Below, one piece after another: positions 1 through 64,000 of a stretch of 64,000 bases of DNA (position 1 is its first letter; the number at the start of each line of letters is the position of its first letter). A program made the translations under genes and the position numbers. Source of the DNA: a virus (lineage: Duplodnaviria > Caudoviricetes); IMG/VR virus record IMGVR_UViG_3300021185_002017; one strand, 5' to 3'. The notes under the pieces were generated by a model. That model was not told the origin of the DNA. It saw only the letters and a program-made list of their open reading frames with translations, and made no database searches.

Positions 1-3000
1 AACTTCGCCTGGTCCTCTATTAGAGCCTTCAATGTTTAGTGCTATGTTAAACAAGTTATCATATAGTTCTGTTATAAATTCTGTACTAACTCCTTCGGCA
101 CCTTTTAGCCATTGATCCCATGTTGATGCACCGTCTGCCATTAAAACTTTAGTATCAACATAGCTCACTTGTCCGTATGTGGAAAGGAAGTTTTCGATGT
201 CGTCAAAATCACCCTTAGTATTCATAATTGCTTTTACGAACTCTGGTAGTACACCTTTATAACTGTAGTCTGCTTCTGGTGCTGTTTTCTCTGGCTTTAA
301 GAAATCTTCAGGGTGTACTCGTTCATGGTTTTCAGCATCTGTTCTCATAAAACGGTAAACTCGTTGTATGAATGCTGGGTTATCTTTTAATTTATCTATA
401 ATAAAATTGAATCTTTCTTTATCTCTGTCTAAGTCATCTTCCGACAACATGCTTTCTTTAAGTCCTGCTTTTTGTTTAATAGTAGGATGTACTTTGTTTT
501 GTACAAAGCCTTTGAATATAGAACGCAAATCAGTATCAGGACCTGCACCACTAGCGGCTTCTCTGAAAGCTCTAATCATACTAGGATCAGGTACTACAAA
601 ATATGCTTCCATTTGTGCTTTTAAATCACTAGCAAGTAACGGAACATTTAGTAACTCTTGTATCTTCTTTTCTGGTGAGTTGTCTGGTACTGCACCTTCT
701 ACATATTTTGCTTTTTTACCAGACTTATTAGGGTGTTCAAAACCTTTACCTTTCTTTTTATATGCTTCGTTGATTTTATTACTGTCAACTTTGTTCAATA
801 AGTTTAATTGCTCTTCTAGTGGCAACTTGTCAAACTTGTTAAATGTACTTTCTTTACTCATCCTTCTAATCCTATCTCTTTGAGCTTGGGCGTCAGCTTC
901 GCTACTATGTACTGTACTAACATCGTCTCCTAGACTACCATCAGCATTTAGTCTAAAATAGTTTCCGCCACTTACTTTATAATTTTTTTCTATGTATTCT
1001 TTAGCCGCTTTAACCGCAGCCGCCCATCTTTCTGTGCCTATTGCTTTTTCATTATCTGGGCGCCAGTTGTGATTGCTGTCAAATTGATCATAAACTTTCT
1101 GTAACAAGTTTACACCTTGATTGCCTACGCCACGCTCTATTTTTAAGTAGTCTGCTAGATTACCCCAATTTGTGCTATTTGCTACACCGTTTGAAGATGC
1201 TCCTTCAAGTCCTTCTACATCAGCGGCGTCAACCATACCCGATATTGCGTTCTTTGCTTTTTGTTGTTTTTCTTGGTCTGCTTTTGCCTTCTTAGAAAGT
1301 TCTGGATTATTTACATGCCACGAAGCTGCTGCCATTGTATCAAGCGGTTCGCCGTATGGTCCTTCTGCTTCTTCACTTGGAAGTAATGGCTTGAACTGAC
1401 CCATTCCTTCTCTGCCATCACCTAAGGATGGCTCAAATTTGACATTTCTTTGCTTTAATAAATTTTTAATTTCACCATCATTTGAATTTATGTTTATGTA
1501 ATTACTTTCGTCTGCTACTCCACTAAAACCAGCATCGTAAACTTGCTGGAATTTACGAAGTACTTTCATTGCTACTTTCTCTCTCCATGTACCTTTATGT
1601 GCATCATTTGCTAATATATCACTAGCAACTAATGCCTGATGATAATGAGCAGTAGGTATACTTAGTATGTTTCCAAGTCTACTTTGTACTTTACTTTGTG
1701 GGCTTTGTAATTCTTGGGCAATATCACGGTCAGTGATCATATCTTCGCCGGCTTTAAGATTTCTATAATACGAACTTGAAACAAATATTGAACCACCAAA
1801 TTTAAATACTGGAAGTGTACCAATGTGTGGAGACCCGTGTTTTTTCTTAAACTGATCCTGTTTTACATCTAATTTTTTCTTTTTATCAATGGCTGTTTGT
1901 TGAGAATCAAATCCAAACTCTTGTGCAATTTTATCAAACCCTTCTAAGAAATTTTTTATATTAGTGGTACGCTCGCCAATTAACTTTTGTATATACTCGT
2001 CATCGTAGTAATCAGGAGTTCCTTTCTTTTTATCGTAATATCTTTCGTATGAAGATCTTAAATAATCTTGCATTGTATTTCTAAATCTGTGTGCAACTGG
2101 TTCACTAAACGCATCTGGTCTGCCTCTAACTTCATCAATAGCATTTTCCAATGTCTCTGCAGCATATTTGCTCATTGCAAAATATGCAGGACCTTCACGC
2201 ACATCTTCATGTCTAGTGCCTTTTACTTGAGGATGGTTATCAACCATATAATTGTCTTCGGCTTTATTTTGCTTAACTAGTTTTTCTGCAAGATCAGCAA
2301 TTACCTTCATGCTATCATAATATTTTGCAGGCTGGTCTTGTCTAACATCTTCTAAATGTTCCCAACGAAGTCTCATTTTTTGCAACATTTTACTCATTGC
2401 ATTTTCAATATAACTGTCTTGTCCTTGCTGTAGATCTGGATTATGATCTCTAGAAACAGCATGTTCCCATTGTGGGAATTTTTTGATATAATCTTGTAAT
2501 TTGTTTAGCTCTTTTTTCATTATAGGCATGCCGGGTTCAAACATCTCTTGGTAATCATACCCTCCGGAAATTACTCTTTTATGAAAAATTTTATATTGTG
2601 AATTAATATCAGATGATGTTTGAGTTGCTTTGTCTATAAACTCACCAGCATAATCTTTGCTTACTCTTGGAGATGCTGTATCGATAAGGTCAGCAAGTTT
2701 TTCTTTGTCTAAGCCGTCTTCGGCATGCACAGCATTCCATAGTCCTTGTACAATTCTATCTGTTTGTGCCGCAGTTAAATAATCTGGTTCTACAACAACT
2801 GTCTTTTTAAATAATCTATCGGAACCATTCTTAATTCTACTTAAACGTTCTTTATGTGTTAAGGTACCGCCTGGGTTTCTACCAATCTCAACTGATTGAT
2901 TAACATCAGGCGTAATAATTATCTTTCCTAATTGTTCGACAGTTAATTTAAATTCAGGTAATGTTTTTCTTAGTACGCCAATGCCTTTAGCATTAATAGT

Positions 3001-5274
3001 TGCACGGTTTAAATTTTGACTTATATCATAACCTGCCTGTGCTATTGCTCTTGCAAATTTGTTTTGTGCTTTCTTTAAGTATGCTTCAGCCTGTTTGCTT
3101 GGTGCTATTGTACTTGGTTGTATATAACCTGTTGTGGTTTCATCTTCTTCTAATCCATCAAGTTTTGTACCTGTACCTTTTTCGAAATCCTTTACACTTT
3201 GTTTCCATTTTTTATCAGCACCCGGAGCACTTAATTTTTTATATTCTTCTAATGTGTTAAATGCTGATGCCACTAAGTACATACTGTTAACATAATTTTC
3301 TTTAGAAAAATAACCTTTTAATACATCTATTGCAGGATGTTCGACATCTGTTCTACTTTTTACACGCTCTTCATCATCAGGTGAAATAGTATCTAGTTTG
3401 CTTATCATTCTAAACAATGCTTTTACATAGTCGTCATTGTACATCTTGTCGCTATATGCAGCAGTCAATGTTGCCGCATATCTAACAATTGCTTTTACTG
3501 CTGTATTATAATTATTATGGTAATCGTTGCCACCACCAATTCTAAATTCAATTAATTGGTTGCCTGTCTCTTTGTCAGATTCTTGTTTAAAATTAATAGC
3601 ACTGAACTTATCTCTACTAATACCGCCTTTTAATATTTCTTCAATACCTTTTATAGTTTTAGTACTGTCAGGATTTCTTTTAAGTTCACTTGCCATTCTT
3701 TTTAAGTTATCCATTTGGCTTTTTGCATAAGAGTTTCCTTCTCTGCCAAATGTACTTAATAAATATTTGTCGCCTAACAGTACAGCAAGTTTAACATCGT
3801 TAATATCTTCTTTTTCTTCACTGTCTAGACTCATTGTAACATGTAATCCAGTTGAACTATTTGTTTCGGCGCCTTGCTCTTCTAACCACTCAAATAAACT
3901 TTTCATTTCACCGAGCATTTCTTTTGGTGTGCTGTACACTGGGCTAATTATTTCTGCCCCTGTGCCACCTGAATCAATCGAACTATCATCCTCTACACGC
4001 CAATAATCTATTCCACCGCTAGTGGAATGATATTCACCAACTTGTACTTCGTTGAACTTACTGTTATTGTACATCCAGTCTTCTAATCCCGCGGACACTT
4101 CCTCTAATCCGCCGCCTCCATTTGGATTGTAAAGATAAATTCCAAATTCTGAAAGACAACTACTCCAACTACCGTACTCGTTACTTGCCCAGTCGTCTAT
4201 GCTATTACTATCTCTTGCATCATCATAGGCTCTTTCCATTGCTTCGCCTTCGTCGCGAACACCATCTGCAAGCCATTCTTTGTACTCATCGAGTAATTCT
4301 TCTTCCACATACTGACGACCCCAAGCCATAAAGTCCCAATCTTCGAACTCTTCCAATTGGTCATCGTCCATGTCTTCTACTTGATTTTCTTTGTATTCCC
4401 TTATGTCATCTTCGTCTAATTCTTGATCTATGTAATCGTTGAGATATACTTCGTCCTCTTCTCTTTCGCTAACTATTTCCCAAACAATATCACTTTCGAG
4501 GTCCATCGCCTGTTCGCTAATCCATTCATCGTACGCATCATTAATAGTATCAACCGAGCCTCGACCATCTTGATCTGCAACAAAATCTTCAATGTCATAC
4601 CAGTTATATTCGTATAACCAGTCACCCTCATCATCATCACTTCCACCATAAATATTTTCCCAACTTGTTTCGGCTTCGAATCCACATTTAATAGGTGCAA
4701 CTAATGCTTCTTTTGCTAACTTCTGACTATTAAAATTAATCTCAAATAGTAGTTCGTCACCTTGCTCACGGCGTTTATGCTCTCGAGTAAGTCTCTTAAT
4801 TTTTTGGCCTATGTGACTTTTCTTTTGTCTTTTAGTAAGCATTTTGCCAAGTTTGCCTTCACTTACTTCCTGCTCTTCGCCTGGCAGTGTAATATCATCG
4901 TCTGGATTAAGTGTAAAAAATTCTTTGCTTTTTTGGTTTTGTACAACAACTGCATCTTTGTTTAAGCCATTGTCTACTGGGCTTACAACTTTAATAATGT
5001 CGCCTTTGTCGTCTTGGTATTCAAAGTCTTGTGCTAACTCTTTTGCTTTTGATATAGTTGGCTCAACTGGTGCTGGTTGTTCAGTGTCAGTCTTATTTTG
5101 CTGACTGCTAGGACTTACTTGAGGTTTGTTTACACTTGATTTTGGTGGTTTAGCGGCTGCTGTTGCTTTAGCAGTTGAACCTGTTTTTTGTTGAGATGTT
5201 GGTGTACTTGCACCACTAGACATGCCGTACTCAGAAATTAAAGACTTTAGTGTGCGTATATCCTTCGCTTTCAT
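1..5274 (-). CDS. Giant (>1758 aa, runs off the window at position 1) probable virion/internal protein with a central putative amidoligase (COOH-NH2 ligase) domain
   Basis: Manual translation from ATG at 5274 (MKAKDIRTLKSLISE) stays open to base 1. It is absent from the ORF track, consistent with no in-window stop. Amidoligase-type motifs: CGFEAE, DDSSI, GAEIISPV, TNSSTGLHVTMS, KFSAINF, IEFRIGGG. Confidence 0.8.
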   Translation of the reverse strand, partial: MKAKDIRTLKSLISEYGMSSGASTPTSQQKTGSTAKATAAAKPPKSSVNKPQVSPSSQQNKTDTEQPAPVEPTISKAKELAQDFEYQDDKGDIIKVVSPVDNGLNKDAVVVQNQKSKEFFTLNPDDDITLPGEEQEVSEGKLGKMLTKRQKKSHIGQKIKRLTREHKRREQGDELLFEINFNSQKLAKEALVAPIKCGFEAETSWENIYGGSDDDEGDWLYEYNWYDIEDFVADQDGRGSVDTINDAYDEWISEQAMDLESDIVWEIVSEREEDEVYLNDYIDQELDEDDIREYKENQVEDMDDDQLEEFEDWDFMAWGRQYVEEELLDEYKEWLADGVRDEGEAMERAYDDARDSNSIDDWASNEYGSWSSCLSEFGIYLYNPNGGGGLEEVSAGLEDWMYNNSKFNEVQVGEYHSTSGGIDYWRVEDDSSIDSGGTGAEIISPVYSTPKEMLGEMKSLFEWLEEQGAETNSSTGLHVTMSLDSEEKEDINDVKLAVLLGDKYLLSTFGREGNSYAKSQMDNLKRMASELKRNPDSTKTIKGIEEILKGGISRDKFSAINFKQESDKETGNQLIEFRIGGGNDYHNNYNTAVKAIVRYAATLTAAYSDKMYNDDYVKALFRMISKLDTISPDDEERVKSRTDVEHPAIDVLKGYFSKENYVNSMYLVASAFNTLEEYKKLSAPGADKKWKQSVKDFEKGTGTKLDGLEEDETTTGYIQPSTIAPSKQAEAYLKKAQNKFARAIAQAGYDISQNLNRATINAKGIGVLRKTLPEFKLTVEQLGKIIITPDVNQSVEIGRNPGGTLTHKERLSRIKNGSDRLFKKTVVVEPDYLTAAQTDRIVQGLWNAVHAEDGLDKEKLADLIDTASPRVSKDYAGEFIDKATQTSSDINSQYKIFHKRVISGGYDYQEMFEPGMPIMKKELNKLQDYIKKFPQWEHAVSRDHNPDLQQGQDSYIENAMSKMLQKMRLRWEHLEDVRQDQPAKYYDSMKVIADLAEKLVKQNKAEDNYMVDNHPQVKGTRHEDVREGPAYFAMSKYAAETLENAIDEVRGRPDAFSEPVAHRFRNTMQDYLRSSYERYYDKKKGTPDYYDDEYIQKLIGERTTNIKNFLEGFDKIAQEFGFDSQQTAIDKKKKLDVKQDQFKKKHGSPHIGTLPVFKFGGSIFVSSSYYRNLKAGEDMITDRDIAQELQSPQSKVQSRLGNILSIPTAHYHQALVASDILANDAHKGTWREKVAMKVLRKFQQVYDAGFSGVADESNYININSNDGEIKNLLKQRNVKFEPSLGDGREGMGQFKPLLPSEEAEGPYGEPLDTMAAASWHVNNPELSKKAKADQEKQQKAKNAISGMVDAADVEGLEGASSNGVANSTNWGNLADYLKIERGVGNQGVNLLQKVYDQFDSNHNWRPDNEKAIGTERWAAAVKAAKEYIEKNYKVSGGNYFRLNADGSLGDDVSTVHSSEADAQAQRDRIRRMSKESTFNKFDKLPLEEQLNLLNKVDSNKINEAYKKKGKGFEHPNKSGKKAKYVEGAVPDNSPEKKIQELLNVPLLASDLKAQMEAYFVVPDPSMIRAFREAASGAGPDTDLRSIFKGFVQNKVHPTIKQKAGLKESMLSEDDLDRDKERFNFIIDKLKDNPAFIQRVYRFMRTDAENHERVHPEDFLKPEKTAPEADYSYKGVLPEFVKAIMNTKGDFDDIENFLSTYGQVSYVDTKVLMADGASTWDQWLKGAEGVSTEFITELYDNLFNIALNIEGSNRGPGEV

Positions 5275-5280
5275 CTTGTA

Positions 5281-5577
5281 TTAACGCCTTCTTCTTACTG
5301 GTCTATTGAGTGATTTTAACCTCTTTGCCATAGGATTAAATCTTTTAGTTCTACGAGCTTTACGAATCATTCGTTTGCCCATTTTGGCTTTTGTTCTTCT
5401 CAGTGTCATACGCTTTTTGAGATCAATTGGCTTTGCACATTGACTTGGATTAGCAACAACTCTGCCTGCTCGTGGACCGCTTGTACAACGGACAGCACGT
5501 TTAATCTTGTTGCCCATACGGCGCCAAACCATACGAGCTTCGAGGATTTCTCCCTCTACTATTTCATCAAGTCTCAT
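5281..5577 (-). CDS. Small, highly basic (Arg/Lys-rich) protein, probable DNA-binding head-internal protein
   Basis: Start moved to ATG 5577 (MRLDEIVE), which gives an ATGA overlap with the upstream gene. The C-terminal two thirds are R/K-rich. Confidence 0.7.
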   Translation of the reverse strand: MRLDEIVEGEILEARMVWRRMGNKIKRAVRCTSGPRAGRVVANPSQCAKPIDLKKRMTLRRTKAKMGKRMIRKARRTKRFNPMAKRLKSLNRPVRRRR

Positions 5578-5825
5578 CCTAATAAGCTCTCTAATAATAT
5601 TGCTATTGTACCTAGCAATGAAGTAACAGTAACAGCAACTATGCCAATAATCCATCCTTCCATTTTATTTAATCTTTGCTTAGTATCATCTTTAAATTCA
5701 CGCAACTCAGTTGTTATTGCTTCAATACGAAGCATGTCAGCAATGATGTGTGCTTCGATATTTCCTGAGTATGCCGGTAGTGATTCAGCAGCTTGATCTA
5801 ACTCTGGTTTTGTTTTCTTTGGCAT
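5574..5825 (-). CDS. Small coiled-coil protein with C-terminal transmembrane helix (holin/XhlA-like architecture)
   Basis: Heptad-like stretch followed by WIIGIVAVTVTSLLGTIAILL. Confidence 0.6.
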   Translation of the reverse strand: MPKKTKPELDQAAESLPAYSGNIEAHIIADMLRIEAITTELREFKDDTKQRLNKMEGWIIGIVAVTVTSLLGTIAILLESLLG

Positions 5826-5826
5826 G

Positions 5827-6231
5827 TTATAATAAATCCTGTTTTGTGAATTCCATATTTACTGAATTCTTTGTATCTATTGTGCCTGCATTTAATACAA
5901 TACCGTCAAGTTCATCAACTAATGTAGTAATGCTATGCACACTCTCACGCTCAAAAGCAAATTTAAAAATCCAGCCAGCACCTGTCATAGTTGGTGCTCC
6001 ATATCCTTCTAGTACATTAGCACCTACTCCGCTTAATGCAACTGGCTTGTTCATGATAATTGGCATAGCTCTTAAGCCAATAACTTGAACAACACTTTCA
6101 AAATCTTTTTGCGTATTGTTTGTAAAATCACCAGTATGTGTAATGTCTAATGATGTATATAATGTGTAAAATTCTATGTTTCCTGTTACAACTTCTTGGC
6201 TGTTCATTGCGCCTGATCTATTTAATGTCAT
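5827..6231 (-). CDS. Hypothetical late (virion) protein
   Basis: Start moved to ATG 6231 (MTLNRSG), with GGAGA RBS and a GATAAATA promoter upstream. Confidence 0.7.
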   Translation of the reverse strand: MTLNRSGAMNSQEVVTGNIEFYTLYTSLDITHTGDFTNNTQKDFESVVQVIGLRAMPIIMNKPVALSGVGANVLEGYGAPTMTGAGWIFKFAFERESVHSITTLVDELDGIVLNAGTIDTKNSVNMEFTKQDLL

Positions 6232-6252
6232 GTGTGTCTCCGATATATACAC

Positions 6253-6260
6253 TATTTATC
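6253..6260 (-). promoter_or_regulatory. Late promoter GATAAATA
   Basis: Exact motif in the intergenic region upstream of the ORF starting at 6231. Confidence 0.75.
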
Positions 6261-6300
6261 ATCAAACTGTTAACAGGTATCTAAAAATTTTTGCTGGTCA

Positions 6301-6324
6301 AAAAAAAGCACTCCGAAGAGTGCT
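6301..6324 (-). terminator. Intrinsic terminator AGCACTC-TTCG-GAGTGCT plus U7
   Basis: 7-bp stem, UUCG loop and U-tract. The same stem-loop occurs at 40917 and 62613. Confidence 0.85.
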
Positions 6325-6373
6325 CTTTAATGTGACGCCTTGCAACATCACGTTCCTAAGGTAGTAAGGAATT

Positions 6374-6667
6374 CTAGCCGGAAAAGGAAGTTACCCCAGC
6401 CCATGCACAGCCAGTAACACCGAATGCGTTAGTAGCATCATCAGCAATTGCTGGGCCACCTTCGTATGCAATGTATATTGCTGTAGTTGCATCTACTGAG
6501 AAACCTTCAATACCAGTAATAGTGTAGTTTTGTACAGTTATTGCTTGTATTAAAGCATCCATTTTCGCTTGGGTCATGTTTGTTGAAACTGTTGCAGTTG
6601 CAATATGTATTACTCTACCGAAACCGTTTAGGTCTTCAGTAAAACCATTTACTCTTGTTTGTGCCAT
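6374..6667 (-). CDS. Small late protein (MAQ-start family), candidate capsid decoration protein
   Basis: Has its own late promoter, GGAG RBS and terminator. N-terminus is MAQTRVNG. Confidence 0.7.
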   Translation of the reverse strand: MAQTRVNGFTEDLNGFGRVIHIATATVSTNMTQAKMDALIQAITVQNYTITGIEGFSVDATTAIYIAYEGGPAIADDATNAFGVTGCAWAGVTSFSG

Positions 6668-6712
6668 TTTGTTACTCCGATTTGAACGGGCTTACCTGTT
6701 GCCCTATGCAAA

Positions 6713-6720
6713 TATTTATC
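6713..6720 (-). promoter_or_regulatory. Late promoter GATAAATA
   Basis: Exact motif upstream of 6667. Confidence 0.75.
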
Positions 6721-6731
6721 TTATTATAGTC

Positions 6732-6762
6732 AAAAAAAATCCCCACATAGTGAGGATTTTTT
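6732..6762 (-). terminator. Intrinsic terminator
   Basis: Hairpin AAAAAATCCTCAC-TAT-GTGGGGATTTTTT followed by a U-run, downstream of 6780. Confidence 0.7.
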
Positions 6763-6779
6763 AAACTAAATGTTAAAAC

Positions 6780-7028
6780 TTAGCCAAAAGTTACAACTAA
6801 TGTTGCGCCTGTTAATGATGGTGTTGCGCCAGCGCCTTGTAAAGCGATGTGACAACCGTCATTTGCTACGTCATCTTCAATTGCTACAACGATAAAGCCT
6901 TCTGCTTGTGCTTCTGCTGTCACGTCTGCTACTGAGTTTGTTGATACATCAGTTACTGACATAATGTGAGTAGTTCCTACTAGGCCGTTAGCTGCTCTAA
7001 CTGCTGCGTTTGGGTTTGCTTGTGCCAT
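6780..7028 (-). CDS. Small late protein (MAQ-start family), candidate capsid decoration protein
   Basis: Has its own promoter, AGGAG RBS and terminator. N-terminus is MAQANPNAAVRAANG. Confidence 0.7.
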   Translation of the reverse strand: MAQANPNAAVRAANGLVGTTHIMSVTDVSTNSVADVTAEAQAEGFIVVAIEDDVANDGCHIALQGAGATPSLTGATLVVTFG

Positions 7029-7077
7029 GGTTATTCTCCTAAATATAATGTAGAGCTAATTCTTTACTCTATGTACT

Positions 7078-7085
7078 TATTTATC
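7078..7085 (-). promoter_or_regulatory. Late promoter GATAAATA
   Basis: Exact motif upstream of 7028. Confidence 0.75.
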
Positions 7086-7096
7086 AATCTAGTCAT

Positions 7097-7122
7097 AAAA
7101 AAAGGCAGTTAAACTGCCTTTT
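7097..7122 (-). terminator. Intrinsic terminator AAAAGGCAGT-TTA-ACTGCCTTTT
   Basis: Perfect inverted repeat plus U-tract, downstream of 7144. Confidence 0.8.
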
Positions 7123-7143
7123 AATATCTAAAGTTAGTTAAAC

Positions 7144-7404
7144 TTAGAATGATACATCAGCAATAACGTGTGCTGCAATGTCACCGTTTGCTAAGTTATC
7201 TGCACCTTCAACTATCATTTTAACTGTATCGCCTGATACTGCGCCAACTTTAAGTACTGAAAGGTTTAAGTTTTGAACAGAGCTAACTAATGCTGTTAAT
7301 TGAGTTGCTGAAATATTTCCTGATTGTTGTTGAAAACTTTTAAGAAATACATCTTTACCAATAAACTCGCCTGCTGCTGCTGATCTTCTATCTGCTTGTG
7401 CCAT
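7144..7404 (-). CDS. Small late protein (MAQ-start family), candidate capsid decoration protein
   Basis: Has its own promoter, AGGAG RBS and terminator. N-terminus is MAQADRRSAAAGEF. Confidence 0.7.
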   Translation of the reverse strand: MAQADRRSAAAGEFIGKDVFLKSFQQQSGNISATQLTALVSSVQNLNLSVLKVGAVSGDTVKMIVEGADNLANGDIAAHVIADVSF

Positions 7405-7434
7405 GTTAATTCTCCTGAATTGAATATATGCTAT

Positions 7435-7442
7435 TATTTATC
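7435..7442 (-). promoter_or_regulatory. Late promoter GATAAATA
   Basis: Exact motif upstream of 7404. Confidence 0.75.
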
Positions 7443-7445
7443 AAT

Positions 7446-8003
7446 CTATGCTTTAAAATCCGATTTATTTATACTAAGAGCGTCTAAGTTTCTGGCTTGT
7501 GATTTTGCTTTTCCTAATGCTGAACTAAATGTTGTTCCAAGATCTGTTGTGTTTAGACCTGCTGTTGGATTTAATTTCTTTAATATTCTTTGTCTTGTGT
7601 TGCCATCACCGGCAGTATAATCTTTGACTGCATTCTGGTTACCTACTTGGGCACCTCGTTTTTTCTTAGGCTCTGCTGACAGTTTAACTGGAGAATCAGT
7701 ATTTGTTTTATCAGATTTCTTTTTAGATTTTCTGTCTTTTGTTTGTTTCTTGCCAGTTACATATTCACTGTCTGGGTACATATCTTGTACTGCTGCTTTG
7801 ATTGCTGTTCCTGCATTATAATTTGGCTTATTAAAATATTGTAAAGCATTCATAACAACTGAAGCCTTATGGAATTGCATTGCCCACTGATACTTGTTTC
7901 CGTTAGGATCTAAAAACTCGCCGTCAAATTCTTGATTAAGTAATTCAAGTGAATCTTTAGTACCTTGGGTTTCACGCTCTGCTATAATTTCATCAATTCT
8001 CAT
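7446..8003 (-). CDS. Hypothetical protein, probable head-internal, with a basic KKKRGAQVGNQNA segment
   Basis: N-terminus MRIDEIIAE resembles T4 capsid-targeting peptides. ATGA overlap with the upstream gene. Confidence 0.65.
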   Translation of the reverse strand: MRIDEIIAERETQGTKDSLELLNQEFDGEFLDPNGNKYQWAMQFHKASVVMNALQYFNKPNYNAGTAIKAAVQDMYPDSEYVTGKKQTKDRKSKKKSDKTNTDSPVKLSAEPKKKRGAQVGNQNAVKDYTAGDGNTRQRILKKLNPTAGLNTTDLGTTFSSALGKAKSQARNLDALSINKSDFKA

Positions 8004-8806
8004 GTTTGTTTCTTCCTTCTACCAGCAGCCCAATAACCTGCTATAGCACCAATACCGGTACCTGCTTTTTTAACTGTATCAGGTTTTTCTTTAGCAAGTT
8101 TTGTTAATTTCTTAGCGGCATACCTACCTGCGGCTGCACCAATTGCTGCACCTGCTACTTTTTGTGCAAAACTAGTTCTTGGTACATCATATGCTGGTTC
8201 TGTGCTATACTTCCTATATTTAACCATAGTAGACATAGGTGTAAGTAATTCACTTCCTCTTCCTATGCTACGCATTGTTTGTAATATTTTTGTTACTACT
8301 AGTTGTCTACTTGAATACTTTAAATTACCCCAATCAGTAATAAATCTACGGTATTGTTTATACTTAGAATCTGTAATTTGTAGTTGTGCTTCTAGTCTAA
8401 AGAAGTAACTAACTGCTTCATTTTTTCTATCAGAGCCGTTTGCAATTTTTTTCATAAACATAAAATGCTTTCTAGCATCAAAGTTTATATTTTGTAAAAA
8501 AGAAGTACTTGCTACTCTGTTCTTTAATGTTATTTTATTACTCTTAGGATTTGCAATTGTAAAACATAGCATGTATAAGTCAGTAGCACTAGTTCTAAAT
8601 GTAGTATATCCACCATACTGGGAGGTTTGCTTTGCATAATTTGCTGCATAGCCATGTTGTACATCATCCTGTACCATCATATAAAGTGCAATGGTATTTA
8701 AATAAGTTAGATTAGCAACATCTCTACCAGTGAGCTGACGCATATTGCCAGAAGATCTGTATAATCTACTTTCAGATATTTCTTGATCTATAAATTCTAA
8801 TTCCAT
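8000..8806 (-). CDS. Hypothetical virion protein with C-terminal glycine-zipper-like helices
   Basis: 268 aa. C-terminal GAAIGAAAG and GTGIGAIAGYW motifs. Confidence 0.65.
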   Translation of the reverse strand: MELEFIDQEISESRLYRSSGNMRQLTGRDVANLTYLNTIALYMMVQDDVQHGYAANYAKQTSQYGGYTTFRTSATDLYMLCFTIANPKSNKITLKNRVASTSFLQNINFDARKHFMFMKKIANGSDRKNEAVSYFFRLEAQLQITDSKYKQYRRFITDWGNLKYSSRQLVVTKILQTMRSIGRGSELLTPMSTMVKYRKYSTEPAYDVPRTSFAQKVAGAAIGAAAGRYAAKKLTKLAKEKPDTVKKAGTGIGAIAGYWAAGRRKKQT

Positions 8807-10095
8807 TATCCTGTTGGCTTCCCTGTTCCAAAGTTTAATCTACTGAATTCCATTCTGTCAACTAGTTTGAGAGCATTACCAATTCTGTCAATAGCAACAA
8901 AACCTTCTCCGCTTGTGGCTTTAAATCCTTCGCCATCGGCTGCAAAAGTTTGTGTGCTTTGTAATTTTCCTAACTTAGCAATAATGGCCAACTTTGCTTT
9001 GATCAACATCATGTATAAATCATACACTGCTGTGATTTCTCCTGCATGTTGTTTAATGAATGTTACAGTCTGAACCATTTTTTCAGTTTTAGCATCTTTA
9101 GTTGCTTGTCTTTTTACTTTGTCAATTTCTTTTGTAGACTTATCAATCCATTTTACAACAAATTCTTTTGCTAAACTTTCAGGGGAGCCAAAGTCTCCTG
9201 CTCTAATCTTATTGTTTACTGTGGCTTTTAGTTGTTGTAAGAAATCTTTGCCCACTAAGTCGTTGCCTTTCTCTAACCAATTAAACACATCTTTACTAAT
9301 TTGCTTAGTGTAAGTGTCAGCGGCTTTGATAGTTGCTAATACTTCTGCTGATTCTTCAGCAGTCATTGTTACTGTACCTGATACATCCTTAATGTTTGCA
9401 TCTGTTTGCCAAACACTAGATGTACTGCCTAATCTATTTGAATCGAATCCAAATGTTGCTGTTGTATCTGCTAGTGTTGGTCCGCCTGCGTACTCTGTGT
9501 GCCACACTATACCTAGCTCAGCACTTAGCATTTGCTGTGCTAGTTCACTGTCCTTTGGTAAAGCATAAGCAAGAGTATTAGGCTTAAAATATATTAAGGC
9601 TTCACCATCGTGATTCATTTCTTTGATGTCACCTTTTTGAAACATCAAGTCGCCTTGTGCAACTGTGTCCCATTTTAATTTGCTTAAATGTTTTAAACAA
9701 TTTTTTAATTTGATTCGTAAACCACTGCCGTCTTTGTCGCCTCTGTCTGCGTGGTACTTGTCGATGTCTTCTTCAGTGAAGTTAAGTTTTGCTTTTCCTG
9801 CAAACACACCTTTAGTACCTACAAAGAATTTGCCAGTTGCTGGATCTTTACCTGCTACGATTGCAGGTGAACCGTCCCACTTAACAGTCATATCAAATGC
9901 ACCTTTTGCGTTACCTTCTAACATTTGATGCAAACTATACAAGTAATCTACTGCTTCTTTGGCTCCTTGATATCCTTTGTTAAAGATATTATCTTCAAGG
10001 TGTTCCATGTGAGTGTTCTTGCCGTCTGCTTCTAACAACAAGCTCTCATTGATTACTCTAGTTACTAGAGGTTTTGATATCTCTATAAAACGCAT
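8806..10095 (-). CDS. Ligase-like (covalent nucleotidyltransferase-motif) protein, resembling the DUF6267 phage family
   Basis: KNTHMEHLED, TVKWDGSPA (KxDG motif I), AQGDLMF, EGFVAID, LKLVDRMEFS. Confidence 0.6.
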   Translation of the reverse strand: MRFIEISKPLVTRVINESLLLEADGKNTHMEHLEDNIFNKGYQGAKEAVDYLYSLHQMLEGNAKGAFDMTVKWDGSPAIVAGKDPATGKFFVGTKGVFAGKAKLNFTEEDIDKYHADRGDKDGSGLRIKLKNCLKHLSKLKWDTVAQGDLMFQKGDIKEMNHDGEALIYFKPNTLAYALPKDSELAQQMLSAELGIVWHTEYAGGPTLADTTATFGFDSNRLGSTSSVWQTDANIKDVSGTVTMTAEESAEVLATIKAADTYTKQISKDVFNWLEKGNDLVGKDFLQQLKATVNNKIRAGDFGSPESLAKEFVVKWIDKSTKEIDKVKRQATKDAKTEKMVQTVTFIKQHAGEITAVYDLYMMLIKAKLAIIAKLGKLQSTQTFAADGEGFKATSGEGFVAIDRIGNALKLVDRMEFSRLNFGTGKPTG

Positions 10096-12960
10096 TTAGA
10101 TGCCTGCTAACTTTTTCATTTCTGACATTTGTACAACATCAGTTGGTATTAGCATAACATGTGATGTTACACTTTCTGAAATTAATACTTCGTATCCTAT
10201 ATCTGCCCAAGTAAGTCCTGCATGTTCTAGTATAGCACACATGTGTTCGTATGCTTCTGCTCTCATGCTTCTTGCCATTTTAACAAAAGTTGCGTATGCT
10301 TGTGGATCTGATTTTGCTAATCCACCTTTCTTCATTACTGGAGCTGCCGCTTGTATAAATTTATCTGCATCGTATCCTTTACTTTTTAGTTCACTTAATT
10401 TAGCAACTAATGCTTTTGCAGATGCTAAGTCACCTTGTAGTGTCTTAGACTGTAACATTTTTAACTCTGCTGTAGTAGGACCTGGTACTGCTTTAGGAGC
10501 ACCTTGTGCTGGCTGTTGTCCTTGTGGTTGTGCTGGCTGTTCACCTGCTTGTGGTTGTGCTGGTTGTCCTGGTTGTGCTGGTTGCTCTGGTGTTCCTGGT
10601 TCCTCTGGTGTTCCTGGTTCTGCTTGTTGTCCGCCACCGGACTTACCAAACATTCCACCAATTGCTGCTCCTACTACGCCTGCTGCTTTCTTTCCTAAAC
10701 TTGCTTTAGGATCTGATCTTGTTTTTTGTGCTAAGCCTGGTGTTTTACCTGATACCCAATCTTTTGCTCTTTGTATTAAACCAGGATTCTTTAATGCAGT
10801 ACCGTCACCGTTTCTGCCATACTTTGCCATTAAGTCTTGTTGCATTGCACCTTGTGCAGATCTACCTTGTGGGTCTTTCCAGCCTGTGCCGTCAAATGTA
10901 AACTTAATGCCATTAATTGTTTCTGACTTGCCTACTTTCAATTCTGGTAAATTTGAATCTTCTGCATCGCCATCTTGTGCTTGTTGTACACCTTTGCCTA
11001 TTGCGCCACTACCACCTGCAGAACCCCCTGTAGGACCGCTTGTAGTGCCCTGTGCGCCTGTTTGTTGTCCTCCGGCACCTTGTGCACCACCTTGAGGTTG
11101 ATCAGGCTGTGTGCCGCCCTGTGGTTGTTCTGGTTGCCCACCCTGTGGTTGTTCTGGTTGTTCTGGTTGTTCTGGTTGTTCTGGTTGTTCTGGTTGTTCA
11201 CCTTGTGGTTGCTCTGGCTGTTCGCCTTCTGGCTCTTCTTCTGGTGCTACTGCTTCTACACCAGCCGCTTTAAATGCCGCATCAACTTCTTCTTTTGTTG
11301 CACCTGCATTCTTTTGCAAGAATTTAGCAACATCATCTGACTCTGTTGGTGATTTAGCCGCTGTATAATCTGCTTGTAATTTCTCAGGATCTATTGCACC
11401 TTGCATACCTGTTATTGCTGCTATCTTATTTGTAAATGCTTTTACTGGAGCACTGTTAAGAATTGGCTTGATAACAGTATTAACTGCGGCAGTACCAACT
11501 GCTTTGGCTGCTTGTCCTACTTTGCCTACTGCTGACTTATATGCACCACCAACTTTTTTAGCAATGCCACCTAAATCTGGTGCTTCGCTCATTGTTTGTT
11601 CTATGTTTTCGATTAATTTATGCTCTTGTAAATGCTCCATGCCTTCGATAATAACTTTATTATCTTTAACATGTTTGTTGTACCATTCCAGCATAACAAA
11701 TACTGCTACTTCTTCACCTACTTGTTCAACTAATGCATCAAAGTCTTCGCCAACTTCTTCTGATAATACATTTTTCCACTCAGGATGTACAAAACTTTGA
11801 GTCAAGTTGTCTGCTACATCACCACCTACTTCGCTTTTTACTGCTCCACCAACTGATGCTGCAATTTGATTTCTAAATTCTCCAGCTTCTGCGGAAAATA
11901 ATCCATCCATGCCGCCGCCATTGGCTGCAACAATTTGATTGTATTCTGCAAATTCTTGTGGATCCATTAGCACACCCATTGATGAACCAAAGCCTTCTGC
12001 CTTCATTACAAGTTTGCCGTCTGTGATTTCAGCACTTCGTGCCATCATAGATTCGTATTTGTCTGCATACTCAGGACCAACATTCATTCTTCCTAAGAGT
12101 TCTTCGGTTGCTGTAGGCTGAGCTGAGAATAATTCATCTGCTAACGCATCTTCATCAGCATTTAGGTTATCGATAAACGAATCAATTTCGTCCATGCTCA
12201 TTCCTGCGTCTTGTCCTGCACTTGCTAAGTCAACTTCTTGAGCTGGGAAAGATGTTGACATTAAGTTTTCATCACCTTCTATTGGTACATCTCCAAATCC
12301 ACTTAGTATATTACCTGCAAGTCCTGCAATAGCACCTTTGGCTGCGCCTACGGCTGCTGTTTTAGCAATGTCTGCTACAGTTCCACCTGCGGCTGCTTTG
12401 ATAGCACTGTCTACTACTGTTCTAAATATTGCTGTTGTTCCTATAATACCAAGTACTGCTGGTCCACCTGCTCCTGCGACACCCATTCCAATAGTGATAA
12501 CTGTCATCATCAAGCCTTTGAATGCTGCAATGTCTTCATCATTTTCAATTGACTGAGCACCTTTTTGGATAGCGGCAACAACTGCTGATGCATTTTTGCC
12601 TGCAGGGTCTGGTAATTTTGCAACCATTACTTTTAATCTTTCAATAGGTACTGCGTTACCTACTTTAGATAGTATTGCTTTAAGTTTGGGATTACCAGTT
12701 ATTTTTGCAAATAATGGTGTTAGTTGAAGTTGAGCTTTCTTTGCTAGTTGAGCAGTGTTTCCACCTTCGCCACGATTAGTAACTAAGCTCTGAAATACAC
12801 CTTGTATTTGCTCTGGCGCAAGTGCTGCCTCGTTGAGTTTAGTTAACTCTCTAACTATTGTATTTAAATCTTCTCTAACAGAAACAGGCAGTTCTTGCCA
12901 GGCTTCGTTTATCTTAATATTTTCTGTTATTAGATCAATATCTTTACGAATTAGATTCAT
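10096..12960 (-). CDS. 954-aa low-complexity probable internal/ejection protein with Q/P/G-rich linkers
   Basis: Hydrophobic Ala/Gly helices (TVITIGMGVAGAGGPAVLGIIG), EQP tandem repeats and several (L/I)xE sites. Confidence 0.7.
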   Translation of the reverse strand: MNLIRKDIDLITENIKINEAWQELPVSVREDLNTIVRELTKLNEAALAPEQIQGVFQSLVTNRGEGGNTAQLAKKAQLQLTPLFAKITGNPKLKAILSKVGNAVPIERLKVMVAKLPDPAGKNASAVVAAIQKGAQSIENDEDIAAFKGLMMTVITIGMGVAGAGGPAVLGIIGTTAIFRTVVDSAIKAAAGGTVADIAKTAAVGAAKGAIAGLAGNILSGFGDVPIEGDENLMSTSFPAQEVDLASAGQDAGMSMDEIDSFIDNLNADEDALADELFSAQPTATEELLGRMNVGPEYADKYESMMARSAEITDGKLVMKAEGFGSSMGVLMDPQEFAEYNQIVAANGGGMDGLFSAEAGEFRNQIAASVGGAVKSEVGGDVADNLTQSFVHPEWKNVLSEEVGEDFDALVEQVGEEVAVFVMLEWYNKHVKDNKVIIEGMEHLQEHKLIENIEQTMSEAPDLGGIAKKVGGAYKSAVGKVGQAAKAVGTAAVNTVIKPILNSAPVKAFTNKIAAITGMQGAIDPEKLQADYTAAKSPTESDDVAKFLQKNAGATKEEVDAAFKAAGVEAVAPEEEPEGEQPEQPQGEQPEQPEQPEQPEQPEQPQGGQPEQPQGGTQPDQPQGGAQGAGGQQTGAQGTTSGPTGGSAGGSGAIGKGVQQAQDGDAEDSNLPELKVGKSETINGIKFTFDGTGWKDPQGRSAQGAMQQDLMAKYGRNGDGTALKNPGLIQRAKDWVSGKTPGLAQKTRSDPKASLGKKAAGVVGAAIGGMFGKSGGGQQAEPGTPEEPGTPEQPAQPGQPAQPQAGEQPAQPQGQQPAQGAPKAVPGPTTAELKMLQSKTLQGDLASAKALVAKLSELKSKGYDADKFIQAAAPVMKKGGLAKSDPQAYATFVKMARSMRAEAYEHMCAILEHAGLTWADIGYEVLISESVTSHVMLIPTDVVQMSEMKKLAGI
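11146..11199. repeat. Six perfect 9-bp tandem repeats (TGGTTGTTC) encoding (EQP)6 on the minus strand
   Basis: Read directly. Degenerate copies extend over about 11114-11225, and a second Q/P-rich block lies at about 10505-10625. Confidence 0.9.
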
Positions 12961-13219
12961 TCTTTTCTTCCCGTTGGCTCTCTTTAATAACTTTTTTTAT
13001 GCCTCGGGAGAATTTGGAAGAATCTTTAGCACGAATGCTATTGACTATACGATTGGTTAAATCCTTTGCTTGATCTTCGCTGTAATGTGCTTCGATTCGT
13101 TCAATTAAATGTATTACACTTTCAATAAGGTGTTCGCCACGGTTTTCAACCGCATGATTTCTGTCTCTGTCTACAGAAATAAGATTTAATTCTTCTATTA
13201 TACTGCGAGTTTTACGCAC
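12944..13219 (-). CDS. Hypothetical late protein, first gene of the internal-protein operon
   Basis: GTG start, AGGAG RBS at 13226-13230 and late promoter at 13248. Confidence 0.7.
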   Translation of the reverse strand: MRKTRSIIEELNLISVDRDRNHAVENRGEHLIESVIHLIERIEAHYSEDQAKDLTNRIVNSIRAKDSSKFSRGIKKVIKESQREEKNESNS

Positions 13220-13247
13220 ATTACGCTCCTGTTAATAGGCTTAACAC

Positions 13248-13255
13248 TATTTATC
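13248..13255 (-). promoter_or_regulatory. Late promoter GATAAATA
   Basis: Exact motif immediately after the helicase stop codon. Confidence 0.75.
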
Positions 13256-13257
13256 AA

Positions 13258-14640
13258 TTAGAAGTCGTCATTCTTGCGTAAAAAGTCGACCATATTAAGT
13301 GCTTGTCCTACTGTGTCCTGTGTTTCAGGTTCATCTGCTTTAATACTACTGTTTCTTTTTAGTTGATCAACTAAACTGTTAGTACTCATTGTTAGAGAAT
13401 CTTCATCACCTTCTTCTAAATCTTCAATTCTTAATGTATCTGTATCAAATTTTAAATCAACTTTGCTACCAACACCTGCACTACTACGAGTTTTCATAAA
13501 TTGTATTTGATATCTACCTCGTTCTCGCATAGCATTACTTGTAAATATACCAATAACATTATCTGCTGTATTAACTTTACTGATACCACCTGCAATATGA
13601 CTGTGATCATATTCTACTTCTTCTACAGCACTTCTTCCTAACTGCGATGCTGTTGCATGTAGTATATCACGCTCTACTGCTAAGTTACGCAACTCTTCAG
13701 ATATGTATTTGTCTTTAACAAACAAGTTTTCTGCTGATATTTTAGCACTAATAGGCATCATTAAATCTAAGTAGTCAACTAATAAACAGTCTATTTTCTC
13801 ACCACATTCAATTTCATATTCTCGTAAAAATACTCTAACATCATTTGCATTTACACCACTTGGCATTTGCTTAACTCTGAGATTACCGGCGCCTTTTGCT
13901 TTCATACGCACTCGCAAATCAACATCGTCAATGTTTTTCATAACATCTCTTGTGCCATAACCACTAACCATTGCATCTAAACGCATACTAATAAGTTGTT
14001 CACTTAGCTCTAAACTGATATAGACTACATTTAGTCCAGCCATTACCCAATTAACTGCTAAGTTCTGTAAGAATAAACTTTTACCACCACCACTTGGAGC
14101 AGCAAATATATTAATCTCGCCTCTGTTCATGCCACCATATAACTTTTGATCAATACCTTTCCAACCTGTGCTAGTTGCACCTGCTTGTTGCTTGATCCAT
14201 TCAAGCCTTTCTTTAGGATTTTCAAAATAATCTAAGCCTAGATCTTTTACAAGACCAGTTTGTACTGCCGCTTTAATTTTATTTTCTACTGTGCCGTAGT
14301 CTTGTTTTTCGAGTAAGTCTGTGCTTTCAATGATTGCTGCTTCAAGTGCCTTGTGTCTACAAAATGTTTCAAACTCACGCAAGAACCAGTTGTGATGATC
14401 TGGTGTTATATTTTCAATTGGAAGTAATTCAACACCTCCTACTGCTTGTATTTGCTCCAGTGTGGGAATAGAATTAAATTCAGTGCTGTGATTTTGTAAT
14501 AATTCAACCGAAGGACGAAACTTTCTATTAAAGTATCCAGGGTCAACAATGTTTTGACATCTTGAGAACAATGTAGGATCACTGATCAAGAACCTCAAAA
14601 ACATTTCCTGTACTTCTTCGTTGTAATCTTTTATATCCAT
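13258..14640 (-). CDS. Replicative DNA helicase (DnaB/T4 gp41-like)
   Basis: Walker A AAPSGGGKS, YISLELS, VDYLDLM, HIAGGISKVNTADNVIGI, KTR. Confidence 0.92.
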   Translation of the reverse strand: MDIKDYNEEVQEMFLRFLISDPTLFSRCQNIVDPGYFNRKFRPSVELLQNHSTEFNSIPTLEQIQAVGGVELLPIENITPDHHNWFLREFETFCRHKALEAAIIESTDLLEKQDYGTVENKIKAAVQTGLVKDLGLDYFENPKERLEWIKQQAGATSTGWKGIDQKLYGGMNRGEINIFAAPSGGGKSLFLQNLAVNWVMAGLNVVYISLELSEQLISMRLDAMVSGYGTRDVMKNIDDVDLRVRMKAKGAGNLRVKQMPSGVNANDVRVFLREYEIECGEKIDCLLVDYLDLMMPISAKISAENLFVKDKYISEELRNLAVERDILHATASQLGRSAVEEVEYDHSHIAGGISKVNTADNVIGIFTSNAMRERGRYQIQFMKTRSSAGVGSKVDLKFDTDTLRIEDLEEGDEDSLTMSTNSLVDQLKRNSSIKADEPETQDTVGQALNMVDFLRKNDDF

Positions 14641-15617
14641 TATAGCATTCTCATCTTTACTTGTGATTTAATCTTATTATTGGTTGCGTATTTAATTATA
14701 CTCGCAACGGTTAAAAGTCTGCCATATTTGGCGACTGCATCTGCGGCATCTTTTACATCAACATGCCAAGGTGGGAAACTTATTTCCCAATTAAGTTCAA
14801 GAGCTTGTTCAATTAGCTCTTTACCTGCTGTATCTCTGTCAGGACATACAATAACTCGTTTACCTAATCTATCAATTAAGTGTGCCTGTTCTGGTGTTAT
14901 GCTGTTACCAAGTATACTAACACCGTCAACAAGTATAGCATCAAACACGCCTTCTGTGACAATTACAATTTCTCGTTCACTGTCAGCAAATGTATCAACA
15001 TTAAACACATATCCTGGTTGTAGTTTATGCAAATACTTTGGTGTTTGCTTGTCTGGTGGGGCAATATGTCTTCCTGTCCAGCCTACAATTTCTCCATTAT
15101 ATGTAAATGGCACAATAACTCTTTTCTTGTTTGCTATATCGTTAAAATGTAGCAAAGGGTATATGCCTAGTAGCCCTCGCTCTCTAGCATATTCTTTTAG
15201 AGCATTGCCATCTGCTAAACTATCAATTGTTTGTACATCTTCTGGCAATTCTACTGTGTCAAACTTGCTTAAATTATAAACATAGTTAGTACCTTCTGAC
15301 TCTTGTAAGTCGTCACTGTACTTTAACATTTCAACTTGCACTGCATGTATGTCACTTGTAGTGGCACCCATTTTCATTGCTAAGTCTTTATACTTCTTAC
15401 CCATGTAAGGATTAGGAGACCAACCTGTTTTGTGTCCACAGTTAAAGCAATTAAAACTAATCTTAGCACCATTAGAAATAACACCTGCACGTTTACGGTT
15501 ATCACTGCACACAGGACAATCAAATGTAGTCCAGCCACTAGGTGTCCTTGTACTACGCACTGGAAGATTGTCTACTAACAATCTATGTATTTGCTCTATT
15601 ACAGAATCCACACTCAT
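14640..15617 (-). CDS. DNA primase (T4 gp61-like; zinc finger plus Toprim)
   Basis: CPVC...CFNC zinc finger, EGVFDA and DRD Toprim motifs. The second ATG (15617) is preferred because the first (15623) abuts the -10 box. Confidence 0.9.
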   Translation of the reverse strand: MSVDSVIEQIHRLLVDNLPVRSTRTPSGWTTFDCPVCSDNRKRAGVISNGAKISFNCFNCGHKTGWSPNPYMGKKYKDLAMKMGATTSDIHAVQVEMLKYSDDLQESEGTNYVYNLSKFDTVELPEDVQTIDSLADGNALKEYARERGLLGIYPLLHFNDIANKKRVIVPFTYNGEIVGWTGRHIAPPDKQTPKYLHKLQPGYVFNVDTFADSEREIVIVTEGVFDAILVDGVSILGNSITPEQAHLIDRLGKRVIVCPDRDTAGKELIEQALELNWEISFPPWHVDVKDAADAVAKYGRLLTVASIIKYATNNKIKSQVKMRML

Positions 15618-15623
15618 AGGCAT

Positions 15624-15652
15624 ATTATAGCAGAGTTAAATATCAAAGTCAA
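15624..15652 (-). promoter_or_regulatory. Sigma70-type promoter TTGACT-N17-TATAAT with extended -10
   Basis: -35 at 15652-15647 and -10 at 15629-15624, preceded by TGC. Confidence 0.85.
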
Positions 15653-15659
15653 ATAGAAT

Positions 15660-16448
15660 TTAGTTTCTAACGTGAATATTGGAAATAGTACTATTGGCAT
15701 CGTCCGGGTAACTTATAACTCTTACCCAGTTGCAATTGACAGAAAATGATTTATGTAGGATATCAGTGGTACCAGAAATGGCTACATTACTTACTACATC
15801 AAACCAATCTGAATGTGCATCGTCGGCATCGGGTGTTGTATGCAAACAACTTGCTTGTATTTTTATATTTCCTGTATAGGTTGAATGATACACTGCTACA
15901 CTGTGTTGGGCATTTTGGAAGTTACTATCCAAGTTACCAAAGAACGCACTCGAAACAAAAACATTGTTTGTTGGTTCTAACATTGTAGTATTAAACTGTG
16001 TAGGGATTGGTTCGAGAACTGCTTGTTCAGATATTTCAATATCTAATGCAACATCATTATTTTGATTTGAATACATTGGTAAGTCTACACCGTTCTCGTT
16101 TGTTCTAGTAATATACATTCTATATAGACCTGGGTTAATATTTTGTAAATCGCCTTCTGTGAGATGTAACTTTACCATTCCTGTGTCGCTAGTAACTTCG
16201 ATTCTTTTAGTGAGTAGTCTAGTTCTAGATGCTGGATTCACAATGTATGCAACAACATCATCTGTGAATACAGGTTGTAGTTTTCTATCGCGGTTTCTAA
16301 TATTAAAGTTGATTGTATTAGTTAACCCTTTGTGTGCTATTAGTGATTTATTGTTCATTGGTTTGTTATCCACATGTAAGTTGTCGGCCTCAATTACGAG
16401 ATCTACTGAATTCTCGTACAAATATAGTCTGTTATTGGCATGATTCAT
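15660..16448 (-). CDS. Hypothetical late virion protein (beta-rich, baseplate/adaptor-like)
   Basis: 262 aa, AGAAAGGT RBS and late promoter upstream. Confidence 0.6.
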   Translation of the reverse strand: MNHANNRLYLYENSVDLVIEADNLHVDNKPMNNKSLIAHKGLTNTINFNIRNRDRKLQPVFTDDVVAYIVNPASRTRLLTKRIEVTSDTGMVKLHLTEGDLQNINPGLYRMYITRTNENGVDLPMYSNQNNDVALDIEISEQAVLEPIPTQFNTTMLEPTNNVFVSSAFFGNLDSNFQNAQHSVAVYHSTYTGNIKIQASCLHTTPDADDAHSDWFDVVSNVAISGTTDILHKSFSVNCNWVRVISYPDDANSTISNIHVRN

Positions 16449-16472
16449 ATAATATATACCTTTCTATTACAG

Positions 16473-16480
16473 TATTTATC
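16473..16480 (-). promoter_or_regulatory. Late promoter GATAAATA
   Basis: Exact motif, back-to-back with a plus-strand variant. Confidence 0.75.
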
Positions 16481-16489
16481 TATTACTAA

Positions 16490-16497
16490 GGTAAATA
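16490..16497 (+). promoter_or_regulatory. Late promoter variant GGTAAATA
   Basis: Lies exactly 5 nt before ATG 16503, the same spacing as the GATAAATA-N5-ATG sites. Confidence 0.6.
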
Positions 16498-16502
16498 TCG
16501 TT

Positions 16503-16874
16503 ATGCAAGAAATTGATCAAGAGCGGTTTCCGTTCATTACTGGAATTACCTATGCTAGTTCCGAGTATTACGGGATAGTAGTTAATTATGATAACACTAT
16601 ACTAACAATGTACGACCTAGCAAAAATGCCAGACTTGGAAACTAGAACTTCGTTTGTTACCATGGGTGAAACTTGGTGGTGGGAATCTAATCGACTATTA
16701 CCAATTGATGTGTTTTTGCATCACGAAATGAAACCTTACCAAAAATACTTAACCACAATGGTTATGAAAGATGTAGACCATATGTTTGGTCCAATGACTA
16801 CCTTACAGAATATGTTAAAGAAGCGTATTAAGAGGAGAGGTATTCAGTTACAAAATGTTAGGCGAACAGACTAA
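16503..16874 (+). CDS. Hypothetical protein
   Basis: Start moved from 16440 to ATG 16503 (MQEIDQERFPF) on the basis of the promoter position. Confidence 0.65.
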   Translation: MQEIDQERFPFITGITYASSEYYGIVVNYDNTILTMYDLAKMPDLETRTSFVTMGETWWWESNRLLPIDVFLHHEMKPYQKYLTTMVMKDVDHMFGPMTTLQNMLKKRIKRRGIQLQNVRRTD

Positions 16875-17440
16875 CCTTCACAAATTCTATTTAACTGTAC
16901 CACAATCGCTGTAGCAAATGCAATAGCATGAGCCTTCTTGAAATAGTATTCACCGGACTCAGGTTTTACCCAAACAGTTTTCTCTATCTCTTCAAAAGAT
17001 TTGCCTTGTAAATGTTTTTTACCTGGACGAATAATAGCAAGTATCATTGCTAGTTCTTCAACACTAGTAGGTTTGTATTCTTGCAATACATTTAAATAAT
17101 TGTTTACATGGTACAACTGAGATACTACTTCGTTGTGTAGCAAAAGTTCCCACAGTGGTTCAGTGTTAAGCAGTTTGTTTAAGTGTGCTTCGTCTTTGAT
17201 ATTTGCATACACACTGTTATTAAGATAGTCAACTTTGAACCAACCCTCTTCTTCTGCTTGTTTGTGATCTATTGTGCTGTATCCTTCTAATGGAAACTTA
17301 GGAATGTTCTGAAAGTAGACACCAGTATTGTGTTTGGTAAACTTACCATCCTTCTCAATACTTGCGGGTGTATGCTTGATAAGGTCGAGAAAGTTATCTC
17401 GATTAGCCATATCAATATCTACATCAAAATTAATCTTCAC
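16871..17440 (-). CDS. Miniature DNA polymerase III alpha (DnaE)-like protein, 189 aa
   Basis: NFDVDID (cf. PDxDxD), KHNTGVYF, FKVDYLN (cf. KxDxLG), LAIIRPG, YYFKKAHAIAFA (cf. YxFNKSH). Confidence 0.8.
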   Translation of the reverse strand: MKINFDVDIDMANRDNFLDLIKHTPASIEKDGKFTKHNTGVYFQNIPKFPLEGYSTIDHKQAEEEGWFKVDYLNNSVYANIKDEAHLNKLLNTEPLWELLLHNEVVSQLYHVNNYLNVLQEYKPTSVEELAMILAIIRPGKKHLQGKSFEEIEKTVWVKPESGEYYFKKAHAIAFATAIVVQLNRICEG

Positions 17441-17681
17441 TGAACAATAAACTCCACTTCATTAGTTTTTCTTTTTTAACTTTTATTCTATCTGCTATTT
17501 GTTTATCACTTACGAGGCCACCATCACGCAAAATTTCGATCATACACATAACATCACCAATTTCTTCTTGTAACTGTTTTGTGTCACATGGCTCGTCAAA
17601 ACGAATCATCTTACTACATGCTTGAATTAGTTCTCCACATTCTTCCATTGTGATTACTAGCATTTCTTCTCTTTTCTTCAT
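17430..17681 (-). CDS. mazG: MazG-like nucleotide pyrophosphohydrolase
   Basis: MEECGELIQACSK and EEIGDV motifs. Start moved to ATG 17681. Confidence 0.8.
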   Translation of the reverse strand: MKKREEMLVITMEECGELIQACSKMIRFDEPCDTKQLQEEIGDVMCMIEILRDGGLVSDKQIADRIKVKKEKLMKWSLLFSED

Positions 17682-17682
17682 A

Positions 17683-19356
17683 TTATTTTCCATACCAAAT
17701 ATTAATATAACCTGACTTATTTTCAAATGCTGTACCATCATTTATCCATTCTGGTAAGTTAGGAACCTGTGTACCTGTGTGGTACTGTATTAGGTCTGTG
17801 ATACCATCGCCATTTAAGTCTCCAAGTACACCTTCAGGTGTTGATACAATACAGTTGTTATCTGCATCGCAGATATCTTGCTGTGGTAAAGGTGGCAGTT
17901 GATTTCGTTGATGAAATACCAAGTTACCTTCTTTGTCATTGATGTAAATATAAGGTTCACCTTCTTGATCGTAACCACCTGATGACCAATAGTCCATGTA
18001 ACCATCGCCATTTAAATCAACAGTTTGCTTATGCACACCGGCACCAGTAATAAACTTTTCTGGGAATGGATTATCTTGCATTACAAGTTCGTTGCCTTCC
18101 ATAGCAAAAAGTACTCTAATTGTGCCGCCTTCGAGTTGTGTGTTACAGTCGTACTCAGCATTCTCATTGTATTGCTCGCCGTTAGCAAGACGCTGTACAG
18201 CCGCAAACGCCAACAGCATTGGTTCACTATCTGGTGTTGGCCACCAAAGTTCAAAGTGATCCCATGCAAGTCCACCAAAGTAATATTCGCCGTCTACTGC
18301 TACAATTTCGTTACGAGCACACCAAGTTGATACTTGTGGGTCTCCCCATTCGAGACATCCTAATTCATCACATGTATCGTACACTAATGTTTCATTTACA
18401 ATACCCTGTGTTATGTCGTATATAGCAAATCCTTCTCCACCTGAACCAATAGCATAGTTAGAAGTTACAGATCTTACTTCACCAAAAGGTCTGTGATCGT
18501 TAGTATCAAATGTTTGTAAATATGCCCACTGTGCCATTTTGTATTTGTCATCATCTGCTTCGTACTCAGCACTAACATCACGCCACTTTTGGCCTTCATT
18601 ACGATATGCTAAAGGAGTATTTCCTGTAGTAAAGTCACTATCCCAATAACCAAACAATATATCCCAATTGTAATTCATATTAGGTAAAGCGGCAACGCCT
18701 TGTGCCCAAATAGGTTCTTCACCAAGTTCTTTTAGATTGTATACATTGTTGAAATCTGCTGTAAACACACCCTGCATTGAATTATGATTACTAAAGTCTT
18801 CAGCTCGTTGTCTTTGAAAATCATCTCTTGAAACAATATATGTAATATGAGGCAAGCCAATACCACTGTTAGTATCTTCTAGCATTGTAAAAAACCCTGC
18901 AATGCCTCCTTTGTCTCCACCAATTTGTACATGATTTTGACCAAAAACTTCAATGTTGTTTACATTGTACGAACCGTACCCGTCACTCAAAAGTGCTAAC
19001 ATTGTGTTTGGTGACGGATCATCGTGTACAACATCAGGGCCTTGATTGGGGTGGTCTAAGTGTCCACACATCACAAACATTATTATATCTTTGTAGTTGT
19101 CGTTATTGATATCTACTAACATTGTTTGCTGTATTCGTGATAATGTGCAAGTAGGTATATCTAACTCGCTTACTGCATCAAGGATTGATACATCTGGTGC
19201 ATTATTGTATCGCACATCGAAAGAAGGCGTACTCGGAGGTGGTGTAGTCGAGGGTGGTGGAGGTGTTTGTACTGCTGGAGCAGCAGAGCTGCCCCCGCCG
19301 CCACCGCAGCCTATTAGTAATAGTGTACAAAGTACTGCCGGTATATTCATTCGCAT
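17683..19356 (-). CDS. Lipoprotein with FG-GAP/VCBS-like Ca-binding repeats
   Basis: Lipobox LLIGC followed by G5 and a Pro-rich tether. Repeats DINNDNYKDII, DLNGDGYMD and DLNGDGITDLI. Confidence 0.8.
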   Translation of the reverse strand: MRMNIPAVLCTLLLIGCGGGGGSSAAPAVQTPPPPSTTPPPSTPSFDVRYNNAPDVSILDAVSELDIPTCTLSRIQQTMLVDINNDNYKDIIMFVMCGHLDHPNQGPDVVHDDPSPNTMLALLSDGYGSYNVNNIEVFGQNHVQIGGDKGGIAGFFTMLEDTNSGIGLPHITYIVSRDDFQRQRAEDFSNHNSMQGVFTADFNNVYNLKELGEEPIWAQGVAALPNMNYNWDILFGYWDSDFTTGNTPLAYRNEGQKWRDVSAEYEADDDKYKMAQWAYLQTFDTNDHRPFGEVRSVTSNYAIGSGGEGFAIYDITQGIVNETLVYDTCDELGCLEWGDPQVSTWCARNEIVAVDGEYYFGGLAWDHFELWWPTPDSEPMLLAFAAVQRLANGEQYNENAEYDCNTQLEGGTIRVLFAMEGNELVMQDNPFPEKFITGAGVHKQTVDLNGDGYMDYWSSGGYDQEGEPYIYINDKEGNLVFHQRNQLPPLPQQDICDADNNCIVSTPEGVLGDLNGDGITDLIQYHTGTQVPNLPEWINDGTAFENKSGYINIWYGK

Positions 19357-19393
19357 AATAATAGTCCTACCTATAATTTAAAATACAGTAGTT

Positions 19394-19421
19394 ATTATAG
19401 CAGAATTTATGTTAAAGTCAA
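19394..19421 (-). promoter_or_regulatory. Sigma70-type promoter TTGACT-N16-TATAAT with extended -10
   Basis: Read directly upstream of 19356. Confidence 0.75.
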
Positions 19422-19439
19422 GTGAATATACGACAGTTA

Positions 19440-19452
19440 AATCAACGACTTA
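19440..19452. promoter_or_regulatory. IHF-consensus-like site AATCAACGACTTA
   Basis: Matches WATCAANNNNTTR. Same offset from the -35 box as the copy at 29242. Confidence 0.5.
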
Positions 19453-20124
19453 CAGTGTTTTGTGCTTGAATTCTTCAGCCATAGGGAAGATTTTAGTAAT
19501 AGCATCCGCTACTGCCCATGCTAATTCCATATGTTCTAATTGTGTGCCGTTGTCGCCACGCAATTCAATGTAGTGAATCCAACTACGCAATGTACCATTA
19601 ACATACAAACGGCTCACAGTATTGCCTTCTGGTAGTACTGCTCTTGCTTGTTCTTTAGCAATACCATTTTCTATAGCCCAATTGTATAGCTCGGTTGTTT
19701 GCCTAATATGCTTCATTTGTTTCATACGCCAGTCTTCGTTGATTCTGCGTTGGCTTTCGTCACTGGTATCAATTGCAATACTGTTTTGGCGATTCTTTGT
19801 GTCTTGCAGTCTTGCTTCTCGTGGAATCATTTCTAATTCCTTAACAGGGTCTGCATATCGTTGACTAAACTCTTGGAAACTAAAACTCCTATGGCGTAAT
19901 AGTTGTCGTGCAATGTCTCTGGTTGTTTCAATCTCAAGACACACTGATACCATTTCAAGTGGCGACCAGTGTTTATGTTTCATTAGATACTTAACAAGTC
20001 CTGTTGCTGTTTCTTTATTATTTTGATTATCTGGATTACTTACTCTCGCACAATAGGCTACTAAGTCTAATGCTGATTCGTTGTAATCTGGTGCTTGGCT
20101 ATAACTAATTAGTTTTGCTTTCAT
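19450..20124 (-). CDS. thyX: FAD-dependent thymidylate synthase
   Basis: KHKHWSPLE, RQLLRHRSFSFQEFSQRYA, ARAVLP, NGTLRSWIHYIELR. Confidence 0.95.
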   Translation of the reverse strand: MKAKLISYSQAPDYNESALDLVAYCARVSNPDNQNNKETATGLVKYLMKHKHWSPLEMVSVCLEIETTRDIARQLLRHRSFSFQEFSQRYADPVKELEMIPREARLQDTKNRQNSIAIDTSDESQRRINEDWRMKQMKHIRQTTELYNWAIENGIAKEQARAVLPEGNTVSRLYVNGTLRSWIHYIELRGDNGTQLEHMELAWAVADAITKIFPMAEEFKHKTL

Positions 20125-20137
20125 TTCTTTCCTTTGG

Positions 20138-20860
20138 TTAGATTCCTGCCGCCCGGCAAGTTTGTTGTATCTCTTTTACTTCTTCTCTATTTTTCTTAAA
20201 CAGTTGCATCCAAAATGGAGCATCAATAATATGCTCAATCATTTTTACTTGCTCATCGTTAAGTCGTGTTAACAACTTATCTCCTGTGTTAGACAAATAT
20301 AACAACCACGGTGATATTTTTGCACTTCGAATATCATACACTGCTCTATTAGGACTTACTTCTGTAAAGTATGTTTGCCATACTAAATTATTTTCATCTG
20401 CCCATTTAGAGAGATACATTATGTTTCTTTCTAATGCTCTCATACCACTTTCTTTTTTTACATACTCTAATAAGTATTCGTCATACAAGGCATCACTTGC
20501 CCAATCCTTTAACTTTTTGCTATTCTTAATTAACCATTCGGCAAACTTTTCTGGTTCTAAATATTCGTTGCGTACACAACTGCGACCAAACTTAACAAAG
20601 CCTTCATAGTATTGACTGTTAATAAAATCATCTATGCTTTTAGATTTACTTGCACTAGTATTCATTTCATAAAACATTTGATATACTCGATAACCAAGTC
20701 TTACATGCGTCATATCTTTGTCAGCATTTCGACGCTTCTTAACACACATATGAACACTAAGAGTTCTTTCACTCTTAAAGTTCTTCCCACACCATTTACA
20801 AGTGTTATTTTCCGAAGATGTCTTTAATTGTTTTGTCGTCGTATCCATGGGACCTTGCAT
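20138..20860 (-). CDS. Hypothetical protein with an N-terminal classical-type zinc finger
   Basis: CKWCGKNFKSERTLSVHMC. The true start may be ATG 20848. Confidence 0.7.
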   Translation of the reverse strand: MQGPMDTTTKQLKTSSENNTCKWCGKNFKSERTLSVHMCVKKRRNADKDMTHVRLGYRVYQMFYEMNTSASKSKSIDDFINSQYYEGFVKFGRSCVRNEYLEPEKFAEWLIKNSKKLKDWASDALYDEYLLEYVKKESGMRALERNIMYLSKWADENNLVWQTYFTEVSPNRAVYDIRSAKISPWLLYLSNTGDKLLTRLNDEQVKMIEHIIDAPFWMQLFKKNREEVKEIQQTCRAAGI

Positions 20861-21275
20861 ATTCTTTTAGTTCATCTTTAGAGTTTATCTGCTTTAGTAA
20901 GTCTACTTCTTCACCTTTCATATGAGGGAAGATACTGTAGATAAACTCGCTTACTTTATCTTTTTTCTTTTTAGCATTAGGTGGCTTTAGGTACGGATGG
21001 AATTGTACTTTACCAACACCACATGCACTTAGTAACAACCATTGCAATTCTGGGTGCTTACTAACTTCGCTATAATCTCTATTAACAAGTTCGTTGGTCA
21101 TATAGATGTAGTGAGCGGCATCCTTGCCTTGTACACTACTTGCGTAACGCATCATCATCCATGAACTAAATGCTTTCTTTTGTTCTGGTGTTAAGTTATT
21201 GTAGTACTTCCTATCACGCTTGTCAAGTGCGGCCATAATATCCTTTAACGGTATTGCTGGTGCCTTCTTAGCCAT
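20805..21275 (-). CDS. Clamp-loader small subunit-like protein (T4 gp62-like)
   Basis: Size and motifs (FSSWMMMRYAS, KHPELQWLLL) recall gp62-type proteins. Recognised from memory. Confidence 0.5.
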   Translation of the reverse strand: MAKKAPAIPLKDIMAALDKRDRKYYNNLTPEQKKAFSSWMMMRYASSVQGKDAAHYIYMTNELVNRDYSEVSKHPELQWLLLSACGVGKVQFHPYLKPPNAKKKKDKVSEFIYSIFPHMKGEEVDLLKQINSKDELKEYARSHGYDDKTIKDIFGK

Positions 21276-21798
21276 TAGTGTTTTCCTTGTATATTTTTAT
21301 GTAATGCTCTTCGCCTTTGGCAACATTTTCTATCCATGTAGTGTCAGCAGAATCGTCTGCACTATCGCTTACATACTTGTAGCACTTAAAGTCTACTTTT
21401 CTATCAGTACATGCTTTAGCAATTGCAAATGCTTCCATGTCAACAACATGGGCAGGATATTCTAAGTCTGGATCTGTAACAAAGTTATCGCCTGTGCTAC
21501 ATGTATATCCAACTCCTAACGAAATAGTAATAGGGTCTTTTGGTAAAAATAATTCAATTGCTTCTGGGCACTTGCCTTTGTCTCGCTCAACAAAATTTAC
21601 CATTTCGTGACATCCAGATTCTAACTTAATTCCACCTGCTGTACCAAAGTTCCAAACAGTTTGTGGGTTATGTTTTTCAATAAGTCTTGCCGCTGTTAAT
21701 GCCGCATTAATTTTACCAACGCCTGTAAAGAAAACATTATCCCACTTAGCCATAGTGGGTGCTTCACTTTCAAGTGCAATTAATATTAGATCTTTCAT
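21268..21798 (-). CDS. MTA/SAH nucleosidase-like protein (PNP_UDP_1 fold)
   Basis: TGVGKINAA, NFGTAGG, STGDNFV, VDMEAFAIAKAC, YVSDSAD. Start moved to 21798 (ATGA overlap with apt). Confidence 0.85.
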   Translation of the reverse strand: MKDLILIALESEAPTMAKWDNVFFTGVGKINAALTAARLIEKHNPQTVWNFGTAGGIKLESGCHEMVNFVERDKGKCPEAIELFLPKDPITISLGVGYTCSTGDNFVTDPDLEYPAHVVDMEAFAIAKACTDRKVDFKCYKYVSDSADDSADTTWIENVAKGEEHYIKIYKENTNG

Positions 21799-22325
21799 TC
21801 GTTTATATCCATGACGCTGAATGTTTCCACTCCGCAATAGTCCTTTAGTTTAGCAGTTCCTTCTAAGAAAGTCAAGTCTATTATGCAGGCATAATTTATA
21901 TCATACCCTCCTGCTTGTTTAATTAGTTCTACCATAGCATTAGCAGTTCCACCTGTAGCACTAACATCATCTACGATGCATATTCTATCAGTATATGCAA
22001 ACTCAACACTGTCTAGCATTTCTAAAGTTTCTTCACCATACTCTAATGTATATGAATACGACTTTACTTTGCCTGGCAATTTACCTGGCTTACGAACAAT
22101 GTGTAAAGGGATACCTAGTGCTAGTGCAACAGGAGCACCCCATATAAAGCCACGAGCATCGGGTGCAACAATCTGTGTTGCTTTGATACTTCTGCAATAT
22201 GCAACGACCTTATCTACAGTGTACTTAAATGCTTTTGGGTCTTCGAGTATGCTTGATATATCTTTGAACATGACTCCCTCTATTGGGAAGTCAGGTACAG
22301 TACGGAGTATTTTATTGAGATCCAT
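21795..22325 (-). CDS. apt: Adenine phosphoribosyltransferase
   Basis: VPDFPIEGVMFKDI, DARGFIWG, VRKPGKLPG, YTLEYG, IVDDVSATGGT. Confidence 0.95.
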   Translation of the reverse strand: MDLNKILRTVPDFPIEGVMFKDISSILEDPKAFKYTVDKVVAYCRSIKATQIVAPDARGFIWGAPVALALGIPLHIVRKPGKLPGKVKSYSYTLEYGEETLEMLDSVEFAYTDRICIVDDVSATGGTANAMVELIKQAGGYDINYACIIDLTFLEGTAKLKDYCGVETFSVMDINE

Positions 22326-23418
22326 ATAAGTCTAACTGCTCCCATGGTAAATCTTCTTTTCCAAAATGCCCATAGTTTGTGGTAGTAGTTAGATCTAAAT
22401 TGAATAAATCAAATCTATCAATTATTCCCTTTGGTGTTAAGTCAACAAGTTCTTGTAATTCTGCAACTAAGTCAGGCCTGACCTCGCCGTCAGCATAAAC
22501 ATACAAACTAGTTGGTTCAACTACACCAATAGCATAACTTAGTTGTACAGTACAGTTGTCTGCTTTGCCTGATGCTACAATGTTCTTTGCCAAATAGCGA
22601 GCCATATATGCTGCTGATCTGTCGACCTTAGTGCAGTCCTTACCTGAAAAAGCACCGCCCCCATGTGGAGCATAGCCGCCATAAGTATCAACAATAATTT
22701 TTCGTCCAGTAAGTCCTGTATCTCCATCTGGTCCTCCAATAACAAATCTACCCGTTGGGTTGATTAAAAATTCAGTTTCTGATAAATTAAACACACCGTC
22801 TAACTCATCGATAATGATTTGCTCAATTCTGTCACGAACAGTTTGTATACTTACATCATCGCTATGCTGAGTACTGCAAACAATCTTGCTAATACCTACA
22901 GGTTGATTAATGCTATCGTAATCCATTGTAACTTGACTTTTACTATCAGGTCCAATCCATTCTTCGCCGTTGCGTCTTTCTTTTGCAAGTCTGCGTAGAA
23001 TTTTATGACTATAGTAAATAGCACTTGGCATATACTCAGGTGTTTCTTTACATGCATAGCCAAACATAAGTCCTTGGTCACCTGCACCAAACTCATCAGT
23101 ACCTAATGCAATATCTGCACTTTGTCCGTGTAGTTTGTTTACTACTGTTAGGTTAGCCCAATGGAAACCTTCTTGTTCGTATCCAATATTCTTAACTACT
23201 TGTCTAACTATAGATTCTACAGTTTCATCATCGATAGGCATGTCTCTTTTGTATTCGCCAGCAACAACAACACTATTAGTTGTTACAAGTGTTTCTACTG
23301 CCGCTCTATGATTAATATTACCGTTGATTATTGCATTAGCAATACTATCTGAAATTAAGTCAGATATTTTGTCTGGGTGTCCTTCGCTAACGCTCTCGCT
23401 AGTAAATTGATAAGACAT
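22312..23418 (-). CDS. metK: S-adenosylmethionine synthetase
   Basis: FTSESVSEGHPDK, GAGDQGLMFGYA, NPTGRFVIGGP, GLTGRKIIVDTYGG, GGGAFSGKD. Start moved to 23418 (GGAG RBS). Confidence 0.97.
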   Translation of the reverse strand: MSYQFTSESVSEGHPDKISDLISDSIANAIINGNINHRAAVETLVTTNSVVVAGEYKRDMPIDDETVESIVRQVVKNIGYEQEGFHWANLTVVNKLHGQSADIALGTDEFGAGDQGLMFGYACKETPEYMPSAIYYSHKILRRLAKERRNGEEWIGPDSKSQVTMDYDSINQPVGISKIVCSTQHSDDVSIQTVRDRIEQIIIDELDGVFNLSETEFLINPTGRFVIGGPDGDTGLTGRKIIVDTYGGYAPHGGGAFSGKDCTKVDRSAAYMARYLAKNIVASGKADNCTVQLSYAIGVVEPTSLYVYADGEVRPDLVAELQELVDLTPKGIIDRFDLFNLDLTTTTNYGHFGKEDLPWEQLDLYGSQ

Positions 23419-23491
23419 ATATTCTATCTCCTTTTTAATTTTATGTACCTTGTATTTACAGTTTCTGCGAACTGTATACACGGTTTACTGG

Positions 23492-24286
23492 TTACTCTCT
23501 ATCTTCGTACCAATCGTCAAACATTTCTTTAACATATTCAGTTTCTTCCATATCATAACTGACATATTTTTCTGATACATCATGCCATTTAGTGTTAACA
23601 AAACCAACACCAGCATAATAACCTTTGCCCATTGAATCCGAATAATCATAGTCAACTTGTAAAGGTTTACGGTCATACCAATATGACTCAATAAACTCGC
23701 CCATATCAGATTCAAGTTGTCCTGTTTGAAGTAACTCTGGGTCAAAGTCTTCGCCATCAGTTTCAACATACACTTCACCAAATGTACCTTTTTCTGAACT
23801 TAAGAAAAACAATGTTGGTTGATAGTCTTCTTCATTTTCAGAATCAATTTCGTCACTGCTATAACATTCTCTACTATAGATACAAGCCTCGTAGGAATAA
23901 TAATTGCTGTCATCTAATTCTTCAAACATCATTGTACTGTAGTCGTGATCTACATCTTCCTTCCACTGTATCAATCCATCTTCATAAATTGCATCTTCAT
24001 GTAATGTGATTTCAGTAACTTCAAACTCATTGTCAGCGAATGGACTATTAATGTGTTCTAGATCATCGTTCTCATTCCAACAATAAAAATCTTCCAATTT
24101 AGGTGACGCTGAATCCATCATGTCTTCGTCGTCCCACTCAATGCCTTGTAGATGCTCGATTAAATCTCCATCGCCATCTTCTGCAACTTTTGGCTTCCAG
24201 TAGTCAACAAACTCTTTGCTAACTCCGCCAACTGCTAATTCACCGCCATAACGACCGGTGTTAATTCTAAAATATCTTTTGCTCAT
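23492..24286 (-). CDS. Strongly acidic hypothetical protein
   Basis: 264 aa, visibly D/E- and aromatic-rich. Confidence 0.7.
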   Translation of the reverse strand: MSKRYFRINTGRYGGELAVGGVSKEFVDYWKPKVAEDGDGDLIEHLQGIEWDDEDMMDSASPKLEDFYCWNENDDLEHINSPFADNEFEVTEITLHEDAIYEDGLIQWKEDVDHDYSTMMFEELDDSNYYSYEACIYSRECYSSDEIDSENEEDYQPTLFFLSSEKGTFGEVYVETDGEDFDPELLQTGQLESDMGEFIESYWYDRKPLQVDYDYSDSMGKGYYAGVGFVNTKWHDVSEKYVSYDMEETEYVKEMFDDWYEDRE

Positions 24287-24780
24287 AATAATTCTCCAAA
24301 GTCTATATCTTTCACTTTGTTTGCTTCTTTAACAAACATAGCACATTTAGGTTCCTTTTTATCTTCCAAAGGAATTACCAATATATGGCCGTTTTTTAGT
24401 CTTGGGAAATACCATTTAACATCTTGGTATACATTGGTAATCTGTATTTCTTCATTGTCCGGAATGCCATTACGCATTGGGTTGAAGACTGGTGTAACAA
24501 AGCCTCTATTGTTTAGGCTTGCTAATGGAATAACTTCTAAACTACCGAAATCTTCATCGCTAGTTAGAATACTCCAATCCATAGGCATTTGTAATTGAAA
24601 CTCGCCTATCTGTAAACATATCGCTGGAGCATGAAAACTCTCTAAGAATATGAGTGGTAAGAAATAGTAGTCTTTGTAATCTGGTTCGCTAGTATCGAAC
24701 ACACAATATCTTAAATCATCTATTTCGTCTGGTACTGTATCTAGTTCGTATACTGCATTTTCAACTGTTAATATTTTCAT
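24283..24780 (-). CDS. Hypothetical protein translationally coupled to uvsW (possible degenerate Hint fold)
   Basis: ATGA overlaps at both ends, beta-rich pattern. Confidence 0.6.
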   Translation of the reverse strand: MKILTVENAVYELDTVPDEIDDLRYCVFDTSEPDYKDYYFLPLIFLESFHAPAICLQIGEFQLQMPMDWSILTSDEDFGSLEVIPLASLNNRGFVTPVFNPMRNGIPDNEEIQITNVYQDVKWYFPRLKNGHILVIPLEDKKEPKCAMFVKEANKVKDIDFGELL

Positions 24781-26234
24781 TTATACTCCACTTTGGTTAC
24801 CGAGTATCTAAACTTTTGTTCAGCATAAAATTGCTTTCTTTTTGTTAGATGTCTCTTACTATACTTTAGATTACTCGTTAAGTCAATCACTTTCAGATAA
24901 TCTTTATCTTCTGCTTTACGGATTCCTCTGCCAATGCTTTGTATAACACGAACAAAACTCTTTCCAGGTTCGAGCAATACAAGGTTAAATATTCGAGGAA
25001 TGTTAATTCCTACTGCGGCAACTCCGTATGTTGCAACAATAACTTTATTATCTGCTTCAGACACTTCAGCATATTCATCCTGCCTGTCTGTTGTTTTCAT
25101 TTTGCCACTGATAAATGTCCAATCAGGATTTCTTTCAGATAGCATTTCTCCAGTTGCAATTCGATCTATTAGTACTAATGTATTGCCATTTACTGCAAGT
25201 CCATTAATGATAGAACTAATTTGATCTATGCGTTGTGGGTCTGTGACCAACCATTTAAGTTCTTGTGCATACCCATTAAACCCTAGTGTACCATCTTGCA
25301 ATTGAAATATATCAATGTCTAAGTCTGCTAGTACGCCCATGTCTTGTAGTTCTTTACTGCTTAGTTCACCTACAACAGGACCTAAGCAACAAGTACAAGC
25401 CACTGCTTCATGTTCGTCTTTGGGTATAGTTCCTGTTAATCCCCAACGCACTGGTACATTAGAGAAAACACTGCTTAGAAGGTCTCTAAGCACATCTGCT
25501 TTTGCTTTGTGTACTTCGTCTACCATTACACATACTACTTCATCTAAAAACTGTTCTATGTCAATTGGTGCTTCACCTTTCTTTGACTTCTTAGATAGCA
25601 TGGATAAACTTTGCCAAGTACAAATGGTATGTGTCTTTGTATACTCTTTTCTATCGCCGAATAGTACTCCAACATCTAAACCTAAATTCTTGTAATCTCT
25701 TTCTGTTTGCACTACCAAGTCTTTGTTTGGTACGATTACTATTGTGCGACCATACTTCTCACACTTGTGACTCAGTACGGCTGTAATAAGTGTTTTACCT
25801 GCTCCTGTTGCTACTTGTTGTAAACACTGTGGATTCTGTAAAAACTTATTAATAACTTTAACTTGATAATCACGCAATATAACTGGCATGCCTTCAACTG
25901 GATGTCCTTTAGGCCATGCTACATGATCATAGTCTGTTGATGTAACATCTTCAAAAGACAATTGAATAGGTTGCCTTTGATCGTTTACTTCTATCTCATA
26001 ACCGGCTTCGGTTACTAATGGTAATAAACGATCAAGCAAATTAAGATAAGTTCTGCCGCCAACATCACAGAATCTTACACAGCCATCCCATCTACCTAGT
26101 TTGTATGCAGGCATATGATATGCATACGGTAAAAAGTATTTGGCTGCTTCGGATATCTTTCTGCGAGTTGCTACATCAAGTCCAACGAACTTGACATTTA
26201 CTTCATCTCTTATTTCTAAAGTTACTTTAGGCAT
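24777..26234 (-). CDS. uvsW: SF2 DNA helicase (UvsW-like)
   Basis: LRDYQ, ATGAGKT, VDEVHKAK, GLTGT, AVGINIPRI, QSIGRGIR. Confidence 0.9.
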   Translation of the reverse strand: MPKVTLEIRDEVNVKFVGLDVATRRKISEAAKYFLPYAYHMPAYKLGRWDGCVRFCDVGGRTYLNLLDRLLPLVTEAGYEIEVNDQRQPIQLSFEDVTSTDYDHVAWPKGHPVEGMPVILRDYQVKVINKFLQNPQCLQQVATGAGKTLITAVLSHKCEKYGRTIVIVPNKDLVVQTERDYKNLGLDVGVLFGDRKEYTKTHTICTWQSLSMLSKKSKKGEAPIDIEQFLDEVVCVMVDEVHKAKADVLRDLLSSVFSNVPVRWGLTGTIPKDEHEAVACTCCLGPVVGELSSKELQDMGVLADLDIDIFQLQDGTLGFNGYAQELKWLVTDPQRIDQISSIINGLAVNGNTLVLIDRIATGEMLSERNPDWTFISGKMKTTDRQDEYAEVSEADNKVIVATYGVAAVGINIPRIFNLVLLEPGKSFVRVIQSIGRGIRKAEDKDYLKVIDLTSNLKYSKRHLTKRKQFYAEQKFRYSVTKVEYK

Positions 26235-26239
26235 ACGCT

Positions 26240-26268
26240 ATTATAGTCTACTTGTATGTTAATGTCAA
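26240..26268 (-). promoter_or_regulatory. Perfect sigma70 promoter TTGACA-N17-TATAAT
   Basis: Overlaps the 3' end of the TonB-receptor gene. The uvsW ATG follows 5 nt after the -10 box. Confidence 0.85.
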
Positions 26269-27822
26269 GAAGAACTTGCGTCCTCCTGCGTCATATCCTG
26301 GTAATACTTCAACAACATCATCTAGTACATCTTGTACTGTAAATGCTAATCCAAGTTTATCAGATAGTTGTTTTCTCAATACAAAGTCTACTGACTTAAT
26401 ATCATCCAACGATGCACCATCATACGGTCCAGGGTCTCTATCAAACTGTGCTGTATAACTTAATTCAGCAGTTGTTTCACCGAAACTAGCAAAGTATGAA
26501 ATACGACCTTTGTACGCAGGTACTCTAGGTTGATCAGTATCTGTATATGCTACAAAAACATTTAAACTACCATAAGGTACAGCATACATGTCTTGGAATC
26601 TGACACCTTTGGTTTCATATTCGCCTGTGTTAACATATTGCTGAGAACTGCCATCGTAGTCAATATTTTCATCAAAGTCATATGCAAAGTATGAAAGACC
26701 TAAGTAACCAATTTCAAATCCAGTTCCTTCTTCAGGCTTCAAACCTAAGTTTGGTTTTACCCATGAGTCGCCGTATTGTTGATACAATGTAGGATTACGA
26801 TAACTTGTACTAATGTTAGCAAAGAAACCTTTACTATTATCAAAGCCAAGTCTGTATACTCTTGCATCTTCACTTACTCGTGTGCCAAACTGCAACTGGT
26901 TGTTATATGTAATAACAGCATAGCCACTAACATCATCCTGTGACTCACCAATGTAGTTTTCTTTATCGTATGTAATACCTGACACAATAGTTGTTACAGG
27001 ATTAAGATTAAAAGTATCTCTGGCATCAAAGTAATAACGATCTGCATCATTTGAATAAGTACTTACACCTTCGGTGAAGTATTCACTTTCAGTTTTGTTA
27101 TAACCAATTGTTACATGTTCGTTCCTTACACTAATGTCAGTCCTTGTACCTTCTTGTACACATTCATTTGACTGTGAAAAAGATGATGTATAACAATTAT
27201 CATAATCGTATTCATAATCTACATGTGACATTGCTAAAGTAAAACCATAAATGTCTCTGACTGATTTAATAGATGTATTTTTATAGTCATCTCTTTCAGT
27301 ATTATCGTTTCGCACACTGTCATTAGATACATCAAATGATGATACACTTATGGAGTCAAGTATTGCTACATTTAGCAATTGATGATGCTCCCCAAGTCTA
27401 AGAACTGCTTGGTCTTCGATTTTGTCATTTATAAACACTGTTCCGCCTAGGCTACCAGAGCCATAAAGAACACTGTTAGGTCCTGAAACAATGTTAACTG
27501 TCTCGAGTCCACTCACAACATCATGTGCAAAGTCATACCAGCCTGAGCCGGAATCATTTGCTGGTACACCGTTCCTGTACACGGTTGTGTGTGTAGTTTG
27601 AGTACCTCGTTCATTAAAGCCAGCAAATCCACCATATCCACCTGCTACAAATGAAGTAGCCGGCATAACAATTTCAATAATTGACATGTCGTCTGTTACA
27701 TCTGTGGTGTCTACTTGACTTACTGTTCCAACGACTACAATCTCTTCAATGAGATTAGAGTCTTCTGCTAAAACTGCATTACTCGTTGCGAGTAATAAAA
27801 GCAGTGTTACTAAGTTTTTCAT
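26248..27822 (-). CDS. TonB-dependent outer-membrane receptor (compact, BtuB-like size)
   Basis: Signal peptide, TonB-box-like EEIVVVG, plug motifs (VYRNGVP, VSGPNSVLYGSGSLGGTV) and C-terminal GRKFFLTLTYK strand. Confidence 0.88.
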   Translation of the reverse strand: MKNLVTLLLLLATSNAVLAEDSNLIEEIVVVGTVSQVDTTDVTDDMSIIEIVMPATSFVAGGYGGFAGFNERGTQTTHTTVYRNGVPANDSGSGWYDFAHDVVSGLETVNIVSGPNSVLYGSGSLGGTVFINDKIEDQAVLRLGEHHQLLNVAILDSISVSSFDVSNDSVRNDNTERDDYKNTSIKSVRDIYGFTLAMSHVDYEYDYDNCYTSSFSQSNECVQEGTRTDISVRNEHVTIGYNKTESEYFTEGVSTYSNDADRYYFDARDTFNLNPVTTIVSGITYDKENYIGESQDDVSGYAVITYNNQLQFGTRVSEDARVYRLGFDNSKGFFANISTSYRNPTLYQQYGDSWVKPNLGLKPEEGTGFEIGYLGLSYFAYDFDENIDYDGSSQQYVNTGEYETKGVRFQDMYAVPYGSLNVFVAYTDTDQPRVPAYKGRISYFASFGETTAELSYTAQFDRDPGPYDGASLDDIKSVDFVLRKQLSDKLGLAFTVQDVLDDVVEVLPGYDAGGRKFFLTLTYK

Positions 27823-27846
27823 TATTTCTCCTTATTAATATAAATG

Positions 27847-27881
27847 AAAAAAAGTACACTCCCCATAATTGAGGAGTGTAC
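27847..27881 (-). terminator. Strong intrinsic terminator (12-bp stem plus U7) between the AAA gene and the TonB receptor
   Basis: GTACACTCCTCA-ATTA-TGGGGAGTGTAC-TTTTTTT. Confidence 0.85.
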
Positions 27882-27913
27882 CAGTCGAAGCGTCTAGGCT
27901 ACTGTGGGAGTAT

Positions 27914-28945
27914 TTAAAATCCCAAACGCTTCATACAAGTGCTCTCGGCCAATCCTTTCCAGGTGTCCGGAGACATTTGTTTTAAGTCGGCTATCTTAAG
28001 TACCATTCTTAATGATATCTCTCGAAGCCTACTAGCCTTTTCATGCATAAAGTCTACGACTTCTGCATTACCTTCATCACCAAACTTGTACTCGTCTAGC
28101 ATACCGTCCTTAACAATCTGGTTGATTCTTAAGAAACGATCTTTAACACTATCCATTTCCAAGTCCATGTAGTGACATCTCGACATCAACGCCGCTAAGT
28201 GGTCTTGTATCTTCTTACTACGAACATTCTCGAAGTTCACATTAGTGATAAAGATACAACCTCCTGAGAATTCAAACCTATCTGGAATTCCTTCTCTTCG
28301 CAATGCCGCTGATTCTGACTTCCAACTAATTGTACGCTTCTTACCTGAGTCAAGTACTGCCTTCAACATGTTCAAGCATACCTCATCAAATAAGATACTG
28401 TCACAGTCATCAAACACAAGGATGTCACCTTTGTTTGAATTGTTAAACAATGTTTGGTACAAACCAATTGGTGTCATTGAACCTTTTACAACTTCTGTTC
28501 TCGGTGGACGACCTGCAAGTTTAGTTTCTGCATCGTACATATCGAGAATAGACTCAACACCAAACGACTTACCAACACCCGGAGGGCCACTTACAATAAG
28601 ACCTCTAACAACACCGTTTGCCACAGCATCAGTCATTTGGTCTAGTATATCGAAACGCTCACGGATTCTAGCCATTGCCTGCTCATCAGTTTCTTTAGGC
28701 TTAGCCTCAGTCTCTGGAGCAGTTTCAACAAGTTTCTCACCTTCGGCATCTGCTAAAGGCTCAACACTTGCTAGTGTTGGTACTACAACACGGATTGAAG
28801 TACGCTCTGGTCCTAATAATGCTGATGCATCTACAGTCACAAAGTATCCTTTCTTTCCTTGTTGAGTTGGTTTAATCAAAGGAAACACTCCTTCAATCGG
28901 TTGATTACGGTATACACCATTTTCTATTTTTACAAAGTTTGACAT
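27914..28945 (-). CDS. AAA+/P-loop ATPase of unknown function
   Basis: Walker A GPPGVGKS and Walker B LVFDDCD. Start moved to 28945 (GGGAGG RBS). Confidence 0.85.
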   Translation of the reverse strand: MSNFVKIENGVYRNQPIEGVFPLIKPTQQGKKGYFVTVDASALLGPERTSIRVVVPTLASVEPLADAEGEKLVETAPETEAKPKETDEQAMARIRERFDILDQMTDAVANGVVRGLIVSGPPGVGKSFGVESILDMYDAETKLAGRPPRTEVVKGSMTPIGLYQTLFNNSNKGDILVFDDCDSILFDEVCLNMLKAVLDSGKKRTISWKSESAALRREGIPDRFEFSGGCIFITNVNFENVRSKKIQDHLAALMSRCHYMDLEMDSVKDRFLRINQIVKDGMLDEYKFGDEGNAEVVDFMHEKASRLREISLRMVLKIADLKQMSPDTWKGLAESTCMKRLGF

Positions 28946-28985
28946 ATCTAGCCCTCCCACAGGCGTTAATTTAAACAATACATGT

Positions 28986-29014
28986 ATTATACAGTATCAA
29001 TGAGTTCGTGTCAA
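28986..29014 (-). promoter_or_regulatory. Perfect sigma70 promoter TTGACA-N17-TATAAT
   Basis: Read directly. Confidence 0.9.
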
Positions 29015-29016
29015 CC

Positions 29017-29163
29017 TTAAAATATAAGGCTAAAAATCCAAAGAACAAGTAAAATACCAGCAAAAGAACCAAGCAATTCTGCACCGTTTTTAGAGCTAAA
29101 CACAGAACCAATAATTGCATACACAAAGTATAATGGTATTAGTGCGGCTATAAACGATAACAT
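29017..29163 (-). CDS. 48-aa two-transmembrane protein (not in the ORF track)
   Basis: MLSFIAALIPLYFVYAIIGSVFSSKNGAELLGSFAGILLVLWIFSLIF, with AGGAG RBS and a dedicated promoter. Confidence 0.75.
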   Translation of the reverse strand: MLSFIAALIPLYFVYAIIGSVFSSKNGAELLGSFAGILLVLWIFSLIF

Positions 29164-29194
29164 ATTTCTTACTCCTTTTTTGCTTTATGTGTAT

Positions 29195-29223
29195 ATTATA
29201 CAGTCAAAAGCATAAGAAGTCAA
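29195..29223 (-). promoter_or_regulatory. Sigma70 promoter TTGACT-N17-TATAAT
   Basis: Read directly upstream of 29163. Confidence 0.85.
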
Positions 29224-29241
29224 GTGAAAATATCACAAATA

Positions 29242-29254
29242 AATCAATGACTTA
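29242..29254. promoter_or_regulatory. IHF-consensus-like site AATCAATGACTTA
   Basis: Matches WATCAANNNNTTR. Same offset as the copy at 19440. Confidence 0.5.
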
Positions 29255-29257
29255 CGC

Positions 29258-29719
29258 CTAATCTATTGTGATATCTTCCATTCCTGCTGTTCTTAGTTTA
29301 GTGATATGCCCAATTTGCCATTGTTTAGTATCTAGGCCTTTCATAATGCCCAAATACCTATTACGCAATAATGCAAACTGATTGCACAAATGGGTTAGAT
29401 CTATAACAGATTGCTCACCATCAACATACTTTTCAGCATCTCTGCTGGTAAGTTGTCTATTATATGTCTCGAAGAACTTCCTAAACACAACACTACGCTC
29501 CTTACGGAGTGCAATATTTAAGTGTTCAAGGATTGCTTCGATCTCTTGTAATTGATTGAATCGGTGTTCTGTAATACCGGGCAGGGAGGCACTGGCTCTT
29601 TCCAGGCTCCCTTTGATTCGGCATTCATACTTGGCACCGTCAAGTTCATTCTCGAAGTAACTAATAGCATCTACTATGTCACCAAGGTTCGAAGTAACTT
29701 TATTATACCAAGTACTCAT
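29258..29719 (-). CDS. uvsY: Recombination mediator UvsY-like
   Basis: Helical protein with RDAEKYVDGE and IMKGLDTKQWQIGHITKLRTAGMED, located downstream of uvsX. Confidence 0.7.
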   Translation of the reverse strand: MSTWYNKVTSNLGDIVDAISYFENELDGAKYECRIKGSLERASASLPGITEHRFNQLQEIEAILEHLNIALRKERSVVFRKFFETYNRQLTSRDAEKYVDGEQSVIDLTHLCNQFALLRNRYLGIMKGLDTKQWQIGHITKLRTAGMEDITID

Positions 29720-29962
29720 TTAATCCCAATCCCCGTCTTCGTCGTCTTCGTCATCATTTACTGAACTGATTTCAAAATGTGATACAATAGATGCTCTCAT
29801 AATGCCATCAAATTCGTTTAATGAATCTTCGATTTCTCCGATATCTGCGTTTTCGTCAAACACACGAACTAGTTGTTCTGCAGTTTGCAATTTGTCTTTC
29901 TTAGGGACAAAGTGCTTAATGCTATCCCACAACTCGTGTAGGAAACTAATATCATGATTCAT
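29720..29962 (-). CDS. Hypothetical acidic protein
   Basis: 80-aa ORF between uvsX and uvsY. Confidence 0.65.
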   Translation of the reverse strand: MNHDISFLHELWDSIKHFVPKKDKLQTAEQLVRVFDENADIGEIEDSLNEFDGIMRASIVSHFEISSVNDDEDDEDGDWD

Positions 29963-31058
29963 CTAATGAGTCCTCCATAGGATCAATTACATCTGGCTCA
30001 TCTACCATGTCTTCGTCAACTTCTGCAACTTCTGGAATTTTATCCCATTCATCGATAATGACTTGCAACTTGTCAGATGTCCATCCTTTTCTAAATTCCT
30101 TTATCTCTTCGCCTGTTACAGGTGAGACATAGGATAGTTTATTACCAACTTTAGTAAGTAGACTTTTCTGTTCTAGCATTTCTACTAGACCACTATAAGG
30201 GTCCATTCCGCTTTCATATGGAATCTTGATTTGCACACCTTCAAAAGGTTTGCTGTATCTAGACTTCATAACTTTACATGCGGCACGAATACCTTGTACA
30301 GTAGAAACTTTGTTTCCGTCTAAGTCTTCTTTAAGTTTTAGTTTACGCATAGCAACAACAATACTACTTGCATAGATAAAGCCTTGACCACCGCTGATTT
30401 TATCATCTGGGTCAAACATGTCTTGCGAAGCGTATGTGTGGTTAGTTGCAACAATACCTACTGGGAATGGTGCAATTTGGTTAACCATGTTACGCACTAG
30501 GGCAGTTAGAGCCTTTGGCTTTCTACCCATATCACCTTTCATGTCACCTTTTTCAAATTGTGCTACATCAGTTGGTGTAAGTAACATACCTAAACTATCA
30601 ATAACAAACAACAACTTAGGCATTTCGTCATACTCTAAATCACCGTAGTTACTTTTATAGTCTTTCATAAAGTCACTTAGTGTTTTGGCAACATCATCAA
30701 TCATGCTAACACTAATCTTGAGAAGTTTCTCAGGAGTTGTGTCTACATCTAATGCTTGTAGCCAGTCTTCGTCAAGTGCGTTTTCTGAATCAAACAATAC
30801 AACTTGGCATCCTTGATCCTGTGCCGCCTTTACAATGTTACCGGAACAGATAAAACTTTTACCTGAACCGGACTCACCTGCAAAAACACTTACTTTGCCT
30901 AGTGGAATACCTCTATTGAAGTCTCCACTAATTAAATAGTTAAGTGTGTGGTTACCTGTGCTGATCCAATCTTTTGGATCATGGAAGCCTGCACTAATTC
31001 CACTAATGGATTTAGTCACGGACGTCCTGAACTTTGTTAAGTCAAATGGTTTCTGCAT
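29952..31058 (-). CDS. uvsX: RecA/UvsX recombinase
   Basis: WISTGNHTLNYLISG, AGESGSGKS, DSENA, VIDSLGML, ATNHTY, SGGQGFIYASS. Confidence 0.93.
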   Translation of the reverse strand: MQKPFDLTKFRTSVTKSISGISAGFHDPKDWISTGNHTLNYLISGDFNRGIPLGKVSVFAGESGSGKSFICSGNIVKAAQDQGCQVVLFDSENALDEDWLQALDVDTTPEKLLKISVSMIDDVAKTLSDFMKDYKSNYGDLEYDEMPKLLFVIDSLGMLLTPTDVAQFEKGDMKGDMGRKPKALTALVRNMVNQIAPFPVGIVATNHTYASQDMFDPDDKISGGQGFIYASSIVVAMRKLKLKEDLDGNKVSTVQGIRAACKVMKSRYSKPFEGVQIKIPYESGMDPYSGLVEMLEQKSLLTKVGNKLSYVSPVTGEEIKEFRKGWTSDKLQVIIDEWDKIPEVAEVDEDMVDEPDVIDPMEDSLDES

Positions 31059-31068
31059 GTTAGTCTCC

Positions 31069-32088
31069 TTAAGAACGGTTTCTAATCATGTTCAGAATAT
31101 CATCTGCACTCGCATTACTTGCAGGAGCCGCCGCTGCTGGTTCTGCTACTGGAGCAGGCTCAGGAGTTACCGGTGCTGGTGCTGGTGCTGCAGGTGCCGC
31201 TGTTTCTACTACAGGTGCTGTTGGTGCTACCGGAGCCGGAGCCGGTGCTTGTTGAGCTGGTGCTGTAGTTGCTTGTACGCCTGATTGCACAGCATTTGCA
31301 GGAACTTCAACGCCATATGGCTTGTAGAAGTTACCCCATCTTGCTGGATCATAAAGTTCGCCATCTACACTTGCTTGGAACATTTCGCTAATTGCTTGGT
31401 AATGTTCAGCAGTAGGTTGTGCAGGTAAGTAATCTTTTAGATTAAACAAACCGTTTGCATCAATAGCTGCAAGTTGAGTTTCATCTAATGAACTCTCTTT
31501 ACGAGCCCACTTTGAAGTACTGTAGTCTGCATATTGACCTTTGGTTGTTTTACTAACACGGAAGTCTGTACCGTTAAGGTAATCAGTTGGAATATTTTCC
31601 ATATCCGGGTCCATCAAAGATGACTTGATGATGTTAAAGATTTGAGGTGAAATTACAAATCTACGAATTGGGTTTTCAGGTGCTTCCTCGTTCAAAGGAT
31701 TATCTGTAACAAAACCGTTAAAGATATATGAACGCTTTTTCCAGTACTTACGACCCATGTCTTCTAGACTTGCATCTTTAAACCAAGGACGAACCTCAGT
31801 TAATACTGGACAAGTGTCACCGTACATTTCACCGCAAGGTACTTGTACTGTAACTGGTTTGTTTTCTCCGCCTAATACACCTGGGAAGGTTAGACGAATC
31901 ATTTGACGCTCTACCCAAAAGAAGTCGTTAGTAGTGTCACTGTCAGGTAAAAACCTAAGTGTTGCACTTGTTCCTTCGTCGATATTCCAGTGTGGATAAA
32001 TTGCGTTGTCACTTTGTTGTGACGATTGATTAGAACCTTTCGATTCCATTGCCGAGAGCTTCGCTCGGATTTCTGCTAATGAGGCCAT
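31069..32088 (-). CDS. Single-stranded DNA-binding protein (T4 gp32-like)
   Basis: LRFLPD, CPV, KYWKKRSY, Pro/Ala linker and acidic tail ADDILNMIRNR. Confidence 0.88.
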   Translation of the reverse strand: MASLAEIRAKLSAMESKGSNQSSQQSDNAIYPHWNIDEGTSATLRFLPDSDTTNDFFWVERQMIRLTFPGVLGGENKPVTVQVPCGEMYGDTCPVLTEVRPWFKDASLEDMGRKYWKKRSYIFNGFVTDNPLNEEAPENPIRRFVISPQIFNIIKSSLMDPDMENIPTDYLNGTDFRVSKTTKGQYADYSTSKWARKESSLDETQLAAIDANGLFNLKDYLPAQPTAEHYQAISEMFQASVDGELYDPARWGNFYKPYGVEVPANAVQSGVQATTAPAQQAPAPAPVAPTAPVVETAAPAAPAPAPVTPEPAPVAEPAAAAPASNASADDILNMIRNRS

Positions 32089-32127
32089 GATATTTCTCCT
32101 AAAATGTTTGCCATGTTTGCCATGTGT

Positions 32128-32151
32128 GTTATCTACAACATTGTGGATAAC
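32128..32151. repeat. Inverted repeat in the gp32 leader containing a perfect DnaA box (TGTGGATAA, 32142-32150)
   Basis: GTTATCTACAA-CA-TTGTGGATAAC. A direct repeat ATGTTTGCC x2 lies at 32104-32121. Confidence 0.7.
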
Positions 32152-32157
32152 GGGTTT

Positions 32158-32186
32158 ATTATAAATGCCTAGATAAACAAAGTCAA
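32158..32186 (-). promoter_or_regulatory. Sigma70 promoter TTGACT-N17-TATAAT for the gp32-uvsX-uvsY operon
   Basis: Read directly. Confidence 0.85.
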
Positions 32187-32236
32187 CCGTTTTTTTAAAA
32201 ATGTTGACACATTTTTGTTTAACATGTTTATTTATG

Positions 32237-32260
32237 AAAAAACCCGCACTAGGCGGGTTT
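32237..32260 (-). terminator. Intrinsic terminator AAACCCGC-CTAGT-GCGGGTTT plus U-tract
   Basis: GC-rich hairpin ending the terminase operon. Confidence 0.8.
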
Positions 32261-32360
32261 AAAATGGTATTCTACTCTATGAAACAAGTCAATTGCTTGT
32301 TTATCACTAGTAGTGATGTGGACTTACTCTACACTAAGTGACGCTTCACAGCGGTTCTTA

Positions 32361-33617
32361 TTATAATATATCGTATTGCTCTAAGAAGTTTTCGTACTCA
32401 TCACCTAAGTCTTTGCTTTCAACTGTAGGTGTATTTGTGTTTGCACCAAGTAAACAACTCTTAATTGTGCCGTACTCAAATTGGCTTAACTGACCACCTG
32501 ATGTAATTTTCTTACTAACATTTTGTAAGTATTCAGATAGTTTAGTATCGTTTGCAGAAAAACTTAATTGGTTAACTTGATGTCCAAGTCTTGCTTCTGG
32601 TGTAGCAAAGTCTACTAAGTCGTTTTCTTTTAGCAAGTCTGTTAGATTGGCAAATGATTCGTTTGCTACTGCTTTTGTAATATAACTTTCAAATGCTGTT
32701 TTCTTAAGTGATAAAGACTTTAGTTGTCCTAATACATTACCAACTTTGTCATCAAAATGCGATACTGTAAACTTATCTCTTAATTCTGCATCATCATCTT
32801 CAGATAACTCAACTGCTGTTGAAGTTAAGTTTTCAATTGTTGATTCGTATGTTTTAGCACCACTTAATTTCTTAAATGTATTTTTAATGCTTTCTATGTT
32901 CTCTACTGCTAGTTGAACATACTCTGCATTATCTTCGTTCATGATTTTTGCTGTTTTAACATAGTGGACAAACTCTCTAAGTTTCTTAAGGTCTTGTGCC
33001 ATCTCAACAATGTTAGTAGCCTGTTCATCAAAAACTTCACCACCTTTTTGTACATGGCGAGCCATTGCTCTAGCCATTGCTAAATTATTTTCAGGTAGTT
33101 TAAATCTTTCGTCGCCTCTTTGTATAAAGATACTGTGAATGTTTCTGCTTCTTGAACCACGCACTTCTTCATTAACTGCTTTTTTATGTTTAACAACAAT
33201 CTTTACATTGTCCAAAGATTGGTAACTTGTTTTGCTAGACCCTGACATTGTGTCGAATCCTTCTTTAATATCTGCCATGTCTTTCTCCGCTTGTTTTGCG
33301 ATATCCTGTTTCTCTCCTACAGCCTTAATTTTTTTACCAAATATCTTGTAGTCGAATTTCATTAAATAGTCTTGAGCAAGATCCTTTAACATTGTTCTCA
33401 CTTTATGCTCACTTAAATCTTCGCTAGTATTCAGTACTAATGTTGATGTTGCTGAATCTAGTCTAACTAAAATATTAGGTTCACTTACAACAAATCGTGT
33501 AGCATCAGTTGGGTCTATAACTTGCTTGCCGTCAGCACTAAAACTGTCCACGCCAAAACCAAACCCTTTTAGTATGTTAAATGTTTTTTCTGATATAACT
33601 GGGATATTTACGCTCAT
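32361..33617 (-). CDS. Hypothetical late protein downstream of terL
   Basis: 418 aa, with a GATAAATA-N5-ATG start. Confidence 0.75.
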   Translation of the reverse strand: MSVNIPVISEKTFNILKGFGFGVDSFSADGKQVIDPTDATRFVVSEPNILVRLDSATSTLVLNTSEDLSEHKVRTMLKDLAQDYLMKFDYKIFGKKIKAVGEKQDIAKQAEKDMADIKEGFDTMSGSSKTSYQSLDNVKIVVKHKKAVNEEVRGSRSRNIHSIFIQRGDERFKLPENNLAMARAMARHVQKGGEVFDEQATNIVEMAQDLKKLREFVHYVKTAKIMNEDNAEYVQLAVENIESIKNTFKKLSGAKTYESTIENLTSTAVELSEDDDAELRDKFTVSHFDDKVGNVLGQLKSLSLKKTAFESYITKAVANESFANLTDLLKENDLVDFATPEARLGHQVNQLSFSANDTKLSEYLQNVSKKITSGGQLSQFEYGTIKSCLLGANTNTPTVESKDLGDEYENFLEQYDIL

Positions 33618-33622
33618 AATAC

Positions 33623-33630
33623 TATTTATC
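33623..33630 (-). promoter_or_regulatory. Late promoter GATAAATA (N5 to ATG)
   Basis: GATAAATA-GTATT-ATG. Confidence 0.8.
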
Positions 33631-33633
33631 TAA

Positions 33634-35211
33634 TTAGAGGAATCCGACTGGCAACGGTGCGTCACCATCATCATCATAATCGTTATCAACAATACCACTG
33701 TTAACAACACTATAAACAGCATCTTCAAATGTGCTAATATAATTAACCATACGAACTTGTAACATCATTGCCATAACTAAGTCGTCCATTTCGCCTGGTT
33801 TAGCCTTAAAACTATTGCCTCTAGAAACAAAATTCTTTAATTCACTAATAAGTACTTTACTTTTAACATGTATCCTATCCTGCTCTAGCAGTCGTTTAAA
33901 GTTTAAACATGCTTCCATTTTACTTCTATGTCCAGTATGAAAACCTTTGCGTCCACGCTTTCCTGCAACTTTTTTAGGATCATGTAAGAACTCTCCAGGG
34001 AAGTTTTCTTCACCTGTGTCTCTAATAACCACAAGTGCCGCTTCACCAATAGTATTGTTCTCTACTGTCCAGTATAAGTTTTTACATCCGCTGTTACTAA
34101 GGTACATTAACATTTCCATTAGTATTCGCATTTGTCCTTCTACTGGAGTTCTATTGTGTGCCCATTCTCCTACTTGCGTCATAGTAGATACATTCATAAC
34201 TTGTATGGCTGCATTATCGCCGCCTGTGCCTGAACTTGGGTCTAATGTTAAACTATATATGTGCTGTGGATTAGGTTTATCGTACCAACGAGCTTCACCC
34301 ATTTTACCAATCGGATCAACTCCTTCCATTTCTACTAATCGTAATGGACTAATAAGTGTTTCATCATATATGATAAATTCACATTCGTGTTCTCGTCTAA
34401 ATCTTTCTTCGCCGATTCTTGCTCGTTCTGCAGATGCCCATTCATCATCACGCTCGGGGTGTGAACTCCAAGTTGACAAGTAACCTTTAAATCCGTTGCG
34501 TCCTACCTCTTGTTCATTACCGTACTCGTCAAACAACTTGTTTGCTTCTGCCCAAATAAGTGCAAAAGTATCATCGTCACTGTTAGGCGTACTTGTTACA
34601 ATACAAGCACCACCTGTACTTAGTGTAGGAGATAGTGCTGTCCAAAACTCTTTAGCAATACGAGGAGGCACAAACGCAAACTCGTCTAAGTAGATAAGTG
34701 TTAAGGACATACCACGACCAGTATTTTCAGTTGTTGTAGTACTTACAATACGACTACCATTATCAAATGTTATACTGCCTTTGTTGTATTCTGTAACACC
34801 TGCTCTAATATGATCAGGGGCACACTCGTATGCATAACGAACTCGTTGCATAATTTCACTAGCACCACTTGCTTTGTGTGCCGCTACAAGTATTGTGCTG
34901 TCTGGTTTGAACATAGCAAACCAAAGTAAGTATCCTGCCGCTACAGTGGTTTTACCCATCTGTCTGCCTAGCATGTTAATACTAAATCTATTATTGTTGT
35001 AGTTTTCTATTAAGTCTAACTGATAATCAAATGGTTCAAAATCTATGCCACCCCTAGTAGGATGTTGTATACGCATATGATTAACCATAAAGTATAATGC
35101 ACCTGTCTCAGGGTCAGCACAATTTTTAAAGTCTCGTAAAGTCTCAGGTGTATATGCTACTTTGGCATAACCTTGTTTAACTAGACCAGTATCAACTGTA
35201 CCTCTAGCCAT
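33634..35211 (-). CDS. terL: Terminase large subunit (T4 gp17-like)
   Basis: GRQMGKTT, IYLDEFAF, TSTPN, LDPSSGTGGDNAA, VENNTIG, DDLVMA. Confidence 0.95.
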   Translation of the reverse strand: MARGTVDTGLVKQGYAKVAYTPETLRDFKNCADPETGALYFMVNHMRIQHPTRGGIDFEPFDYQLDLIENYNNNRFSINMLGRQMGKTTVAAGYLLWFAMFKPDSTILVAAHKASGASEIMQRVRYAYECAPDHIRAGVTEYNKGSITFDNGSRIVSTTTTENTGRGMSLTLIYLDEFAFVPPRIAKEFWTALSPTLSTGGACIVTSTPNSDDDTFALIWAEANKLFDEYGNEQEVGRNGFKGYLSTWSSHPERDDEWASAERARIGEERFRREHECEFIIYDETLISPLRLVEMEGVDPIGKMGEARWYDKPNPQHIYSLTLDPSSGTGGDNAAIQVMNVSTMTQVGEWAHNRTPVEGQMRILMEMLMYLSNSGCKNLYWTVENNTIGEAALVVIRDTGEENFPGEFLHDPKKVAGKRGRKGFHTGHRSKMEACLNFKRLLEQDRIHVKSKVLISELKNFVSRGNSFKAKPGEMDDLVMAMMLQVRMVNYISTFEDAVYSVVNSGIVDNDYDDDGDAPLPVGFL

Positions 35212-36040
35212 TACCGAAACCTTCTATATTATTTTCTTTTGCGTATGTCATAATAGTGTTTGCAATTTGCATATGGCCTTCTCTACTAGGATGATGACGG
35301 TAGGTTTCTCCCGGGTCTGTGTGTACAAGATTCTGTCCACTAAGATGAGAGCATGGTATAAAGTTTTTACCAACATTTTGTGCTACCCTATCTAATATCA
35401 TTCTTCCTTGTTTATGTTTGCCAGGAACCCACCAGTATATGTAATTAATATTATTTTCTACAAAGTATTGTTTTCCACGATTAAAATGATCTGTTGCTTC
35501 AGCAATGTGTTTAAATACTTCTGATCTGTGATGATGTTTTCTAGGTGGATAATTTTGTGTTACTTCTTCGTAATACTTTTCCATTTCTTCATCAGGTATG
35601 TAATCAGGACTTACTTCTTCGCAATGCTGATCTAGGTTTTCATCTAAATGTCTTTTCAAAAACCAAAGTTTAAAGTTTTCAGGACTATCTAAGTCTTCTA
35701 ACTTAGCAAAAGATTCAACATACGATACTGGTTGTATTGTGTCGTTATTGATAGATGTTAGTGTTGACCACTGCTTGTATCTTACTGCTGTTAATTCAAT
35801 TACTACTGAAAGATTTTCTGTTGTGCCGTATTTTTCTTTGTACAGTTCACAGAAGTCTATGGTTTGATCGACACTTGATTGTGGTGGTTTACCTGTGTAA
35901 GAATGATTCCAAAACCGTTCTGGCTGGATATAATCCTTTAGATATGTTGCATAACTTGGTGAAACACCAGGGAAATGGGTTGTATTTTCTTTGCTATAAC
36001 CTGCGGCGAAACTTGCACCGTTAATATATAAATCTGACAT
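35204..36040 (-). CDS. SGNH/GDSL-hydrolase-like protein
   Basis: N-terminal LYINGASFAAG (GxS) and C-terminal HHPSREGHMQIA. Confidence 0.5.
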   Translation of the reverse strand: MSDLYINGASFAAGYSKENTTHFPGVSPSYATYLKDYIQPERFWNHSYTGKPPQSSVDQTIDFCELYKEKYGTTENLSVVIELTAVRYKQWSTLTSINNDTIQPVSYVESFAKLEDLDSPENFKLWFLKRHLDENLDQHCEEVSPDYIPDEEMEKYYEEVTQNYPPRKHHHRSEVFKHIAEATDHFNRGKQYFVENNINYIYWWVPGKHKQGRMILDRVAQNVGKNFIPCSHLSGQNLVHTDPGETYRHHPSREGHMQIANTIMTYAKENNIEGFGNG

Positions 36041-36045
36041 GCAGA

Positions 36046-36053
36046 TATTTATC
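36046..36053 (-). promoter_or_regulatory. Late promoter GATAAATA (N5 to ATG)
   Basis: GATAAATA-TCTGC-ATG. Confidence 0.8.
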
Positions 36054-36468
36054 AGCGGATCAGTTTGGCCTTAAGGGTATCTCGGAGTCTATCGATGATT
36101 GTTTGCTTATCAGTAGTATATGCAGGGTCTTCTTTGCTGTCATCTGCACATGCGTCACACTCTTCACCATCTTCATGATCGTGATCTGGGTGCATAATTA
36201 CTGCTGTTTCTGGCTCTTCGTCGCCTGATACTTCGCCTTCGGGCTCTTCTTGTTTAGGTAATGTAATACCTGCAAGTTTTAAAACATCGTGTAATTCTTG
36301 CATACTTGATGCATTAGCACTTACTGTTACAGAAGCATCACCTTTTCTTTTGGTTTTGCTGTAAGAAACATTTTCGCTGTCTTGATCTTGCCCGTCCATA
36401 CCAGGGTAGCCAGGCATCATGCCTTCCATTAAATTTAATAACTTTTTGTTCTCATCATGATTGTTCAT
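36052..36468 (-). CDS. Hypothetical acidic protein
   Basis: 138-aa ORF coupled to the upstream gene. Confidence 0.65.
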   Translation of the reverse strand: MNNHDENKKLLNLMEGMMPGYPGMDGQDQDSENVSYSKTKRKGDASVTVSANASSMQELHDVLKLAGITLPKQEEPEGEVSGDEEPETAVIMHPDHDHEDGEECDACADDSKEDPAYTTDKQTIIDRLRDTLKAKLIR

Positions 36469-37166
36469 TATACTTTCCCGCCACCTGATTGACTAATAAC
36501 ATCAACTTCTTTACTTTGCTCGCCTGTGCGACCCATGTTAGGCTGATTCATCATGTCGTCGTGCATTTGTCTTAAATCATCGCCCATTAGTTGAGATTTT
36601 GTTGGATAGTTAGTAAAGTAGTCTGCACCTTTTTCTGCTTTAATTTTTTCTAATTCTGCTAAAAACTTAGTGTTGTATGCTTCACCAAATAAGTCAAAGT
36701 CTTCAATTTCTGCATTTTCGTTTTCGTAATGGTCGAAACTTTCTTGAGCTAATTCTGCTTCATCTTCGTTTACCACTCTTCCGTCATCTCTTACTTTACG
36801 CTCTGCAGCCATATCGCTTTCGATTCTTCTTGGGTCGTTAACACCGTAGCATAATACTCTACTGTGATCTAAACCTAAGTTAACTGCTAACCATACTTCT
36901 AAAATTCTTTCATTGACTGGGTACTTTAGGATAATATCTGAACTACAAACTTCACTAGTGCATTGTACGCCTTTGTAACGCACAAACTCTATTGGGTTTT
37001 CTTCTATAGGTGTTCTTTTAAAAGGAGTAGCACTAACTAAGTTATACTTTGCTAAACAACTTTCAACTTTAGCCATGTGTTCAGCACCGCAATCTGCAGC
37101 AAACTTAATTCTGTACCCGTATTCCTTGTTAAAGGATTCTGTTATATATTCGTTTAATAATTTCAT
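36468..37166 (-). CDS. Hypothetical late protein
   Basis: GAGAG RBS and late promoter. N-terminus MKLLNEYITE. Confidence 0.7.
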   Translation of the reverse strand: MKLLNEYITESFNKEYGYRIKFAADCGAEHMAKVESCLAKYNLVSATPFKRTPIEENPIEFVRYKGVQCTSEVCSSDIILKYPVNERILEVWLAVNLGLDHSRVLCYGVNDPRRIESDMAAERKVRDDGRVVNEDEAELAQESFDHYENENAEIEDFDLFGEAYNTKFLAELEKIKAEKGADYFTNYPTKSQLMGDDLRQMHDDMMNQPNMGRTGEQSKEVDVISQSGGGKV

Positions 37167-37198
37167 ATTGTCTCTCTAAGTAATCCAATCGTTACAAC

Positions 37199-37206
37199 TA
37201 TTTATC
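37199..37206 (-). promoter_or_regulatory. Late promoter GATAAATA
   Basis: Exact motif. Confidence 0.75.
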
Positions 37207-37221
37207 AATTTGAAGCAAAAA

Positions 37222-37698
37222 TTATTCGCCCTTCATAATTTTTAATAATTCGTTACGATCATATATTTGAGTAGGATTGCCGGAACCGTCGTCTGAAGCA
37301 TCGTTTTGATTCTTTGTTTTATCTAATCTTGCTTTTTTAAGCATCAAATCTAGTTGTTGTAACTTTGCTTTTGTTTTTGTATCTTTTGCTTCGAGTGCTA
37401 TTTTTAACATATTACTAGCCTCGGCAAATATTTTACCTGCGGCCATATCGCTTACATTCATACCTAATTGCATGAGCTGTGCATAACTGTCTAGTGCTTT
37501 AGTAGAGATGTCGTCCATCTCAGTTTCGTGTTCACCTAATCCTCTAATCTCTTTAAATGCATCATTAATTTTTTCTGCAACTGTTAAGCCGTTATTTACT
37601 ATCTCAATCTCTTGCTTAGTTTCTTGAGGAACTTTTTCACTTGCTAGTGCTTCGTCCATAGGTGGTAAATTAAATTCTTCTTCTAGTTTCTTTGTCAT
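37222..37698 (-). CDS. Probable terminase small subunit (gp16-like)
   Basis: Helical 158-aa protein near terL, with MTKKLEEEFNLPP and ASNMLKIALEAK, and a C-terminal RNELLKIM. Confidence 0.55.
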   Translation of the reverse strand: MTKKLEEEFNLPPMDEALASEKVPQETKQEIEIVNNGLTVAEKINDAFKEIRGLGEHETEMDDISTKALDSYAQLMQLGMNVSDMAAGKIFAEASNMLKIALEAKDTKTKAKLQQLDLMLKKARLDKTKNQNDASDDGSGNPTQIYDRNELLKIMKGE

Positions 37699-38417
37699 TG
37701 TTTAAATCCTAGTTTGATCAACTGTATTGTTCTACCGCCTATGTCTAGAGGATGAAACAATGTTTCTCTTTGCTTCTCATGATGTATTGTGTGGAAGCCT
37801 TCACCGAATGTAAGTAGTCCTACAACTAAATCATTGTGTGCTTCGCCGTTCCTGTGTGAATAAGAAAACACTAAACTGCCTATTAACTTAGCAAAACCTG
37901 CCGGTGCTAACCAAGCATATATTAGTGCAAACGGATCTATTAGTGACAATACTAGTGCATAAAATGCTATAAACTCCCAATAGTACTTAACCTGTGCCCT
38001 ATATAAGTTATCCCTTAATAAGTTACCTGCCCATTTAACATTGGGTTCTGTAAACACTTGCAAGAAGTGTGCGTAAAAGTATCCTTTGAATAAAGGACTA
38101 TGTGGGTCTTTTTCTGTATCAGTAAATTTATGATGTGCTCTATGAGTTGCTACCCAAAGTATTGCAGGGCCTACCATCATTATGTGTGCAAAGAATAACA
38201 TTACTAGCTCAAACCATTTAGGACATTTAAACATCTTGTGACTTAAATATCTATGGTAACCTAATGTTAATCCAAACAACATTATACCAGTGTACATAGT
38301 AGCACCAATAGCCCACTGTGTCGCTGTTGCATACATGAACATGGGCACAATGGCTAACATGCTGGCTACTTGTCCAGCAAAAAGACTATATTGCATTCCT
38401 GCTTTACCTAATTGCAT
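37695..38417 (-). CDS. Membrane fatty-acid desaturase (delta-9/DesC-like)
   Basis: Three His boxes HRYLSH, HRAHH (KFTDTEKDPHSP) and GEGFHTIHH, plus TM helices. Confidence 0.9.
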   Translation of the reverse strand: MQLGKAGMQYSLFAGQVASMLAIVPMFMYATATQWAIGATMYTGIMLFGLTLGYHRYLSHKMFKCPKWFELVMLFFAHIMMVGPAILWVATHRAHHKFTDTEKDPHSPLFKGYFYAHFLQVFTEPNVKWAGNLLRDNLYRAQVKYYWEFIAFYALVLSLIDPFALIYAWLAPAGFAKLIGSLVFSYSHRNGEAHNDLVVGLLTFGEGFHTIHHEKQRETLFHPLDIGGRTIQLIKLGFKQ

Positions 38418-38422
38418 AATGC

Positions 38423-38430
38423 TATTTATC
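38423..38430 (-). promoter_or_regulatory. Late promoter GATAAATA (N5 to ATG)
   Basis: GATAAATA-GCATT-ATG. Confidence 0.8.
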
Positions 38431-38431
38431 G

Positions 38432-38887
38432 TTACTTTTTGCGTTTGCGGGGATTTCGAGGTTTGTTGTTACGAAATATTTGATCTTCGTTTATAACTTT
38501 GAACCTAATGCCTTTGCGTTTGCACCATTCTTGTGCAGCCGTCCATTTAGCGGCGTTTACAGCAACTTGCATCTGCTGTCCTTTGCCTCTAGCATTTTCC
38601 ATTGTGGTTTGATTTGCTGGTTTGATCTCTATAAGTTCAACATGTTCAGCACCACTTTTGTCTATGTACTGTATCATAAAGTCTGGTACATAGTTAGTGT
38701 ATTTGCCTGTTACTGGATTTTGATATGGTATCTTAACATTTTCACTAGCCCATTTTTTTATGTTAGGGTGTGCGTCACACATACGCATAAAGGCTAGTTC
38801 CCAACTACTTCTATAATATGGTTTTTTATTGCCGGCGTACTTAGGCGTGTTTACTACTTCGTAAACACCCTGAGCGAATTTACTCAT
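38432..38887 (-). CDS. Head completion nuclease (T4 gp4-like, TnsA-type PD-(D/E)xK)
   Basis: YRSSWE, WASENVKIPY, YVPDF, IEIKP. Confidence 0.85.
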   Translation of the reverse strand: MSKFAQGVYEVVNTPKYAGNKKPYYRSSWELAFMRMCDAHPNIKKWASENVKIPYQNPVTGKYTNYVPDFMIQYIDKSGAEHVELIEIKPANQTTMENARGKGQQMQVAVNAAKWTAAQEWCKRKGIRFKVINEDQIFRNNKPRNPRKRKK

Positions 38888-39318
38888 GGCTGAATTAGGC
38901 CTGCGACCCTGCTTTTACTGTTTACAGTTGGAACAGCAATACCAACACGACTTCCTATTGGTCGTAAACTATTCATTGCATTGTATGCATCAACTGTAAG
39001 GTTAAGTGAATTTTCATTAACATCAAAATATTCTAACGGGTCTATGCCTTGTGCATCAGCCACTGTTAACAATACTTCTGTCATTGCTTTTGCTGCTGGT
39101 TTTTTGAATCCTGCTTTTTGTAACTTGCTTTCAACCATACTAGTTTTTGCAGGATCAAATGTTTTGTTAGATGCCTGTGTTAATGTTGCAAGTAATTCTG
39201 AACTTGCTTCTGGTAATGGAAATTTTACAGTAGCAGAATCTAGAAATGCATGTAATGCTCCGTCGATTATATCATACTTAGTGGCATTACCAAATGTGTT
39301 ATATAATGAGGTGCTCAT
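38884..39318 (-). CDS. Hypothetical tail/baseplate-region protein
   Basis: Coupled to flanking tail genes. Confidence 0.6.
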   Translation of the reverse strand: MSTSLYNTFGNATKYDIIDGALHAFLDSATVKFPLPEASSELLATLTQASNKTFDPAKTSMVESKLQKAGFKKPAAKAMTEVLLTVADAQGIDPLEYFDVNENSLNLTVDAYNAMNSLRPIGSRVGIAVPTVNSKSRVAGLIQP

Positions 39319-40167
39319 TTATTTTCCTTGTTTACTTCTTGTTCTAGGACTCTCTGGACTACCTAAAAATTCATTGTTTCTAGTATATGAAGGAGTTTCT
39401 CTGTCTACTCCTTGAGTTAAAAATTTTGTTACAAGATCAAATACATCAACATTTTGCTCGAACCTATTTAGATCTTGCTGGTCTAAATCAAAGTTAAACT
39501 TCTGGTTAACTGTCATACTTTCTATTTCAAAGTCTATTGAAAATGTTCTAAAGCCAGAATCAGTATAATCTAGGTCATCGGGGGCAAATCCGGTTATTTG
39601 AGGTCTAAATAAAATATATTCAACTCCTCTACCACCATGGTATTGAATTATTCTGATACTATCAATAAAATGTGTTTCTTCGTGTATATCCATTCCTGCG
39701 TCATTGCTCTTCCATGCACTGGACATAAAAGAGGCTGGAGCAATAGTAGATGTAGCATTAGTGTCCCATTGCTTAGGATCGCCATCTCTTGTAGTGCCAT
39801 CGCCGGTGCCTGTTCTATTACGAGGATCGTTATATTGAAATGCAAAGTACTTCATAAACAAAGTAAGCCATTCGTTAGCCACAGTGTCAATGACTGTCAT
39901 ACTGCAAGGGCCGTAATCGACCCCTGTCTGTATAACTCTGCGATGATTGTATTGTCTTTTGATTGTTGTAGCAAAAGATATTTCTGGTATTTTACAAGTT
40001 TGAACCAGAGAACTAATCTGTGTTCTAAAAGACCCGGAATTATCCATTGCTTTTGCCAGTCTAGGGTTAAAGTGAAATTCCACAAACCCTTGAAACTTTT
40101 GTCTAGGTGGCGTAACATCAGGTTTAAACCTGTCTGCATTACGCCAATTCCTAAAGAAAGATGGCAT
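39319..40167 (-). CDS. Tail-tube-like / baseplate tube initiator protein
   Basis: Tube fold pattern (SLVQTCKIPEISF...QTGVDYGPCSMTVID). Follows the tube gene. Confidence 0.65.
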   Translation of the reverse strand: MPSFFRNWRNADRFKPDVTPPRQKFQGFVEFHFNPRLAKAMDNSGSFRTQISSLVQTCKIPEISFATTIKRQYNHRRVIQTGVDYGPCSMTVIDTVANEWLTLFMKYFAFQYNDPRNRTGTGDGTTRDGDPKQWDTNATSTIAPASFMSSAWKSNDAGMDIHEETHFIDSIRIIQYHGGRGVEYILFRPQITGFAPDDLDYTDSGFRTFSIDFEIESMTVNQKFNFDLDQQDLNRFEQNVDVFDLVTKFLTQGVDRETPSYTRNNEFLGSPESPRTRSKQGK

Positions 40168-40181
40168 AGTTAGTTACCTTC

Positions 40182-40817
40182 TTAACCTGCTGGGCTAGTA
40201 GTCACTAAACCTGTTGCTGCGGCTGTGAATGGTGATTCATTACCAGCTCTACCGTTAACGTTATTTGTACCCGCTTCGTGTGTAGCATTATCAAATCTTA
40301 ATGTTAAAGTAACAATCTGTGACTCAGCTGCTGAATAGTCGTGATCACCGTAAGTAACGTTTTGGATGAAACATCCTTCTAAACGCCAAAACTCAGTTGG
40401 TTTGCTTATTTCAGTACCATCTAGTACTTCAATGTCAGTATCAAATTTAAAGTCGTTACTTGAAGCAGCAGTTGTTTGCTGATAGTGGTTGACTTGTCTT
40501 TGTACTTGAGCACCAACAAGTTTAGCAACACTGTTAGTAATATCATCACGAATAACAACATCTACTGTTTGCCATGTATGCTTGCCTTGTACATAAATTT
40601 TACTGTTAAAACTGTGTACTTCTACTTCGTCAACACTAACAGATGGTCTAGTTACACTTTGAACATTTTGTGTTAGTGATGTTGAATTTTGTGAACCTGC
40701 AAAAGGCGACAAAAAGTTTACACGGAAACGATACTTTAACTTAGGCATTAAAATGCCTGCTTTTTTATTAGCCTCGTCTATCGGTACTCCGAACTTATCT
40801 TTAGTTGGATTTGCCAT
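40182..40817 (-). CDS. Tail tube protein (gp19-like)
   Basis: PKLKYRFRV, VTRPSV, GKHTWQTV, WRLEGCFI, LTLRFDNA. Downstream of the sheath gene. Confidence 0.85.
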   Translation of the reverse strand: MANPTKDKFGVPIDEANKKAGILMPKLKYRFRVNFLSPFAGSQNSTSLTQNVQSVTRPSVSVDEVEVHSFNSKIYVQGKHTWQTVDVVIRDDITNSVAKLVGAQVQRQVNHYQQTTAASSNDFKFDTDIEVLDGTEISKPTEFWRLEGCFIQNVTYGDHDYSAAESQIVTLTLRFDNATHEAGTNNVNGRAGNESPFTAAATGLVTTSPAG

Positions 40818-40860
40818 TTTTATATTCTCCTAAAAAATCTATAAATGTTTTATATGCTAT

Positions 40861-40868
40861 TATTTATC
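40861..40868 (-). promoter_or_regulatory. Late promoter GATAAATA
   Basis: Exact motif upstream of the tube gene. Confidence 0.8.
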
Positions 40869-40909
40869 AGATAATGACAAAAAACATAAACTCGAGTTTT
40901 AATTTAGTC

Positions 40910-40934
40910 AAAAAAAAGCACTCCGAAGAGTGCT
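40910..40934 (-). terminator. Intrinsic terminator AGCACTC-TTCG-GAGTGCT plus U-tract
   Basis: Second copy of the same hairpin, after the sheath gene. Confidence 0.85.
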
Positions 40935-40956
40935 TTTAATTAGTTTAAGTATAAAC

Positions 40957-43770
40957 TTAACCAGTTGAACCCAAAGTATTTTGAATTCTAATCGGAATGT
41001 ATATAAACTCAACTGCTTTGACTGGCTGTATAGCAACGTCAATGTGCAATTCGTTTCTATCAATTCTCGCTGGTGTGTTATTTGATTCGTCACAAACTGT
41101 AACATAGTCAAATAAACCACGCTGTTGTATTAAACCACTAAGTAGTCTGTCAACAACTGCTTTTGCGTTATTTCTAGTAACACTGTCGTTTGGCTCAAAT
41201 AAGAACGGCTTAACTGCATCGTCAAGTTGCTCTCTGAGATAGATAACTAATCTTGAAACATTAACTCTATCCAACGCACTTGCTGATGGGTTTAATGTCT
41301 TTTGACCAAACACACTTATGCCTCTGCCTGGGAATGATGCAATTGGGTTTACCTTGTTTAAGTATAAACCGTCACGCTGTCCTTCGTTCAATGAAACTGG
41401 GACATATTCACCTTCTGCTGAGTCTAAGTATCCTACTGAAGTTGCATTACTAACTAAACCACGTTGGAAACCAGCCGGTGCAAACCAAGGGAAAGCAACC
41501 TGGTCATTGTATGCGAATGTACGCAATGCCATATGTGATGCTGGTACCATAATGTTAGTACCATCTGTGTTAGTAGTTAAACCATGTGGGTAATAAACAC
41601 CTGCTTGAGCACTTGCACTTACAAGACCGTTTTCACCGTTTTCTACTGCTGTATTAGCATTAGTTGCCCATGCTGCTGTGCTAGTATTATCGGCTTTTAG
41701 TCTAAGTGGAGCGTCAACGATTGCAAAGACTGTGTCTTTTCTGTCAACACTTAATGCTAACATTTCGTCAGTTAATTCAGGATATCCTGGAACTGCTACT
41801 AAGTTAAAGCGGTTTGTTTCGTTACGAATGTCATCGTTAGATGCAATTGCTGCTTGTAAAGATTTAGTTACTGCTTTACGCTGTGCCTTTCTTAACAATA
41901 AGCCTGTGCCATCTGCTGCGTTACCTGAGAATGATACCCAAACATCAGCAGTTGTACTTGAATCTAATGCATAGCCTTTACGCCATTGCTTAACATTACC
42001 ACCTGAAGCTCTGTAGTTCCAACCTAACATACCTTGTGGGTATAAAGATGCACTTGGAGCGTCTGCATCTAATGAAGATGCTGCTGATTGTCTAAAGTCA
42101 TCAAATAAGATACCGTCTGGTGTGCTTTGATCACCAAGATCAACTAGATTCCAACTTGAACCATCATACTTATAAAGTTTTAAGTTTTCAGTGTCTGAGC
42201 TGTCTAACCATACATCGCCACTTGCTAAAGAAGTAGTACCGTCACTTTGTAGTGTTGGTTCTGTTGCTTTAGTTTGGAAATCAGTTGTTAAACTTACCCA
42301 TGTAGTACCGTTGTGCTCTAGTAAGTCTACATTGTTAGTGCTGATGTCTGCATCATACCATAATGTAGCATTTGCTGTTTCGCCTACTGGCTCAGTTGCA
42401 CTTGGTGTATTAGCTGCTAAAGAAACTTTCCAGTTACTTGTAGTACCTGCGTTTAAGTTTAAGTCACTTAAACTAACACATGCTGAGTTTGAACCTTCAG
42501 TAAGTTTAATGTCATTACCTTTAGTACTTGTAAATGTTATAACACCTGCGTTATTCGATACTGTCACTTGGTCTGCAAATGTAGTTGTTACATTAGCGGA
42601 AGATAGTGCTGATTGAATATCAGTAACAACATCATCAACTGAAATATTACCACTTGTTGTACTTGTGATGAATACATCAATTTGTGTTGGTGAGTTGTTG
42701 ATGTTAATTTGGAATGCTTCGTCTACTGAATTAACTTTAGTATCAGGTATAGCAGTGTCGCTTACTGCGGAAGAACTTCCGAATGTAAAGCTGCTTTCAC
42801 CATTCCACATTTTTAATCTAAATGATGCAACTCTTGCGAAAGAGTCGTTAACTTGATCTAACCATAAAGCACCTGAGTTCAAAGAACCTGCTTTTGTATG
42901 ATAATCATATGCGTCTGATGCTTCACTAAGTAATGGAGCGTCCTTGCTTACGAACTGTCCTGAAACTGCATCGTACTGCTTAACTTGAACGTTTGCGCCA
43001 TTGTTAGGTGCTGTTGCTTGTAAGAATACATCACCTGCTGATAATGCACCACCTGAGAACTTAGTTGAAGGAATAGTTGTATGAGTTGCCCACTGATAGT
43101 CTGCACTTGATTTAGCACTTGACCATGCAGAAGAACCTACACTATACCAGTTACCTGCTAGTTTTTCATATATTGATATGAATGAAGCCTGAGCACCTGT
43201 GCTGTCAACTGTAACTGCTGCAAAAGAGCCGTTAGTTGAGAACGATGTTTTAGGTACAGTATTTGCATACACATCATTTTTACCTGCTAATAGAACTGTT
43301 TGTGTTACCCACTTGCTGCCGTCATATTCTTTAATACCGAATGTTGAACTGCCTGTGTCAACCCAAATAGCGTCTGCTGCTGGTTTAGCTGCTGGTGCAG
43401 TTGCACTTGCTTCTAATTGACCTAAGTCTACATCTGCTCTAAGTACATAAGCTCTGTTTGATAAGCCTAAGAAACTGTAAGCTGCTGCAAGACCGTATTC
43501 GTTTGTTTCGTCTCCGTGAACTGGTGTTCCGCCACTTGTTTTAAATGATGGGTTACCGTAGTTTTGTAGTAATTCACGCTGACTAGTTATATTATATAAC
43601 TTGTTTGCTGTTGCCTTTGTAGTATAAGCGGAAGTCGAAGTTCCATCTGGTGCTGTCTTATCTTGTGCTGTTGCAATTACGATAAGAGGAACAGTACCAG
43701 CACCTGCAGGTGCGTAGAAACTTTCGTCTGATACACTAATACTAACGCCTGGCGATACTAATGTTGCCAT
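40957..43770 (-). CDS. Tail sheath protein (gp18-like), 937 aa
   Basis: MATLVSPGVSIS, FPWFAPAGFQRG, YLNKVNPI, FGQKTL, DRVNVSRL, FLFEPND, VCDESNNTP. Confidence 0.95.
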   Translation of the reverse strand: MATLVSPGVSISVSDESFYAPAGAGTVPLIVIATAQDKTAPDGTSTSAYTTKATANKLYNITSQRELLQNYGNPSFKTSGGTPVHGDETNEYGLAAAYSFLGLSNRAYVLRADVDLGQLEASATAPAAKPAADAIWVDTGSSTFGIKEYDGSKWVTQTVLLAGKNDVYANTVPKTSFSTNGSFAAVTVDSTGAQASFISIYEKLAGNWYSVGSSAWSSAKSSADYQWATHTTIPSTKFSGGALSAGDVFLQATAPNNGANVQVKQYDAVSGQFVSKDAPLLSEASDAYDYHTKAGSLNSGALWLDQVNDSFARVASFRLKMWNGESSFTFGSSSAVSDTAIPDTKVNSVDEAFQININNSPTQIDVFITSTTSGNISVDDVVTDIQSALSSANVTTTFADQVTVSNNAGVITFTSTKGNDIKLTEGSNSACVSLSDLNLNAGTTSNWKVSLAANTPSATEPVGETANATLWYDADISTNNVDLLEHNGTTWVSLTTDFQTKATEPTLQSDGTTSLASGDVWLDSSDTENLKLYKYDGSSWNLVDLGDQSTPDGILFDDFRQSAASSLDADAPSASLYPQGMLGWNYRASGGNVKQWRKGYALDSSTTADVWVSFSGNAADGTGLLLRKAQRKAVTKSLQAAIASNDDIRNETNRFNLVAVPGYPELTDEMLALSVDRKDTVFAIVDAPLRLKADNTSTAAWATNANTAVENGENGLVSASAQAGVYYPHGLTTNTDGTNIMVPASHMALRTFAYNDQVAFPWFAPAGFQRGLVSNATSVGYLDSAEGEYVPVSLNEGQRDGLYLNKVNPIASFPGRGISVFGQKTLNPSASALDRVNVSRLVIYLREQLDDAVKPFLFEPNDSVTRNNAKAVVDRLLSGLIQQRGLFDYVTVCDESNNTPARIDRNELHIDVAIQPVKAVEFIYIPIRIQNTLGSTG

Positions 43771-43815
43771 TTTGTTTTCTCCTAATATATTAAGATACGA
43801 ATGATCGTATGCACT

Positions 43816-43823
43816 TATTTATC
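43816..43823 (-). promoter_or_regulatory. Late promoter GATAAATA
   Basis: Exact motif upstream of the sheath gene. Confidence 0.8.
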
Positions 43824-43874
43824 AGAATTAAGGTATTATTGGGCTTTATGGAAATTGAAAGGTATTAGGGGATA

Positions 43875-44537
43875 TTATACTATTTTAAGTGTTTGTTTGA
43901 ATTCGCCTGTGTTCCAGTCTCGAATGTCTTCTACTTGTTTTTCTAGATCTTTAATTGTGCCGTTGTTTGTAATAATGTAGTCTACTGGATGACCTACCCA
44001 GTTCCATTCGCTTTCGTGTACATCTGCATATTTGGTTTTCATTATCTTGTGACTAACTGCATTAGTGTGTGCTGTTTTTGCTGTTTCGAACCATTCAGGT
44101 AAATCTCCGCGTTGTACCCAAATAACAACTCCACCCATTTCTTTGATAAGATCTAATTCGTTTTTAAATCTTGCATCGCTAATAACAGTACAAGGTGTAT
44201 CTACATGTTGCCTTCGTATGCGATATTCTAAACTGTGTAGCCAAATGTTAGAATCAAAGTGTGTGCGGAGTACATCTGTACCTATTAATTGCAAGGCTAA
44301 TCGAGGAGTGAAGTTTGGGATACCTAGTTTGCGACCCCAGTATAGGTCTGCTGTTTCACGGAAGTCTCTACTTTCAATAGTATCGCCTTCCATTAGTTCT
44401 CTGGGCCAACCAAATATTGATGCAGATAAGTCTTTTAATGGAGAAGCAAAACTATCTTCAACGCAACCACGCTCTACAAACATGTTTGCGACTGTGCCTT
44501 TGCCTGAACCTATTAGTCCAACTAATCCTATTATCAT
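43875..44537 (-). CDS. Deoxynucleoside monophosphate kinase (T4 gp1-like)
   Basis: IIGLVGLIGSGKGT, FASPLK, PRLALQLIGTD, ISDARFKNE, HESE. Confidence 0.9.
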   Translation of the reverse strand: MIIGLVGLIGSGKGTVANMFVERGCVEDSFASPLKDLSASIFGWPRELMEGDTIESRDFRETADLYWGRKLGIPNFTPRLALQLIGTDVLRTHFDSNIWLHSLEYRIRRQHVDTPCTVISDARFKNELDLIKEMGGVVIWVQRGDLPEWFETAKTAHTNAVSHKIMKTKYADVHESEWNWVGHPVDYIITNNGTIKDLEKQVEDIRDWNTGEFKQTLKIV

Positions 44538-44540
44538 ATA

Positions 44541-45299
44541 TTAACCTATTACAAATCCTAGTGGGTCACTGCCTTCTTCCATCATGTGAACCGCTTCATT
44601 TAGTTTCTCTAACTCTGCTTGAGCTTCTGATTTCAGTGCATCACCGTTAAGAGTAATTGCACCACCTGCACCTGGTAAGCCTGAACTATATTTGCTTCTT
44701 GCTTCACCTAGCATAAACTTACTTTGTGCTAGTGCGTATGCACTTAACCAGTCACTTGCATAGACATCTTTTAACAGTATCATTTCTGGTATAAAGTTAT
44801 ATACACCTACTGCTACTTCTTCGTTATGTCTAACATTTCTTAAAATCTGTAATACTTTGCTGTTGCGATTCCAAATAAAGTTATATTCACTACCAAATAT
44901 ACGCCCTACTGTTTCTTTGTATTGTGAGAACGCATCATAAACTGCTAGGCCGCCTATTTGTCCTGCCTGCATCATGTACATGTTGTTGAATGCAACATCA
45001 AAAGGATCAAAGTTTACGCCGCCACTGTTAGTACCAATACCTCTACGATAAAGTCTTCTAACTTCCATTACTTCGTCTGGTAAAACATATTCAGTTACAT
45101 TTTCTTGAGTAGTAATAAAGATCATACTTTCTTCAACTGCACCAGAACTAAGTTGTCTATACTTAGCAAGTGCCTTGTTGATAGCAACATCGTAATGTTC
45201 TCTATCGAGTTCTACATCAACAATACCATCTGCTAAACGCAGTTTGATTTCGCTAATAAGTTGCTCTCTGTTTTCGTAACCTATTTTATTAATCGCCAT
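44541..45299 (-). CDS. Neck protein (gp13-like)
   Basis: LRLADGIVDVEL, YALAQSKFMLGEARSKY, LPGAGGAITLNGD. Confidence 0.8.
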   Translation of the reverse strand: MAINKIGYENREQLISEIKLRLADGIVDVELDREHYDVAINKALAKYRQLSSGAVEESMIFITTQENVTEYVLPDEVMEVRRLYRRGIGTNSGGVNFDPFDVAFNNMYMMQAGQIGGLAVYDAFSQYKETVGRIFGSEYNFIWNRNSKVLQILRNVRHNEEVAVGVYNFIPEMILLKDVYASDWLSAYALAQSKFMLGEARSKYSSGLPGAGGAITLNGDALKSEAQAELEKLNEAVHMMEEGSDPLGFVIG

Positions 45300-45304
45300 A
45301 ACAC

Positions 45305-45312
45305 TATTTATC
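45305..45312 (-). promoter_or_regulatory. Late promoter GATAAATA (N5 to ATG)
   Basis: GATAAATA-GTGTT-ATG. Confidence 0.8.
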
Positions 45313-45314
45313 TA

Positions 45315-46451
45315 CTAAAAGGCTTTTAATATGATAGTTGTGTCATTAAAACGCCCGTTCATCTTAGTATCCGTTGTCGTAAGGTCCTTAAACGCCTTAC
45401 TAAACTTAGTCTTTGCATTTCCAGTCCAGTTTTTAATTTGTTCTGCTGGTTTACGCAATGTTTTTTGTACACTCTTAGTAGGATGAAAATCTTGTAGTGT
45501 TGTTCCTTTAACAGTCATGCCGCCTTTTAGATCATCTACTACATACATGCCTACTTTACGAGTTTTTGTATTATACACCCAAATCTCTGTTGCGTCAATG
45601 ACTTCAGTTGGATTAATACTTGCAATACCTAATCCACTGTCATTAATCTGGAACTTCAATTTGCTTACAACTTTTTCTTTACTTACTGCTTTAGGCTTAC
45701 GAGTCTTTCTGTTTGCTTTGCCTGTTAAGATAAATGCATCACAAGCCGCATTAATTTTTTCATAAATGGCCAAGAAGTCTTTACGCATTTTCTTGTCCAT
45801 GAAGTTGTATGCTTCTTTAATGTCTTCGTCTTTCCATTCTACAACTTCTAATGCTTCTCGATATGCTGAATCAAAATCGTCTTTAATAATTTTTGCATGA
45901 TTAGGTTTTACAACGCCACCACCGTACACTTTCATTTCTGTAAACGGGTCAAACTTTTTAAGATCAAACTTACCAGTTACTAAATCATCAATGTGACCTT
46001 CCCAATTGCCTAATAGGCCTTGCACCTGCTCGAACATTCTTTGTTGTATACTAACTTTGGGTTTTGCATCAGCCGCCTTTGCTTCTTTCTCTTCTATGAT
46101 GTTTTCGGCTTTGTTTTCTAATGCAGGAATTTTATTTAATAGATGTTCCTTAACATCTGGGTTCATGTAGCCATTTGTTTTGTGCCAAATGTAAGTGTGT
46201 TTAGCAAACGAACTAAACCACACATCAGGAACCTTTCTTAACTTCTTGATTAGGTCTTTGTCTAAGCCGCTATCTTTTTCTAACCAAGTAAAGATTGTAG
46301 ATGCACATTTCTTGTCTGCTACTTCGTAATGTACAAAGTATTCAAACTTGCGATACAATTTAGTCTTCTCTTCGTCAGTTTTAAGGGTATGTATTTCCTG
46401 CCACTTAGGTTCTGGCATTAAATATATGTCTTTACTTTTGCGTCTGGCCAT
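45315..46451 (-). CDS. Hypothetical Lys-rich protein
   Basis: 378-aa ORF under the upstream sigma70 promoter. Confidence 0.75.
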   Translation of the reverse strand: MARRKSKDIYLMPEPKWQEIHTLKTDEEKTKLYRKFEYFVHYEVADKKCASTIFTWLEKDSGLDKDLIKKLRKVPDVWFSSFAKHTYIWHKTNGYMNPDVKEHLLNKIPALENKAENIIEEKEAKAADAKPKVSIQQRMFEQVQGLLGNWEGHIDDLVTGKFDLKKFDPFTEMKVYGGGVVKPNHAKIIKDDFDSAYREALEVVEWKDEDIKEAYNFMDKKMRKDFLAIYEKINAACDAFILTGKANRKTRKPKAVSKEKVVSKLKFQINDSGLGIASINPTEVIDATEIWVYNTKTRKVGMYVVDDLKGGMTVKGTTLQDFHPTKSVQKTLRKPAEQIKNWTGNAKTKFSKAFKDLTTTDTKMNGRFNDTTIILKAF

Positions 46452-46684
46452 TAGTCACTCTCAATTTCATAAGGATTGTTATATACTTCTTTAACCAATG
46501 CTGGCCATTGATTAAATCCGATTATGCTATTTTTATCTTTCAACGCATTTTTATCCTTGAGAAATTGAACAATTTGTATGATCCCGCTGAACTTACCGTT
46601 TAGTTGTCCAGCTCTAAACGAAAAGTAACTGTTAAGAATTACAAATGCAAGTGCTAGTAGTATCTCATTAAATTCCATACCCAT
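46451..46684 (-). CDS. Small protein with N-terminal transmembrane helix
   Basis: EILLALAFVILNSYFSF, with GGAGA RBS. Confidence 0.65.
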   Translation of the reverse strand: MGMEFNEILLALAFVILNSYFSFRAGQLNGKFSGIIQIVQFLKDKNALKDKNSIIGFNQWPALVKEVYNNPYEIESD

Positions 46685-46705
46685 GTCTCCGTGTCTAAAA
46701 ACGCT

Positions 46706-46734
46706 ATTTTAGCATTAGTTATCATCGATGTCAA
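46706..46734 (-). promoter_or_regulatory. Sigma70 promoter TTGACA-N17-TAAAAT with extended -10
   Basis: Read directly. Confidence 0.8.
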
Positions 46735-46737
46735 GAA

Positions 46738-48606
46738 CTACTTATGATTGAGTGGAGAAATTAGGTTCGTTTGCCAGTTCCTACGGCGTCCAAAGAAGAG
46801 CCAATCGATGTGTTCGTCGGCTGTTTTTGCAAAATTATTGTAGCGATCACTGACTGTTACCGCTGAAGTTTGTAAAAGATCTGATGTTAATTCGACTGTT
46901 ACAGGTTCTGTAATGTACTGATCAAATTGTTTTGGCATTAGCAATGCTAATTTTTTGTAGTCGTTGATTACTTCATATGGCACATTAGCATATTGATCTG
47001 TAAAGTCTACTACTAGCTCTACTAAACGAGGCACATAATTATTTAACTGTGCAATAGGCATGAAACTGTTGATACCTTTCCATCCACCCTTGATAGTGTA
47101 GCCACCAATAGTATGCAAATTGTATCCTGTTTGTTTCCAAAGCGAGTATCCTTCTTTGTGTTGTTCGAACCATTTACTAATCTCTGGATCAGTTTGTACA
47201 TACTCCATTAGTGATGCATAGAATTCGCTGTATTGTATGTTTGCTTTACGATACATATAGTCTGCGATAAGTGTAGTTACACCGTAACTATGCATACCCA
47301 CAACAAACCAAGAGTACTTACTTAGATCGTACATTTCTTCTTTTGTTAATGTGCTAGAACTACTAATAATGTTAATTGACTCTGCTGTTCCGTTGTTAAT
47401 TTCTTGTTCTACATCACTAGTAGTTTCATAAAAATAATCGTATGCTCTAAATGTTTCCATTCCAAAAGTTTCTTTGTCTTCTACATTCATAGGGGCATTT
47501 TCAATCAACTGTAAATAAAAAATATCCATGTTAATAACATTGTTTTCAAACATTGTATCGATAACTTTTAACCAACTGCTGTATGTTTCGCCTGGCATAC
47601 CCATGATAAGTTCTGTCATAATTGGCAAATTATATTCTTTTGCTTTTTGTGTTACTACTGCAACACTGTTAATTTTCATGTTGTCTCGTTTAACATTCTT
47701 TAACACTTCGGGTGTTGTTGACTGAAAACTTGCAGCTGGTGCATTTTGAATATTAGCGTCTAATAACTTTCTACCAATTTGGTAAACTGCATCTATATTG
47801 TTTTTTGCATAACTAGCACTAAGAACTTCTGGGATACCTGTTCGTTGTTTTGCTTCTATCATGTAGTCTGCTATTTCTAAATCTCGTTTGAATGCACCAA
47901 AGTTACTTGCAGTAAAATTAAAATAAGGCATCTTGTTATCAGCACACCAGTTAATCTCATCATGTATTCGTTGCATGTGAAACTTATGCATTTTACTTGC
48001 TGTTGCACTACCCCAGTCACAGTAAGTACACTTGAATGGGCAACCTCTGTCTGTTTCTATCGTAGGCACCCATTCTATATCTGGGTTTGCTTCTATTAAA
48101 CTATCAAACACTCCTGTTAAATATGGACTTGGTAATTTGTCTAGTTCTTTTATTCTTTCAAACTGTAATGTTTTTGGCAAGTCTTCTCCAGCAATAATGT
48201 TTCGCATCACTGCAAGAGCGGCTTGTTCGCCTTCGTTAATTGCTATAGAATCTATATATGGGTGTTTGTCAAAGAAGTTTTTATCTCGCCATGGTATTTC
48301 AGGTCCACCTGCTACAATGATAATATCTGGGTTAACTCTTTTGAGTGTTCTTAACAGTTTGTAACAGTAATTAATATTCCACATATACATACTGCAAAAT
48401 ATTACATCACAATCAACAAGTTGTTCAACTGCATCGCCTATTAAAGGTCTTTGAAAAATCCAACTGTGTATTTTAAAGTTATCTTGTATATCTTTATATT
48501 GATTTACATAACTCCACAGGCATCCTAAAGTGTACGGCAAGTACCAACTGTTCAGATGTTTTGGTCCTGTCTGAAAATTAGGCTGTATTAGTCCTACGGT
48601 TTTCAT
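46738..48606 (-). CDS. Cobalamin (B12)-binding class B radical SAM enzyme
   Basis: N-terminal B12-binding Rossmann domain (LPYTLGCL, SMYMWN, IVAGGPE, NEGE) and ETDRGCPFKCTYCDWG (CxxxCxxC), ELIMGMPGET. Confidence 0.88.
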   Translation of the reverse strand: MKTVGLIQPNFQTGPKHLNSWYLPYTLGCLWSYVNQYKDIQDNFKIHSWIFQRPLIGDAVEQLVDCDVIFCSMYMWNINYCYKLLRTLKRVNPDIIIVAGGPEIPWRDKNFFDKHPYIDSIAINEGEQAALAVMRNIIAGEDLPKTLQFERIKELDKLPSPYLTGVFDSLIEANPDIEWVPTIETDRGCPFKCTYCDWGSATASKMHKFHMQRIHDEINWCADNKMPYFNFTASNFGAFKRDLEIADYMIEAKQRTGIPEVLSASYAKNNIDAVYQIGRKLLDANIQNAPAASFQSTTPEVLKNVKRDNMKINSVAVVTQKAKEYNLPIMTELIMGMPGETYSSWLKVIDTMFENNVINMDIFYLQLIENAPMNVEDKETFGMETFRAYDYFYETTSDVEQEINNGTAESINIISSSSTLTKEEMYDLSKYSWFVVGMHSYGVTTLIADYMYRKANIQYSEFYASLMEYVQTDPEISKWFEQHKEGYSLWKQTGYNLHTIGGYTIKGGWKGINSFMPIAQLNNYVPRLVELVVDFTDQYANVPYEVINDYKKLALLMPKQFDQYITEPVTVELTSDLLQTSAVTVSDRYNNFAKTADEHIDWLFFGRRRNWQTNLISPLNHK

Positions 48607-48607
48607 T

Positions 48608-49525
48608 TTACTTAGGATCTTGGTGTGTTACCCACCACTCGATTGTTCTTTCTAAGCCTTCGTGTAAATCTACTTTTGGTTCCCATCCTAGCATTTTTGT
48701 AATTTTACGATTAGTACTGTTAAGTAAAAATATTTCACCAGGTCTATGTGGCTTGTAATTCCATTCTATTTCGCCATTCCATCCTAACTTATGTGCAATC
48801 ATGTTTGCATAGTCCTTAATTTTAATTGCATTGTCTGGTCCTATGCAAAATATTTCTCCTGCACATTTGTCTGGGTTCTCAATAACACATTTCCATGCCT
48901 GAAGTAAATCATCAATGTAAATAAAGTTTCTGTAAGGCTCTGCATAACCTAATTGAATCTTTTCATGGTTATTAATCATTTGATTAATAATTTGTTCTGT
49001 TACAAAGAAGTCGTTATCTTTTCTACCATACGCATTAGTTTGCCTAATAGCAGTAAACGGTAAGCCATAACTTCTATGTGCATATTCTAAATACTTTTCA
49101 CAAGCATACTTGGCAACTGCATACGGAGCATTCGGATTTGGTTGTGTATCTTCGTCAAATGCTATCACATAGTTTTCTTGTCCAGCTCTGATTAAATCAC
49201 TAATAGGTTGCCAGCCATACACTTCCATTGTACTAGCAAACACAAAATTCTTTAAGTTTTTAAGTTCTCTACATGCTTCAATTAAATTTACTGTACCAAC
49301 ATAATTAATATCACTAAATTCTATTTGTTCTGTAAAACTTTTCTCTACTTCTGTTCTAGCGGCTAAGTGTACTATTATTTCTGGGTCAAATCTGCGTAAT
49401 TCTTCTTTTACATTTTCGTGTTCTCTGAGATCGCAACCTAACGCACAGATTTCGTGCTTATCTTGTAGCAATGGCACCATATGTGAGCCAATAAACCCAT
49501 CATGCCCTGTAATAAAAATTCTCAA
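48608..49525 (-). CDS. NAD-dependent NDP-sugar epimerase/dehydratase
   Basis: ITGHDGFIG, HLAA, ASTMEVYG, YAVAK (YxxxK), NAYG. TTG start with GAGGA RBS. Confidence 0.92.
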   Translation of the reverse strand: MRIFITGHDGFIGSHMVPLLQDKHEICALGCDLREHENVKEELRRFDPEIIVHLAARTEVEKSFTEQIEFSDINYVGTVNLIEACRELKNLKNFVFASTMEVYGWQPISDLIRAGQENYVIAFDEDTQPNPNAPYAVAKYACEKYLEYAHRSYGLPFTAIRQTNAYGRKDNDFFVTEQIINQMINNHEKIQLGYAEPYRNFIYIDDLLQAWKCVIENPDKCAGEIFCIGPDNAIKIKDYANMIAHKLGWNGEIEWNYKPHRPGEIFLLNSTNRKITKMLGWEPKVDLHEGLERTIEWWVTHQDPK

Positions 49526-49550
49526 TTGTGTGTCCTCATTTGATAGTAAC

Positions 49551-49558
49551 TATTTAGC
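49551..49558 (-). promoter_or_regulatory. Late promoter variant GCTAAATA
   Basis: Only promoter-like motif seen upstream of the epimerase-rSAM pair. Confidence 0.5.
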
Positions 49559-49577
49559 AGATAGCGTTTTAGATCTT

Positions 49578-49585
49578 GATAAATA
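49578..49585 (+). promoter_or_regulatory. Late promoter GATAAATA (N5 to ATG)
   Basis: GATAAATA-GTGTT-ATG at 49591. Confidence 0.8.
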
Positions 49586-49590
49586 GTGTT

Positions 49591-50652
49591 ATGCCAAGAT
49601 TGAGTTTATGGAATCCAACAAAGACAAACGATTTCGATTTTATTGATCGAGTCGTTGGTGAACACCTCCACGCGGGTGGGACCGGTGTGCATTTGCACAA
49701 ATATTTAGGTACACAGGCTATTGCAGACACAAAAGACCCTACAAGGCCTGGAACTGACGGCAGTAACACTGAAGTTTTTATACAAGACTTGCTATTCTTA
49801 GAAAATAGAGATAGACGATACGATAAAAACATATACGAGTTGCGTGGACAATACAACATAGGCGACAATGACGGATTTGATTTAACACAATTCGGAATGT
49901 TTTTGGCAAACGATACCCTGTTTATGAATTTCCATATAGAAAGTATGGTTGAAACAGTAGGTAGAAAATTAATGGCTGGTGATGTAATCGAATTACCTCA
50001 CTTACGAGACGACTTATTATTAGGTAGTGACGAAGCCATAAACAGATTTTATGTAGTAACGGATGCTAGTAGACCAGCAGAAGGTTTTGATCCTCGTTGG
50101 TGGCCTCATTTATGGAGAGTTAAACTAGGTCCTATTACAGACTCACAAGAATACAGAGATATTCTTGGTACCGGCGAGGAAGAAGGCGATCTTAGAAATC
50201 TTATTAGCACTTATGCTGACGAAATTGCAATTAGTGAAGCAATCACTGAAGCAGCTGAAAAAGATGTACCGTATAATCCTCAGCAGAACGATACAGCACA
50301 TTTATATGTAGATGAAAATGCAAAAGGCAAACCTAGAATTGACTTTGCTTCTGCAGATGGTACTCCACCAAACGGAGCATCTATAGTTGGTAGTGGGGAA
50401 TCATTCCCAACTAGTGGTACAACAGATGGTGATTACTTTTTGCGTACAGACTTTGTGCCTAATAGATTATTCGAAAAGCAAGGTTCTCGTTGGAAATTTA
50501 TTAAATCAAATAGCAGTGGGTCGTGGACGGCTGCAAATAGAATACTTACAGGCTTTATTAACAATGAAAATCTTGTTAGCAACGCAGACGGGACTATTAC
50601 AGGAGAAAAAGTCAATCTAAGCCAGGTAGTTAAGCCTAAGACGGATAACTAA
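49591..50652 (+). CDS. Neck/head-closure protein (gp14-like)
   Basis: MPRLSLW start, DLLFLENRDRRYD, FDLTQFGMF, GDVIELPHL, WWPHLWRVK. Adjacent to gp15. Confidence 0.7.
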   Translation: MPRLSLWNPTKTNDFDFIDRVVGEHLHAGGTGVHLHKYLGTQAIADTKDPTRPGTDGSNTEVFIQDLLFLENRDRRYDKNIYELRGQYNIGDNDGFDLTQFGMFLANDTLFMNFHIESMVETVGRKLMAGDVIELPHLRDDLLLGSDEAINRFYVVTDASRPAEGFDPRWWPHLWRVKLGPITDSQEYRDILGTGEEEGDLRNLISTYADEIAISEAITEAAEKDVPYNPQQNDTAHLYVDENAKGKPRIDFASADGTPPNGASIVGSGESFPTSGTTDGDYFLRTDFVPNRLFEKQGSRWKFIKSNSSGSWTAANRILTGFINNENLVSNADGTITGEKVNLSQVVKPKTDN

Positions 50653-50681
50653 TGTTTAGTATTTTTAACAGAGGAAAGAAA

Positions 50682-51125
50682 ATGAACAGAGAATCAGTAT
50701 TTGAACAACTAAAAATTGACGAAGGAGTTGTTTATGAAATTTATAAAGACCATTTGGGCTACCCAACTTTCGGAGTTGGCCACCTGGTCCTCGAATCAGA
50801 TCCAGAGTTTGGACAAGAAGTCGGAACACCTGTCTCAGAAGACAGAGTTAGAGACTGCTTTGAACGTGACCTTGACACCTCAATTAGTGAGTGTGTTGCT
50901 TTATATGGAGAACAGTTCAATGAATGGCCAGGAGAAGTGCAAGAGATCTTAGTGAACATGATGTTCAATATGGGTCGTACTCGTTTAGGCAAGTTTCAAA
51001 ACTTCCGTAAAGCACTAGAAGCTCAGGATTGGAAACAAGCAGGAATAGAAGGCAGAGATAGCCGTTGGCACAAACAGGTAACTAACCGTGCTGAAAGACT
51101 AATGGTAAGATTAGAACAAGTATAA
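50682..51125 (+). CDS. T4-type lysozyme (GH24)
   Basis: DEGVVYEIYKDHLGYPTFGVGHL (E-x8-D-x5-T), NMMFNMG, SRWHKQVTNRA. Start moved to 50682 (GAGG RBS). Confidence 0.92.
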   Translation: MNRESVFEQLKIDEGVVYEIYKDHLGYPTFGVGHLVLESDPEFGQEVGTPVSEDRVRDCFERDLDTSISECVALYGEQFNEWPGEVQEILVNMMFNMGRTRLGKFQNFRKALEAQDWKQAGIEGRDSRWHKQVTNRAERLMVRLEQV

Positions 51126-51131
51126 GGCATT

Positions 51132-51575
51132 ATGGAAGAGATGAGAGAACTTAATGAGCAACGAGTTTGCGAATTATTAAATGAAATAGTAGAACTAGAA
51201 ATGGCTGGTGTTGTAAGATACGCACACAGTTCATTGATGATTACTGGACCATATAGATTACCTATTGTAACTTTTTTGCAAGAACAAGCAAATGAAAGTT
51301 TACAACATGCATTACAAGCAGGCGAATTTATAACAGGATTCGAAGGTCATCCAAGCCAAAAGATTTCTAAAATTGAAGAGAATCACGACCACAGTGTATT
51401 ACAAATACTCACCGAAAGTTTAGAACACGAAATGAATGCTGTCAGCAAGTACAAGGAACTATTAAATGAAGTTGCTGATGCGAGTATTATGTTAGAAGAA
51501 TATGCTAGAGGTCAAATTGGCATGGAAGAGCAACATGCTTTAGAAATCAAAAAGATGCTCAAGGACTTTGGATAA
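51132..51575 (+). CDS. Bacterioferritin/ferritin-like four-helix-bundle protein
   Basis: ELEMAGVVRY, NESLQHA, LEHEMNAVSKY, MEEQHA. Confidence 0.85.
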   Translation: MEEMRELNEQRVCELLNEIVELEMAGVVRYAHSSLMITGPYRLPIVTFLQEQANESLQHALQAGEFITGFEGHPSQKISKIEENHDHSVLQILTESLEHEMNAVSKYKELLNEVADASIMLEEYARGQIGMEEQHALEIKKMLKDFG

Positions 51576-51590
51576 CAAAGGTAACATATA

Positions 51591-52940
51591 ATGGCAAAGA
51601 AAAACTTAGATTACTGGTACGATGGCCAAGTTAAAAGATACTTGCAACAACTTATCAGAGTCTTTTCACATTTTCAAGTAGCAGAAAATACATCTAATGG
51701 TGTACACTACAATACTGTGCCTTGCCGTTATGCAGATCAAAGTAGAATGGTTGCACAAATACTACGCAATAACTCAGAGAATGTTGTTGCTAGTGCGCCT
51801 TTTATAGCATGTAGTATACAGAGTTTACAGGTTGCTAGAGATAGAATCATGGAGCCTAACTTTGTGAAAACTTCACAGGTTGCTGAACGAGAATTTAATA
51901 CTGCTACAGGACAATATGAATCAGGGCAAGGAAACTTGTACACTGTACAGCGATATATGCCTGTACCGTATAATTTAACATTACAAGTAGATATATGGAC
52001 AACCAACACTGATACTAAACTGCAAATATTAGAGCAGTTAATGATATTATTCAATCCTACTATACAGTTACAATCAAACAATAATCCATTAGATTGGACT
52101 AATATATTTGAACTTGAATTAACTGATGTGCAGTGGAGCAGTAGAAGTATACCGCAAGGCGTTGACGAATCAATTGATGTTGCAACAATGAGTTTTGCAA
52201 TACCTATTTGGCTTAGTCCACCTGCTAAAGTTAAGAAGCAAACTATTATACAACAAATAGTAACTGACTTACACGAAACAAACGATATAGATAGTTTAGG
52301 GTTTGATTCAGACTTAGCAGACTTTTTTGCACAGGTACCAGACACTGCTGAAATTGTTACAACACCAGGTGATTACAAATTACAAATTGACGGTGCTAGT
52401 GCGGTATTGTTAGATAGTGCATACAACGGAGTTCGTTGGGCTGACTTAATAGAGATGCAAGGCGAGTTAACAGCAACATCTAAACTTAAATTAAACTTAA
52501 CTAATGACAGCGATAATGATTTAGATGCTGTTATAGGAAGTGTATCATATAACACAATTGACCCAACAAAATTAATATTTAATATTGACCCAGAAACACT
52601 TCCAGCAGATACATTAGATAATGTAGATAAAATATTAGATCCTAGAACATCGTACCCAAGCGATGGCAGTTTAGCATCAGCAGAAACAGGACAAAGATAT
52701 TTAATAACAGAAACACTTACAAAGTCAGGATATCCTAATTGGGATATTGAGGCTAATGAAAATGATATCATAGAATATGATGGTACAAAATGGGTAGTAT
52801 CTTTTAATGCTAGTAACATTGATACTTTACAATATACAACAAACACATACACAAATAAGCAATATAAATGGTCCAATGGTTCTTGGACTAGCAGTCACGA
52901 AGGTGTTTACAATGCAACCTTTTGGCGTTTGTTGCTTTAA
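51591..52940 (+). CDS. Tail terminator/sheath stabiliser (gp15-like) with C-terminal extension
   Basis: MPVPYNLTLQVDIWTTN, LQILEQLMILFNP, WLSPPAKVKK. Confidence 0.8.
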   Translation: MAKKNLDYWYDGQVKRYLQQLIRVFSHFQVAENTSNGVHYNTVPCRYADQSRMVAQILRNNSENVVASAPFIACSIQSLQVARDRIMEPNFVKTSQVAEREFNTATGQYESGQGNLYTVQRYMPVPYNLTLQVDIWTTNTDTKLQILEQLMILFNPTIQLQSNNNPLDWTNIFELELTDVQWSSRSIPQGVDESIDVATMSFAIPIWLSPPAKVKKQTIIQQIVTDLHETNDIDSLGFDSDLADFFAQVPDTAEIVTTPGDYKLQIDGASAVLLDSAYNGVRWADLIEMQGELTATSKLKLNLTNDSDNDLDAVIGSVSYNTIDPTKLIFNIDPETLPADTLDNVDKILDPRTSYPSDGSLASAETGQRYLITETLTKSGYPNWDIEANENDIIEYDGTKWVVSFNASNIDTLQYTTNTYTNKQYKWSNGSWTSSHEGVYNATFWRLLL

Positions 52941-52951
52941 GAGGAAAATAA

Positions 52952-53374
52952 ATGACTACAGCAGCAGGAGTTTTATTTCTTGCTAAAGACACAGGAAGAT
53001 GTCTTTTTCAATTAAGAAAGGCTGAAAAGAGATTTAAAAACACATGGGGTTTCTGGGGAGGCACCATGCACAAAGCCGAAACGCCATATGCTTGTATCCA
53101 ACGAGAGTTAAAAGAAGAAATTGGGTTCGTTCCAGAACTTCAAAAATTAAATCCTATCGATGTATTCCAAAGTAAAGATAAAAAGTTTTTTTACTACAGT
53201 TTCATATATGTAGTAGACAAAGAATTTTCACCTATATTAAATAACGAGAGTGCAGGTTACTGCTGGGTTGATATTGATTGGTGGCCTTCTCCGTTGCACA
53301 CAGGAGCAAAGGTTACTCTTGTTAACAACAAAGGTGCAGAAAAAATTCACACAATCCTAGAAGTAAATTCCTGA
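52952..53374 (+). CDS. NUDIX hydrolase
   Basis: WGFWGGTMHKAETPYACIQRELKEEIG Nudix box. Confidence 0.9.
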   Translation: MTTAAGVLFLAKDTGRCLFQLRKAEKRFKNTWGFWGGTMHKAETPYACIQRELKEEIGFVPELQKLNPIDVFQSKDKKFFYYSFIYVVDKEFSPILNNESAGYCWVDIDWWPSPLHTGAKVTLVNNKGAEKIHTILEVNS

Positions 53375-53380
53375 TAAATA
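53373..53380 (+). promoter_or_regulatory. Late promoter GATAAATA (N6 to ATG)
   Basis: GATAAATA-TATAAC-ATG. Confidence 0.7.
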
Positions 53381-53386
53381 TATAAC

Positions 53387-54013
53387 ATGAAAGGCGAGGT
53401 AATAAACTTCGAAGTTCTACGGATACAAAGCGAACTTGATAATTATAGTCGCACAGAAACCTTACCACACCTACTGTTGAACGGGGCATATGATTTAGAT
53501 GAAATATTTGATGCCTACTACGATAAACTAACACCCAAACACAAACTAATTGCAGATCACTTAAAGAGTAACTATGCTACTACTTTAACTAACTGTATAA
53601 CAAGTTTGCGTATGGCTTTGAAAAAAGAGTATGTGGCGGTGATGAAGGATTTATCAACGGAACATGAATCGTTTATATTTGACCATGTTATGAACAAATA
53701 TAGACCGGGCATAAATCCTGTTAGGGCATTGTATTACGAGATACGAGAAGTAAAAAGAAATTTTAGTAGTGAGAACGACTATCATGTCTGGCTGACTGAA
53801 TTACTTACAGACAAAGGCTTTAGAAATATTCTCGAAGATGCTCTAAGAAAAGATGTAACTCGATTAGAAAAAATTATTGCTAGATACTATTTGCCAATAG
53901 TTAAAAACTCTACTGATATACCGCTTGAACTGTTTCATGCTAAACAAACTATTAGTGACTTCCGTCACTATGCTGGTGTGTTTAGAGATATAGACGGTTC
54001 TATGTTTGAGTAA
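53387..54013 (+). CDS. Hypothetical helical protein
   Basis: 208-aa ORF. Its stop abuts the convergent cyclase stop. Confidence 0.65.
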   Translation: MKGEVINFEVLRIQSELDNYSRTETLPHLLLNGAYDLDEIFDAYYDKLTPKHKLIADHLKSNYATTLTNCITSLRMALKKEYVAVMKDLSTEHESFIFDHVMNKYRPGINPVRALYYEIREVKRNFSSENDYHVWLTELLTDKGFRNILEDALRKDVTRLEKIIARYYLPIVKNSTDIPLELFHAKQTISDFRHYAGVFRDIDGSMFE

Positions 54014-56071
54014 TTATTTAGAAGTAGCAATAAAAACACCGTCCCAATCTTTAGGCAGTGTTTGAGTCTTTTGAAATTCGCAACGCTCAATCCACATATC
54101 ATAATAACCTTTCATCTTACCTTCAAAGGCATCGTGTAGTTGCTCACATAATATAATTGCTTTATCAAAGTTTTGTTTACGATATTGCATGTGCATATCT
54201 TCGTGCATTTGTCTTGCTTTTGCATACTTGCCTACTTTAATATCAAGTACTGTGTATATTTCGATGCCCACAGTCTTTCCTTTTACTGCTAGGTCATCTA
54301 CTTTAAGATAAAAGAATTTATTATGTGTGTGCTTGTAAGTGTCTCCTCCCACTAACAACAAGCAACCATATTCCTTACACTTACTTTCTATTCTCGCGGC
54401 AGTACTAACTGCGTCTCCGAGTATGTCATATGAATGTCTGGCAGTGGAGCCCATCTCCCCAATATAACCGAGCCCAGTATTAATACCAGCACCCATACCA
54501 ACTGGCGGTCTACCTTCTTTAACAATTTTATCATTGAATTCCTCTACTGCTCTAAGCATTAGTAATCCTGTGTTCACAGCACTTGCAGGATGATCTGGGT
54601 CGTCCATTGGTGCATTGTGTATGTGCATACTTGCATCGCCAATATACTTAATAACCATTCCGTCTGCATCAAGTATAGGCTGTGTAATGGCATCCATGTA
54701 ACCATTCATTATTTTTGTTAGTCCTTGAACATCATCACCAAAACTTTCTCCTAGTGGGGTGAAGCCACGCAAATCTGAGAAGCATATACTAACTTCTTTT
54801 TTCATACCTTGTTTAATTAAGTCTGGATTTTCTTGCAACATTCTAACAACTGTAGGAGAGGCATATCCAGCAAATTGTTTCTGTATTTCTGCTCGTAGTT
54901 TAAACTGTATCCAAAAGTTATTAAAACTTGCCTGTGTAAAGATTAAGAATGCACTTATTGCAGGAAAAGTAGCATCAAATAAAACTAAGTTTGCTGTATA
55001 AGAATGTACACTATAATATACAATTCCGCCTATAATAGTGACTGTAGTTACTAATCCTGCCCATATAGGCAACTTATATATTGCTAAAGCAATTAATATC
55101 ATGCTCAACAACGCACACAGAAGCTCTGTAAGCAACGATAATTCAGATCTGGTAATGTTACTCCCGTCTATAAAATTCTGTAGCATAGACGCTTGTATTT
55201 GCTGTGGTAGTACGTTGCCTCTAGGTGTGGGTACCGGATTGGCAACGCCTTCTGCACTCACACCCACAATAACGAACTTTCCGCCTAAGTTAGGCAGTTC
55301 ACTCGCATCTACATATTCGTGTTCTTCAAAAGTGTTATTAAATCGTATATATGCTGTACCATTTGGTGTTGTTACTATTGGTTCAAAGGGTGGTACTGCA
55401 AACTCTTGTATTCCTATTTCACTAGTCTTTAAAATGTAACTAGGTTTTTGTGTATAAGTCCTTAACATCTCAATAGCAAAACTAGGATATATCTTTCCCT
55501 CTACTCCAATCGCTAGTGGGTAAGTTCTTGTTTGGTTATCAGGCTGAGGAGCACTTGCTACTACTCCAATACCTGCGGCTACACTTTCTAGTGGTTCAAT
55601 ATTCGTTACGAGATTCGGCCATGTCAGCAAGTAGTTGGTAGCGGGTACTGGGCCTATCGTTCCTGTACCAATGTGCGGACCTGTACTCTTTACTCCTCTG
55701 GAAGATGGGGTTTGGGATAAAACTATGCCGTTGTCTTTCATCCAACTGGAAAGTACTGGATCTCCTCCAAACCGGTCCGTCTCCGGAAACATCACTGTTA
55801 GCCCTATCATTCCTGCATTCTTGTTTCTCAGGTCTGATATTAGTTGTGCAAAATTCTGTCTTGGCCATGGCCATTGTCCCCACTGTTGTAGGCTTTTTTC
55901 GCCAATGTTTATTACTACAACTTCGTTACTTTGTTTAACTTCATCTAATTGTTGGTAGTAATCGAATGTCTGTGAACGCAGACTTTGAACTGGTGTTGGG
56001 TCAGCAACTTTGAGAGCTGTAAGTAATACTATAGATATTGCTACGGCCCAGCCGCTGTATAACCATTTCAT
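54014..56071 (-). CDS. CHASE2-domain membrane class III adenylate cyclase
   Basis: N-terminal TM, CHASE2 (GQWPWPRQNFAQLI, VVASAPQPDNQTRTYPL), three TM helices, then cyclase FSDLRGFT, KYIGD, GINTG, YDILGDAVSTAARIE. Confidence 0.93.
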   Translation of the reverse strand: MKWLYSGWAVAISIVLLTALKVADPTPVQSLRSQTFDYYQQLDEVKQSNEVVVINIGEKSLQQWGQWPWPRQNFAQLISDLRNKNAGMIGLTVMFPETDRFGGDPVLSSWMKDNGIVLSQTPSSRGVKSTGPHIGTGTIGPVPATNYLLTWPNLVTNIEPLESVAAGIGVVASAPQPDNQTRTYPLAIGVEGKIYPSFAIEMLRTYTQKPSYILKTSEIGIQEFAVPPFEPIVTTPNGTAYIRFNNTFEEHEYVDASELPNLGGKFVIVGVSAEGVANPVPTPRGNVLPQQIQASMLQNFIDGSNITRSELSLLTELLCALLSMILIALAIYKLPIWAGLVTTVTIIGGIVYYSVHSYTANLVLFDATFPAISAFLIFTQASFNNFWIQFKLRAEIQKQFAGYASPTVVRMLQENPDLIKQGMKKEVSICFSDLRGFTPLGESFGDDVQGLTKIMNGYMDAITQPILDADGMVIKYIGDASMHIHNAPMDDPDHPASAVNTGLLMLRAVEEFNDKIVKEGRPPVGMGAGINTGLGYIGEMGSTARHSYDILGDAVSTAARIESKCKEYGCLLLVGGDTYKHTHNKFFYLKVDDLAVKGKTVGIEIYTVLDIKVGKYAKARQMHEDMHMQYRKQNFDKAIILCEQLHDAFEGKMKGYYDMWIERCEFQKTQTLPKDWDGVFIATSK

Positions 56072-56076
56072 ATCAA

Positions 56077-56084
56077 TATTTATC
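56077..56084 (-). promoter_or_regulatory. Late promoter GATAAATA (N5 to ATG)
   Basis: GATAAATA-TTGAT-ATG. Confidence 0.8.
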
Positions 56085-56589
56085 GTATTCTATTGCAGTT
56101 ATTTCTGGCTTCGGATAGCACATCATAGTTATTTGCAATCACATGAGCCATTATAAAATTTGGTGCGTATAAGTCGTTGTTTTGAATATCACGCCATTGT
56201 GAATATAATGCAGGACCTAGTAATATTAACTTTAGAAATATTATTTCTTCTGTTGAAGGTCGTTTGCCTAATAAGGGATTTAATTCTTCTACACAGTCAA
56301 ATTTTAATGCCTCTTTAGTTGTGTATACATCTAATAATTGTAATGTAAAAAATATTGTCCATTGCACATTATCAGCTCGTTCGAATGTAAAGTCTAAATC
56401 AAGTTTAGGGTGGGTGAGATGCTTAGGCATATCTTTGTACTGTTCTAATAGTACGCCGTTTATTGTTTCTTCACTGTAGCAACAATAATTACCTGCGTAT
56501 ATAAGTTGTTTTTGAGTTAATGTTAAACTGAGGGCATTTGTACTAAAAAATAAAAGCGACAACGATGCTATTATCATTGCCGCTTTCAC
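56080..56589 (-). CDS. Hypothetical exported/membrane protein
   Basis: GTG start, signal peptide, LQLLDVYTT...ELNPLLG hydrophobic motif. Confidence 0.65.
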   Translation of the reverse strand: MKAAMIIASLSLLFFSTNALSLTLTQKQLIYAGNYCCYSEETINGVLLEQYKDMPKHLTHPKLDLDFTFERADNVQWTIFFTLQLLDVYTTKEALKFDCVEELNPLLGKRPSTEEIIFLKLILLGPALYSQWRDIQNNDLYAPNFIMAHVIANNYDVLSEARNNCNRIR

Positions 56590-56669
56590 CTTACTCGCAC
56601 TCCTGAGGATTTTCAGAACAATATTTTTTGATTTGTTGAATTAACATTTTTATATCGCTCTCATTATCT

Positions 56670-56713
56670 GCCTTCTTCTCCTTTCGTGGAGACAAAAGGC
56701 TTAGTCCTTTTTT
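56670..56713 (-). other. Candidate -1 programmed ribosomal frameshift signal
   Basis: In-frame A_AAA_AAG (56713-56707), 6-nt spacer, then stem-loop GCCTTTT-G-TCTCC-ACGAAA-GGAGA-AGAAGGC (56700-56670). Confidence 0.6.
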
Positions 56714-56976
56714 GGTTCTTGCAATTCGTCAGTTTGTTTATCGACTTCCTGTTCTACAGTTTCTATAACACCACTAGCTGCTTCCGCTGCTGTAGTTGCT
56801 ATGCTAGAAGCATCTTTTAAAACCGCTTGACTTACAGTCGAAACGGCATTAACAGATCCATCTACTACGCCGGTTGTGAACTCTTTACCACCTTCAATAA
56901 CTGCACCAACTGATGCACATGACGGTAAAAATACCACCAAACTGAGACCTGCTAGAATAGTGAATAGTCTATTCAT
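56701..56976 (-). CDS. Small lipoprotein (amphipathic Ala/Val/Gly repeats)
   Basis: Lipobox-like FLPSC. Start moved to 56976 (AGGAG RBS). Confidence 0.75.
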   Translation of the reverse strand: MNRLFTILAGLSLVVFLPSCASVGAVIEGGKEFTTGVVDGSVNAVSTVSQAVLKDASSIATTAAEAASGVIETVEQEVDKQTDELQEPKKD

Positions 56977-57024
56977 AAGGTTCTCCTTAGTTTGTTGTAA
57001 CATGCGGCATGCATATTACAATAG

Positions 57025-57032
57025 TATTTACC
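57025..57032 (-). promoter_or_regulatory. Late promoter variant GGTAAATA
   Basis: Upstream of the lipoprotein gene. Confidence 0.5.
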
Positions 57033-57052
57033 TTATATAAAGGCAAGTTATC

Positions 57053-57169
57053 TTAGATTAGAAGTAATCCTATTGCAAAGCCTATGTTTAAGCCTATAGA
57101 ACAAACTAATATAAAGTCCTTATTAAACGAATATGGTACTAGTTCTACTATTTCTTTGTTATGTGCCAT
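57053..57169 (-). CDS. 38-aa single-transmembrane protein (not in the ORF track)
   Basis: MAHNKEIVELVPYSFNKDFILVCSIGLNIGFAIGLLLI, with AGGA RBS at the curlin stop. Confidence 0.6.
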   Translation of the reverse strand: MAHNKEIVELVPYSFNKDFILVCSIGLNIGFAIGLLLI

Positions 57170-57176
57170 CCTATTC

Positions 57177-58265
57177 CTAGTTGCTACCATTCACTGTTAT
57201 TGAACACCCTGCTGTGTTAAAACATATACCTGTGATGCTGTAAGTGCCTGCTGATGATGTCATGTTTTGTATTAAGTCAAGTGTGTAAGCACCAGTACCG
57301 TATGTTAAATCTATGGTTGCTGTTGCGTTATTGCTGCCTCGTTGGTTAACATCAACACTATGTCCATCACCATCTAACACAATGTCTGCCCATTTAACAC
57401 CACCGTTGCCTCGTTGATATAAGTCTACGGTGTTATTATCACCGCCTATTTCTATAAAGCCATCGTGTCCTGCTTTGCCCATTTGTGTATGCTCTACACT
57501 ATTACTATCGCCAGTAATAATATTTGCTAAATGATGTCCTGCTCCGCCGCCTGATCTGTTTGTATCTGTTTGATAACTTGCTAACGAATTATTATCTCCA
57601 GTCACAGTCCAGTATGCTTCGTGGTCTCCTACTTCGTCTGAATCTGTTGTGCCGTCGGCATGTTTGCCTTGCCATACTCTGAGATCGTTGTTATCTGATC
57701 CGGAACCCATAATAGCTCTAATATAATTGTCATCCTGCCCGTTACCCTGGAAAGCATCAATGCTATTATTGCTACCAGAAAATACTTCAAGGTAAGCATA
57801 ATGGTCATCGCCTTCTTGCCAAAGTTGTATTTCATTATCAGTGTTAGAATTACTAGTACCTGATTCTAACCAAGCATAATTGTTATCACCCATTACATCT
57901 ACTTTTAAATCAGTATAATTACCATGGGCATCTAATAATACTGCGTTGTAATCACCTTCTGTGTAGGCATCTAATGTTTGATTACTACCACTACTCCATA
58001 TACCTAAAACATTATTGTGGCCTCTTTGTTGTAGGCTTACTGTTTTTGTGGCGCCATTAAGAATGGCAGCTGAATTTGCGTTGTCTAATTTTCTAATTGT
58101 ATTGCCGGTCCCTGCTTGTAATATATCCATTGTTAGGTTATCACCTGTCTGATCTATATTTATTTCGTTGTCTTGGCCGTAGCATGCCTGTGCAGTAAAG
58201 AACATTAATATAACTAGTATACCTAAATGTGTTCCTGTTATTTTGTTTAATATATTTTTAATCAT
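57177..58265 (-). CDS. Curlin-repeat protein (CsgA/CsgB-like, long)
   Basis: Signal peptide and many QxGxxN repeats (IDQTGDN, ILQAGTGN, LQQRGHNN, LWQEGDDH, LYQRGNG, VNQRGSNN). Start moved to 58265. Confidence 0.85.
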   Translation of the reverse strand: MIKNILNKITGTHLGILVILMFFTAQACYGQDNEINIDQTGDNLTMDILQAGTGNTIRKLDNANSAAILNGATKTVSLQQRGHNNVLGIWSSGSNQTLDAYTEGDYNAVLLDAHGNYTDLKVDVMGDNNYAWLESGTSNSNTDNEIQLWQEGDDHYAYLEVFSGSNNSIDAFQGNGQDDNYIRAIMGSGSDNNDLRVWQGKHADGTTDSDEVGDHEAYWTVTGDNNSLASYQTDTNRSGGGAGHHLANIITGDSNSVEHTQMGKAGHDGFIEIGGDNNTVDLYQRGNGGVKWADIVLDGDGHSVDVNQRGSNNATATIDLTYGTGAYTLDLIQNMTSSAGTYSITGICFNTAGCSITVNGSN

Positions 58266-59433
58266 TTTGTGTAATTTTAATGTATATGCCTTCACACTGG
58301 TTCAAGCAAAACACTGTTTCTCCCGTATCTGAATCGTTAATAATAATTTGAGCCATAGAGCCTTGTGCTAATTTTATTCCTATTTTATTATTAACTTCTC
58401 TTAGAAAAAATACCTTACCATCGTATTCTGGAAAATTATTAAACTGACTAGTAGGGTCTCGACCCCATTGTTGGCTTATTAATTTATCTCCAGAGCCACT
58501 TGACAGTTTTTCTTCTGCAAGTGCATCTATATCGTCACTTAAAACTTCAAGTAAATCGTTTAAAAACTCTACATTTAAATAATCTATATCTAACTCAGAA
58601 AATTCAAATTGTCGATCTGTATCTTCTTCTAATACTGCTTGGTCTAAAAAATCTTGGTCTAATCCATCAAAATCTAATAACCCAGCATCTCCTTTTAATT
58701 GTTCCTGTTGTTCTTCTTGTGCTACAGTAATCTCTTTTGGTTCTGATACAATGAACATGTTGTCTATCATATCTAAATTTAAGTTTACTAACTTAACTGG
58801 TGGAGTTGGTATAGTTTCAAATGTGCTTACCATTACTGCTTGGTATGCTTCATCTAATATTTGTGTACCACCATCATTAGTAACTGTTATACTTCCACTC
58901 GGAGCACAGCCTTCTTCTAATTTAACTTTGTCTGTACAATCTTCGTCTGGCAATAATATTACCAAACTTCTACCCAGTTCATCTACTGTGGTAGTAAAAT
59001 CTGTTCCCCTAATACCAATACTGGCTGTGGGGGTTTGTATTTGTATATTTTCTCTTGCTACAAGTCCTAATCCACCTGTGGCAAATCTTGCTGTTCCTGA
59101 CACAAAATTTAAAGCCATTTTACTTTTATTAGGGTCTGGATCAAATACATACTCGTTAATTTCCATGTATGTATTTTCTGTTAGACTAACTTGCGTATCG
59201 TCTACAAATTTAATCTTTAATCTACCGTTAGCAGTTTCTACTTCGTCCATGCTAACAATATTTGTTTCTAGTTCTGCTTGTAATGTTTCGCCTGTAGTTC
59301 TTGAAATCTTACCTACTGAACCAGATTGTTCAAATATGCCGCCAATATTCTCAGCGGCACTTATTGAACTTGTTGCAACGCAACTAAGTAGCAAAAGCCA
59401 CTTAATCTTGCTGAACAACGCTAACCGATGCAT
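58258..59433 (-). CDS. FecR-domain exported protein with acidic C-terminal region
   Basis: Signal peptide, DEVETANGRLKIKFVDDTQVSL, QTPTASIGIRGTDF, SGSITVTN. Start moved to 59433. Confidence 0.85.
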   Translation of the reverse strand: MHRLALFSKIKWLLLLSCVATSSISAAENIGGIFEQSGSVGKISRTTGETLQAELETNIVSMDEVETANGRLKIKFVDDTQVSLTENTYMEINEYVFDPDPNKSKMALNFVSGTARFATGGLGLVARENIQIQTPTASIGIRGTDFTTTVDELGRSLVILLPDEDCTDKVKLEEGCAPSGSITVTNDGGTQILDEAYQAVMVSTFETIPTPPVKLVNLNLDMIDNMFIVSEPKEITVAQEEQQEQLKGDAGLLDFDGLDQDFLDQAVLEEDTDRQFEFSELDIDYLNVEFLNDLLEVLSDDIDALAEEKLSSGSGDKLISQQWGRDPTSQFNNFPEYDGKVFFLREVNNKIGIKLAQGSMAQIIINDSDTGETVFCLNQCEGIYIKITQND

Positions 59434-60196
59434 TTTCACTATCAATTTCTAAATTGATAACTCCTGCACATGCTGGTGTGCATGTAGCAGTCATATTTTG
59501 TATCAGTTGGAAGTCTCCATCAGAGCCTTCGTATTCTACAATCATGCTGTTACCGTCATTACTAGCCTGCTTTGTTGCGAATGCATTGTCGTCACCTGTA
59601 ATATCAAAGTTCCAAACATTGTTACTTGAATCTATTACTATACCTGATAAAGTCTGTGTGCCGGTGGCATTATTGCCAGAACCTGCAGCCCATACTTTGC
59701 TGTTAGTAAAACTAGTTGAAAAGTCATTCCTGTCACCTAGTATAATTAGATCCATGTTGTTGCTTTCAGCAGCTGCGTTACCACCAATATCTATATCAAA
59801 TAAGTTCGTAGAACCTACTACGTTTGATAAGATATCGTTATAATCAGCACTACCTGAAGCACCCATGTTCATATCCCAAATATTACTATCGCCTTGGAAG
59901 TAAAAGTCAAGAACTGCTGTGCCGTCTCCGTCAGCAATCCATGAACCAAACATCTCGTTCAAGTTACCGTCTTGTATTAAGTCTACAATTAACGATGCAC
60001 CTGTAAGTGTTAAGTCCGCACTTTGACTTGTATTCCCGGATAAACTGTTACCGTAACCAGCCTGTAAGATAGTTAAGGTTAAGTTATCACCAACTTGTTC
60101 GATTAAAACTTCGTTATCTGCACTAGCTAAGTTCATTGATAAGAAGCAAATCGTAGCGAAGACACCTGCAATCATTTTGCGTGTAAAAGTCTTCAT
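59402..60196 (-). CDS. Curlin-repeat protein (CsgA/CsgB-like)
   Basis: Signal peptide, IEQVGDNL, ILQAGYGN, LIQDGNLN, YFQGDSN, ITGDDN. Start moved to 60196 (GGAGA RBS). Confidence 0.8.
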   Translation of the reverse strand: MKTFTRKMIAGVFATICFLSMNLASADNEVLIEQVGDNLTLTILQAGYGNSLSGNTSQSADLTLTGASLIVDLIQDGNLNEMFGSWIADGDGTAVLDFYFQGDSNIWDMNMGASGSADYNDILSNVVGSTNLFDIDIGGNAAAESNNMDLIILGDRNDFSTSFTNSKVWAAGSGNNATGTQTLSGIVIDSSNNVWNFDITGDDNAFATKQASNDGNSMIVEYEGSDGDFQLIQNMTATCTPACAGVINLEIDSENASVSVVQQD

Positions 60197-60214
60197 TATA
60201 TTCTCCATATATGA

Positions 60215-61165
60215 TTAATCATTCTCATTATCCTCCGCTGACTTTTTGTCGTTAGAGGGGTTAGTTTTCAATTCTTCTGTGTCAGTACCGTCGACTGTAC
60301 CTAGTGTGATGTCATCCGATTCTAACGGATAATTTATTTTCCAGAAACCTCTTTCGTCTCCTTGTTCGATGAGAGCATACACTGCGGCTTCTATCGCTGA
60401 CCTGACCGCCCATGTTACACTTTCATTCTCTGTCATACCACTCTCAAGTTCGAGTAACTTTGTATCCATGTCAAGAAACTTGAATACATCACCACCCATG
60501 CCAACACTGAGAATAGTTTTGTATGTCTGTACATTTATGATCACTTCCCCAGTAAGTACACTAACTGCTCTAAGAGAAACTACAACGCTGTCTCTTCTAT
60601 ATTGATTAGTTGTGCCTATTCCTAGGTAACGAGCACCATTTCCACCGGTCTCAATATTAGAGTCGTAGCCTATGACGCCGCCTTCTAATATCACTCCCGC
60701 AAATAATAATGGTTGTACATCCTGTGGAGGAGTTTCAGCCGTAGCATAACTATCACGTGTGCTACGGATTATCTGTCTTTCTCTCACAAGATTATCTAGA
60801 CCCAACCCTCTTTCAACTACTCTGAACCAGGTTCCTTTAGGATCTGAATCAGCGCCTGCTGCTTTGAGTGCGTCTATTAATAAAGATTTTGCACCTTGGG
60901 TAACTGCGGTACTAAAACTAGCCGCCCCATCTGTACTCAATCTTTGTCCTGTTAAGTCGTCAAACTTGTATACTGCTACAATCGGTCTTGTTGCCGCTGG
61001 TGGCAGTTGTCGTAATTTTTTATATGTTGGTAGTTGTACTTCTCTAGGCTCTTCTATACATTCTAAAAAGCCAGTGTTACAGTTCGAATCGCCAGGCAGT
61101 GCCATACTTGCACAACCTGAGAACAAGCCTACACACATAAATGCAATTGCTATATTCTTAAACAT
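60215..61165 (-). CDS. csgG: Curli secretion channel lipoprotein CsgG
   Basis: Lipobox LFSGC, VAVYKFDDLTGQ, STAVTQGA, WFRVVER, NLVRERQIIRSTR, GGNGARYLGIG. Confidence 0.93.
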   Translation of the reverse strand: MFKNIAIAFMCVGLFSGCASMALPGDSNCNTGFLECIEEPREVQLPTYKKLRQLPPAATRPIVAVYKFDDLTGQRLSTDGAASFSTAVTQGAKSLLIDALKAAGADSDPKGTWFRVVERGLGLDNLVRERQIIRSTRDSYATAETPPQDVQPLLFAGVILEGGVIGYDSNIETGGNGARYLGIGTTNQYRRDSVVVSLRAVSVLTGEVIINVQTYKTILSVGMGGDVFKFLDMDTKLLELESGMTENESVTWAVRSAIEAAVYALIEQGDERGFWKINYPLESDDITLGTVDGTDTEELKTNPSNDKKSAEDNEND

Positions 61166-61701
61166 TAGCCGCCTATACTTCCGATTCCGATCGGTATTTC
61201 AATTTCAGTGATACTGCCATCTGGAGCAACAATGGTAAGTCTAATTACTTCCATTCCATCTTCTGTATAAGTTCTTAAGTAAGACACTGAATTACCTTCA
61301 ATCGTAAATTCGCCTGCATCTGAGTTTGTACATGTAATAACTGTTGCTGGGTCACAGAACATACTGTCTACCAATCCTTTTGATATTTGTGCGTATATTC
61401 TAGACTCTAAATTTCTTATGAATTTGTTTATTGTGCTGTTAGCATCTTCTCGTTCTGCTTGTCTTAGTGCAGACTCGATGTCGTCTTTGATTTTATCTCT
61501 ACGACTTTTTTCTTGGTTTTCAATAGTTAGGTAATGTGCTCCAGTACCTATACCATTAAAACTTGGTGATTTAAATTTGTGAACCAATTGGTCAGCGGTT
61601 GCTGTACTTGGTAGTAATAATAGCATGCCTAATAAAATGTAGCCTAGTACTAATAAAGGCGTATCCTTTGGTCTCATTTCGTTAAGTTTCTTGTCTATCA
61701 T
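61165..61701 (-). CDS. csgF: Curli assembly protein CsgF
   Basis: Signal peptide, then QLVHKFKSPSFNG, LTIENQEKS, NLESRIYAQIS. Coupled to csgG. Confidence 0.88.
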   Translation of the reverse strand: MIDKKLNEMRPKDTPLLVLGYILLGMLLLLPSTATADQLVHKFKSPSFNGIGTGAHYLTIENQEKSRRDKIKDDIESALRQAEREDANSTINKFIRNLESRIYAQISKGLVDSMFCDPATVITCTNSDAGEFTIEGNSVSYLRTYTEDGMEVIRLTIVAPDGSITEIEIPIGIGSIGG

Positions 61702-61704
61702 AGT

Positions 61705-61995
61705 CTATTCCTTCCTGTTTGTCTTTAACTGTTCTTCTGTTTGTGCATCCTTTATAATTTGTTCTTTGGCTTTATATTCTAAAACAACATTTACTTTTTG
61801 CTGTAATCTAATTAAATCTTGATCAAGCATACGAGTTTTGTCAATAACTTTAATTAAAGCCATGTGCATTTCTTCTAGAGCAGGATCAATTTCTTCTCCT
61901 ATGAACTTCCAGATAAAATACACAAAATATCCGAGGCCAACTGCCATCACTACAGGAAACCCGTAATCGTTAATAGCGTTGACTATTTCTTCCAT
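61705..61995 (-). CDS. Small membrane protein (N-terminal TM plus coiled coil; holin/BhlA-like architecture)
   Basis: DYGFPVVMAVGLGYFVYFIW. Similar architecture to 62199..62495. Confidence 0.65.
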   Translation of the reverse strand: MEEIVNAINDYGFPVVMAVGLGYFVYFIWKFIGEEIDPALEEMHMALIKVIDKTRMLDQDLIRLQQKVNVVLEYKAKEQIIKDAQTEEQLKTNRKE

Positions 61996-61996
61996 T

Positions 61997-62197
61997 TTAT
62001 TCTTCTTCTTCTACTAGTGTTGCCTCAATGTGTTCAAATCTGTCTATATCAAATTTCTTAAACACAATTGTGCCGTGTTTGTCTTCTGTTACAATAAATG
62101 TATCACCTGCTTTAAATCCTATTTGCTCTAATGATAATTCCTTGTCTAATTTCAATCCTTCCTCTGTAGTTTCTAGCTCATATTCTAGATATCGCAA
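61997..62197 (-). CDS. Small acidic protein, possibly AbrB-like fold
   Basis: LEQIGFKAGDTFIV pattern. Confidence 0.5.
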   Translation of the reverse strand: MRYLEYELETTEEGLKLDKELSLEQIGFKAGDTFIVTEDKHGTIVFKKFDIDRFEHIEATLVEEEE

Positions 62198-62198
62198 A

Positions 62199-62495
62199 CT
62201 AGTCTCTCCTTACATCAATTTTGCCTTCTTCAATGAAGTTTTCAGCTCTAGCAATACGTTCTATATCTGGTCTTAACTCTAAGGCACTACTAACTAACAT
62301 ATCAATCTTAATCATTTCGTTTGACATTGTTGTAGCTCTATTTTCTAAACTTTTACAAAAAATAGTTAAAGTTTTAACTTGCTCAACAACACCTTGGAGT
62401 ATTTGTTTTATAACTAAAAATATAAAGAAACCCATTACAATACTTCCAGCAATCGGTGCGCCAACATCGCCTATTAATTGAAAAATCTCGGTCAT
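62199..62495 (-). CDS. Small membrane protein (N-terminal TM plus coiled coil)
   Basis: DVGAPIAGSIVMGFFIFLVI, with GGAG RBS. Confidence 0.65.
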   Translation of the reverse strand: MTEIFQLIGDVGAPIAGSIVMGFFIFLVIKQILQGVVEQVKTLTIFCKSLENRATTMSNEMIKIDMLVSSALELRPDIERIARAENFIEEGKIDVRRD

Positions 62496-62585
62496 TGATT
62501 ACTCCGCCGTTTTATAATGTGTTCTTTACGGTGTTTACTGTATATGTGTATCACTCGTTATAGGAAGCCTACCTACCTATAACAG

Positions 62586-62593
62586 TATTTATG
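62586..62593 (-). promoter_or_regulatory. Late promoter variant CATAAATA heading the curli operon
   Basis: Immediately downstream of the terminator at 62607. Confidence 0.55.
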
Positions 62594-62606
62594 ACTTTGG
62601 AGCCAT

Positions 62607-62635
62607 AAAAAAAGCACTCCGAAGAGTGCTTTTTA
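62607..62635 (-). terminator. Intrinsic terminator AGCACTC-TTCG-GAGTGCT (third copy; U-tracts on both sides)
   Basis: Read directly, after the fibre gene. Confidence 0.85.
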
Positions 62636-62653
62636 TAATACCTAAGTATTGGT

Positions 62654-64000
62654 TTACATCATGTTAACTAGTACTTCGATAACGCCTTCGCCGTCTTCGT
62701 TTGCACTAATTGCTTTACCAATGATATGTCCTGCTTGTGCTGCATTGTCTGCTTTAGCCATGCCGCCTTGTGCTGAAACAAGTAAGTCACCTTTAGCAAC
62801 TGGACCGCTTACCTTACAAGGTACTCGTCCTGCTAATGCTACTGGTAATGCTATACCTGGGCAGTCTGCATTCATTAAGTGAGCTGGGTCTGTTGAGATA
62901 ACACCAACTACAGCACTGTCGCTTTCGCTGTCTGTTGCTGTAATTTCTTTCTCGCCACCAAACTTAACAACTGTGCCTGCTTCGTATTCTGCATCTGCTT
63001 CATAGTTCTCAGCCAAGTCAGCGTATCTTGCTGAAGTTGCTGTTGCACTAATTGTACCAGCACTAAAGTTACCTGAGCTGTCTCTTGCTACAACTTTACT
63101 TGCTGTGTTAGCACTTGTTGCATCAACTGATACTGTATCTGCTGCTACTACAATGTAAGATCCTGCACCAACATTTAGTGTTGCGCCACCGCTTGTAGCA
63201 CCACCTGTTAAACCAGATCCTGCTGTAACTGCTGTAATGTCACCAACTGTTGTTGAATAACCGTAACTTAAAATCTTGTCTTCAATAGCTGCTGAAGTCA
63301 TTAACGATGTATCGTTGTTTGCAAAACTCTCTGTACTTATTTGTAGTGTACTACCTGCAAAGTGAGAAGTTGTTAAACCACTTACATTTAATGTTGCTGT
63401 ACCACTTGAAGCACCGCCACTTAAACCAGATCCTGCTGTAACACCAGTGATGTAACCTGTATCTGTTAAACTAATAGCACCTGTGCTATCATCATATGTA
63501 ATACCAGTTCCGCCACTAAACAATCCTCTGATTGTAGCATCACTTCTATCTGAGTCTGTGAAACTAATTACACCAGTTGTGCTGTTGTATGAAATGTCAC
63601 CACTTGCACTAATTGCTGCTCTAGCTCTTGCAGTTGTATGGTAAAGGTTAGTTGAACCTTCACTAACACCGTCTGTATCACTCTGTGTATAACTAATAAC
63701 ACCTGTTCCTGAGTTATAAGAAAGTGAACCAGTTGCACTAATTGCTGCTCTAGCTCTTGCTGTTGTATGATATAAGTTACTTGAACCTTCTGAAACATCG
63801 TCAGTGTCGCCACTTAGTTCGCTTAAAGCATCTTTTGTATCAACTTGTGCATCAACATAAGTTTTTACTGCTAACTGTGATGGTGCTAAACTATCTGAAG
63901 CACTTGCAAAAGAGTCATCATCGTCAATTGCTGCTTGTACTCTAGCATCTGCTAATGTATTAACATATGAATCAGTAATCGAAACGCTGTCTGCTGCTAC
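62654..64000 (-). CDS. Tail fibre/virion structural protein, 5'-partial, with C-terminal autoproteolytic-chaperone-like domain
   Basis: The frame is open from the window end (449 codons), so the ORF-track start at 63523 is internal. EGSxNLYHTTARAR repeats; ARYADLAENY...GVISTDPA...VALAGRVPCKV. Confidence 0.8.
   Translation of the reverse strand, partial: VAADSVSITDSYVNTLADARVQAAIDDDDSFASASDSLAPSQLAVKTYVDAQVDTKDALSELSGDTDDVSEGSSNLYHTTARARAAISATGSLSYNSGTGVISYTQSDTDGVSEGSTNLYHTTARARAAISASGDISYNSTTGVISFTDSDRSDATIRGLFSGGTGITYDDSTGAISLTDTGYITGVTAGSGLSGGASSGTATLNVSGLTTSHFAGSTLQISTESFANNDTSLMTSAAIEDKILSYGYSTTVGDITAVTAGSGLTGGATSGGATLNVGAGSYIVVAADTVSVDATSANTASKVVARDSSGNFSAGTISATATSARYADLAENYEADAEYEAGTVVKFGGEKEITATDSESDSAVVGVISTDPAHLMNADCPGIALPVALAGRVPCKVSGPVAKGDLLVSAQGGMAKADNAAQAGHIIGKAISANEDGEGVIEVLVNMM
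63562..63809. repeat. Two 129-bp (43-aa) tandem repeats in the fibre gene
   Basis: DxDxVSEGSxNLYHTTARARAAISAxGxxSYNSxTGVIS x2. Confidence 0.85.

Follow-up and report, generated by a model that had tools for sequence, protein, structure and literature searches.

Canonical MTA/SAH nucleosidases (MTANs; EC 3.2.2.9), such as Escherichia coli Mtn/Pfs, cleave 5′-methylthioadenosine (MTA), S-adenosylhomocysteine (SAH), and 5′-deoxyadenosine (5′-dAdo). Radical SAM enzymes and aminopropyltransferases are subject to product inhibition by two of these compounds, 5′-dAdo and MTA. A family of shorter MTAN-like nucleosidases occurs in proteobacteria, with members that include a Brucella melitensis protein whose structure is solved but which is uncharacterized (PDB 4pr3), the PRK05634 proteins, and homologs in Pelagibacter, SAR116, SAR86, Polynucleobacter, and Afipia. 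JGI pipelines name these short proteins adenosylhomocysteine nucleosidases. In viruses, metK, mtnN, luxS, ahcY, and dcm have been catalogued as auxiliary metabolic genes, and phage genes for MetK and MTAN-type enzymes are sometimes found in one genome, as is the case here (Kieft et al., bioRxiv 10.1101/2021.01.05.425418). Apt and adenine are not mentioned in that work, whereas the nucleosidase described below is paired with Apt. A similar logic underlies the SurE-MTAP-Apt route proposed for Prochlorococcus, in which Apt salvages the adenine that a PNP-family enzyme frees from MTA or from deoxyadenosine, but MTAP is a phosphorylase rather than a hydrolase, the route is cellular rather than viral, and an operon is not reported (PMC11698098).

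The window analyzed here is a stretch of 64,000 nucleotides of viral DNA, in which genes for MetK (22312–23418, 368 aa), Apt (21795–22325, 176 aa), and a short nucleosidase (21268–21798, 176 aa) follow one another on the minus strand. An earlier note had described three overlapping genes in this order at 21268–23418, and the open reading frames lie at exactly these coordinates. As read from the sequence, the start of apt overlaps the stop of metK by 14 nt, and apt and the nucleosidase gene share the 4 nt ATGA. The stop of the nucleosidase gene in turn overlaps by 8 nt the start of a minus-strand gene at 20805–21275, which encodes a 156-aa protein of phrog_11758 (unknown function) without a Pfam match. 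Coupling therefore extends past the trio, which belongs to a longer series of minus-strand genes that reaches from a UvsW-like helicase gene to thyX. The latter encodes a flavin-dependent thymidylate synthase (19450–20124, minus strand; PF02511 Thy1, 147.6 bits) and lies two genes downstream of the nucleosidase gene. Promoter and terminator signals did not exceed shuffled expectation in a consensus scan. A discrete three-gene operon, as the trio had been called, was thus rejected. The gene at 20805–21275 is syntenic in most relatives, irrespective of the presence of metK, and thyX is likewise syntenic.

The identities assigned to the three genes proved correct, judging by profile scores, domains, and motif. 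MetK scores 441 bits on the equivalog model TIGR01034 (cut-off 309.4) and contains the 3 S-AdoMet_synt domains (PF00438, PF02772, and PF02773) at full length; its gene starts with an ATG that is preceded by AAGGAG. Apt is a member of the equivalog NF002636 (183.2 bits, cut-off 125) and falls just under the cut-off of TIGR01090 (175.6 against 185.85). It carries the PRPP motif VDDVSATGGT, and the pattern of the type I PRTase PRPP-binding motif, a hydrophobic run followed by 2 acidic residues and xxTGGT, is present in its translation as ICIVDDVSATGGTA.

The nucleosidase, translated from the ATG that is also used by its homologs, scores 52.8 bits on PF01048 (PNP_UDP_1, cut-off 25.1). Its best NCBIfam model is PRK05634 “nucleosidase” (NF004168), on which it reaches 91.6 bits, under the cut-off of 129, with 3 phage relatives at 87.8 to 101.4 bits; by these scores, PRK05634 is the nearest curated model rather than the family to which the protein belongs. 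It also remains under all curated MTAN cut-offs (TIGR01704, 41.3 against 73.8; NF004079, 55.6 against 169; NF005522, 57.7 against 161). The AlphaFold2 model (pLDDT 92.2) has the MTAN-type alpha/beta fold, with Foldseek matches at an E-value of 6e-12 and TM-scores of 0.80 to 0.82 (normalized to the query), and only MTANs and futalosine hydrolases rank among its top structural matches. The fold is shared with the canonical MTANs 1jys, 5cce, and 4qez (Z about 20, rmsd 2.3–2.6 Å over 171–174 residues); for Helicobacter pylori MTAN 5cce, VIA-align gave a Z of 20.9 and an rmsd of 2.6 Å with 174 of the 176 residues aligned. A profile of the family scored 60 to 96 bits against MTANs in the PDB, and its best match was the short Brucella enzyme 4pr3, with which, as with the other short proteobacterial nucleosidases, the phage protein shares the same shortened architecture over its full length. 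Identity is 35% to 46% with cellular short members and 49% to 57% with 4 metagenome-assembled loci (L046–L049), one of which (L049) was checked and is phage-like.

The residues E12, M121/E122, K141, and S144/D145 of the phage protein align to E12, M173/E174, R193, and S196/D197 of E. coli Mtn, and F106 aligns to Phe151. We take Glu12, Met173/Glu174, Ser196/Asp197, and Phe151 of the E. coli enzyme to have their established catalytic and ribose/adenine-binding roles. Across 92 family members, E12 and E122 do not vary, and M121, D145, D104, and F106 are nearly invariant, while M9, I50, S76, and R193 of E. coli Mtn have conservative replacements in the phage nucleosidase. A homodimer is predicted with a score of 0.86, compared to 0.00 for the best control, and would, as in canonical MTANs, place a loop of the partner subunit at the active site.

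Canonical MTANs are about 230 aa long and only about 25% identical to this 176-aa protein. About 55 residues are missing, as E. coli Mtn residues 23–44 (a beta-hairpin), 134–143 (a helix), and the shorter segments 114–121 and 159–166 have no counterpart, and the full-length architecture with its partner-subunit loop is not present. In E. coli, V102, F105, Y107, and P113 of this loop line the 5′-alkylthio pocket from the partner subunit. These pocket residues are not kept in this phage subclade, where they align to K76, E79, I81, and K87, in a region of lower model confidence, and the loop itself has a derived, shorter form (ERDKGKCPEA... compared to QRDMxCCxFGFExGQTPF in other members). The 5′ specificity of the phage enzyme may therefore differ from that of E. 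coli Mtn. The same-subunit positions that touch the hydrophobic 5′ substituent in E. coli Mtn remain hydrophobic (L9, V27, F106, and M121). Within the PNP superfamily, the protein falls in the MTAN branch and keeps the catalytic residues; because all curated MTAN cut-offs are failed and some 55 residues are missing, the label “MTA/SAH nucleosidase” can only be a putative one and does not denote membership.

Related phage genomes show which of these genes belong together. In 31 of 32 informative loci, the nucleosidase gene is directly preceded by apt. Of the 30 loci that cover the side upstream of apt, 21 have metK as the next gene and 9 lack it, as does phage C48C1, whose genome is complete. 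The trio had been presented as a unit; the unit under selection is instead apt plus the nucleosidase gene, and metK is a dispensable add-on. The slot of apt is filled in relatives by at least 9 clusters with less than 70% mutual identity, of which at least 7 adjoin a single nucleosidase cluster (≥70% identity), and 7 of 7 representatives scanned from 7 clusters score over the NF002636 cut-off. Hence, the pairing is kept rather than any given apt allele. Apt versions only about 40% identical have been swapped while the nucleosidase remained more than 80% identical, which argues against a coevolved interface in a specific protein complex. Among 50,697 phage records, the pair was present only in C48C1, on which we found no literature; likewise, we found no published account of Apt and a nucleosidase paired in a phage, and neither of the 2 proteins has a matching family in PHROGs v4.

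The short nucleosidases of proteobacteria are also frequently encoded next to apt. Of 76 bacterial loci, 23 have the 2 genes side by side, sharing a strand in 14 cases and diverging in 9, and in 3 bacterial loci metK is no more than 4 kb away from the pair. Directly downstream of the pair in Pelagibacter is a speD-speE fusion, encoding a SAM decarboxylase-spermidine synthase that yields MTA, and further bacterial neighbors encode QueA and homocysteine S-methyltransferase. The conserved adjacency in both phages and bacteria strongly supports a functional coupling of nucleosidase and Apt, and bears out this part of the earlier proposal. Each of 5 bacterial genomes checked that carry the short nucleosidase encodes AhcY, and none of the 5 encodes a canonical MTAN (TIGR01704) or MTAP, which leaves the short nucleosidase as the only candidate there for the disposal of MTA and 5′-dAdo. 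MTA and 5′-dAdo would therefore be likelier substrates than SAH, which appears the least likely main substrate.

We consider it probable that the salvage pair clears inhibitory by-products of SAM and returns their adenine to AMP, as a host-derived unit in a marine jumbo phage. Apt and the nucleosidase would form a salvage unit of 2 genes acquired from bacteria, in which a minimal, probably homodimeric MTAN-type nucleosidase cuts the N-ribosidic bond of 5′-substituted adenosines left by SAM use. Its main substrates would most likely be 5′-dAdo from radical SAM enzymes and MTA from aminopropyl transfer, with SAH as a possible further one. Apt would then convert adenine and PRPP to AMP, and the phage MetK would have joined directly upstream in this lineage. 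From one coupled transcript, SAM could be made, product inhibitors of SAM-dependent enzymes removed, and adenine kept in the adenylate pool. We infer that the phage would benefit through sustained activity of its SAM-consuming enzymes and through purine saved in a nutrient-poor host.

The link to SAM is supported by the adjacency of metK in 21 of the 30 phage loci and by the speD-speE neighbor in Pelagibacter. The trio had been matched to a class B radical SAM gene (46738–48606, minus strand). This gene is real, with B12-binding (PF02310) and Radical_SAM (PF04055) domains, and is the sole SAM user recognized in the window; next to it lies an epimerase gene (48608–49525). A collinear close relative (G007) keeps the trio at 86% to 93% identity but lacks this cassette, holding only about 130 nt in its place, and no homolog of the radical SAM gene was found in 10 related records, most of which are fragments that stop short of the syntenic site. 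The specific tie was thus rejected. SAM consumers in relatives nevertheless favor a SAM link: of 5 related records, 4 contain a radical SAM domain, and speD is present in G002 and G003 but not in C48C1, G005, or G006; a spermidine synthase was found in none of these 5. In a tblastn search of the G003 genes, including speD, against the window, metK was the sole match. A polyamine link is unproven for this phage.

The nucleotide-metabolism genes that flank the pair fit general purine salvage equally well as the clearing of SAM by-products. The nucleosidase could mainly cut adenosine and deoxyadenosine, formed by nucleotidases as host nucleic acids are broken down, and Apt could rebuild AMP from the adenine, which would be moved between deoxy- and ribonucleotide pools, with metK as a mere neighbor. 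Besides thyX in this phage, genes for RNR subunits lie directly upstream of the pair in C48C1 and L049, a protein with an NT5C-like 5′-nucleotidase domain is encoded directly downstream in L021/L022, a third of the loci lack metK, and the route of Prochlorococcus was proposed for deoxyribonucleotide recycling (PMC11698098). Still, the hydrophobic residues at the contacts to the 5′ substituent speak against such substrates, and the metK and speD-speE neighbors indicate products of SAM. Canonical MTANs, moreover, use adenosine poorly. We regard general purine salvage as the main function as rather unlikely, while noting that it is compatible with the clearing of SAM by-products. A doubtful proposal is that the phage enzyme has diverged in function from the bacterial housekeeping enzyme: its shorter, charged KGKCPEA loop replaces the hydrophobic partner-subunit loop, so that a phage-specific adenosine-containing by-product or signal could be preferred over MTA and 5′-dAdo, with Apt recycling the adenine, or the enzyme could be a dedicated 5′-dAdo scavenger that allows high flux through an unusually large radical SAM set in a SAM-poor, sulfur-limited marine host.

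Support of methylation, in which the nucleosidase would chiefly clear SAH formed by phage or host methyltransferases and so keep MetK-driven methylation free of product inhibition, is improbable. It is in line with the established cleavage of SAH by canonical MTANs, and one may speculate that the more polar trans-loop (K76, E79, and K87) fits the charged homocysteine tail. The reported viral metK and mtnN genes of methionine and SAM metabolism (bioRxiv 10.1101/2021.01.05.425418) are also consistent with it. No methyltransferase was detected by Pfam, however, in the 50 window ORFs scanned, mostly those of about 140 aa and more, and AhcY would already handle SAH in the 5 bacterial carriers checked, where MTA and 5′-dAdo make up the non-redundant job. 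Least probable, and supported by none of the results, is a role in counter-defense, the other possibility raised earlier, in which Apt regains adenine freed by ATP-nucleosidase effectors (Cap17 or the Detocs protein DtcC). In a variant of this reading, the target of the nucleosidase would be an immune signal that contains adenine. Such effectors do cause adenine to build up and ATP to be lost in infected cells (bioRxiv 10.1101/2023.01.24.525353), and it is known that phages can restore NAD+ after its depletion. On the other hand, bacteria carry the pair for ordinary housekeeping, Apt alone would be too slow to restore the ATP that an effector destroys, the nucleosidase would be superfluous in that role, and we found no literature linking Apt to anti-defense. 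The nucleosidase itself was rejected as an immune ATP nucleosidase of the Cap17/DtcC type, as it is a stand-alone 176-aa domain without sensor fusion that matches the PADLOC effector model PDLC00759 with only 18.7 bits over 41 residues (115–155), compared to 91.6 bits for PRK05634.

Viral metK and mtnN are already published auxiliary genes, and the salvage unit is a sensible, fairly ordinary metabolic add-on that involves no new kind of mechanism. With clearance of SAM by-products as the favored function, a group of abundant uncultured marine jumbo T4-like phages would bring SAM clean-up and purine saving in addition to SAM synthesis, using a unit taken over from a gene pair at work in marine bacteria. 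Apt joins the list of phage auxiliary metabolic genes. The unit offers a concrete reason how phages rich in radical SAM and glycan-modifying enzymes could escape product inhibition of these enzymes. For the uncharacterized short MTAN family, the gene content of its carriers points to a role as apparently the sole enzyme for MTA and 5′-dAdo disposal in SAR11-type and other AhcY-using bacteria.

With a G+C content of 37%, the window comes from an uncultured marine jumbo phage related to T4. It encodes a T4-type large terminase, a tail sheath, a gp15 tail-sheath stabilizer, UvsX- and UvsW-like proteins, and ThyX; by its terminase, the nearest cultured phage is the Pseudomonas phage PA5oct (58% identity), and the genome would measure about 350 kb, judging from CheckV estimates for related contigs. 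On the minus strand, 3 overlapping genes encode MetK (22312-23418; 368 aa; AAGGAG before the ATG; 441 bits against TIGR01034, cut-off 309), Apt (21795-22325; 176 aa; 183 bits against NF002636, cut-off 125; PRPP motif VDDVSATGGT), and a PNP_UDP_1 nucleosidase (21268-21798; 176 aa). The overlaps measure 14 nt between metK and apt, 4 nt (ATGA) between apt and the nucleosidase gene, and 8 nt between the latter and the following gene, which encodes 156 aa. Coordinates, profile scores, and overlaps thus bear out the 3 genes named in an earlier note. That note had also called them an operon, of which the tight coupling holds; since the coupling continues into the 156-aa gene, however, the trio is a segment of a longer packed run, bounded by the UvsW-like helicase gene and thyX, rather than a self-contained unit. 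A consensus scan found no promoter or terminator signals above shuffled expectation.

Two other regions of the minus strand stood out. A TonB-dependent receptor Plug-domain protein (26248-27822), whose gene has an AAA ATPase-like gene on one side and that of the UvsW-like helicase on the other, shows 40-97% identity among relatives, while its neighbors vary far less. A curli-type (type VIII secretion) cluster encodes CsgF (61165-61701), CsgG (60215-61165), a FecR-domain protein (58258-59445), and a curlin-repeat protein (57177-58295), and is adjoined by a gene for a 685-aa membrane protein with CHASE2 and class III nucleotide cyclase domains (54014-56071). Curli clusters have been described in pelagimyophages (PMC7029224); in the available part of that report, no mention of the CHASE2-cyclase neighbor was found.

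By sequence, MTAN models were the closest to the nucleosidase, which reached none of their curated cut-offs (PRK05634 “nucleosidase,” 91.6 bits, cut-off 129; TIGR01704, 41.3 bits, cut-off 73.8; NF004079, 55.6 bits, cut-off 169). Its AlphaFold2 model, built from an alignment of 92 homologs, is confident (pLDDT 92.2, pTM 0.88), and MTANs and futalosine hydrolases account for all of its best PDB matches (Foldseek E 6e-12). VIA-align superposed 174 of the 176 residues on Helicobacter pylori MTAN 5cce (Z 20.9, rmsd 2.6 Å), with the Escherichia coli, Vibrio, and Salmonella enzymes within one Z unit. The family profile scored 60-96 bits against PDB MTANs, with the short Brucella melitensis enzyme 4pr3 as the top match, over its full length. 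When aligned to E. coli Mtn from the MG1655 record, the phage protein keeps E12 (E12), M173/E174 (M121/E122), S196/D197 (S144/D145), and F151 (F106), and carries conservative swaps at M9 (L9), I50 (V27), S76 (T53), and R193 (K141). All 92 family members share E12 and E122, and nearly all have M121, D145, D104, and F106. Missing from the phage protein are E. coli residues 23-44 (a β-hairpin), 114-121, 134-143 (a helix), and 159-166. Fold and catalytic residues thus agree with the MTA/SAH nucleosidase proposed earlier, but by score and by architecture the protein lies outside the curated MtnN family. Together, the sequence and the model point to a minimal adenine-releasing hydrolase of the MTAN branch.

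The partner-subunit loop at the 5′-alkylthio pocket differs: V102, F105, Y107, and P113 of E. coli Mtn correspond to K76, E79, I81, and K87 in the phage. More distant phage and bacterial family members retain an E. coli-like FGFExGQTPF loop. The altered loop, the least confident region of the model, is the sole feature of the window’s subclade that could hide something less ordinary. A homodimer was predicted with a score of 0.86 (best control 0.00), a mark that 20 of 30 proteins with structures solved as one-chain pairs attained, against 1 of 23 solved as single chains, although this result may mirror likeness only, because MTAN dimers have already been solved. Contact agreement between runs was at least 95%, partner pLDDT was 91, and the interface includes residues 71-88, 104-108, and 151-159.

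Searching IMG/VR for the nucleosidase yielded 34 loci, whose neighbors were counted by tblastn synteny; among GenBank phages, only C48C1, a phage with a complete genome, matched (55% identity). Of 32 informative loci, 31 had apt directly upstream of the nucleosidase gene; in the remaining one, the phage contig L035, which has no apt, genes for SufE and a peptide deformylase precede the nucleosidase (L035:4969-6501). metK lay directly upstream of apt in 21 of the 30 loci covering that side, being missing there in L001, L018, L021, L022, L024, L026, L028, L029, and L032. In the complete 156-kb genome of C48C1, apt and the nucleosidase gene follow the RNR genes and metK is found nowhere. On the related contig G003, metK is separated from the pair by 35 kb and from a radical SAM gene by about 2.5 kb.

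Apt is more variable than its partner: at least 9 clusters with less than 70% mutual identity occupy the upstream slot (L002-L034), and at least 7 of these adjoin a single nucleosidase cluster (24 loci, at least 70% identity). In L010, a nucleosidase of 86% identity sits beside an Apt of 41%; in L015, one of 85% sits beside an Apt of 99%. All 7 variants scanned passed the Apt equivalog cut-off. Such divergence beside a conserved nucleosidase indicates that Apt was repeatedly replaced with its slot kept, which is good evidence for functional coupling and argues against a specific, coevolved protein complex.

Some phage loci carry further genes around the trio or pair. A 144-aa P-loop kinase-like protein with APS_kinase, AAA_18, and AAA_33 matches is encoded directly upstream of metK in L010 (3394-3828) and L011, and a 174-aa ORF without Pfam match separates metK from apt in L013 (4953-5477), L015, L017, and L020. 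In a second phage lineage, the pair is followed by a gene for an NT5C-like protein with a 5′-nucleotidase domain and by two 2OG-Fe(II) oxygenase genes (L021:6725-9728, on G003; L022, on contig G002), with speD about 14 kb from the pair on both contigs.

The trio had been tied to the class B radical SAM enzyme encoded at 46738, a link that the related phage contig G007 contradicts. G007 is collinear with window positions 27.9-57 kb (protein identity 41-96%, mostly 70-96%) and retains metK-apt-nucleosidase at 86-93% identity. Between its homologs of 46451-46684 and 49576-50652, however, there are only about 130 nt (L037:8295-8423), so that the cassette at 46738-49525, comprising the B12-binding radical SAM gene (46738-48606) and one for an NAD-dependent sugar epimerase/dehydratase, is absent; between window and G007 it is a presence/absence cassette. 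No homolog of this radical SAM enzyme was found in 10 related records, complete C48C1 included, most of the fragments stopping short of the syntenic position. Radical SAM domains occurred in 4 of 5 related records and speD in 2 of 5, and the pair may still be associated with SAM consumers in general.

The family of the short nucleosidase is broadly distributed: 300 clusters (50% identity) matched at E ≤1e-10, mostly of 165-200 aa. Among species-representative genomes, it turned up in Pelagibacter, SAR116/Puniceispirillaceae, Rhodobacteraceae, Bradyrhizobium, Afipia, SAR86, Litorivicinaceae, Polynucleobacter, Herbaspirillum, Bdellovibrio, and SAR202-type Chloroflexota. apt was adjacent in 23 of 76 bacterial loci (14 same strand, 9 divergent); metK lay 1.5-3.2 kb downstream in 3, from two Bdellovibrio and a Bacillota MAG. 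Genes for QueA and homocysteine S-methyltransferase were neighbors in two loci each, amid many unrelated genes. In Pelagibacter sp. Uisw_127, apt lies divergently upstream and a gene fusing SAM decarboxylase with spermidine synthase directly downstream, an arrangement shared by a second Pelagibacteraceae genome (L087:3436-5677, L052). Spermidine synthase yields MTA, and the SAR11-type locus would thus be a compact unit for producing and recycling MTA.

Aminopropyl transfer and radical SAM enzymes inevitably yield MTA and 5′-dAdo. In 5 carriers (Pelagibacter, Polynucleobacter, Afipia, gammaproteobacterium LSUCC0096, and Herbaspirillum), neither an MTAN above the TIGR01704 cut-off nor MTAP was found, and in 3 of the 5 the best weak TIGR01704 match was the short nucleosidase gene itself. 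For disposing of MTA and 5′-dAdo, these cells thus show no candidate other than the short enzyme, while SAH has its own enzyme, AhcY, above cut-off in all 5.

The best “genome” matches to the phage nucleosidase (49-57% identity) came from MAGs of Porticoccaceae (L049) and Verrucomicrobiota (L046-L048), with apt directly upstream; L049, with the order nrdA-x-nrdB-apt-nucleosidase as in C48C1 and a DUF932 gene, is probably a contig of phage origin that binning assigned to a MAG. On a 985-kb bacterial contig, the gene directly following iscRSUA-hscB encodes the nucleosidase in fusion with a Cupin_5 domain (L045:5001-6080). The iron-sulfur contexts of L035 and L045 could reflect a link to radical SAM or Fe-S enzymes, or coincidence.

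General purine nucleoside salvage, which is compatible with the SAM reading, also fits the neighborhood: thyX is nearby in the window, RNR genes accompany the pair in C48C1 and L049, and the NT5C-like nucleotidase follows it in L021 and L022. Such salvage also echoes the SurE-MTAP-Apt route that has been put forward for Prochlorococcus (PMC11698098). No support was found for the other role suggested earlier, in which Apt counters ATP-nucleosidase defense: the PADLOC PNP effector model matched at merely 18.7 bits, apt-nucleosidase is a housekeeping pair in bacteria, and our literature search found no paper linking Apt to anti-defense.

In viruses, metK and mtnN have already been catalogued among auxiliary metabolic genes (bioRxiv 10.1101/2021.01.05.425418; PMC13037316), the former preprint mentioning neither Apt nor adenine. 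We found no description of a phage Apt-nucleosidase pair in the literature and no PHROGs v4 family for either protein of the window; the pair occurred in 1 of 50,697 phage records. What it does beyond its family, fold, residues, and gene order, substrates included, we infer, and the best reading is a salvage pair captured from a host. The cassette is a host-derived metabolic unit, with a logic that can be predicted from the order of genes in bacteria.

Follow-up and report, generated by a model that had tools for sequence, protein, structure and literature searches.

A class of late genes in the phage analysed here is very probably transcribed into mRNAs that begin at the start codon itself, as judged from the layout of promoter and gene. 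The octamer GATAAATA lies exactly 5 nt ahead of an ATG (box-N5-ATG) six times in the window, whereas 0.09 matches would be expected; none of 100 dinucleotide-shuffled sequences had as many as six. The same layout is kept at orthologous genes of related marine phages, where the tail sheath and tail tube genes use Shine-Dalgarno leaders instead.

The box and its genes in the window

The window, the whole stretch of 64,000 nt under study, derives from an uncultured marine giant phage. It holds 16 copies of GATAAATA (4.6 expected), all 16 of them oriented toward a gene that lies downstream; the canonical T4 box TATAAATA is depleted (1 copy vs 7.5 expected). Besides the six N5 sites, there is one GATAAATA-N6-ATG and one GGTAAATA-N5-ATG. 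The original prediction had placed the six at the start codons 33617, 36040, 38417, 45299, 49591 and 56071, with a 6-nt spacing before 53387 and a variant case at 16503, and all of these coordinates were verified. The leaderless-type sites are as follows:

33615..33630, minus strand: GATAAATA at 33630-33623, 5 nt, ATG at 33617-33615; virion structural protein gene 32361-33617 (phrog_13484)
36038..36053, minus strand: GATAAATA-N5-ATG; gene 35204-36040, 278 aa
38415..38430, minus strand: GATAAATA-N5-ATG; fatty-acid desaturase gene 37695-38417 (PF00487)
45297..45312, minus strand: GATAAATA-N5-ATG; head-tail adaptor (Ad2/gp13-like) gene 44541-45299 (phrog_211)
49578..49593, plus strand: GATAAATA-N5-ATG; virion structural protein gene 49591-50652 (phrog_11591), which heads the plus-strand gene block
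56069..56084, minus strand: GATAAATA-N5-ATG; CHASE2-adenylate/guanylate cyclase gene 54014-56071 (CHASE2 and PF00211)
53373..53389, plus strand: GATAAATA, 6 nt, ATG; gene 53387-54013, 208 aa
16490..16505, plus strand: GGTAAATA, 5 nt, ATG 16503, in frame inside ORF 16440-16874

The ORFs opened by the N5-boxed ATGs are long (123-685 aa), and since the AT-rich box alone precedes such an ATG, a Shine-Dalgarno sequence would not fit in; words resembling one stand upstream of the ATG in 0-2 of the boxed orthologs. The stop codon of the preceding gene often overlaps the box, which contains TAA and often ends in TAG: at 36038..36053 the first two box bases are overlapped by a TGA, and at 56069..56084 the box contains the preceding stop codon. 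The 49591 gene has a divergent neighbour upstream, so that coupling is impossible there. For the gene at 53387 the predicted leader would be 0 or 1 nt, for a start on A 53387 or C 53386, respectively. The variant site at 16490..16505 stands back to back with a minus-strand box at 16480-16473. Regarding the accessory genes, the desaturase and cyclase labels of the original prediction held, and the SGNH identity given to 53387-54013 found no support, with neither a Pfam nor a PHROG match.

Nine further GATAAATA boxes of the window lie 24-49 nt ahead of a start codon, with AGGAG or GGAG in most of the leaders. The leadered late promoters are predicted as follows:

43816..43823, minus strand: tail sheath gene 40957-43770; predicted start A 43810, 40-nt leader with AGGAG
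40861..40868, minus strand: tail tube gene 40182-40817; predicted start A 40855, 38-nt leader with AGGAG
37199..37206, minus strand: gene 36468-37166; predicted start 37193, 27-nt leader
6253..7442, minus strand: four GATAAATA promoters (7442-7435, 7085-7078, 6720-6713 and 6260-6253), each followed by a small gene
13248..13255, minus strand: GATAAATA promoter; 23-nt leader, AGGAG, GTG start 13219
16473..16480, minus strand: GATAAATA promoter; gene 15660-16448, 19-nt leader

Three of the four genes behind the promoters at 6253..7442 encode small Met-Ala-Gln proteins (starts 7404, 7028 and 6667) and are among those with AGGAG/GGAG-type leaders, and two of these four promoters come directly behind terminator-like hairpins. 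Many other genes of the window overlap their neighbours by ATGA, or have neither a box nor a strong Shine-Dalgarno sequence.

Spacing, initiator and conservation in relatives

A histogram of motif-to-ATG distances, which the original prediction had proposed as a check, was made from 337 GATAAATA boxes in 80 related marine contigs or loci and gave a sharp peak at 5 nt. The distribution is bimodal: the ATG that opens an ORF is 5 nt away for 120 of the 337 boxes, 6-9 nt away for 5 and 10-15 nt away for none, and the others make up a wide second mode at 21-50 nt, with AGGAG. Taking this phage and its relatives together, about 40% of the gene-proximal boxes adjoin an ATG at exactly 5 nt, and in the contigs of five relatives box-N5-ATG is found 32 times versus 2 for a backwards control. 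Locus counts of this kind are not phylogenetically independent, as the gene families behind them number about 15 in the jumbo clade, to which HTVC008M adds 9 others. The box of the clade can be written as NATAAATA, mostly GATAAATA, with G as first base in 70-78% of the sites and an ATAAATA core whose invariance was built into the search design. Logos of 148 and 196 unique sites showed no -35 element, no position upstream of the box exceeding 65%, a reading that also fits the divergent pairs, where two promoters are found within 60-70 nt. Moreover, the 196 unique leadered promoters have a pyrimidine (91%) and an A (84%) at box+5 and box+6, which is the same offset as that of the T or C and the A of the ATG in the leaderless class.

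Conservation of the layout spans orthologs with 54-98% protein identity. Box-N5-ATG is present in 62/64 orthologs of the adaptor gene, despite diverged flanks, in 11/13 orthologs of the structural gene 49591-50652 and in 8/9 orthologs of the desaturase. Gene 35204-36040 shows 7 N5 and 2 N6 cases among 14 orthologs and gene 53387-54013 2 N5 and 3 N6 among 5, and for gene 36468-37166 the box is located farther upstream in 39/39. The structural gene 32361-33617 has box-N5-ATG in 20/25 orthologs and a box-N5-AGGAG leader in the other 5; in such natural swaps (box-N5-AGGAG...ATG) the geometry from box to A is retained. The two-tier design of the original prediction was borne out, as orthologs of sheath (78/78) and tube (72/72) have a Shine-Dalgarno sequence and never an adjoining box (0/78 and 0/72).

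Loci that bear the desaturase have the box at this gene and have lost it from the resident gene, which is boxed in 31/36 of the desaturase-free loci. This box swap supports, at the level of sequence, that the desaturase is an accessory gene that captured the promoter of gene 37222-37698, which comes next. The idea that the layout serves as a cassette for inserted genes is thus upheld for the desaturase, but not as something special to such genes, because the boxed class includes core genes (the head-tail adaptor and, in relatives, the large terminase).

Proposed transcription start and translation of the boxed genes

We consider it likely that the AUG of these genes is where late transcription of the gp55 type begins. 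The mRNAs of low-copy and accessory genes would thus be leaderless, whereas those for sheath, tube and small abundant proteins retain a leader with a Shine-Dalgarno sequence. The NATAAATA box would be the clade version of the T4 late promoter, probably read by the host RNA polymerase with a gp55-type late sigma factor, and the first transcribed base would be an A, located six bases behind the box and preceded by a pyrimidine. In the 5-nt class this A is the A of the ATG, so the mRNA would begin as pppAUG, with neither a 5′ UTR nor a Shine-Dalgarno sequence, and would be translated through the 5′-terminal-AUG (leaderless, 70S-type) route. High-output genes would carry leaders of 19-44 nt with AGGAG instead. 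Most adjoining boxes would act as internal promoters 4-24 nt past the upstream stop, supplying genes that lack a Shine-Dalgarno sequence with a translatable transcript of their own, and a newly inserted gene, like the desaturase, could seize such a box. The late timing is suggested by analogy with T4.

The boxes could also be real promoters of genes that are mainly translated from read-through polycistronic mRNA by termination-reinitiation, the 5′-AUG transcript being a poorly translated by-product or serving only genes farther downstream. We regard this as unlikely, albeit with some evidence in its favour. At 158 of 177 boxed sites there is a co-directional gene whose end lies 4-24 nt upstream, an RNA contig (35731-37180) spans the 36040 site, where read-through RNA probably also exists, and many genes of the window show the ATGA overlaps or the lack of box and strong Shine-Dalgarno sequence described above. 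Read-through transcripts must then exist, and termination-reinitiation could contribute. However, 17 boxed sites have no co-directional ORF upstream, including back-to-back divergent pairs with 60-70 nt between the two boxed ATGs, which excludes coupling at those sites, and at three further ones the box is abutted by a GC hairpin and T8. Reinitiation, moreover, needs neither an exact N5 spacing nor an empty zone at 10-15 nt. Recognition of a 5′ end is also a better match for the start codons and the coding ends: the codon at box+5 is ATG in 179 cases and never GTG or TTG, whereas Shine-Dalgarno-led starts include 24 GTG and 2 TTG among 483 (~5% non-ATG), and the first 45 nt of boxed ORFs fold more weakly (-3.2 vs -5.0 kcal/mol) and contain more A (43% vs 36%). 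Altogether, the original prediction of leaderless late transcripts is supported by the spike at 5 nt and the empty 10-15 nt zone, the initiator and the orthologs, as well as by the divergent and terminator-abutted sites, the ATG-only rule and the unstructured, A-rich 5′ coding ends.

Were the box a non-Shine-Dalgarno landing site for ribosomes on the RNA, of the bS1-type A/U-rich enhancer kind, and no promoter, its A/U-rich composition and its location where a ribosome binding site would be are what one would expect, the more so since Shine-Dalgarno use is weak in some marine hosts. Such a role is nevertheless very improbable, because the same 8-mer with its pyrimidine-A pair is also found 24-49 nt before Shine-Dalgarno-led genes and after terminators, which is the behaviour of a promoter, and because an enhancer would allow variable spacing, while that observed is fixed to one base. 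Hardly any credence can be given to the idea that the pattern has no function and simply reflects composition and the stop codons (TAA, TAG or TGA overlapping the box) of packed AT-rich genes. The TAA inside the box, its frequent TAG end and its frequent overlap with the upstream stop point in that direction, but this explanation is already effectively refuted by the shuffles, the spacing, the backwards control and the orthologs (full 8-mer and spacing kept in 62/64 adaptor genes), and AT-rich phages such as T4, cyanophages and GAP32 do not have the pattern.

Metatranscriptomic data give a weak hint of the predicted starts. They consist of assembled contigs, which give no starts, strand or level, and their ends, which cannot show starts, fall 11-38 nt short of the predicted ones. 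Among the pieces listed (32 of 142), RNA contigs from four studies have their ends at 45270-45287, 12-29 nt into the adaptor ORF, others end at 43772-43799 near the sheath, those of two studies end at 37180, near the promoter of gene 36468, and tube contigs likewise stop short of the predicted start.

If starts on AUG are correct, late promoters would be defined for an abundant group of marine phages, whose sheath gene is found in more than 593 IMG/VR contigs, and a single virus would use two routes of translation initiation inside one temporal class. The layout would offer a simple setting of protein ratios, with low-copy adaptor, terminase and accessory enzymes on one side and hundreds of sheath and tube copies on the other, and would improve start-codon calling in the genomes of this group. 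It would also mean that SAR11-like host ribosomes translate 5′-AUG mRNAs efficiently.

Comparison with known systems

T4 late promoters have the box TATAAATA at -13 to -6 and depend on the gp55 sigma factor, the gp33 co-activator and the gp45 clamp. The promoters described here resemble them in their 8-bp box with an ATAAATA core, in the lack of a conserved -35 element and in their location ahead of structural genes, and the spacing from box to putative start is, presumably, the T4 late geometry; unlike TATAAATA, the first base is mostly G. In the 169 kb of T4 just 2 box-N5-ATG matches occur, and among the genomes scanned the layout is absent from T4, three cyanophages, P-TIM40, GAP32 and Cr30.

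The closest cultured relatives by sheath (42% identity) are the Rak2-like jumbo phages (CBB, GAP32) and PA5oct, with which the adaptor - dNMP kinase - sheath - tube synteny is shared. CBB has 35 ATAAATA sites ahead of structural genes and a gp55-like sigma factor (PMC5259590). The PA5oct adaptor gene shows AATAAATA-gtgtt-A, followed, unlike here, by a 35-nt leader with a Shine-Dalgarno sequence. Box-N5-ATG is not enriched in PA5oct (8 vs 4 in the control), with one clear boxed case, the structural protein gp262 that starts at 144985, nor in GAP32 (2 vs 0), and the PA5oct and RaK2 papers hold no late-promoter or start-site data usable for comparison.

The layout is common to HTVC008M, Mosig and Melnitz (9, 8 and 4 sites vs 1, 0 and 0 in controls), and in HTVC008M 9/9 sites coincide with annotated CDS starts, those of the genes that begin at 6280, 7562, 16007(-), 18916(-), 19456, 31132, 49760, 75559 and 142360. 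HTVC008M and Mosig are pelagimyophages of SAR11 and Melnitz infects OM43; genes for curli, cyclase, porin and bS21 are further points in common, but they are Kyanoviridae-like phages of 141-147 kb, not jumbo, mostly use TATAAATA and have other leaderless gene families. The HTVC008M annotation lists gp55-like and gp33-like late-transcription factors as well as a DNA polymerase processivity factor, which corresponds to the gp45 clamp in role. A query with the HTVC008M gp55 gave no match in the contigs of the five relatives, which are 13-28% complete and lie around structural genes. A published study looked for late promoters of pelagimyophages without success (PMC7029224); promoter searches limited to intergenic regions may miss a box that extends over the stop codon of the preceding gene.

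Poxvirus late promoters have a TAAATG initiator that overlaps the start codon, and their transcripts gain a slipped poly(A) leader. As in our case, late genes of a virus have their ATG joined to a late promoter element, although the polymerase is unrelated, the box here is 5 nt upstream and a slippage signal is not evident. In leaderless genes of Actinobacteria and Deinococcus a -10 box lies 6-8 nt ahead of the start (GeneMarkS-2 group C; PMC6028130). With these and with lambda cI transcribed from PRM, our sites have in common a fixed short distance between box and start, no Shine-Dalgarno sequence and AUG dependence, but the element would be one of a phage late sigma factor, not a sigma70 -10, and the layout would mark a temporal class in a virus whose other late genes use a strong AGGAG. 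The A(+4) contact proposed for the lambda cI leaderless mRNA (PMC10491246) has no counterpart here, as +4 is A in just 29% of the sites. Full-text literature searches found nothing relevant on leaderless late transcripts from T4-like, SAR11 or jumbo phages, the AR9 paper merely remarking that phage transcripts are often leaderless, and the box-N5-ATG late layout is not shown by T4, cyanophages or the searchable literature.

Leaderless late genes might be one half of a translation takeover in which a phage bS21 retunes the anti-Shine-Dalgarno/mRNA-exit region of the ribosome late in infection, favouring 5′-AUG mRNAs, an idea that we regard as speculative and quite doubtful. If true, phages that infect streamlined marine heterotrophs (SAR11, OM43) would have this trait in common, and it might serve as a marker for host prediction. 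No bS21 gene was found in the six scanned phages without the layout (T4, S-PM2, P-SSM2, Syn9, P-TIM40 and GAP32), nor in the five relatives' contigs, small fragments around structural genes that are 13-28% complete. PA5oct has bS21, yet no enrichment and its one clear boxed gene; the cultured phages that bear the layout, HTVC008M, Mosig and Melnitz, all encode it.

Late boxes and their distance to start codons

The window comes from a jumbo myophage that is marine and uncultured. Its tail sheath protein (937 aa) is 42% identical to the sheath of Pseudomonas phage PA5oct and 37-44% identical to Rak2-like phage sheaths, and its gene order adaptor - dNMP kinase - sheath - tube is also that of PA5oct. 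Searches with the sheath protein found more than 593 IMG/VR contigs, 80 of which (54-84% identity, 1.07 Mb) were retained as relatives. The genes discussed here are:

32361-33617 and 49591-50652, virion structural proteins
37222-37698, gene 37222
37695-38417, desaturase
40182-40817, tail tube
40957-43770, tail sheath
43875-44537, dNMP-kinase-like protein (PF21448), between adaptor and sheath genes
44541-45299, adaptor
54014-56071, fusion of a CHASE2 sensor with an adenylate/guanylate cyclase, behind a late box predicted to give a leaderless mRNA

The dNMP-kinase-like gene holds the same position in PA5oct, where its product was found in virions by mass spectrometry; the location of a nucleotide-metabolism enzyme amid adaptor and sheath genes is odd.

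The T4-type late box occurs in the window mostly as GATAAATA, with 16 copies against 4.6 expected (a number reached by 0 of 100 shuffles), all of them oriented toward a downstream gene. The canonical T4 form TATAAATA appears once against 7.5 expected, and this depletion, together with the enrichment of GATAAATA, suggests that the late sigma prefers a G as the first base or that the T form is avoided. The arrangement GATAAATA-N5-ATG is found 6 times against 0.09 expected, matching exactly the six sites of the original prediction, whose N6 case at 53387 and GGTAAATA-N5-ATG at 16503 were also found. The other nine boxes, including those of the sheath, the tube and three small Met-Ala-Gln proteins, lie 24-49 nt ahead of start codons, with AGGAG or GGAG in most of these leaders. 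A further box, CATAAATA (32236-32229, minus strand), sits in a stretch of ~270 nt without genes (32089-32360) behind a terminator-like hairpin, with an ATG 3 nt on and a long A/T-rich run after it; no ORF of at least 50 aa is present, and a late promoter here could drive a small RNA or a tiny ORF.

The histogram of motif-to-ATG distance proposed as a check gave the expected peak. Among 337 GATAAATA boxes in the 80 relatives' loci, the distance to the ORF-opening ATG is bimodal, with 120 boxes at 5 nt, 5 at 6-9 nt, none at 10-15 nt and a broad hump at 21-50 nt, which indicates that the leader is either missing or long enough for a Shine-Dalgarno (SD) sequence. Leaders of ~5-10 nt, which would suit neither route, are entirely missing from this set. 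The 5-nt spike is likewise seen for AATAAATA, TATAAATA and CATAAATA in the relatives' loci, and five larger contigs of relatives contain 32 box-N5-ATG sites, whereas the backwards control gives 2; the spacing is thus a property of the whole clade.

In sequence logos built from 196 unique leadered sites, the fifth base behind the box is a pyrimidine in 91% and the sixth an A in 84%, positions that in 148 unique box-N5-ATG sites are taken by T/C and the A of the ATG. This pair corresponds to the usual pyrimidine(-1)/purine(+1) initiator and marks the predicted transcription start. The T4 late box occupies -13 to -6, a geometry with which the predicted offset agrees. In some orthologs of the structural gene 32361-33617 the box is followed by gtatt-AGGAG...ATG, so that the A at this position is the first base of a short leader with an SD, not of the ATG.

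Orthologous junctions and the desaturase gene

Conservation of box-N5-ATG at orthologous gene starts
Gene; orthologs with box-N5-ATG; remark
Adaptor; 62/64; upstream flank freely diverged
Structural protein 32361-33617; 20/25
Desaturase; 8/9
Structural protein 49591-50652; 11/13
Sheath; 0/78; SD-led throughout
Tube; 0/72; SD-led throughout

Near the sheath gene, 15 gene families of the jumbo clade carry box-N5-ATG. Two genes without a box in the window have it in relatives: the large terminase (14/29, plus 7 at N6) and gene 37222 (31/43). In the seven relatives with both the desaturase and gene 37222, box-N5-ATG stands on the desaturase and gene 37222 is without a box, an arrangement identical to that of the window, where the desaturase end (37695) and the gene 37222 start (37698) overlap. 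In relatives lacking the desaturase, gene 37222 itself is boxed in 31/36, so the newcomer sits right on the promoter-ATG junction. This apparent capture of the gene 37222 promoter by the desaturase supports the original proposal of a cassette for inserted genes, but the class also takes in the adaptor and the terminase and is not specific to inserted genes.

Leaderless initiation and translational coupling

That box-N5-ATG late mRNAs are leaderless, as originally proposed, is the best explanation of the spacing, initiator, conservation, genomic contexts and ATG-only starts, and we consider it quite likely. Its main rival is translational coupling, a possible alternative in which ribosomes reinitiate on read-through RNA after the upstream gene ends. 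A co-directional gene does end 4-24 nt upstream in 158 of 177 sites, and read-through RNA probably exists at the 36040 site, which is spanned by an RNA contig (35731-37180). However, 17 sites have no such upstream gene, several being divergent pairs whose boxed ATGs point apart with only 60-70 nt between them, and in 3 sites the box is immediately adjoined by a GC-rich hairpin with a T8 run. In these contexts the gene would be expressible only from a transcript starting within a few bases of the ATG. Both-boxed divergent pairs occur in four relatives' loci (L065, L066, L052 and L069; e.g., L065 + 3294 / - 11107), their 60-70 nt representing a minimal bidirectional late promoter region.

Leaderless initiation depends on AUG; in agreement with this, the codon 5 nt behind the box is ATG in 179 cases and GTG or TTG in none, compared with 24 GTG and 2 TTG among 483 SD-led starts. 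Compared with SD-led starts or internal coding windows, the first 45 nt of boxed ORFs show weaker folding (mean -3.2 vs -5.0 kcal/mol) and a higher A content (43% vs 36%); these means and the site counts come from relatives that are not phylogenetically independent.

The region was matched in 11 metatranscriptomic runs, as assembled contigs only, and four runs from four studies were aligned to the window. Adaptor-gene contigs end at 45287, 45276, 45270 and 45275, within the gene and 12-29 nt short of its predicted 5′ end (45299). For the leadered controls, ends fall at 43772-43799 for the sheath (predicted start 43810), at 40828-40830 in 3/4 runs for the tube (40855; the X3 contig reaches 40886) and at 37180 in two runs for gene 36468 (37193). 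Among the 32 of 142 contig pieces listed, these ends give a weak hint in favour of the predicted starts, as assembled contigs cannot show starts. Contigs of two studies (X4, X7) link 41067 to 41189, omitting 121 nt within the sheath gene, and several loose ends lie at 40982-41227; the gap is probably a strain-variable segment of the gene and not splicing.

Distribution of the layout in other phages

For the Rak2-like phage CBB, published work describes a late-type motif, ATAAATA, together with a gp55-like sigma (PMC5259590), and for pelagimyophages an attempt to predict late promoters reportedly failed (PMC7029224). Actinobacteria and Deinococcus are well known for genes that lack a leader and have their -10 box 6-8 nt ahead of the start (PMC6028130), and lambda cI mRNA is another established leaderless case (PMC10491246). 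Our literature search found no report of late transcripts lacking a leader in T4-like, SAR11 or jumbo phages. Each of the two components is therefore known already, but combining them systematically in a late class of phage genes seems not to have been reported.

Box-N5-ATG sites in other phages
Phage; sites; backwards control
HTVC008M (SAR11); 9; 1
Mosig (SAR11); 8; 0
Melnitz (OM43); 4; 0
T4; 2; 0
S-PM2; 2; 1
P-SSM2; 3; 3
Syn9; 1; 1
P-TIM40; 0; 1
Cr30; 0; 0
GAP32; 2; 0
PA5oct; 8; 4

All nine HTVC008M sites are annotated CDS starts, among them those of the tape measure, gp2-like, baseplate and CsgF genes. These nine genes have no homologues among the leaderless families of the jumbo clade, so the layout recurs at different genes. 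A cyclase adjoining curli genes is also present in HTVC008M. Genes for ribosomal protein bS21 (PF01165, over the cut-off) occur in HTVC008M, Mosig and Melnitz, all with the layout, and in PA5oct, and are absent from T4, the three cyanophages S-PM2, P-SSM2 and Syn9, P-TIM40 and GAP32, a suggestive link between bS21 and the layout that spans few independent lineages.

The PA5oct adaptor gene has the same promoter as here, but followed by a 35-nt SD leader. Its one clear boxed gene encodes the structural protein gp262 (NC_071039 144973-144987), which starts exactly at box-N5-ATG within a 62-nt divergent spacer. For gp213 the annotated start may be mis-called, as a box-N5-ATG (NC_071039 180250-180264) is found 5 codons farther into the gene.

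Follow-up and report, generated by a model that had tools for sequence, protein, structure and literature searches.

Two adjacent genes in a 64-kb stretch of viral DNA encode an extended SDR of the nucleotide-sugar enzyme type and a cobalamin-dependent (class B) radical SAM enzyme, called the B12 enzyme in the following. We tentatively propose that the SDR is the core enzyme and that the B12 enzyme is an optional tailoring enzyme, C-methylating a nucleotide sugar destined for a late phage glycan. The proposal builds on four observations: the classes of the two enzymes, the coupling of their genes, the asymmetric co-occurrence of these genes in phages, and the occurrence of the wider family in sugar clusters. 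Beyond these, it would specify a substrate, the sequence of the two steps, a methylation reaction, expression late in infection and a glycan target.

Organization of the locus

The locus is summarized in Table 1; all positions refer to the window, which is the whole 64-kb stretch analysed. The open reading frames of an earlier, sequence-only reading were recovered exactly, on the minus strand. Its spacing of 1 nt between the genes also holds, as a single base separates the SDR stop codon TAA (48610-48608) from the ATG (48606) of the B12 enzyme gene. Both are real genes: homologue searches returned more than 2400 homologues of the SDR and more than 1000 full-length homologues of the B12 enzyme. 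The window has no DNA similarity match to isolated phages, and a protein search of 50,697 phage records gave a single weak match to the B12 enzyme.

Table 1. Coordinates of the gene pair, the start signals and the flanking gene.
Feature	Position	Strand	Remarks
Cobalamin-dependent (class B) radical SAM enzyme	46738..48606	-	622 aa; TokK-like three-domain architecture; Pfam, PDB search, model
Extended SDR, nucleotide-sugar epimerase/dehydratase type	48608..49525	-	305 aa; Pfam, PHROG, model, orthologue alignment
77-aa protein, one hydrophobic segment	46451..46684	-	From translation; flanks the B12 enzyme gene
Shine-Dalgarno GAGGA	49533..49537	-	7 nt before the SDR start codon TTG
Late-promoter-like box GCTAAATA	49551..49558	-	25 nt between box and TTG start of the SDR; putative promoter
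Consensus late box GATAAATA of the divergent virion-protein gene	49578..49585	+	Back-to-back with the SDR box

Downstream of the B12 enzyme gene, the same strand encodes the 77-residue membrane protein, a 378-residue protein of unknown function (phrog_11903), a gp13-like protein (phrog_211), a dNMP kinase and the sheath. On the opposite side, genes for a virion structural protein (phrog_11591), a lysozyme, a ferritin-like protein and gp15 are transcribed divergently. The pair had been placed between gp13 and gp14. The gp13-like gene is indeed found downstream, but no neighbour was confirmed as gp14. For the flanking 378- and 353-residue proteins, Pfam and NCBIfam gave no match, and hhalign comparison with T4 gp14 lent no support to a gp14 identity (probability 0.1 each). 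An insertion among neck genes, as claimed before, is a fair description relative to phage PA5oct, where the block of 378-residue protein homologue, gp13, dNMP kinase and sheath is present and the pair is absent. Within the marine lineage, by contrast, the SDR has long been resident.

The 77-residue neighbour was considered as a carrier protein or precursor peptide for the B12 enzyme. This was rejected, as the protein has a hydrophobic helix but no carrier-like features and persists without the enzyme. It is present in nine neck loci lacking the B12 enzyme and absent from 10 neck loci which have it, and is not tied to the B12 enzyme.

A late-promoter-like box precedes the pair

The late-like motif reported upstream of the pair was recovered and belongs to a box type that is enriched upstream of starts. 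The hexamer TAAATA occurs 73 times in the window, both strands counted; 19 of these sit 8-70 nt upstream of a start on the same strand, where the proportion of sequence in such positions would predict about 2.4. The late box thus precedes starts more often than by chance. Of 20 TAAATA boxes at most about 80 nt upstream of a start, 16 have the sequence GATAAATA, the window's own late consensus; the sheath and gp13-like genes are among those preceded by it. The SDR box matches this consensus in seven of eight bases (one mismatch). In a relative with 86% identity, a perfect GATAAATA is present at the aligned position, and the SDR starts with ATG where TTG is found here. For the divergent virion-protein gene, the true start is likely to be the ATG at 49591, and its layout of box plus 5 nt recurs before the gp13-like gene and others. 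Late expression of the pair is therefore plausible.

The SDR has the fold of a nucleotide-sugar enzyme

The SDR matches the Pfam families Epimerase (PF01370; 150 bits, cutoff 20.9) and GDP_Man_Dehyd (154 bits) and the 'nucleotide-sugar epimerase' family phrog_540 (E 1.5e-66). It contains the motifs G7-x2-G10-x2-G13, D32, T99-M100-E101 and Y135-x3-K139. An alignment of 21 phage orthologues has 147 invariant positions out of 305, motifs included; G7/G10/G13, T99 and Y135/K139 are likewise invariant in a set of 38 orthologues. The model (pLDDT 89.6) predicts a two-domain fold with a C-terminal NDP-sugar-binding domain. Its best 50 PDB matches are all NDP-sugar SDRs (TM 0.76-0.84), which supports a fold restricted to nucleotide-sugar enzymes. 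The best PDB match is GalE-like TM0509, with 27-28% identity. Fold, GxxGxxG motif, catalytic Thr and YxxxK are shared with the UDP-Glc 4-epimerase TM0509 (4zrm), RmlB, GMD and RMD. In contrast to these enzymes, the phage SDR has a short N-terminal region and forms a very conserved phage clade of its own, 62-98% identical across hundreds of contigs.

The earlier label 'epimerase' goes beyond the evidence, since neither motifs nor NCBIfam nor fold matches fix the subtype as epimerase, dehydratase, reductase or decarboxylase. The SDR reaches none of the NCBIfam equivalog cutoffs: scores are 136.7 bits for TIGR01181 (RmlB; cutoff 365) and 100.2 bits for TIGR01179 (GalE; cutoff 262). The T-D-E motif of RmlB reads T-M-E, with the Asp replaced and the Glu kept.

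The B12 enzyme is of the TokK type

The B12 enzyme matches the Pfam families B12-binding (PF02310; 35.1 bits, cutoff 32.1) and Radical_SAM (PF04055; 41.5 bits, cutoff 29.5). The cysteines of the CX3CX2C motif for a [4Fe-4S] cluster are present as C189-x3-C193-x2-C196 in DRGCPFKCTYCDW. A PDB sequence search identified TokK (E 1.3e-65) and CysS (E 2.5e-50). The model (pLDDT 88.7) superposes on TokK with TM 0.86/0.82 over about 679 columns and on CysS with TM 0.76; values for TsrM and OxsB are 0.47-0.52. The modelled N-terminal cobalamin-binding domain superposes within the full-length TokK match. A third, C-terminal domain of the TokK type (substrate channel) is predicted by the model, on which this match rests, as the sequence-only alignment to TokK ends at residue 475.

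TokK W76 lies under the corrin and W215 beside the substrate (10.1101/2021.07.10.451909). They align to W76 and W198 of the B12 enzyme, and both residues, together with C189, C193 and C196, are invariant in 68 homologues. TokK and ThnK catalyse carbapenem C6 alkylation and CysS the extension of the cystobactamid alkoxy group; all are sequential methylases. The phage enzyme has in common with them the three-domain architecture, the CX3CX2C motif and the equivalents of Trp76 and Trp215, and radical methylation of an sp3 carbon, possibly iterative, is therefore expected. The previous assignment to the C-methylating class B type thus stands on sequence, Trp residues and model alike, and the enzyme probably is a C-methyltransferase.

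Class B radical SAM enzymes also include non-methylases, and another cobalamin-radical reaction on a sugar or nucleoside has to be considered, such as a ring contraction or rearrangement (cf. OxsB and HpnJ). AprD4 and OxsB are among the fold matches, and weak NCBIfam matches to HpnJ, BchE and AprD4 were obtained. However, the methylases TokK and CysS match much better (TM 0.76-0.86, against TM 0.47-0.52 and E about 1e-14 here), and the invariant Trp pair is typical of the TokK/CysS methylases. We regard a non-methylase as very improbable.

Identity to TokK and CysS is only 22-23%. The substrate-binding Arg280 of TokK, which contacts the carbapenam carboxylate, aligns to the Ser in '...VLSASYAKN'. 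The phage enzyme should therefore not be a carbapenam methylase, and its substrate would differ; the altered pocket does not by itself point to a sugar. The best NCBIfam match is the KedN5 family of methylcobalamin-dependent C-methyltransferases (NF033712; 215.6 bits, E 1e-63). It covers residues 23-394, leaving out the C-terminal third, and stays below the curated cutoff of 700, so that the phage enzyme is not a member of this family. A basic motif is conserved at the C-terminus (FFGRRRNW, and WWGNKKGAYLY in cellular homologues). Speculatively, it would suit a phosphorylated handle such as NDP.

By far the closest structures, TokK and CysS, were solved with pantetheinylated non-sugar substrates held by the N- and C-terminal domains, a point against a sugar. 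The B12 enzyme might accordingly alkylate a non-sugar tethered to pantetheine, CoA or a carrier, the SDR being a reductase or dehydrogenase of that pathway; weak SDR matches to thioester-reductase and fatty-acyl-reductase families exist (NAD_binding_4, E 1.2e-13; TIGR01746, E 6.6e-12). The sugar-nucleotide matches of the SDR are, however, better by about 25-30 orders of magnitude, and its top structural matches are without exception NDP-sugar enzymes. Genes for a carrier protein, CoA ligase, PKS or NRPS are absent from the neighbourhood, and the 77-residue neighbour is a membrane protein. Unlike the TokK, ThnK and CysS genes, the phage gene is coupled to that of a nucleotide-sugar SDR and has neither an antibiotic cluster nor pantetheine-related genes around it, and cellular members of its family belong to surface-polysaccharide-type clusters (see below). 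A tethered non-sugar is thus quite unlikely.

Gene coupling and asymmetric co-occurrence in phages

Rare adjacency of the two genes in homologous loci had been named beforehand as an argument against a functional pair. Seen from the B12 enzyme, adjacency is the rule: in all 37 IMG/VR loci with a B12 enzyme at least 39% identical, an orthologous SDR gene lies directly upstream on the same strand, with two genes inserted between them in one case. Stop codon of the SDR and start codon of the B12 enzyme overlap in relatives, compared with the 1-nt gap here. Seen from the SDR, adjacency is the exception. About 10 of 79 loci with SDR orthologues have a B12 enzyme gene, while in 64 none is found within 5 kb.

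The B12 enzyme gene is missing at five separate places of the SDR tree within the neck-locus clade; two loci (L183 and L186) are equivalent neck loci without it. These absences, and the majority of SDR loci without the gene, indicate an optional tailoring enzyme and not an obligate partner. Among related phages, gain or loss of the B12 enzyme has occurred repeatedly. Identity between distant relatives is 67-76% for the SDR and only 38-54% for the B12 enzyme.

Adjacency within the neck lineage partly reflects shared ancestry and is to that extent not independent evidence. In other genomic contexts, divergent B12 enzymes (30-36% identical) are again encoded 18-31 nt behind SDR orthologues, in about eight loci across several branches of the SDR tree. 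Elsewhere in phages, the SDR orthologue adjoins N_Twi radical SAM genes and a 2OG oxygenase gene with sub-cutoff matches to 'sporadic carbohydrate cluster' families. Relatives also have extra genes upstream of the SDR (products of about 296, 402, 353, 162 and 180 residues), which are absent from the window and gave faint Pfam, NCBIfam and PHROG signals only (cupin, 2OG-Fe(II), ADI/DDAH-like, zf-C2HE).

Cellular relatives in sugar-nucleotide clusters

Relatives of the B12 enzyme were found on at least 593 IMG/VR contigs and in at least 594 stretches of GTDB genomes. In the tree, the phage clade contains no sequence from GTDB cellular genomes and is well separated from the sampled cellular sequences. 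Of 59 non-Clostridial cellular loci, 40 are flanked by an extended SDR gene, which in 27 lies no more than 2.5 kb away. The 150 nearest neighbours of cellular homologues comprise 25 Epimerase/GDP_Man_Dehyd proteins, 17 aldo-keto reductases and 11 GHMP kinases. Examples from Bradyrhizobium, Enterobacterales and Rickettsiales show SDR, B12 enzyme and aldo-keto reductase genes inside clusters which also encode RmlC-like, NTP-transferase, DegT, NeuB, glycosyltransferase and ABC-2 transporter proteins. The location of cellular homologues in sugar-nucleotide clusters is thus supported by gene context. Our literature search found no characterised member of either the phage clade or the cellular sugar-cluster clade.

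Some relatives of both genes adjoin genes for GTP cyclohydrolase I and PTPS, a hint at purine- or pterin-derived chemistry. A 33%-identical homologue of the B12 enzyme lies in a phage-like region with genes for GTP cyclohydrolase I, PTPS, HIT, further radical SAM proteins, an epimerase and a 5'-3' exonuclease, and GTP cyclohydrolase I neighbours the SDR orthologue in 11 of 78 loci. The pair could thus act in a pathway that starts from GTP (7-deazapurine or pterin), such as one for DNA hypermodification, where the B12 enzyme would methylate a base, a pterin or an attached sugar; a dNMP kinase gene is part of the operon here. On the other hand, the annotated parts of the window contain no FolE, QueC, QueD, QueE or DpdA-like gene. 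The position of the dNMP kinase gene is ancestral, because PA5oct carries it without the pair, and the SDR has the fold of the sugar-nucleotide enzymes. We consider this pathway very improbable.

Comparison with known sugar methylation systems

GenD1 and MoeK5 methylate sugar carbons. They are described as cobalamin radical SAM enzymes methylating chiral carbons of their substrates (PMC8950095). MoeK5 shares its pathway with the UDP-GlcA 4-epimerase MoeE5; moeE5, moeK5 and moeO5 make the first monosaccharide intermediate of moenomycin (PMC3814723). The MoeE5 structure (6kv9) is among the PDB matches of the phage SDR. By analogy, the phage pair may follow the same logic as MoeE5 with MoeK5 and as GenD1/GenK, an SDR-type sugar enzyme combined with a class B radical SAM enzyme which methylates a sugar carbon. 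These precedents are secondary-metabolism genes of actinomycetes and not phage genes. The precedent of GenK and GenD1, cited in the sequence-only reading, holds as a functional analogy, whereas the nearest solved relatives are TokK and CysS.

MoeK5, GenD1 and GenK reportedly act on antibiotic intermediates rather than on free NDP-sugars: GenK and GenD1 are said to use assembled pseudo-oligosaccharides, and MoeK5 an early lipid-linked intermediate. Following these precedents, the B12 enzyme might methylate the sugar only once it has been attached to an acceptor linked to lipid, protein, glycan or DNA, with the SDR merely supplying the donor. The wide occurrence of the SDR without the B12 enzyme would be expected if the unmethylated sugar is already in use. 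The tight translational coupling directly behind the SDR, which recurs in several contexts, argues in the other direction, as would the basic C-terminal motif if it binds an NDP-like handle. Methylation after transfer is in our view unlikely.

In pelagimyophages and cyanomyophages, the host recognition cluster and glycan islands are variable regions beside the neck genes of marine T4-like phages, and close relatives differ in the radical SAM cassettes found there (Zaragoza-Solas et al., 2020, PMC7029224). Neither B12-dependent enzymes nor a pairing with an SDR are described there (PMC7029224). SDR orthologues of other phages lie in similarly enzyme-rich clusters. The window, in contrast, has a minimal two-gene module that borders the block from gp13 to sheath on its 5' side and lies outside the tail-fibre island.

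Proposed function of the gene pair

Our preferred reading, methylation of a nucleotide sugar, would make the pair a module for sugar tailoring in two steps, carried by uncultured marine T4-like jumbo phages and expressed from a slightly off-consensus late promoter. The SDR would bind a nucleotide sugar and NAD(P) and act via a C4-keto intermediate, by epimerization, 4,6-dehydration or reduction. The TokK-type B12 enzyme would then, optionally, tailor the SDR product. A 5'-deoxyadenosyl radical generated at the [4Fe-4S] cluster would abstract a hydrogen from an unactivated sugar carbon, the resulting radical would receive a methyl group from methylcobalamin, and the cobalamin would be re-methylated by a second SAM. 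As with TokK and CysS, more than one round may occur. Glycosyltransferases encoded elsewhere in the phage genome would introduce the sugar, with its C-methyl or longer alkyl branch, into a late glycan. Candidate uses are, as in the sequence-only reading, virion glycosylation, host-surface remodelling and DNA modification. The presence or absence of the methylase and its fast divergence would vary this glycan among related phages. The asymmetric co-occurrence fits such a tailoring role.

We count four further products of the window as support genes for the module: MetK, a phosphoribosyltransferase, an MTA/SAH-nucleosidase-like protein and a small TonB-dependent receptor, the best match of which (weak) is the B12 receptor family. 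Pfam and PHROG annotation of the locus of the pair revealed no glycosyltransferase, nucleotidyltransferase or sugar-1-kinase gene, which counts against the preferred reading. The missed KedN5-family cutoff, the T-M-E motif of the SDR and the GTP cyclohydrolase I and PTPS neighbours in relatives also speak against it.

To our knowledge, class B radical SAM methylases come almost entirely from antibiotic, cofactor and lipid pathways. Our literature search found no characterised class B member acting on a nucleotide sugar for a surface glycan, no nucleotide-sugar B12 methylase and no phage-encoded B12 radical SAM enzyme. Should the sugar reading prove wrong, the pair would still lend itself well to enzymology, with two soluble proteins and confident models. 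If it is right, the pair offers a handle on the products of marine phage 'glycan islands', infection would create an extra B12 demand in B12-poor seawater, and C-alkylated sugars are predicted in bacterial O-antigens of unexplained biosynthesis. Syntenic phages with and without the enzyme constitute a natural experiment.

A bolder version, which we consider rather unlikely, is that a TokK-like B12-dependent enzyme allows marine jumbo phages to form methyl, ethyl or isopropyl branches on a nucleotide sugar in successive steps. We know of such stepwise branching from antibiotic pathways only. In that case, a virion- or infection-related glycan would be re-coded in the arms race with the host as the enzyme is gained, lost, duplicated or rapidly diverges, and in many bacteria members of the same family, encoded in O-antigen-type clusters, would catalyse this reaction. 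The phage would also rely on B12, which is scarce in the sea and may be taken up via its own BtuB-like receptor.

Organization of the locus

The source of the window is an uncultured marine T4-like jumbo phage (GC content about 37%), whose tail sheath protein shares 42% identity with its counterpart in Pseudomonas phage PA5oct. The gene for an extended SDR is followed there by that for a B12-binding radical SAM enzyme (rSAM). A single base separates the SDR stop codon from the rSAM ATG, as a reading of the sequence alone had indicated. Downstream in the same transcription unit are genes for a 77-aa membrane protein, a 378-aa protein of unknown function, a gp13-like adaptor, a dNMP kinase and the tail sheath. 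In PA5oct, the block of 378-aa homologue, gp13, dNMP kinase and sheath is present without the pair. A divergent operon, which begins 50 bp upstream of the SDR gene, encodes a virion structural protein, a lysozyme, a ferritin-like protein, gp15 and a NUDIX protein. We could not confirm the gp14 gene that the sequence-only reading placed next to the pair; neither of the flanking proteins of unknown function resembles T4 gp14.

The ferritin-like gene (PF00210, E = 1.2e-14), with the tail lysozyme on one side and gp15 on the other, also occurs in the relatives L001 and L002 and was undetected in more distant ones. The window further encodes a fusion of a CHASE2 sensor with an adenylate/guanylate cyclase domain; the relative L011 has a similar gene flanking the locus.

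Features of the window and of related contigs
Feature	Position	Strand	Remarks
MetK / phosphoribosyltransferase / MTA/SAH-nucleosidase-like overlapping trio, and TonB-dependent receptor	21268-23481 and 26248-27822		receptor 524 aa
Sigma-70-type promoter, near-consensus	46706-46734	minus	TTGACA / 17 nt / TAAAAT, with TG; 11/12 matches
rSAM	46738-48606	minus	622 aa; B12-binding and radical SAM domains, both over Pfam cutoffs
Extended SDR	48608-49525	minus	305 aa; TTG start, GAGGA 7 nt before start
Late box GATAAATA of divergent virion-protein gene	49578-49585	plus	5 nt before ATG 49591
Ferritin-like protein	51132-51575
CHASE2-cyclase fusion	54014-56071		685 aa
L097, phage-like region	~4400-17000
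L013, DUF6071 protein	9908-10639
L097, DUF6071 protein	15328-16059
L132, DUF6071 protein	3724-4497

Promoter boxes and start codons

The window contains 73 copies of the motif TAAATA, both strands included; 19 of them sit 8–70 nt before a start on their own strand, where the share of sequence would predict about 2.4. Of 20 boxes in the roughly 80 nt ahead of start codons, 16 read GATAAATA, those of the sheath and gp13-like genes included. The SDR box, GCTAAATA, has one mismatch to GATAAATA and is 25 nt from the start; a perfect GATAAATA is found at the aligned position in L002, an 86%-identical relative. The TAAATA enrichment, the SDR box and its perfect counterpart therefore make late transcription of the pair plausible. 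The late-like motif of the sequence-only reading stands, and the late timing is what we infer from it.

The ORF of the divergent virion-protein gene as listed starts at TTG 49576. Its true start is probably ATG 49591, which would give a nearly leaderless late transcript; the layout of box and then ATG matches that of five other genes in the window, the gp13-like gene among them.

The rSAM stop codon and the 77-aa gene are 53 nt apart, and the sigma-70-type site falls within this gap. Across the region, the overall count of such sites is at chance level.

Predicted functions of the two enzymes

The SDR motifs G7-x2-G10-x2-G13, T99-M100-E101 and Y135-x3-K139 are invariant among the orthologues; RmlB differs in having T-D-E in place of T-M-E. 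No NCBIfam equivalog cutoff was reached (RmlB and LegB about 136 bits each, GalE 100, Fcl 87). The structural model (pLDDT 89.6) matches only nucleotide-sugar SDRs (TM 0.76–0.84), these being 4-epimerases, 4,6-dehydratases, 4-reductases and decarboxylases, with no clear winner. From motifs, family scores and model matches, the SDR is thus predicted to be a nucleotide-sugar enzyme using C4 redox chemistry. Of its proposed role as an NDP-sugar epimerase, the nucleotide-sugar part is supported by the model matches, while the name epimerase is not established.

For rSAM, the best NCBIfam match is the KedN5 family, at 215.6 bits compared with a cutoff of 700. The only solved relatives detected by sequence were TokK (E = 1.3e-65), CysS (E = 2.5e-50) and, weakly, AprD4. 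The AlphaFold model, for which 68 homologues were used (pLDDT 88.7), superposes on TokK over the full length (TM 0.86/0.82) and on CysS with a TM of 0.76, while TsrM, OxsB and AprD4 reach just 0.47–0.52. Thus, in the model rSAM has all three TokK domains, including the C-terminal one, which has been called ‘distinct to TokK’. At the end of this domain is a conserved aromatic-Gly-basic motif, FFGRRRNW (basic residues R607-R609), which reads WWGNKKGAYLY or WFGKRYSATL in the cellular homologues. Two TokK tryptophans, Trp76 below the corrin and Trp215 next to cobalamin and substrate (10.1101/2021.07.10.451909), align to W76 and W198 of rSAM, both invariant in the rSAM family. The carboxylate-binding Arg280 of TokK aligns to a Ser, so the substrate of rSAM would differ from that of TokK. 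That rSAM uses B12 for chemistry other than methylation we consider very improbable.

In the pathway that we tentatively propose, the SDR would convert a nucleotide sugar made by host or phage via a 4-keto intermediate, rSAM would methylate an unactivated sugar carbon of the SDR product by a TokK-type radical mechanism, possibly more than once, and the methylated sugar would enter a late phage glycan. Nucleotide-sugar C-methylation by the pair is a serious possibility, somewhat short of an even chance. The nearest functional precedents are GenD1 and the MoeE5/MoeK5 pair (PMC8950095, PMC3814723). TokK and CysS, two solved relatives, take pantetheine-tethered substrates, which counts against a nucleotide sugar and speaks for a non-sugar substrate tethered to pantetheine or CoA, an alternative we regard as improbable. 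Neither a glycosyltransferase nor a nucleotidyltransferase was found in the locus of the pair, which counts against the nucleotide-sugar reading. Methylation of the sugar after its transfer seems unlikely to us.

Candidate support genes for C-methylation of a nucleotide sugar are the MetK trio and the TonB-dependent receptor gene. The best match of the receptor is the vitamin B12 receptor family TIGR01779 (58.7 bits, cutoff 599.7). With these genes, the phage may provide its own SAM, remove SAH and 5'-deoxyadenosine and perhaps take up B12.

Distribution and linkage in phages

The rSAM family comprises more than 1000 full-length homologues, with relatives on at least 593 IMG/VR contigs. Enzymes at least 37% identical to that of the window form a clade (support 0.98) holding none of the GTDB-genome sequences that were included. 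One node deeper (support 1.0), just two ‘genome’ contigs join them, of which the one looked up is phage-like.

Seen from rSAM, the adjacency of the two genes holds: all 37 IMG/VR loci with an rSAM at least 39% identical carry an orthologous SDR (67–98% identical) directly upstream on the same strand; in one of them, two small genes lie between SDR and rSAM, one with a weak DUF6071 match. The same order is found in ENA and JGI contigs, some of them with two rSAM genes in tandem. Where the gene is doubled in this way after the SDR (L005–L008, L105 and L106), the copies show 50% and 45% identity to the rSAM of the window. Seen from the SDR, however, the adjacency is incomplete, since 64 of 79 loci with an orthologue have no such rSAM within 5 kb. 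In the relatives L183 and L186, the SDR leads straight into the 378-aa gene of the same neck locus, and neck loci devoid of rSAM occur at five separate places among rSAM-bearing ones in the SDR tree.

SDR homologues are very numerous and highly conserved, with the best 120 clusters all at 69–98% identity; a 98%-identical SDR is found on an ENA contig of 326,582 bp (P0125). In distant relatives, the SDR is 67–76% identical, like gp13 or the dNMP kinase, and rSAM only 38–54%. Outside the neck locus, SDR orthologues belong to long clusters of co-directional genes, on contigs from about 42 to 364 kb in size (the largest 217–364 kb). Their neighbours there include N_Twi radical SAM genes and 2OG-Fe(II) oxygenases, of which one has sub-cutoff matches to ‘sporadic carbohydrate cluster’ families, and in some cases GTP cyclohydrolase I. 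A different TokK-type rSAM (30–36% identical) lies 18–31 nt behind the SDR in about eight non-neck loci, which are scattered over several branches of the SDR tree. These patterns are most simply explained if the SDR is the core enzyme and rSAM an optional, fast-evolving tailoring partner using its product. FolE and PTPS neighbours in some relatives count against nucleotide-sugar C-methylation and would fit a GTP-derived pathway, which we judge the least probable of the alternatives.

On a 186-kb T4-like contig (L009/L010), a 42%-identical rSAM closely follows gp23, the major capsid gene, and a gene for a SegE-like homing endonuclease, with no SDR nearby and a TPR/Glyco_transf_9-like gene on the opposite strand. 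The phage-like region of L097, a Haliscomenobacter MAG contig, holds a 33%-identical B12 rSAM, an epimerase, a DegT fragment, GTP cyclohydrolase I, HIT, a 500-aa radical SAM protein, PTPS, a methyltransferase, DUF6071 and a 5'-3' exonuclease, and looks like a GTP-derived modification pathway. DUF6071 proteins adjoin the B12 rSAM family in three phage contexts (L013, L097 and L132).

Cellular homologues

Cellular rSAM homologues are about 30–33% identical and spread over many phyla. An extended SDR is present in the flanks of 40 of 59 non-Clostridial cellular loci (within 2.5 kb in 27). The 150 nearest neighbours include 25 Epimerase/GDP_Man_Dehyd proteins, 17 aldo-keto reductases and 11 GHMP kinases, and also transketolase halves and GT2 glycosyltransferases. 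The three loci inspected, from Bradyrhizobium guangxiense (L098), an Enterobacterales MAG (L100) and a marine Rickettsiales MED652 MAG (L101), combine SDR, B12 rSAM and a ~320-aa aldo-keto reductase within surface-polysaccharide (O-antigen- or capsule-like) clusters. Genomic association thus links the rSAM family to sugar-nucleotide metabolism. We found no characterised member of this three-gene module, which is often accompanied by a GHMP kinase, NUDIX and E1/transketolase halves. In L026, L032, L036 and about 18 other gut/rumen Clostridia/Acutalibacteraceae loci, two to three tandem rSAM paralogues occur with no SDR nearby.

Relation to known systems

The enzyme classes and the chemistry of the pair are already known. 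In the literature, we found no TokK-type enzyme coupled to a nucleotide-sugar SDR, and no report of the abundance of such an enzyme in a clade of phage-derived sequences or of its patchy presence among syntenic phages. Radical SAM cassettes that adjoin neck genes and differ between close relatives have been described in pelagimyophages (PMC7029224). The SDR–rSAM pair is a good target for enzymology.
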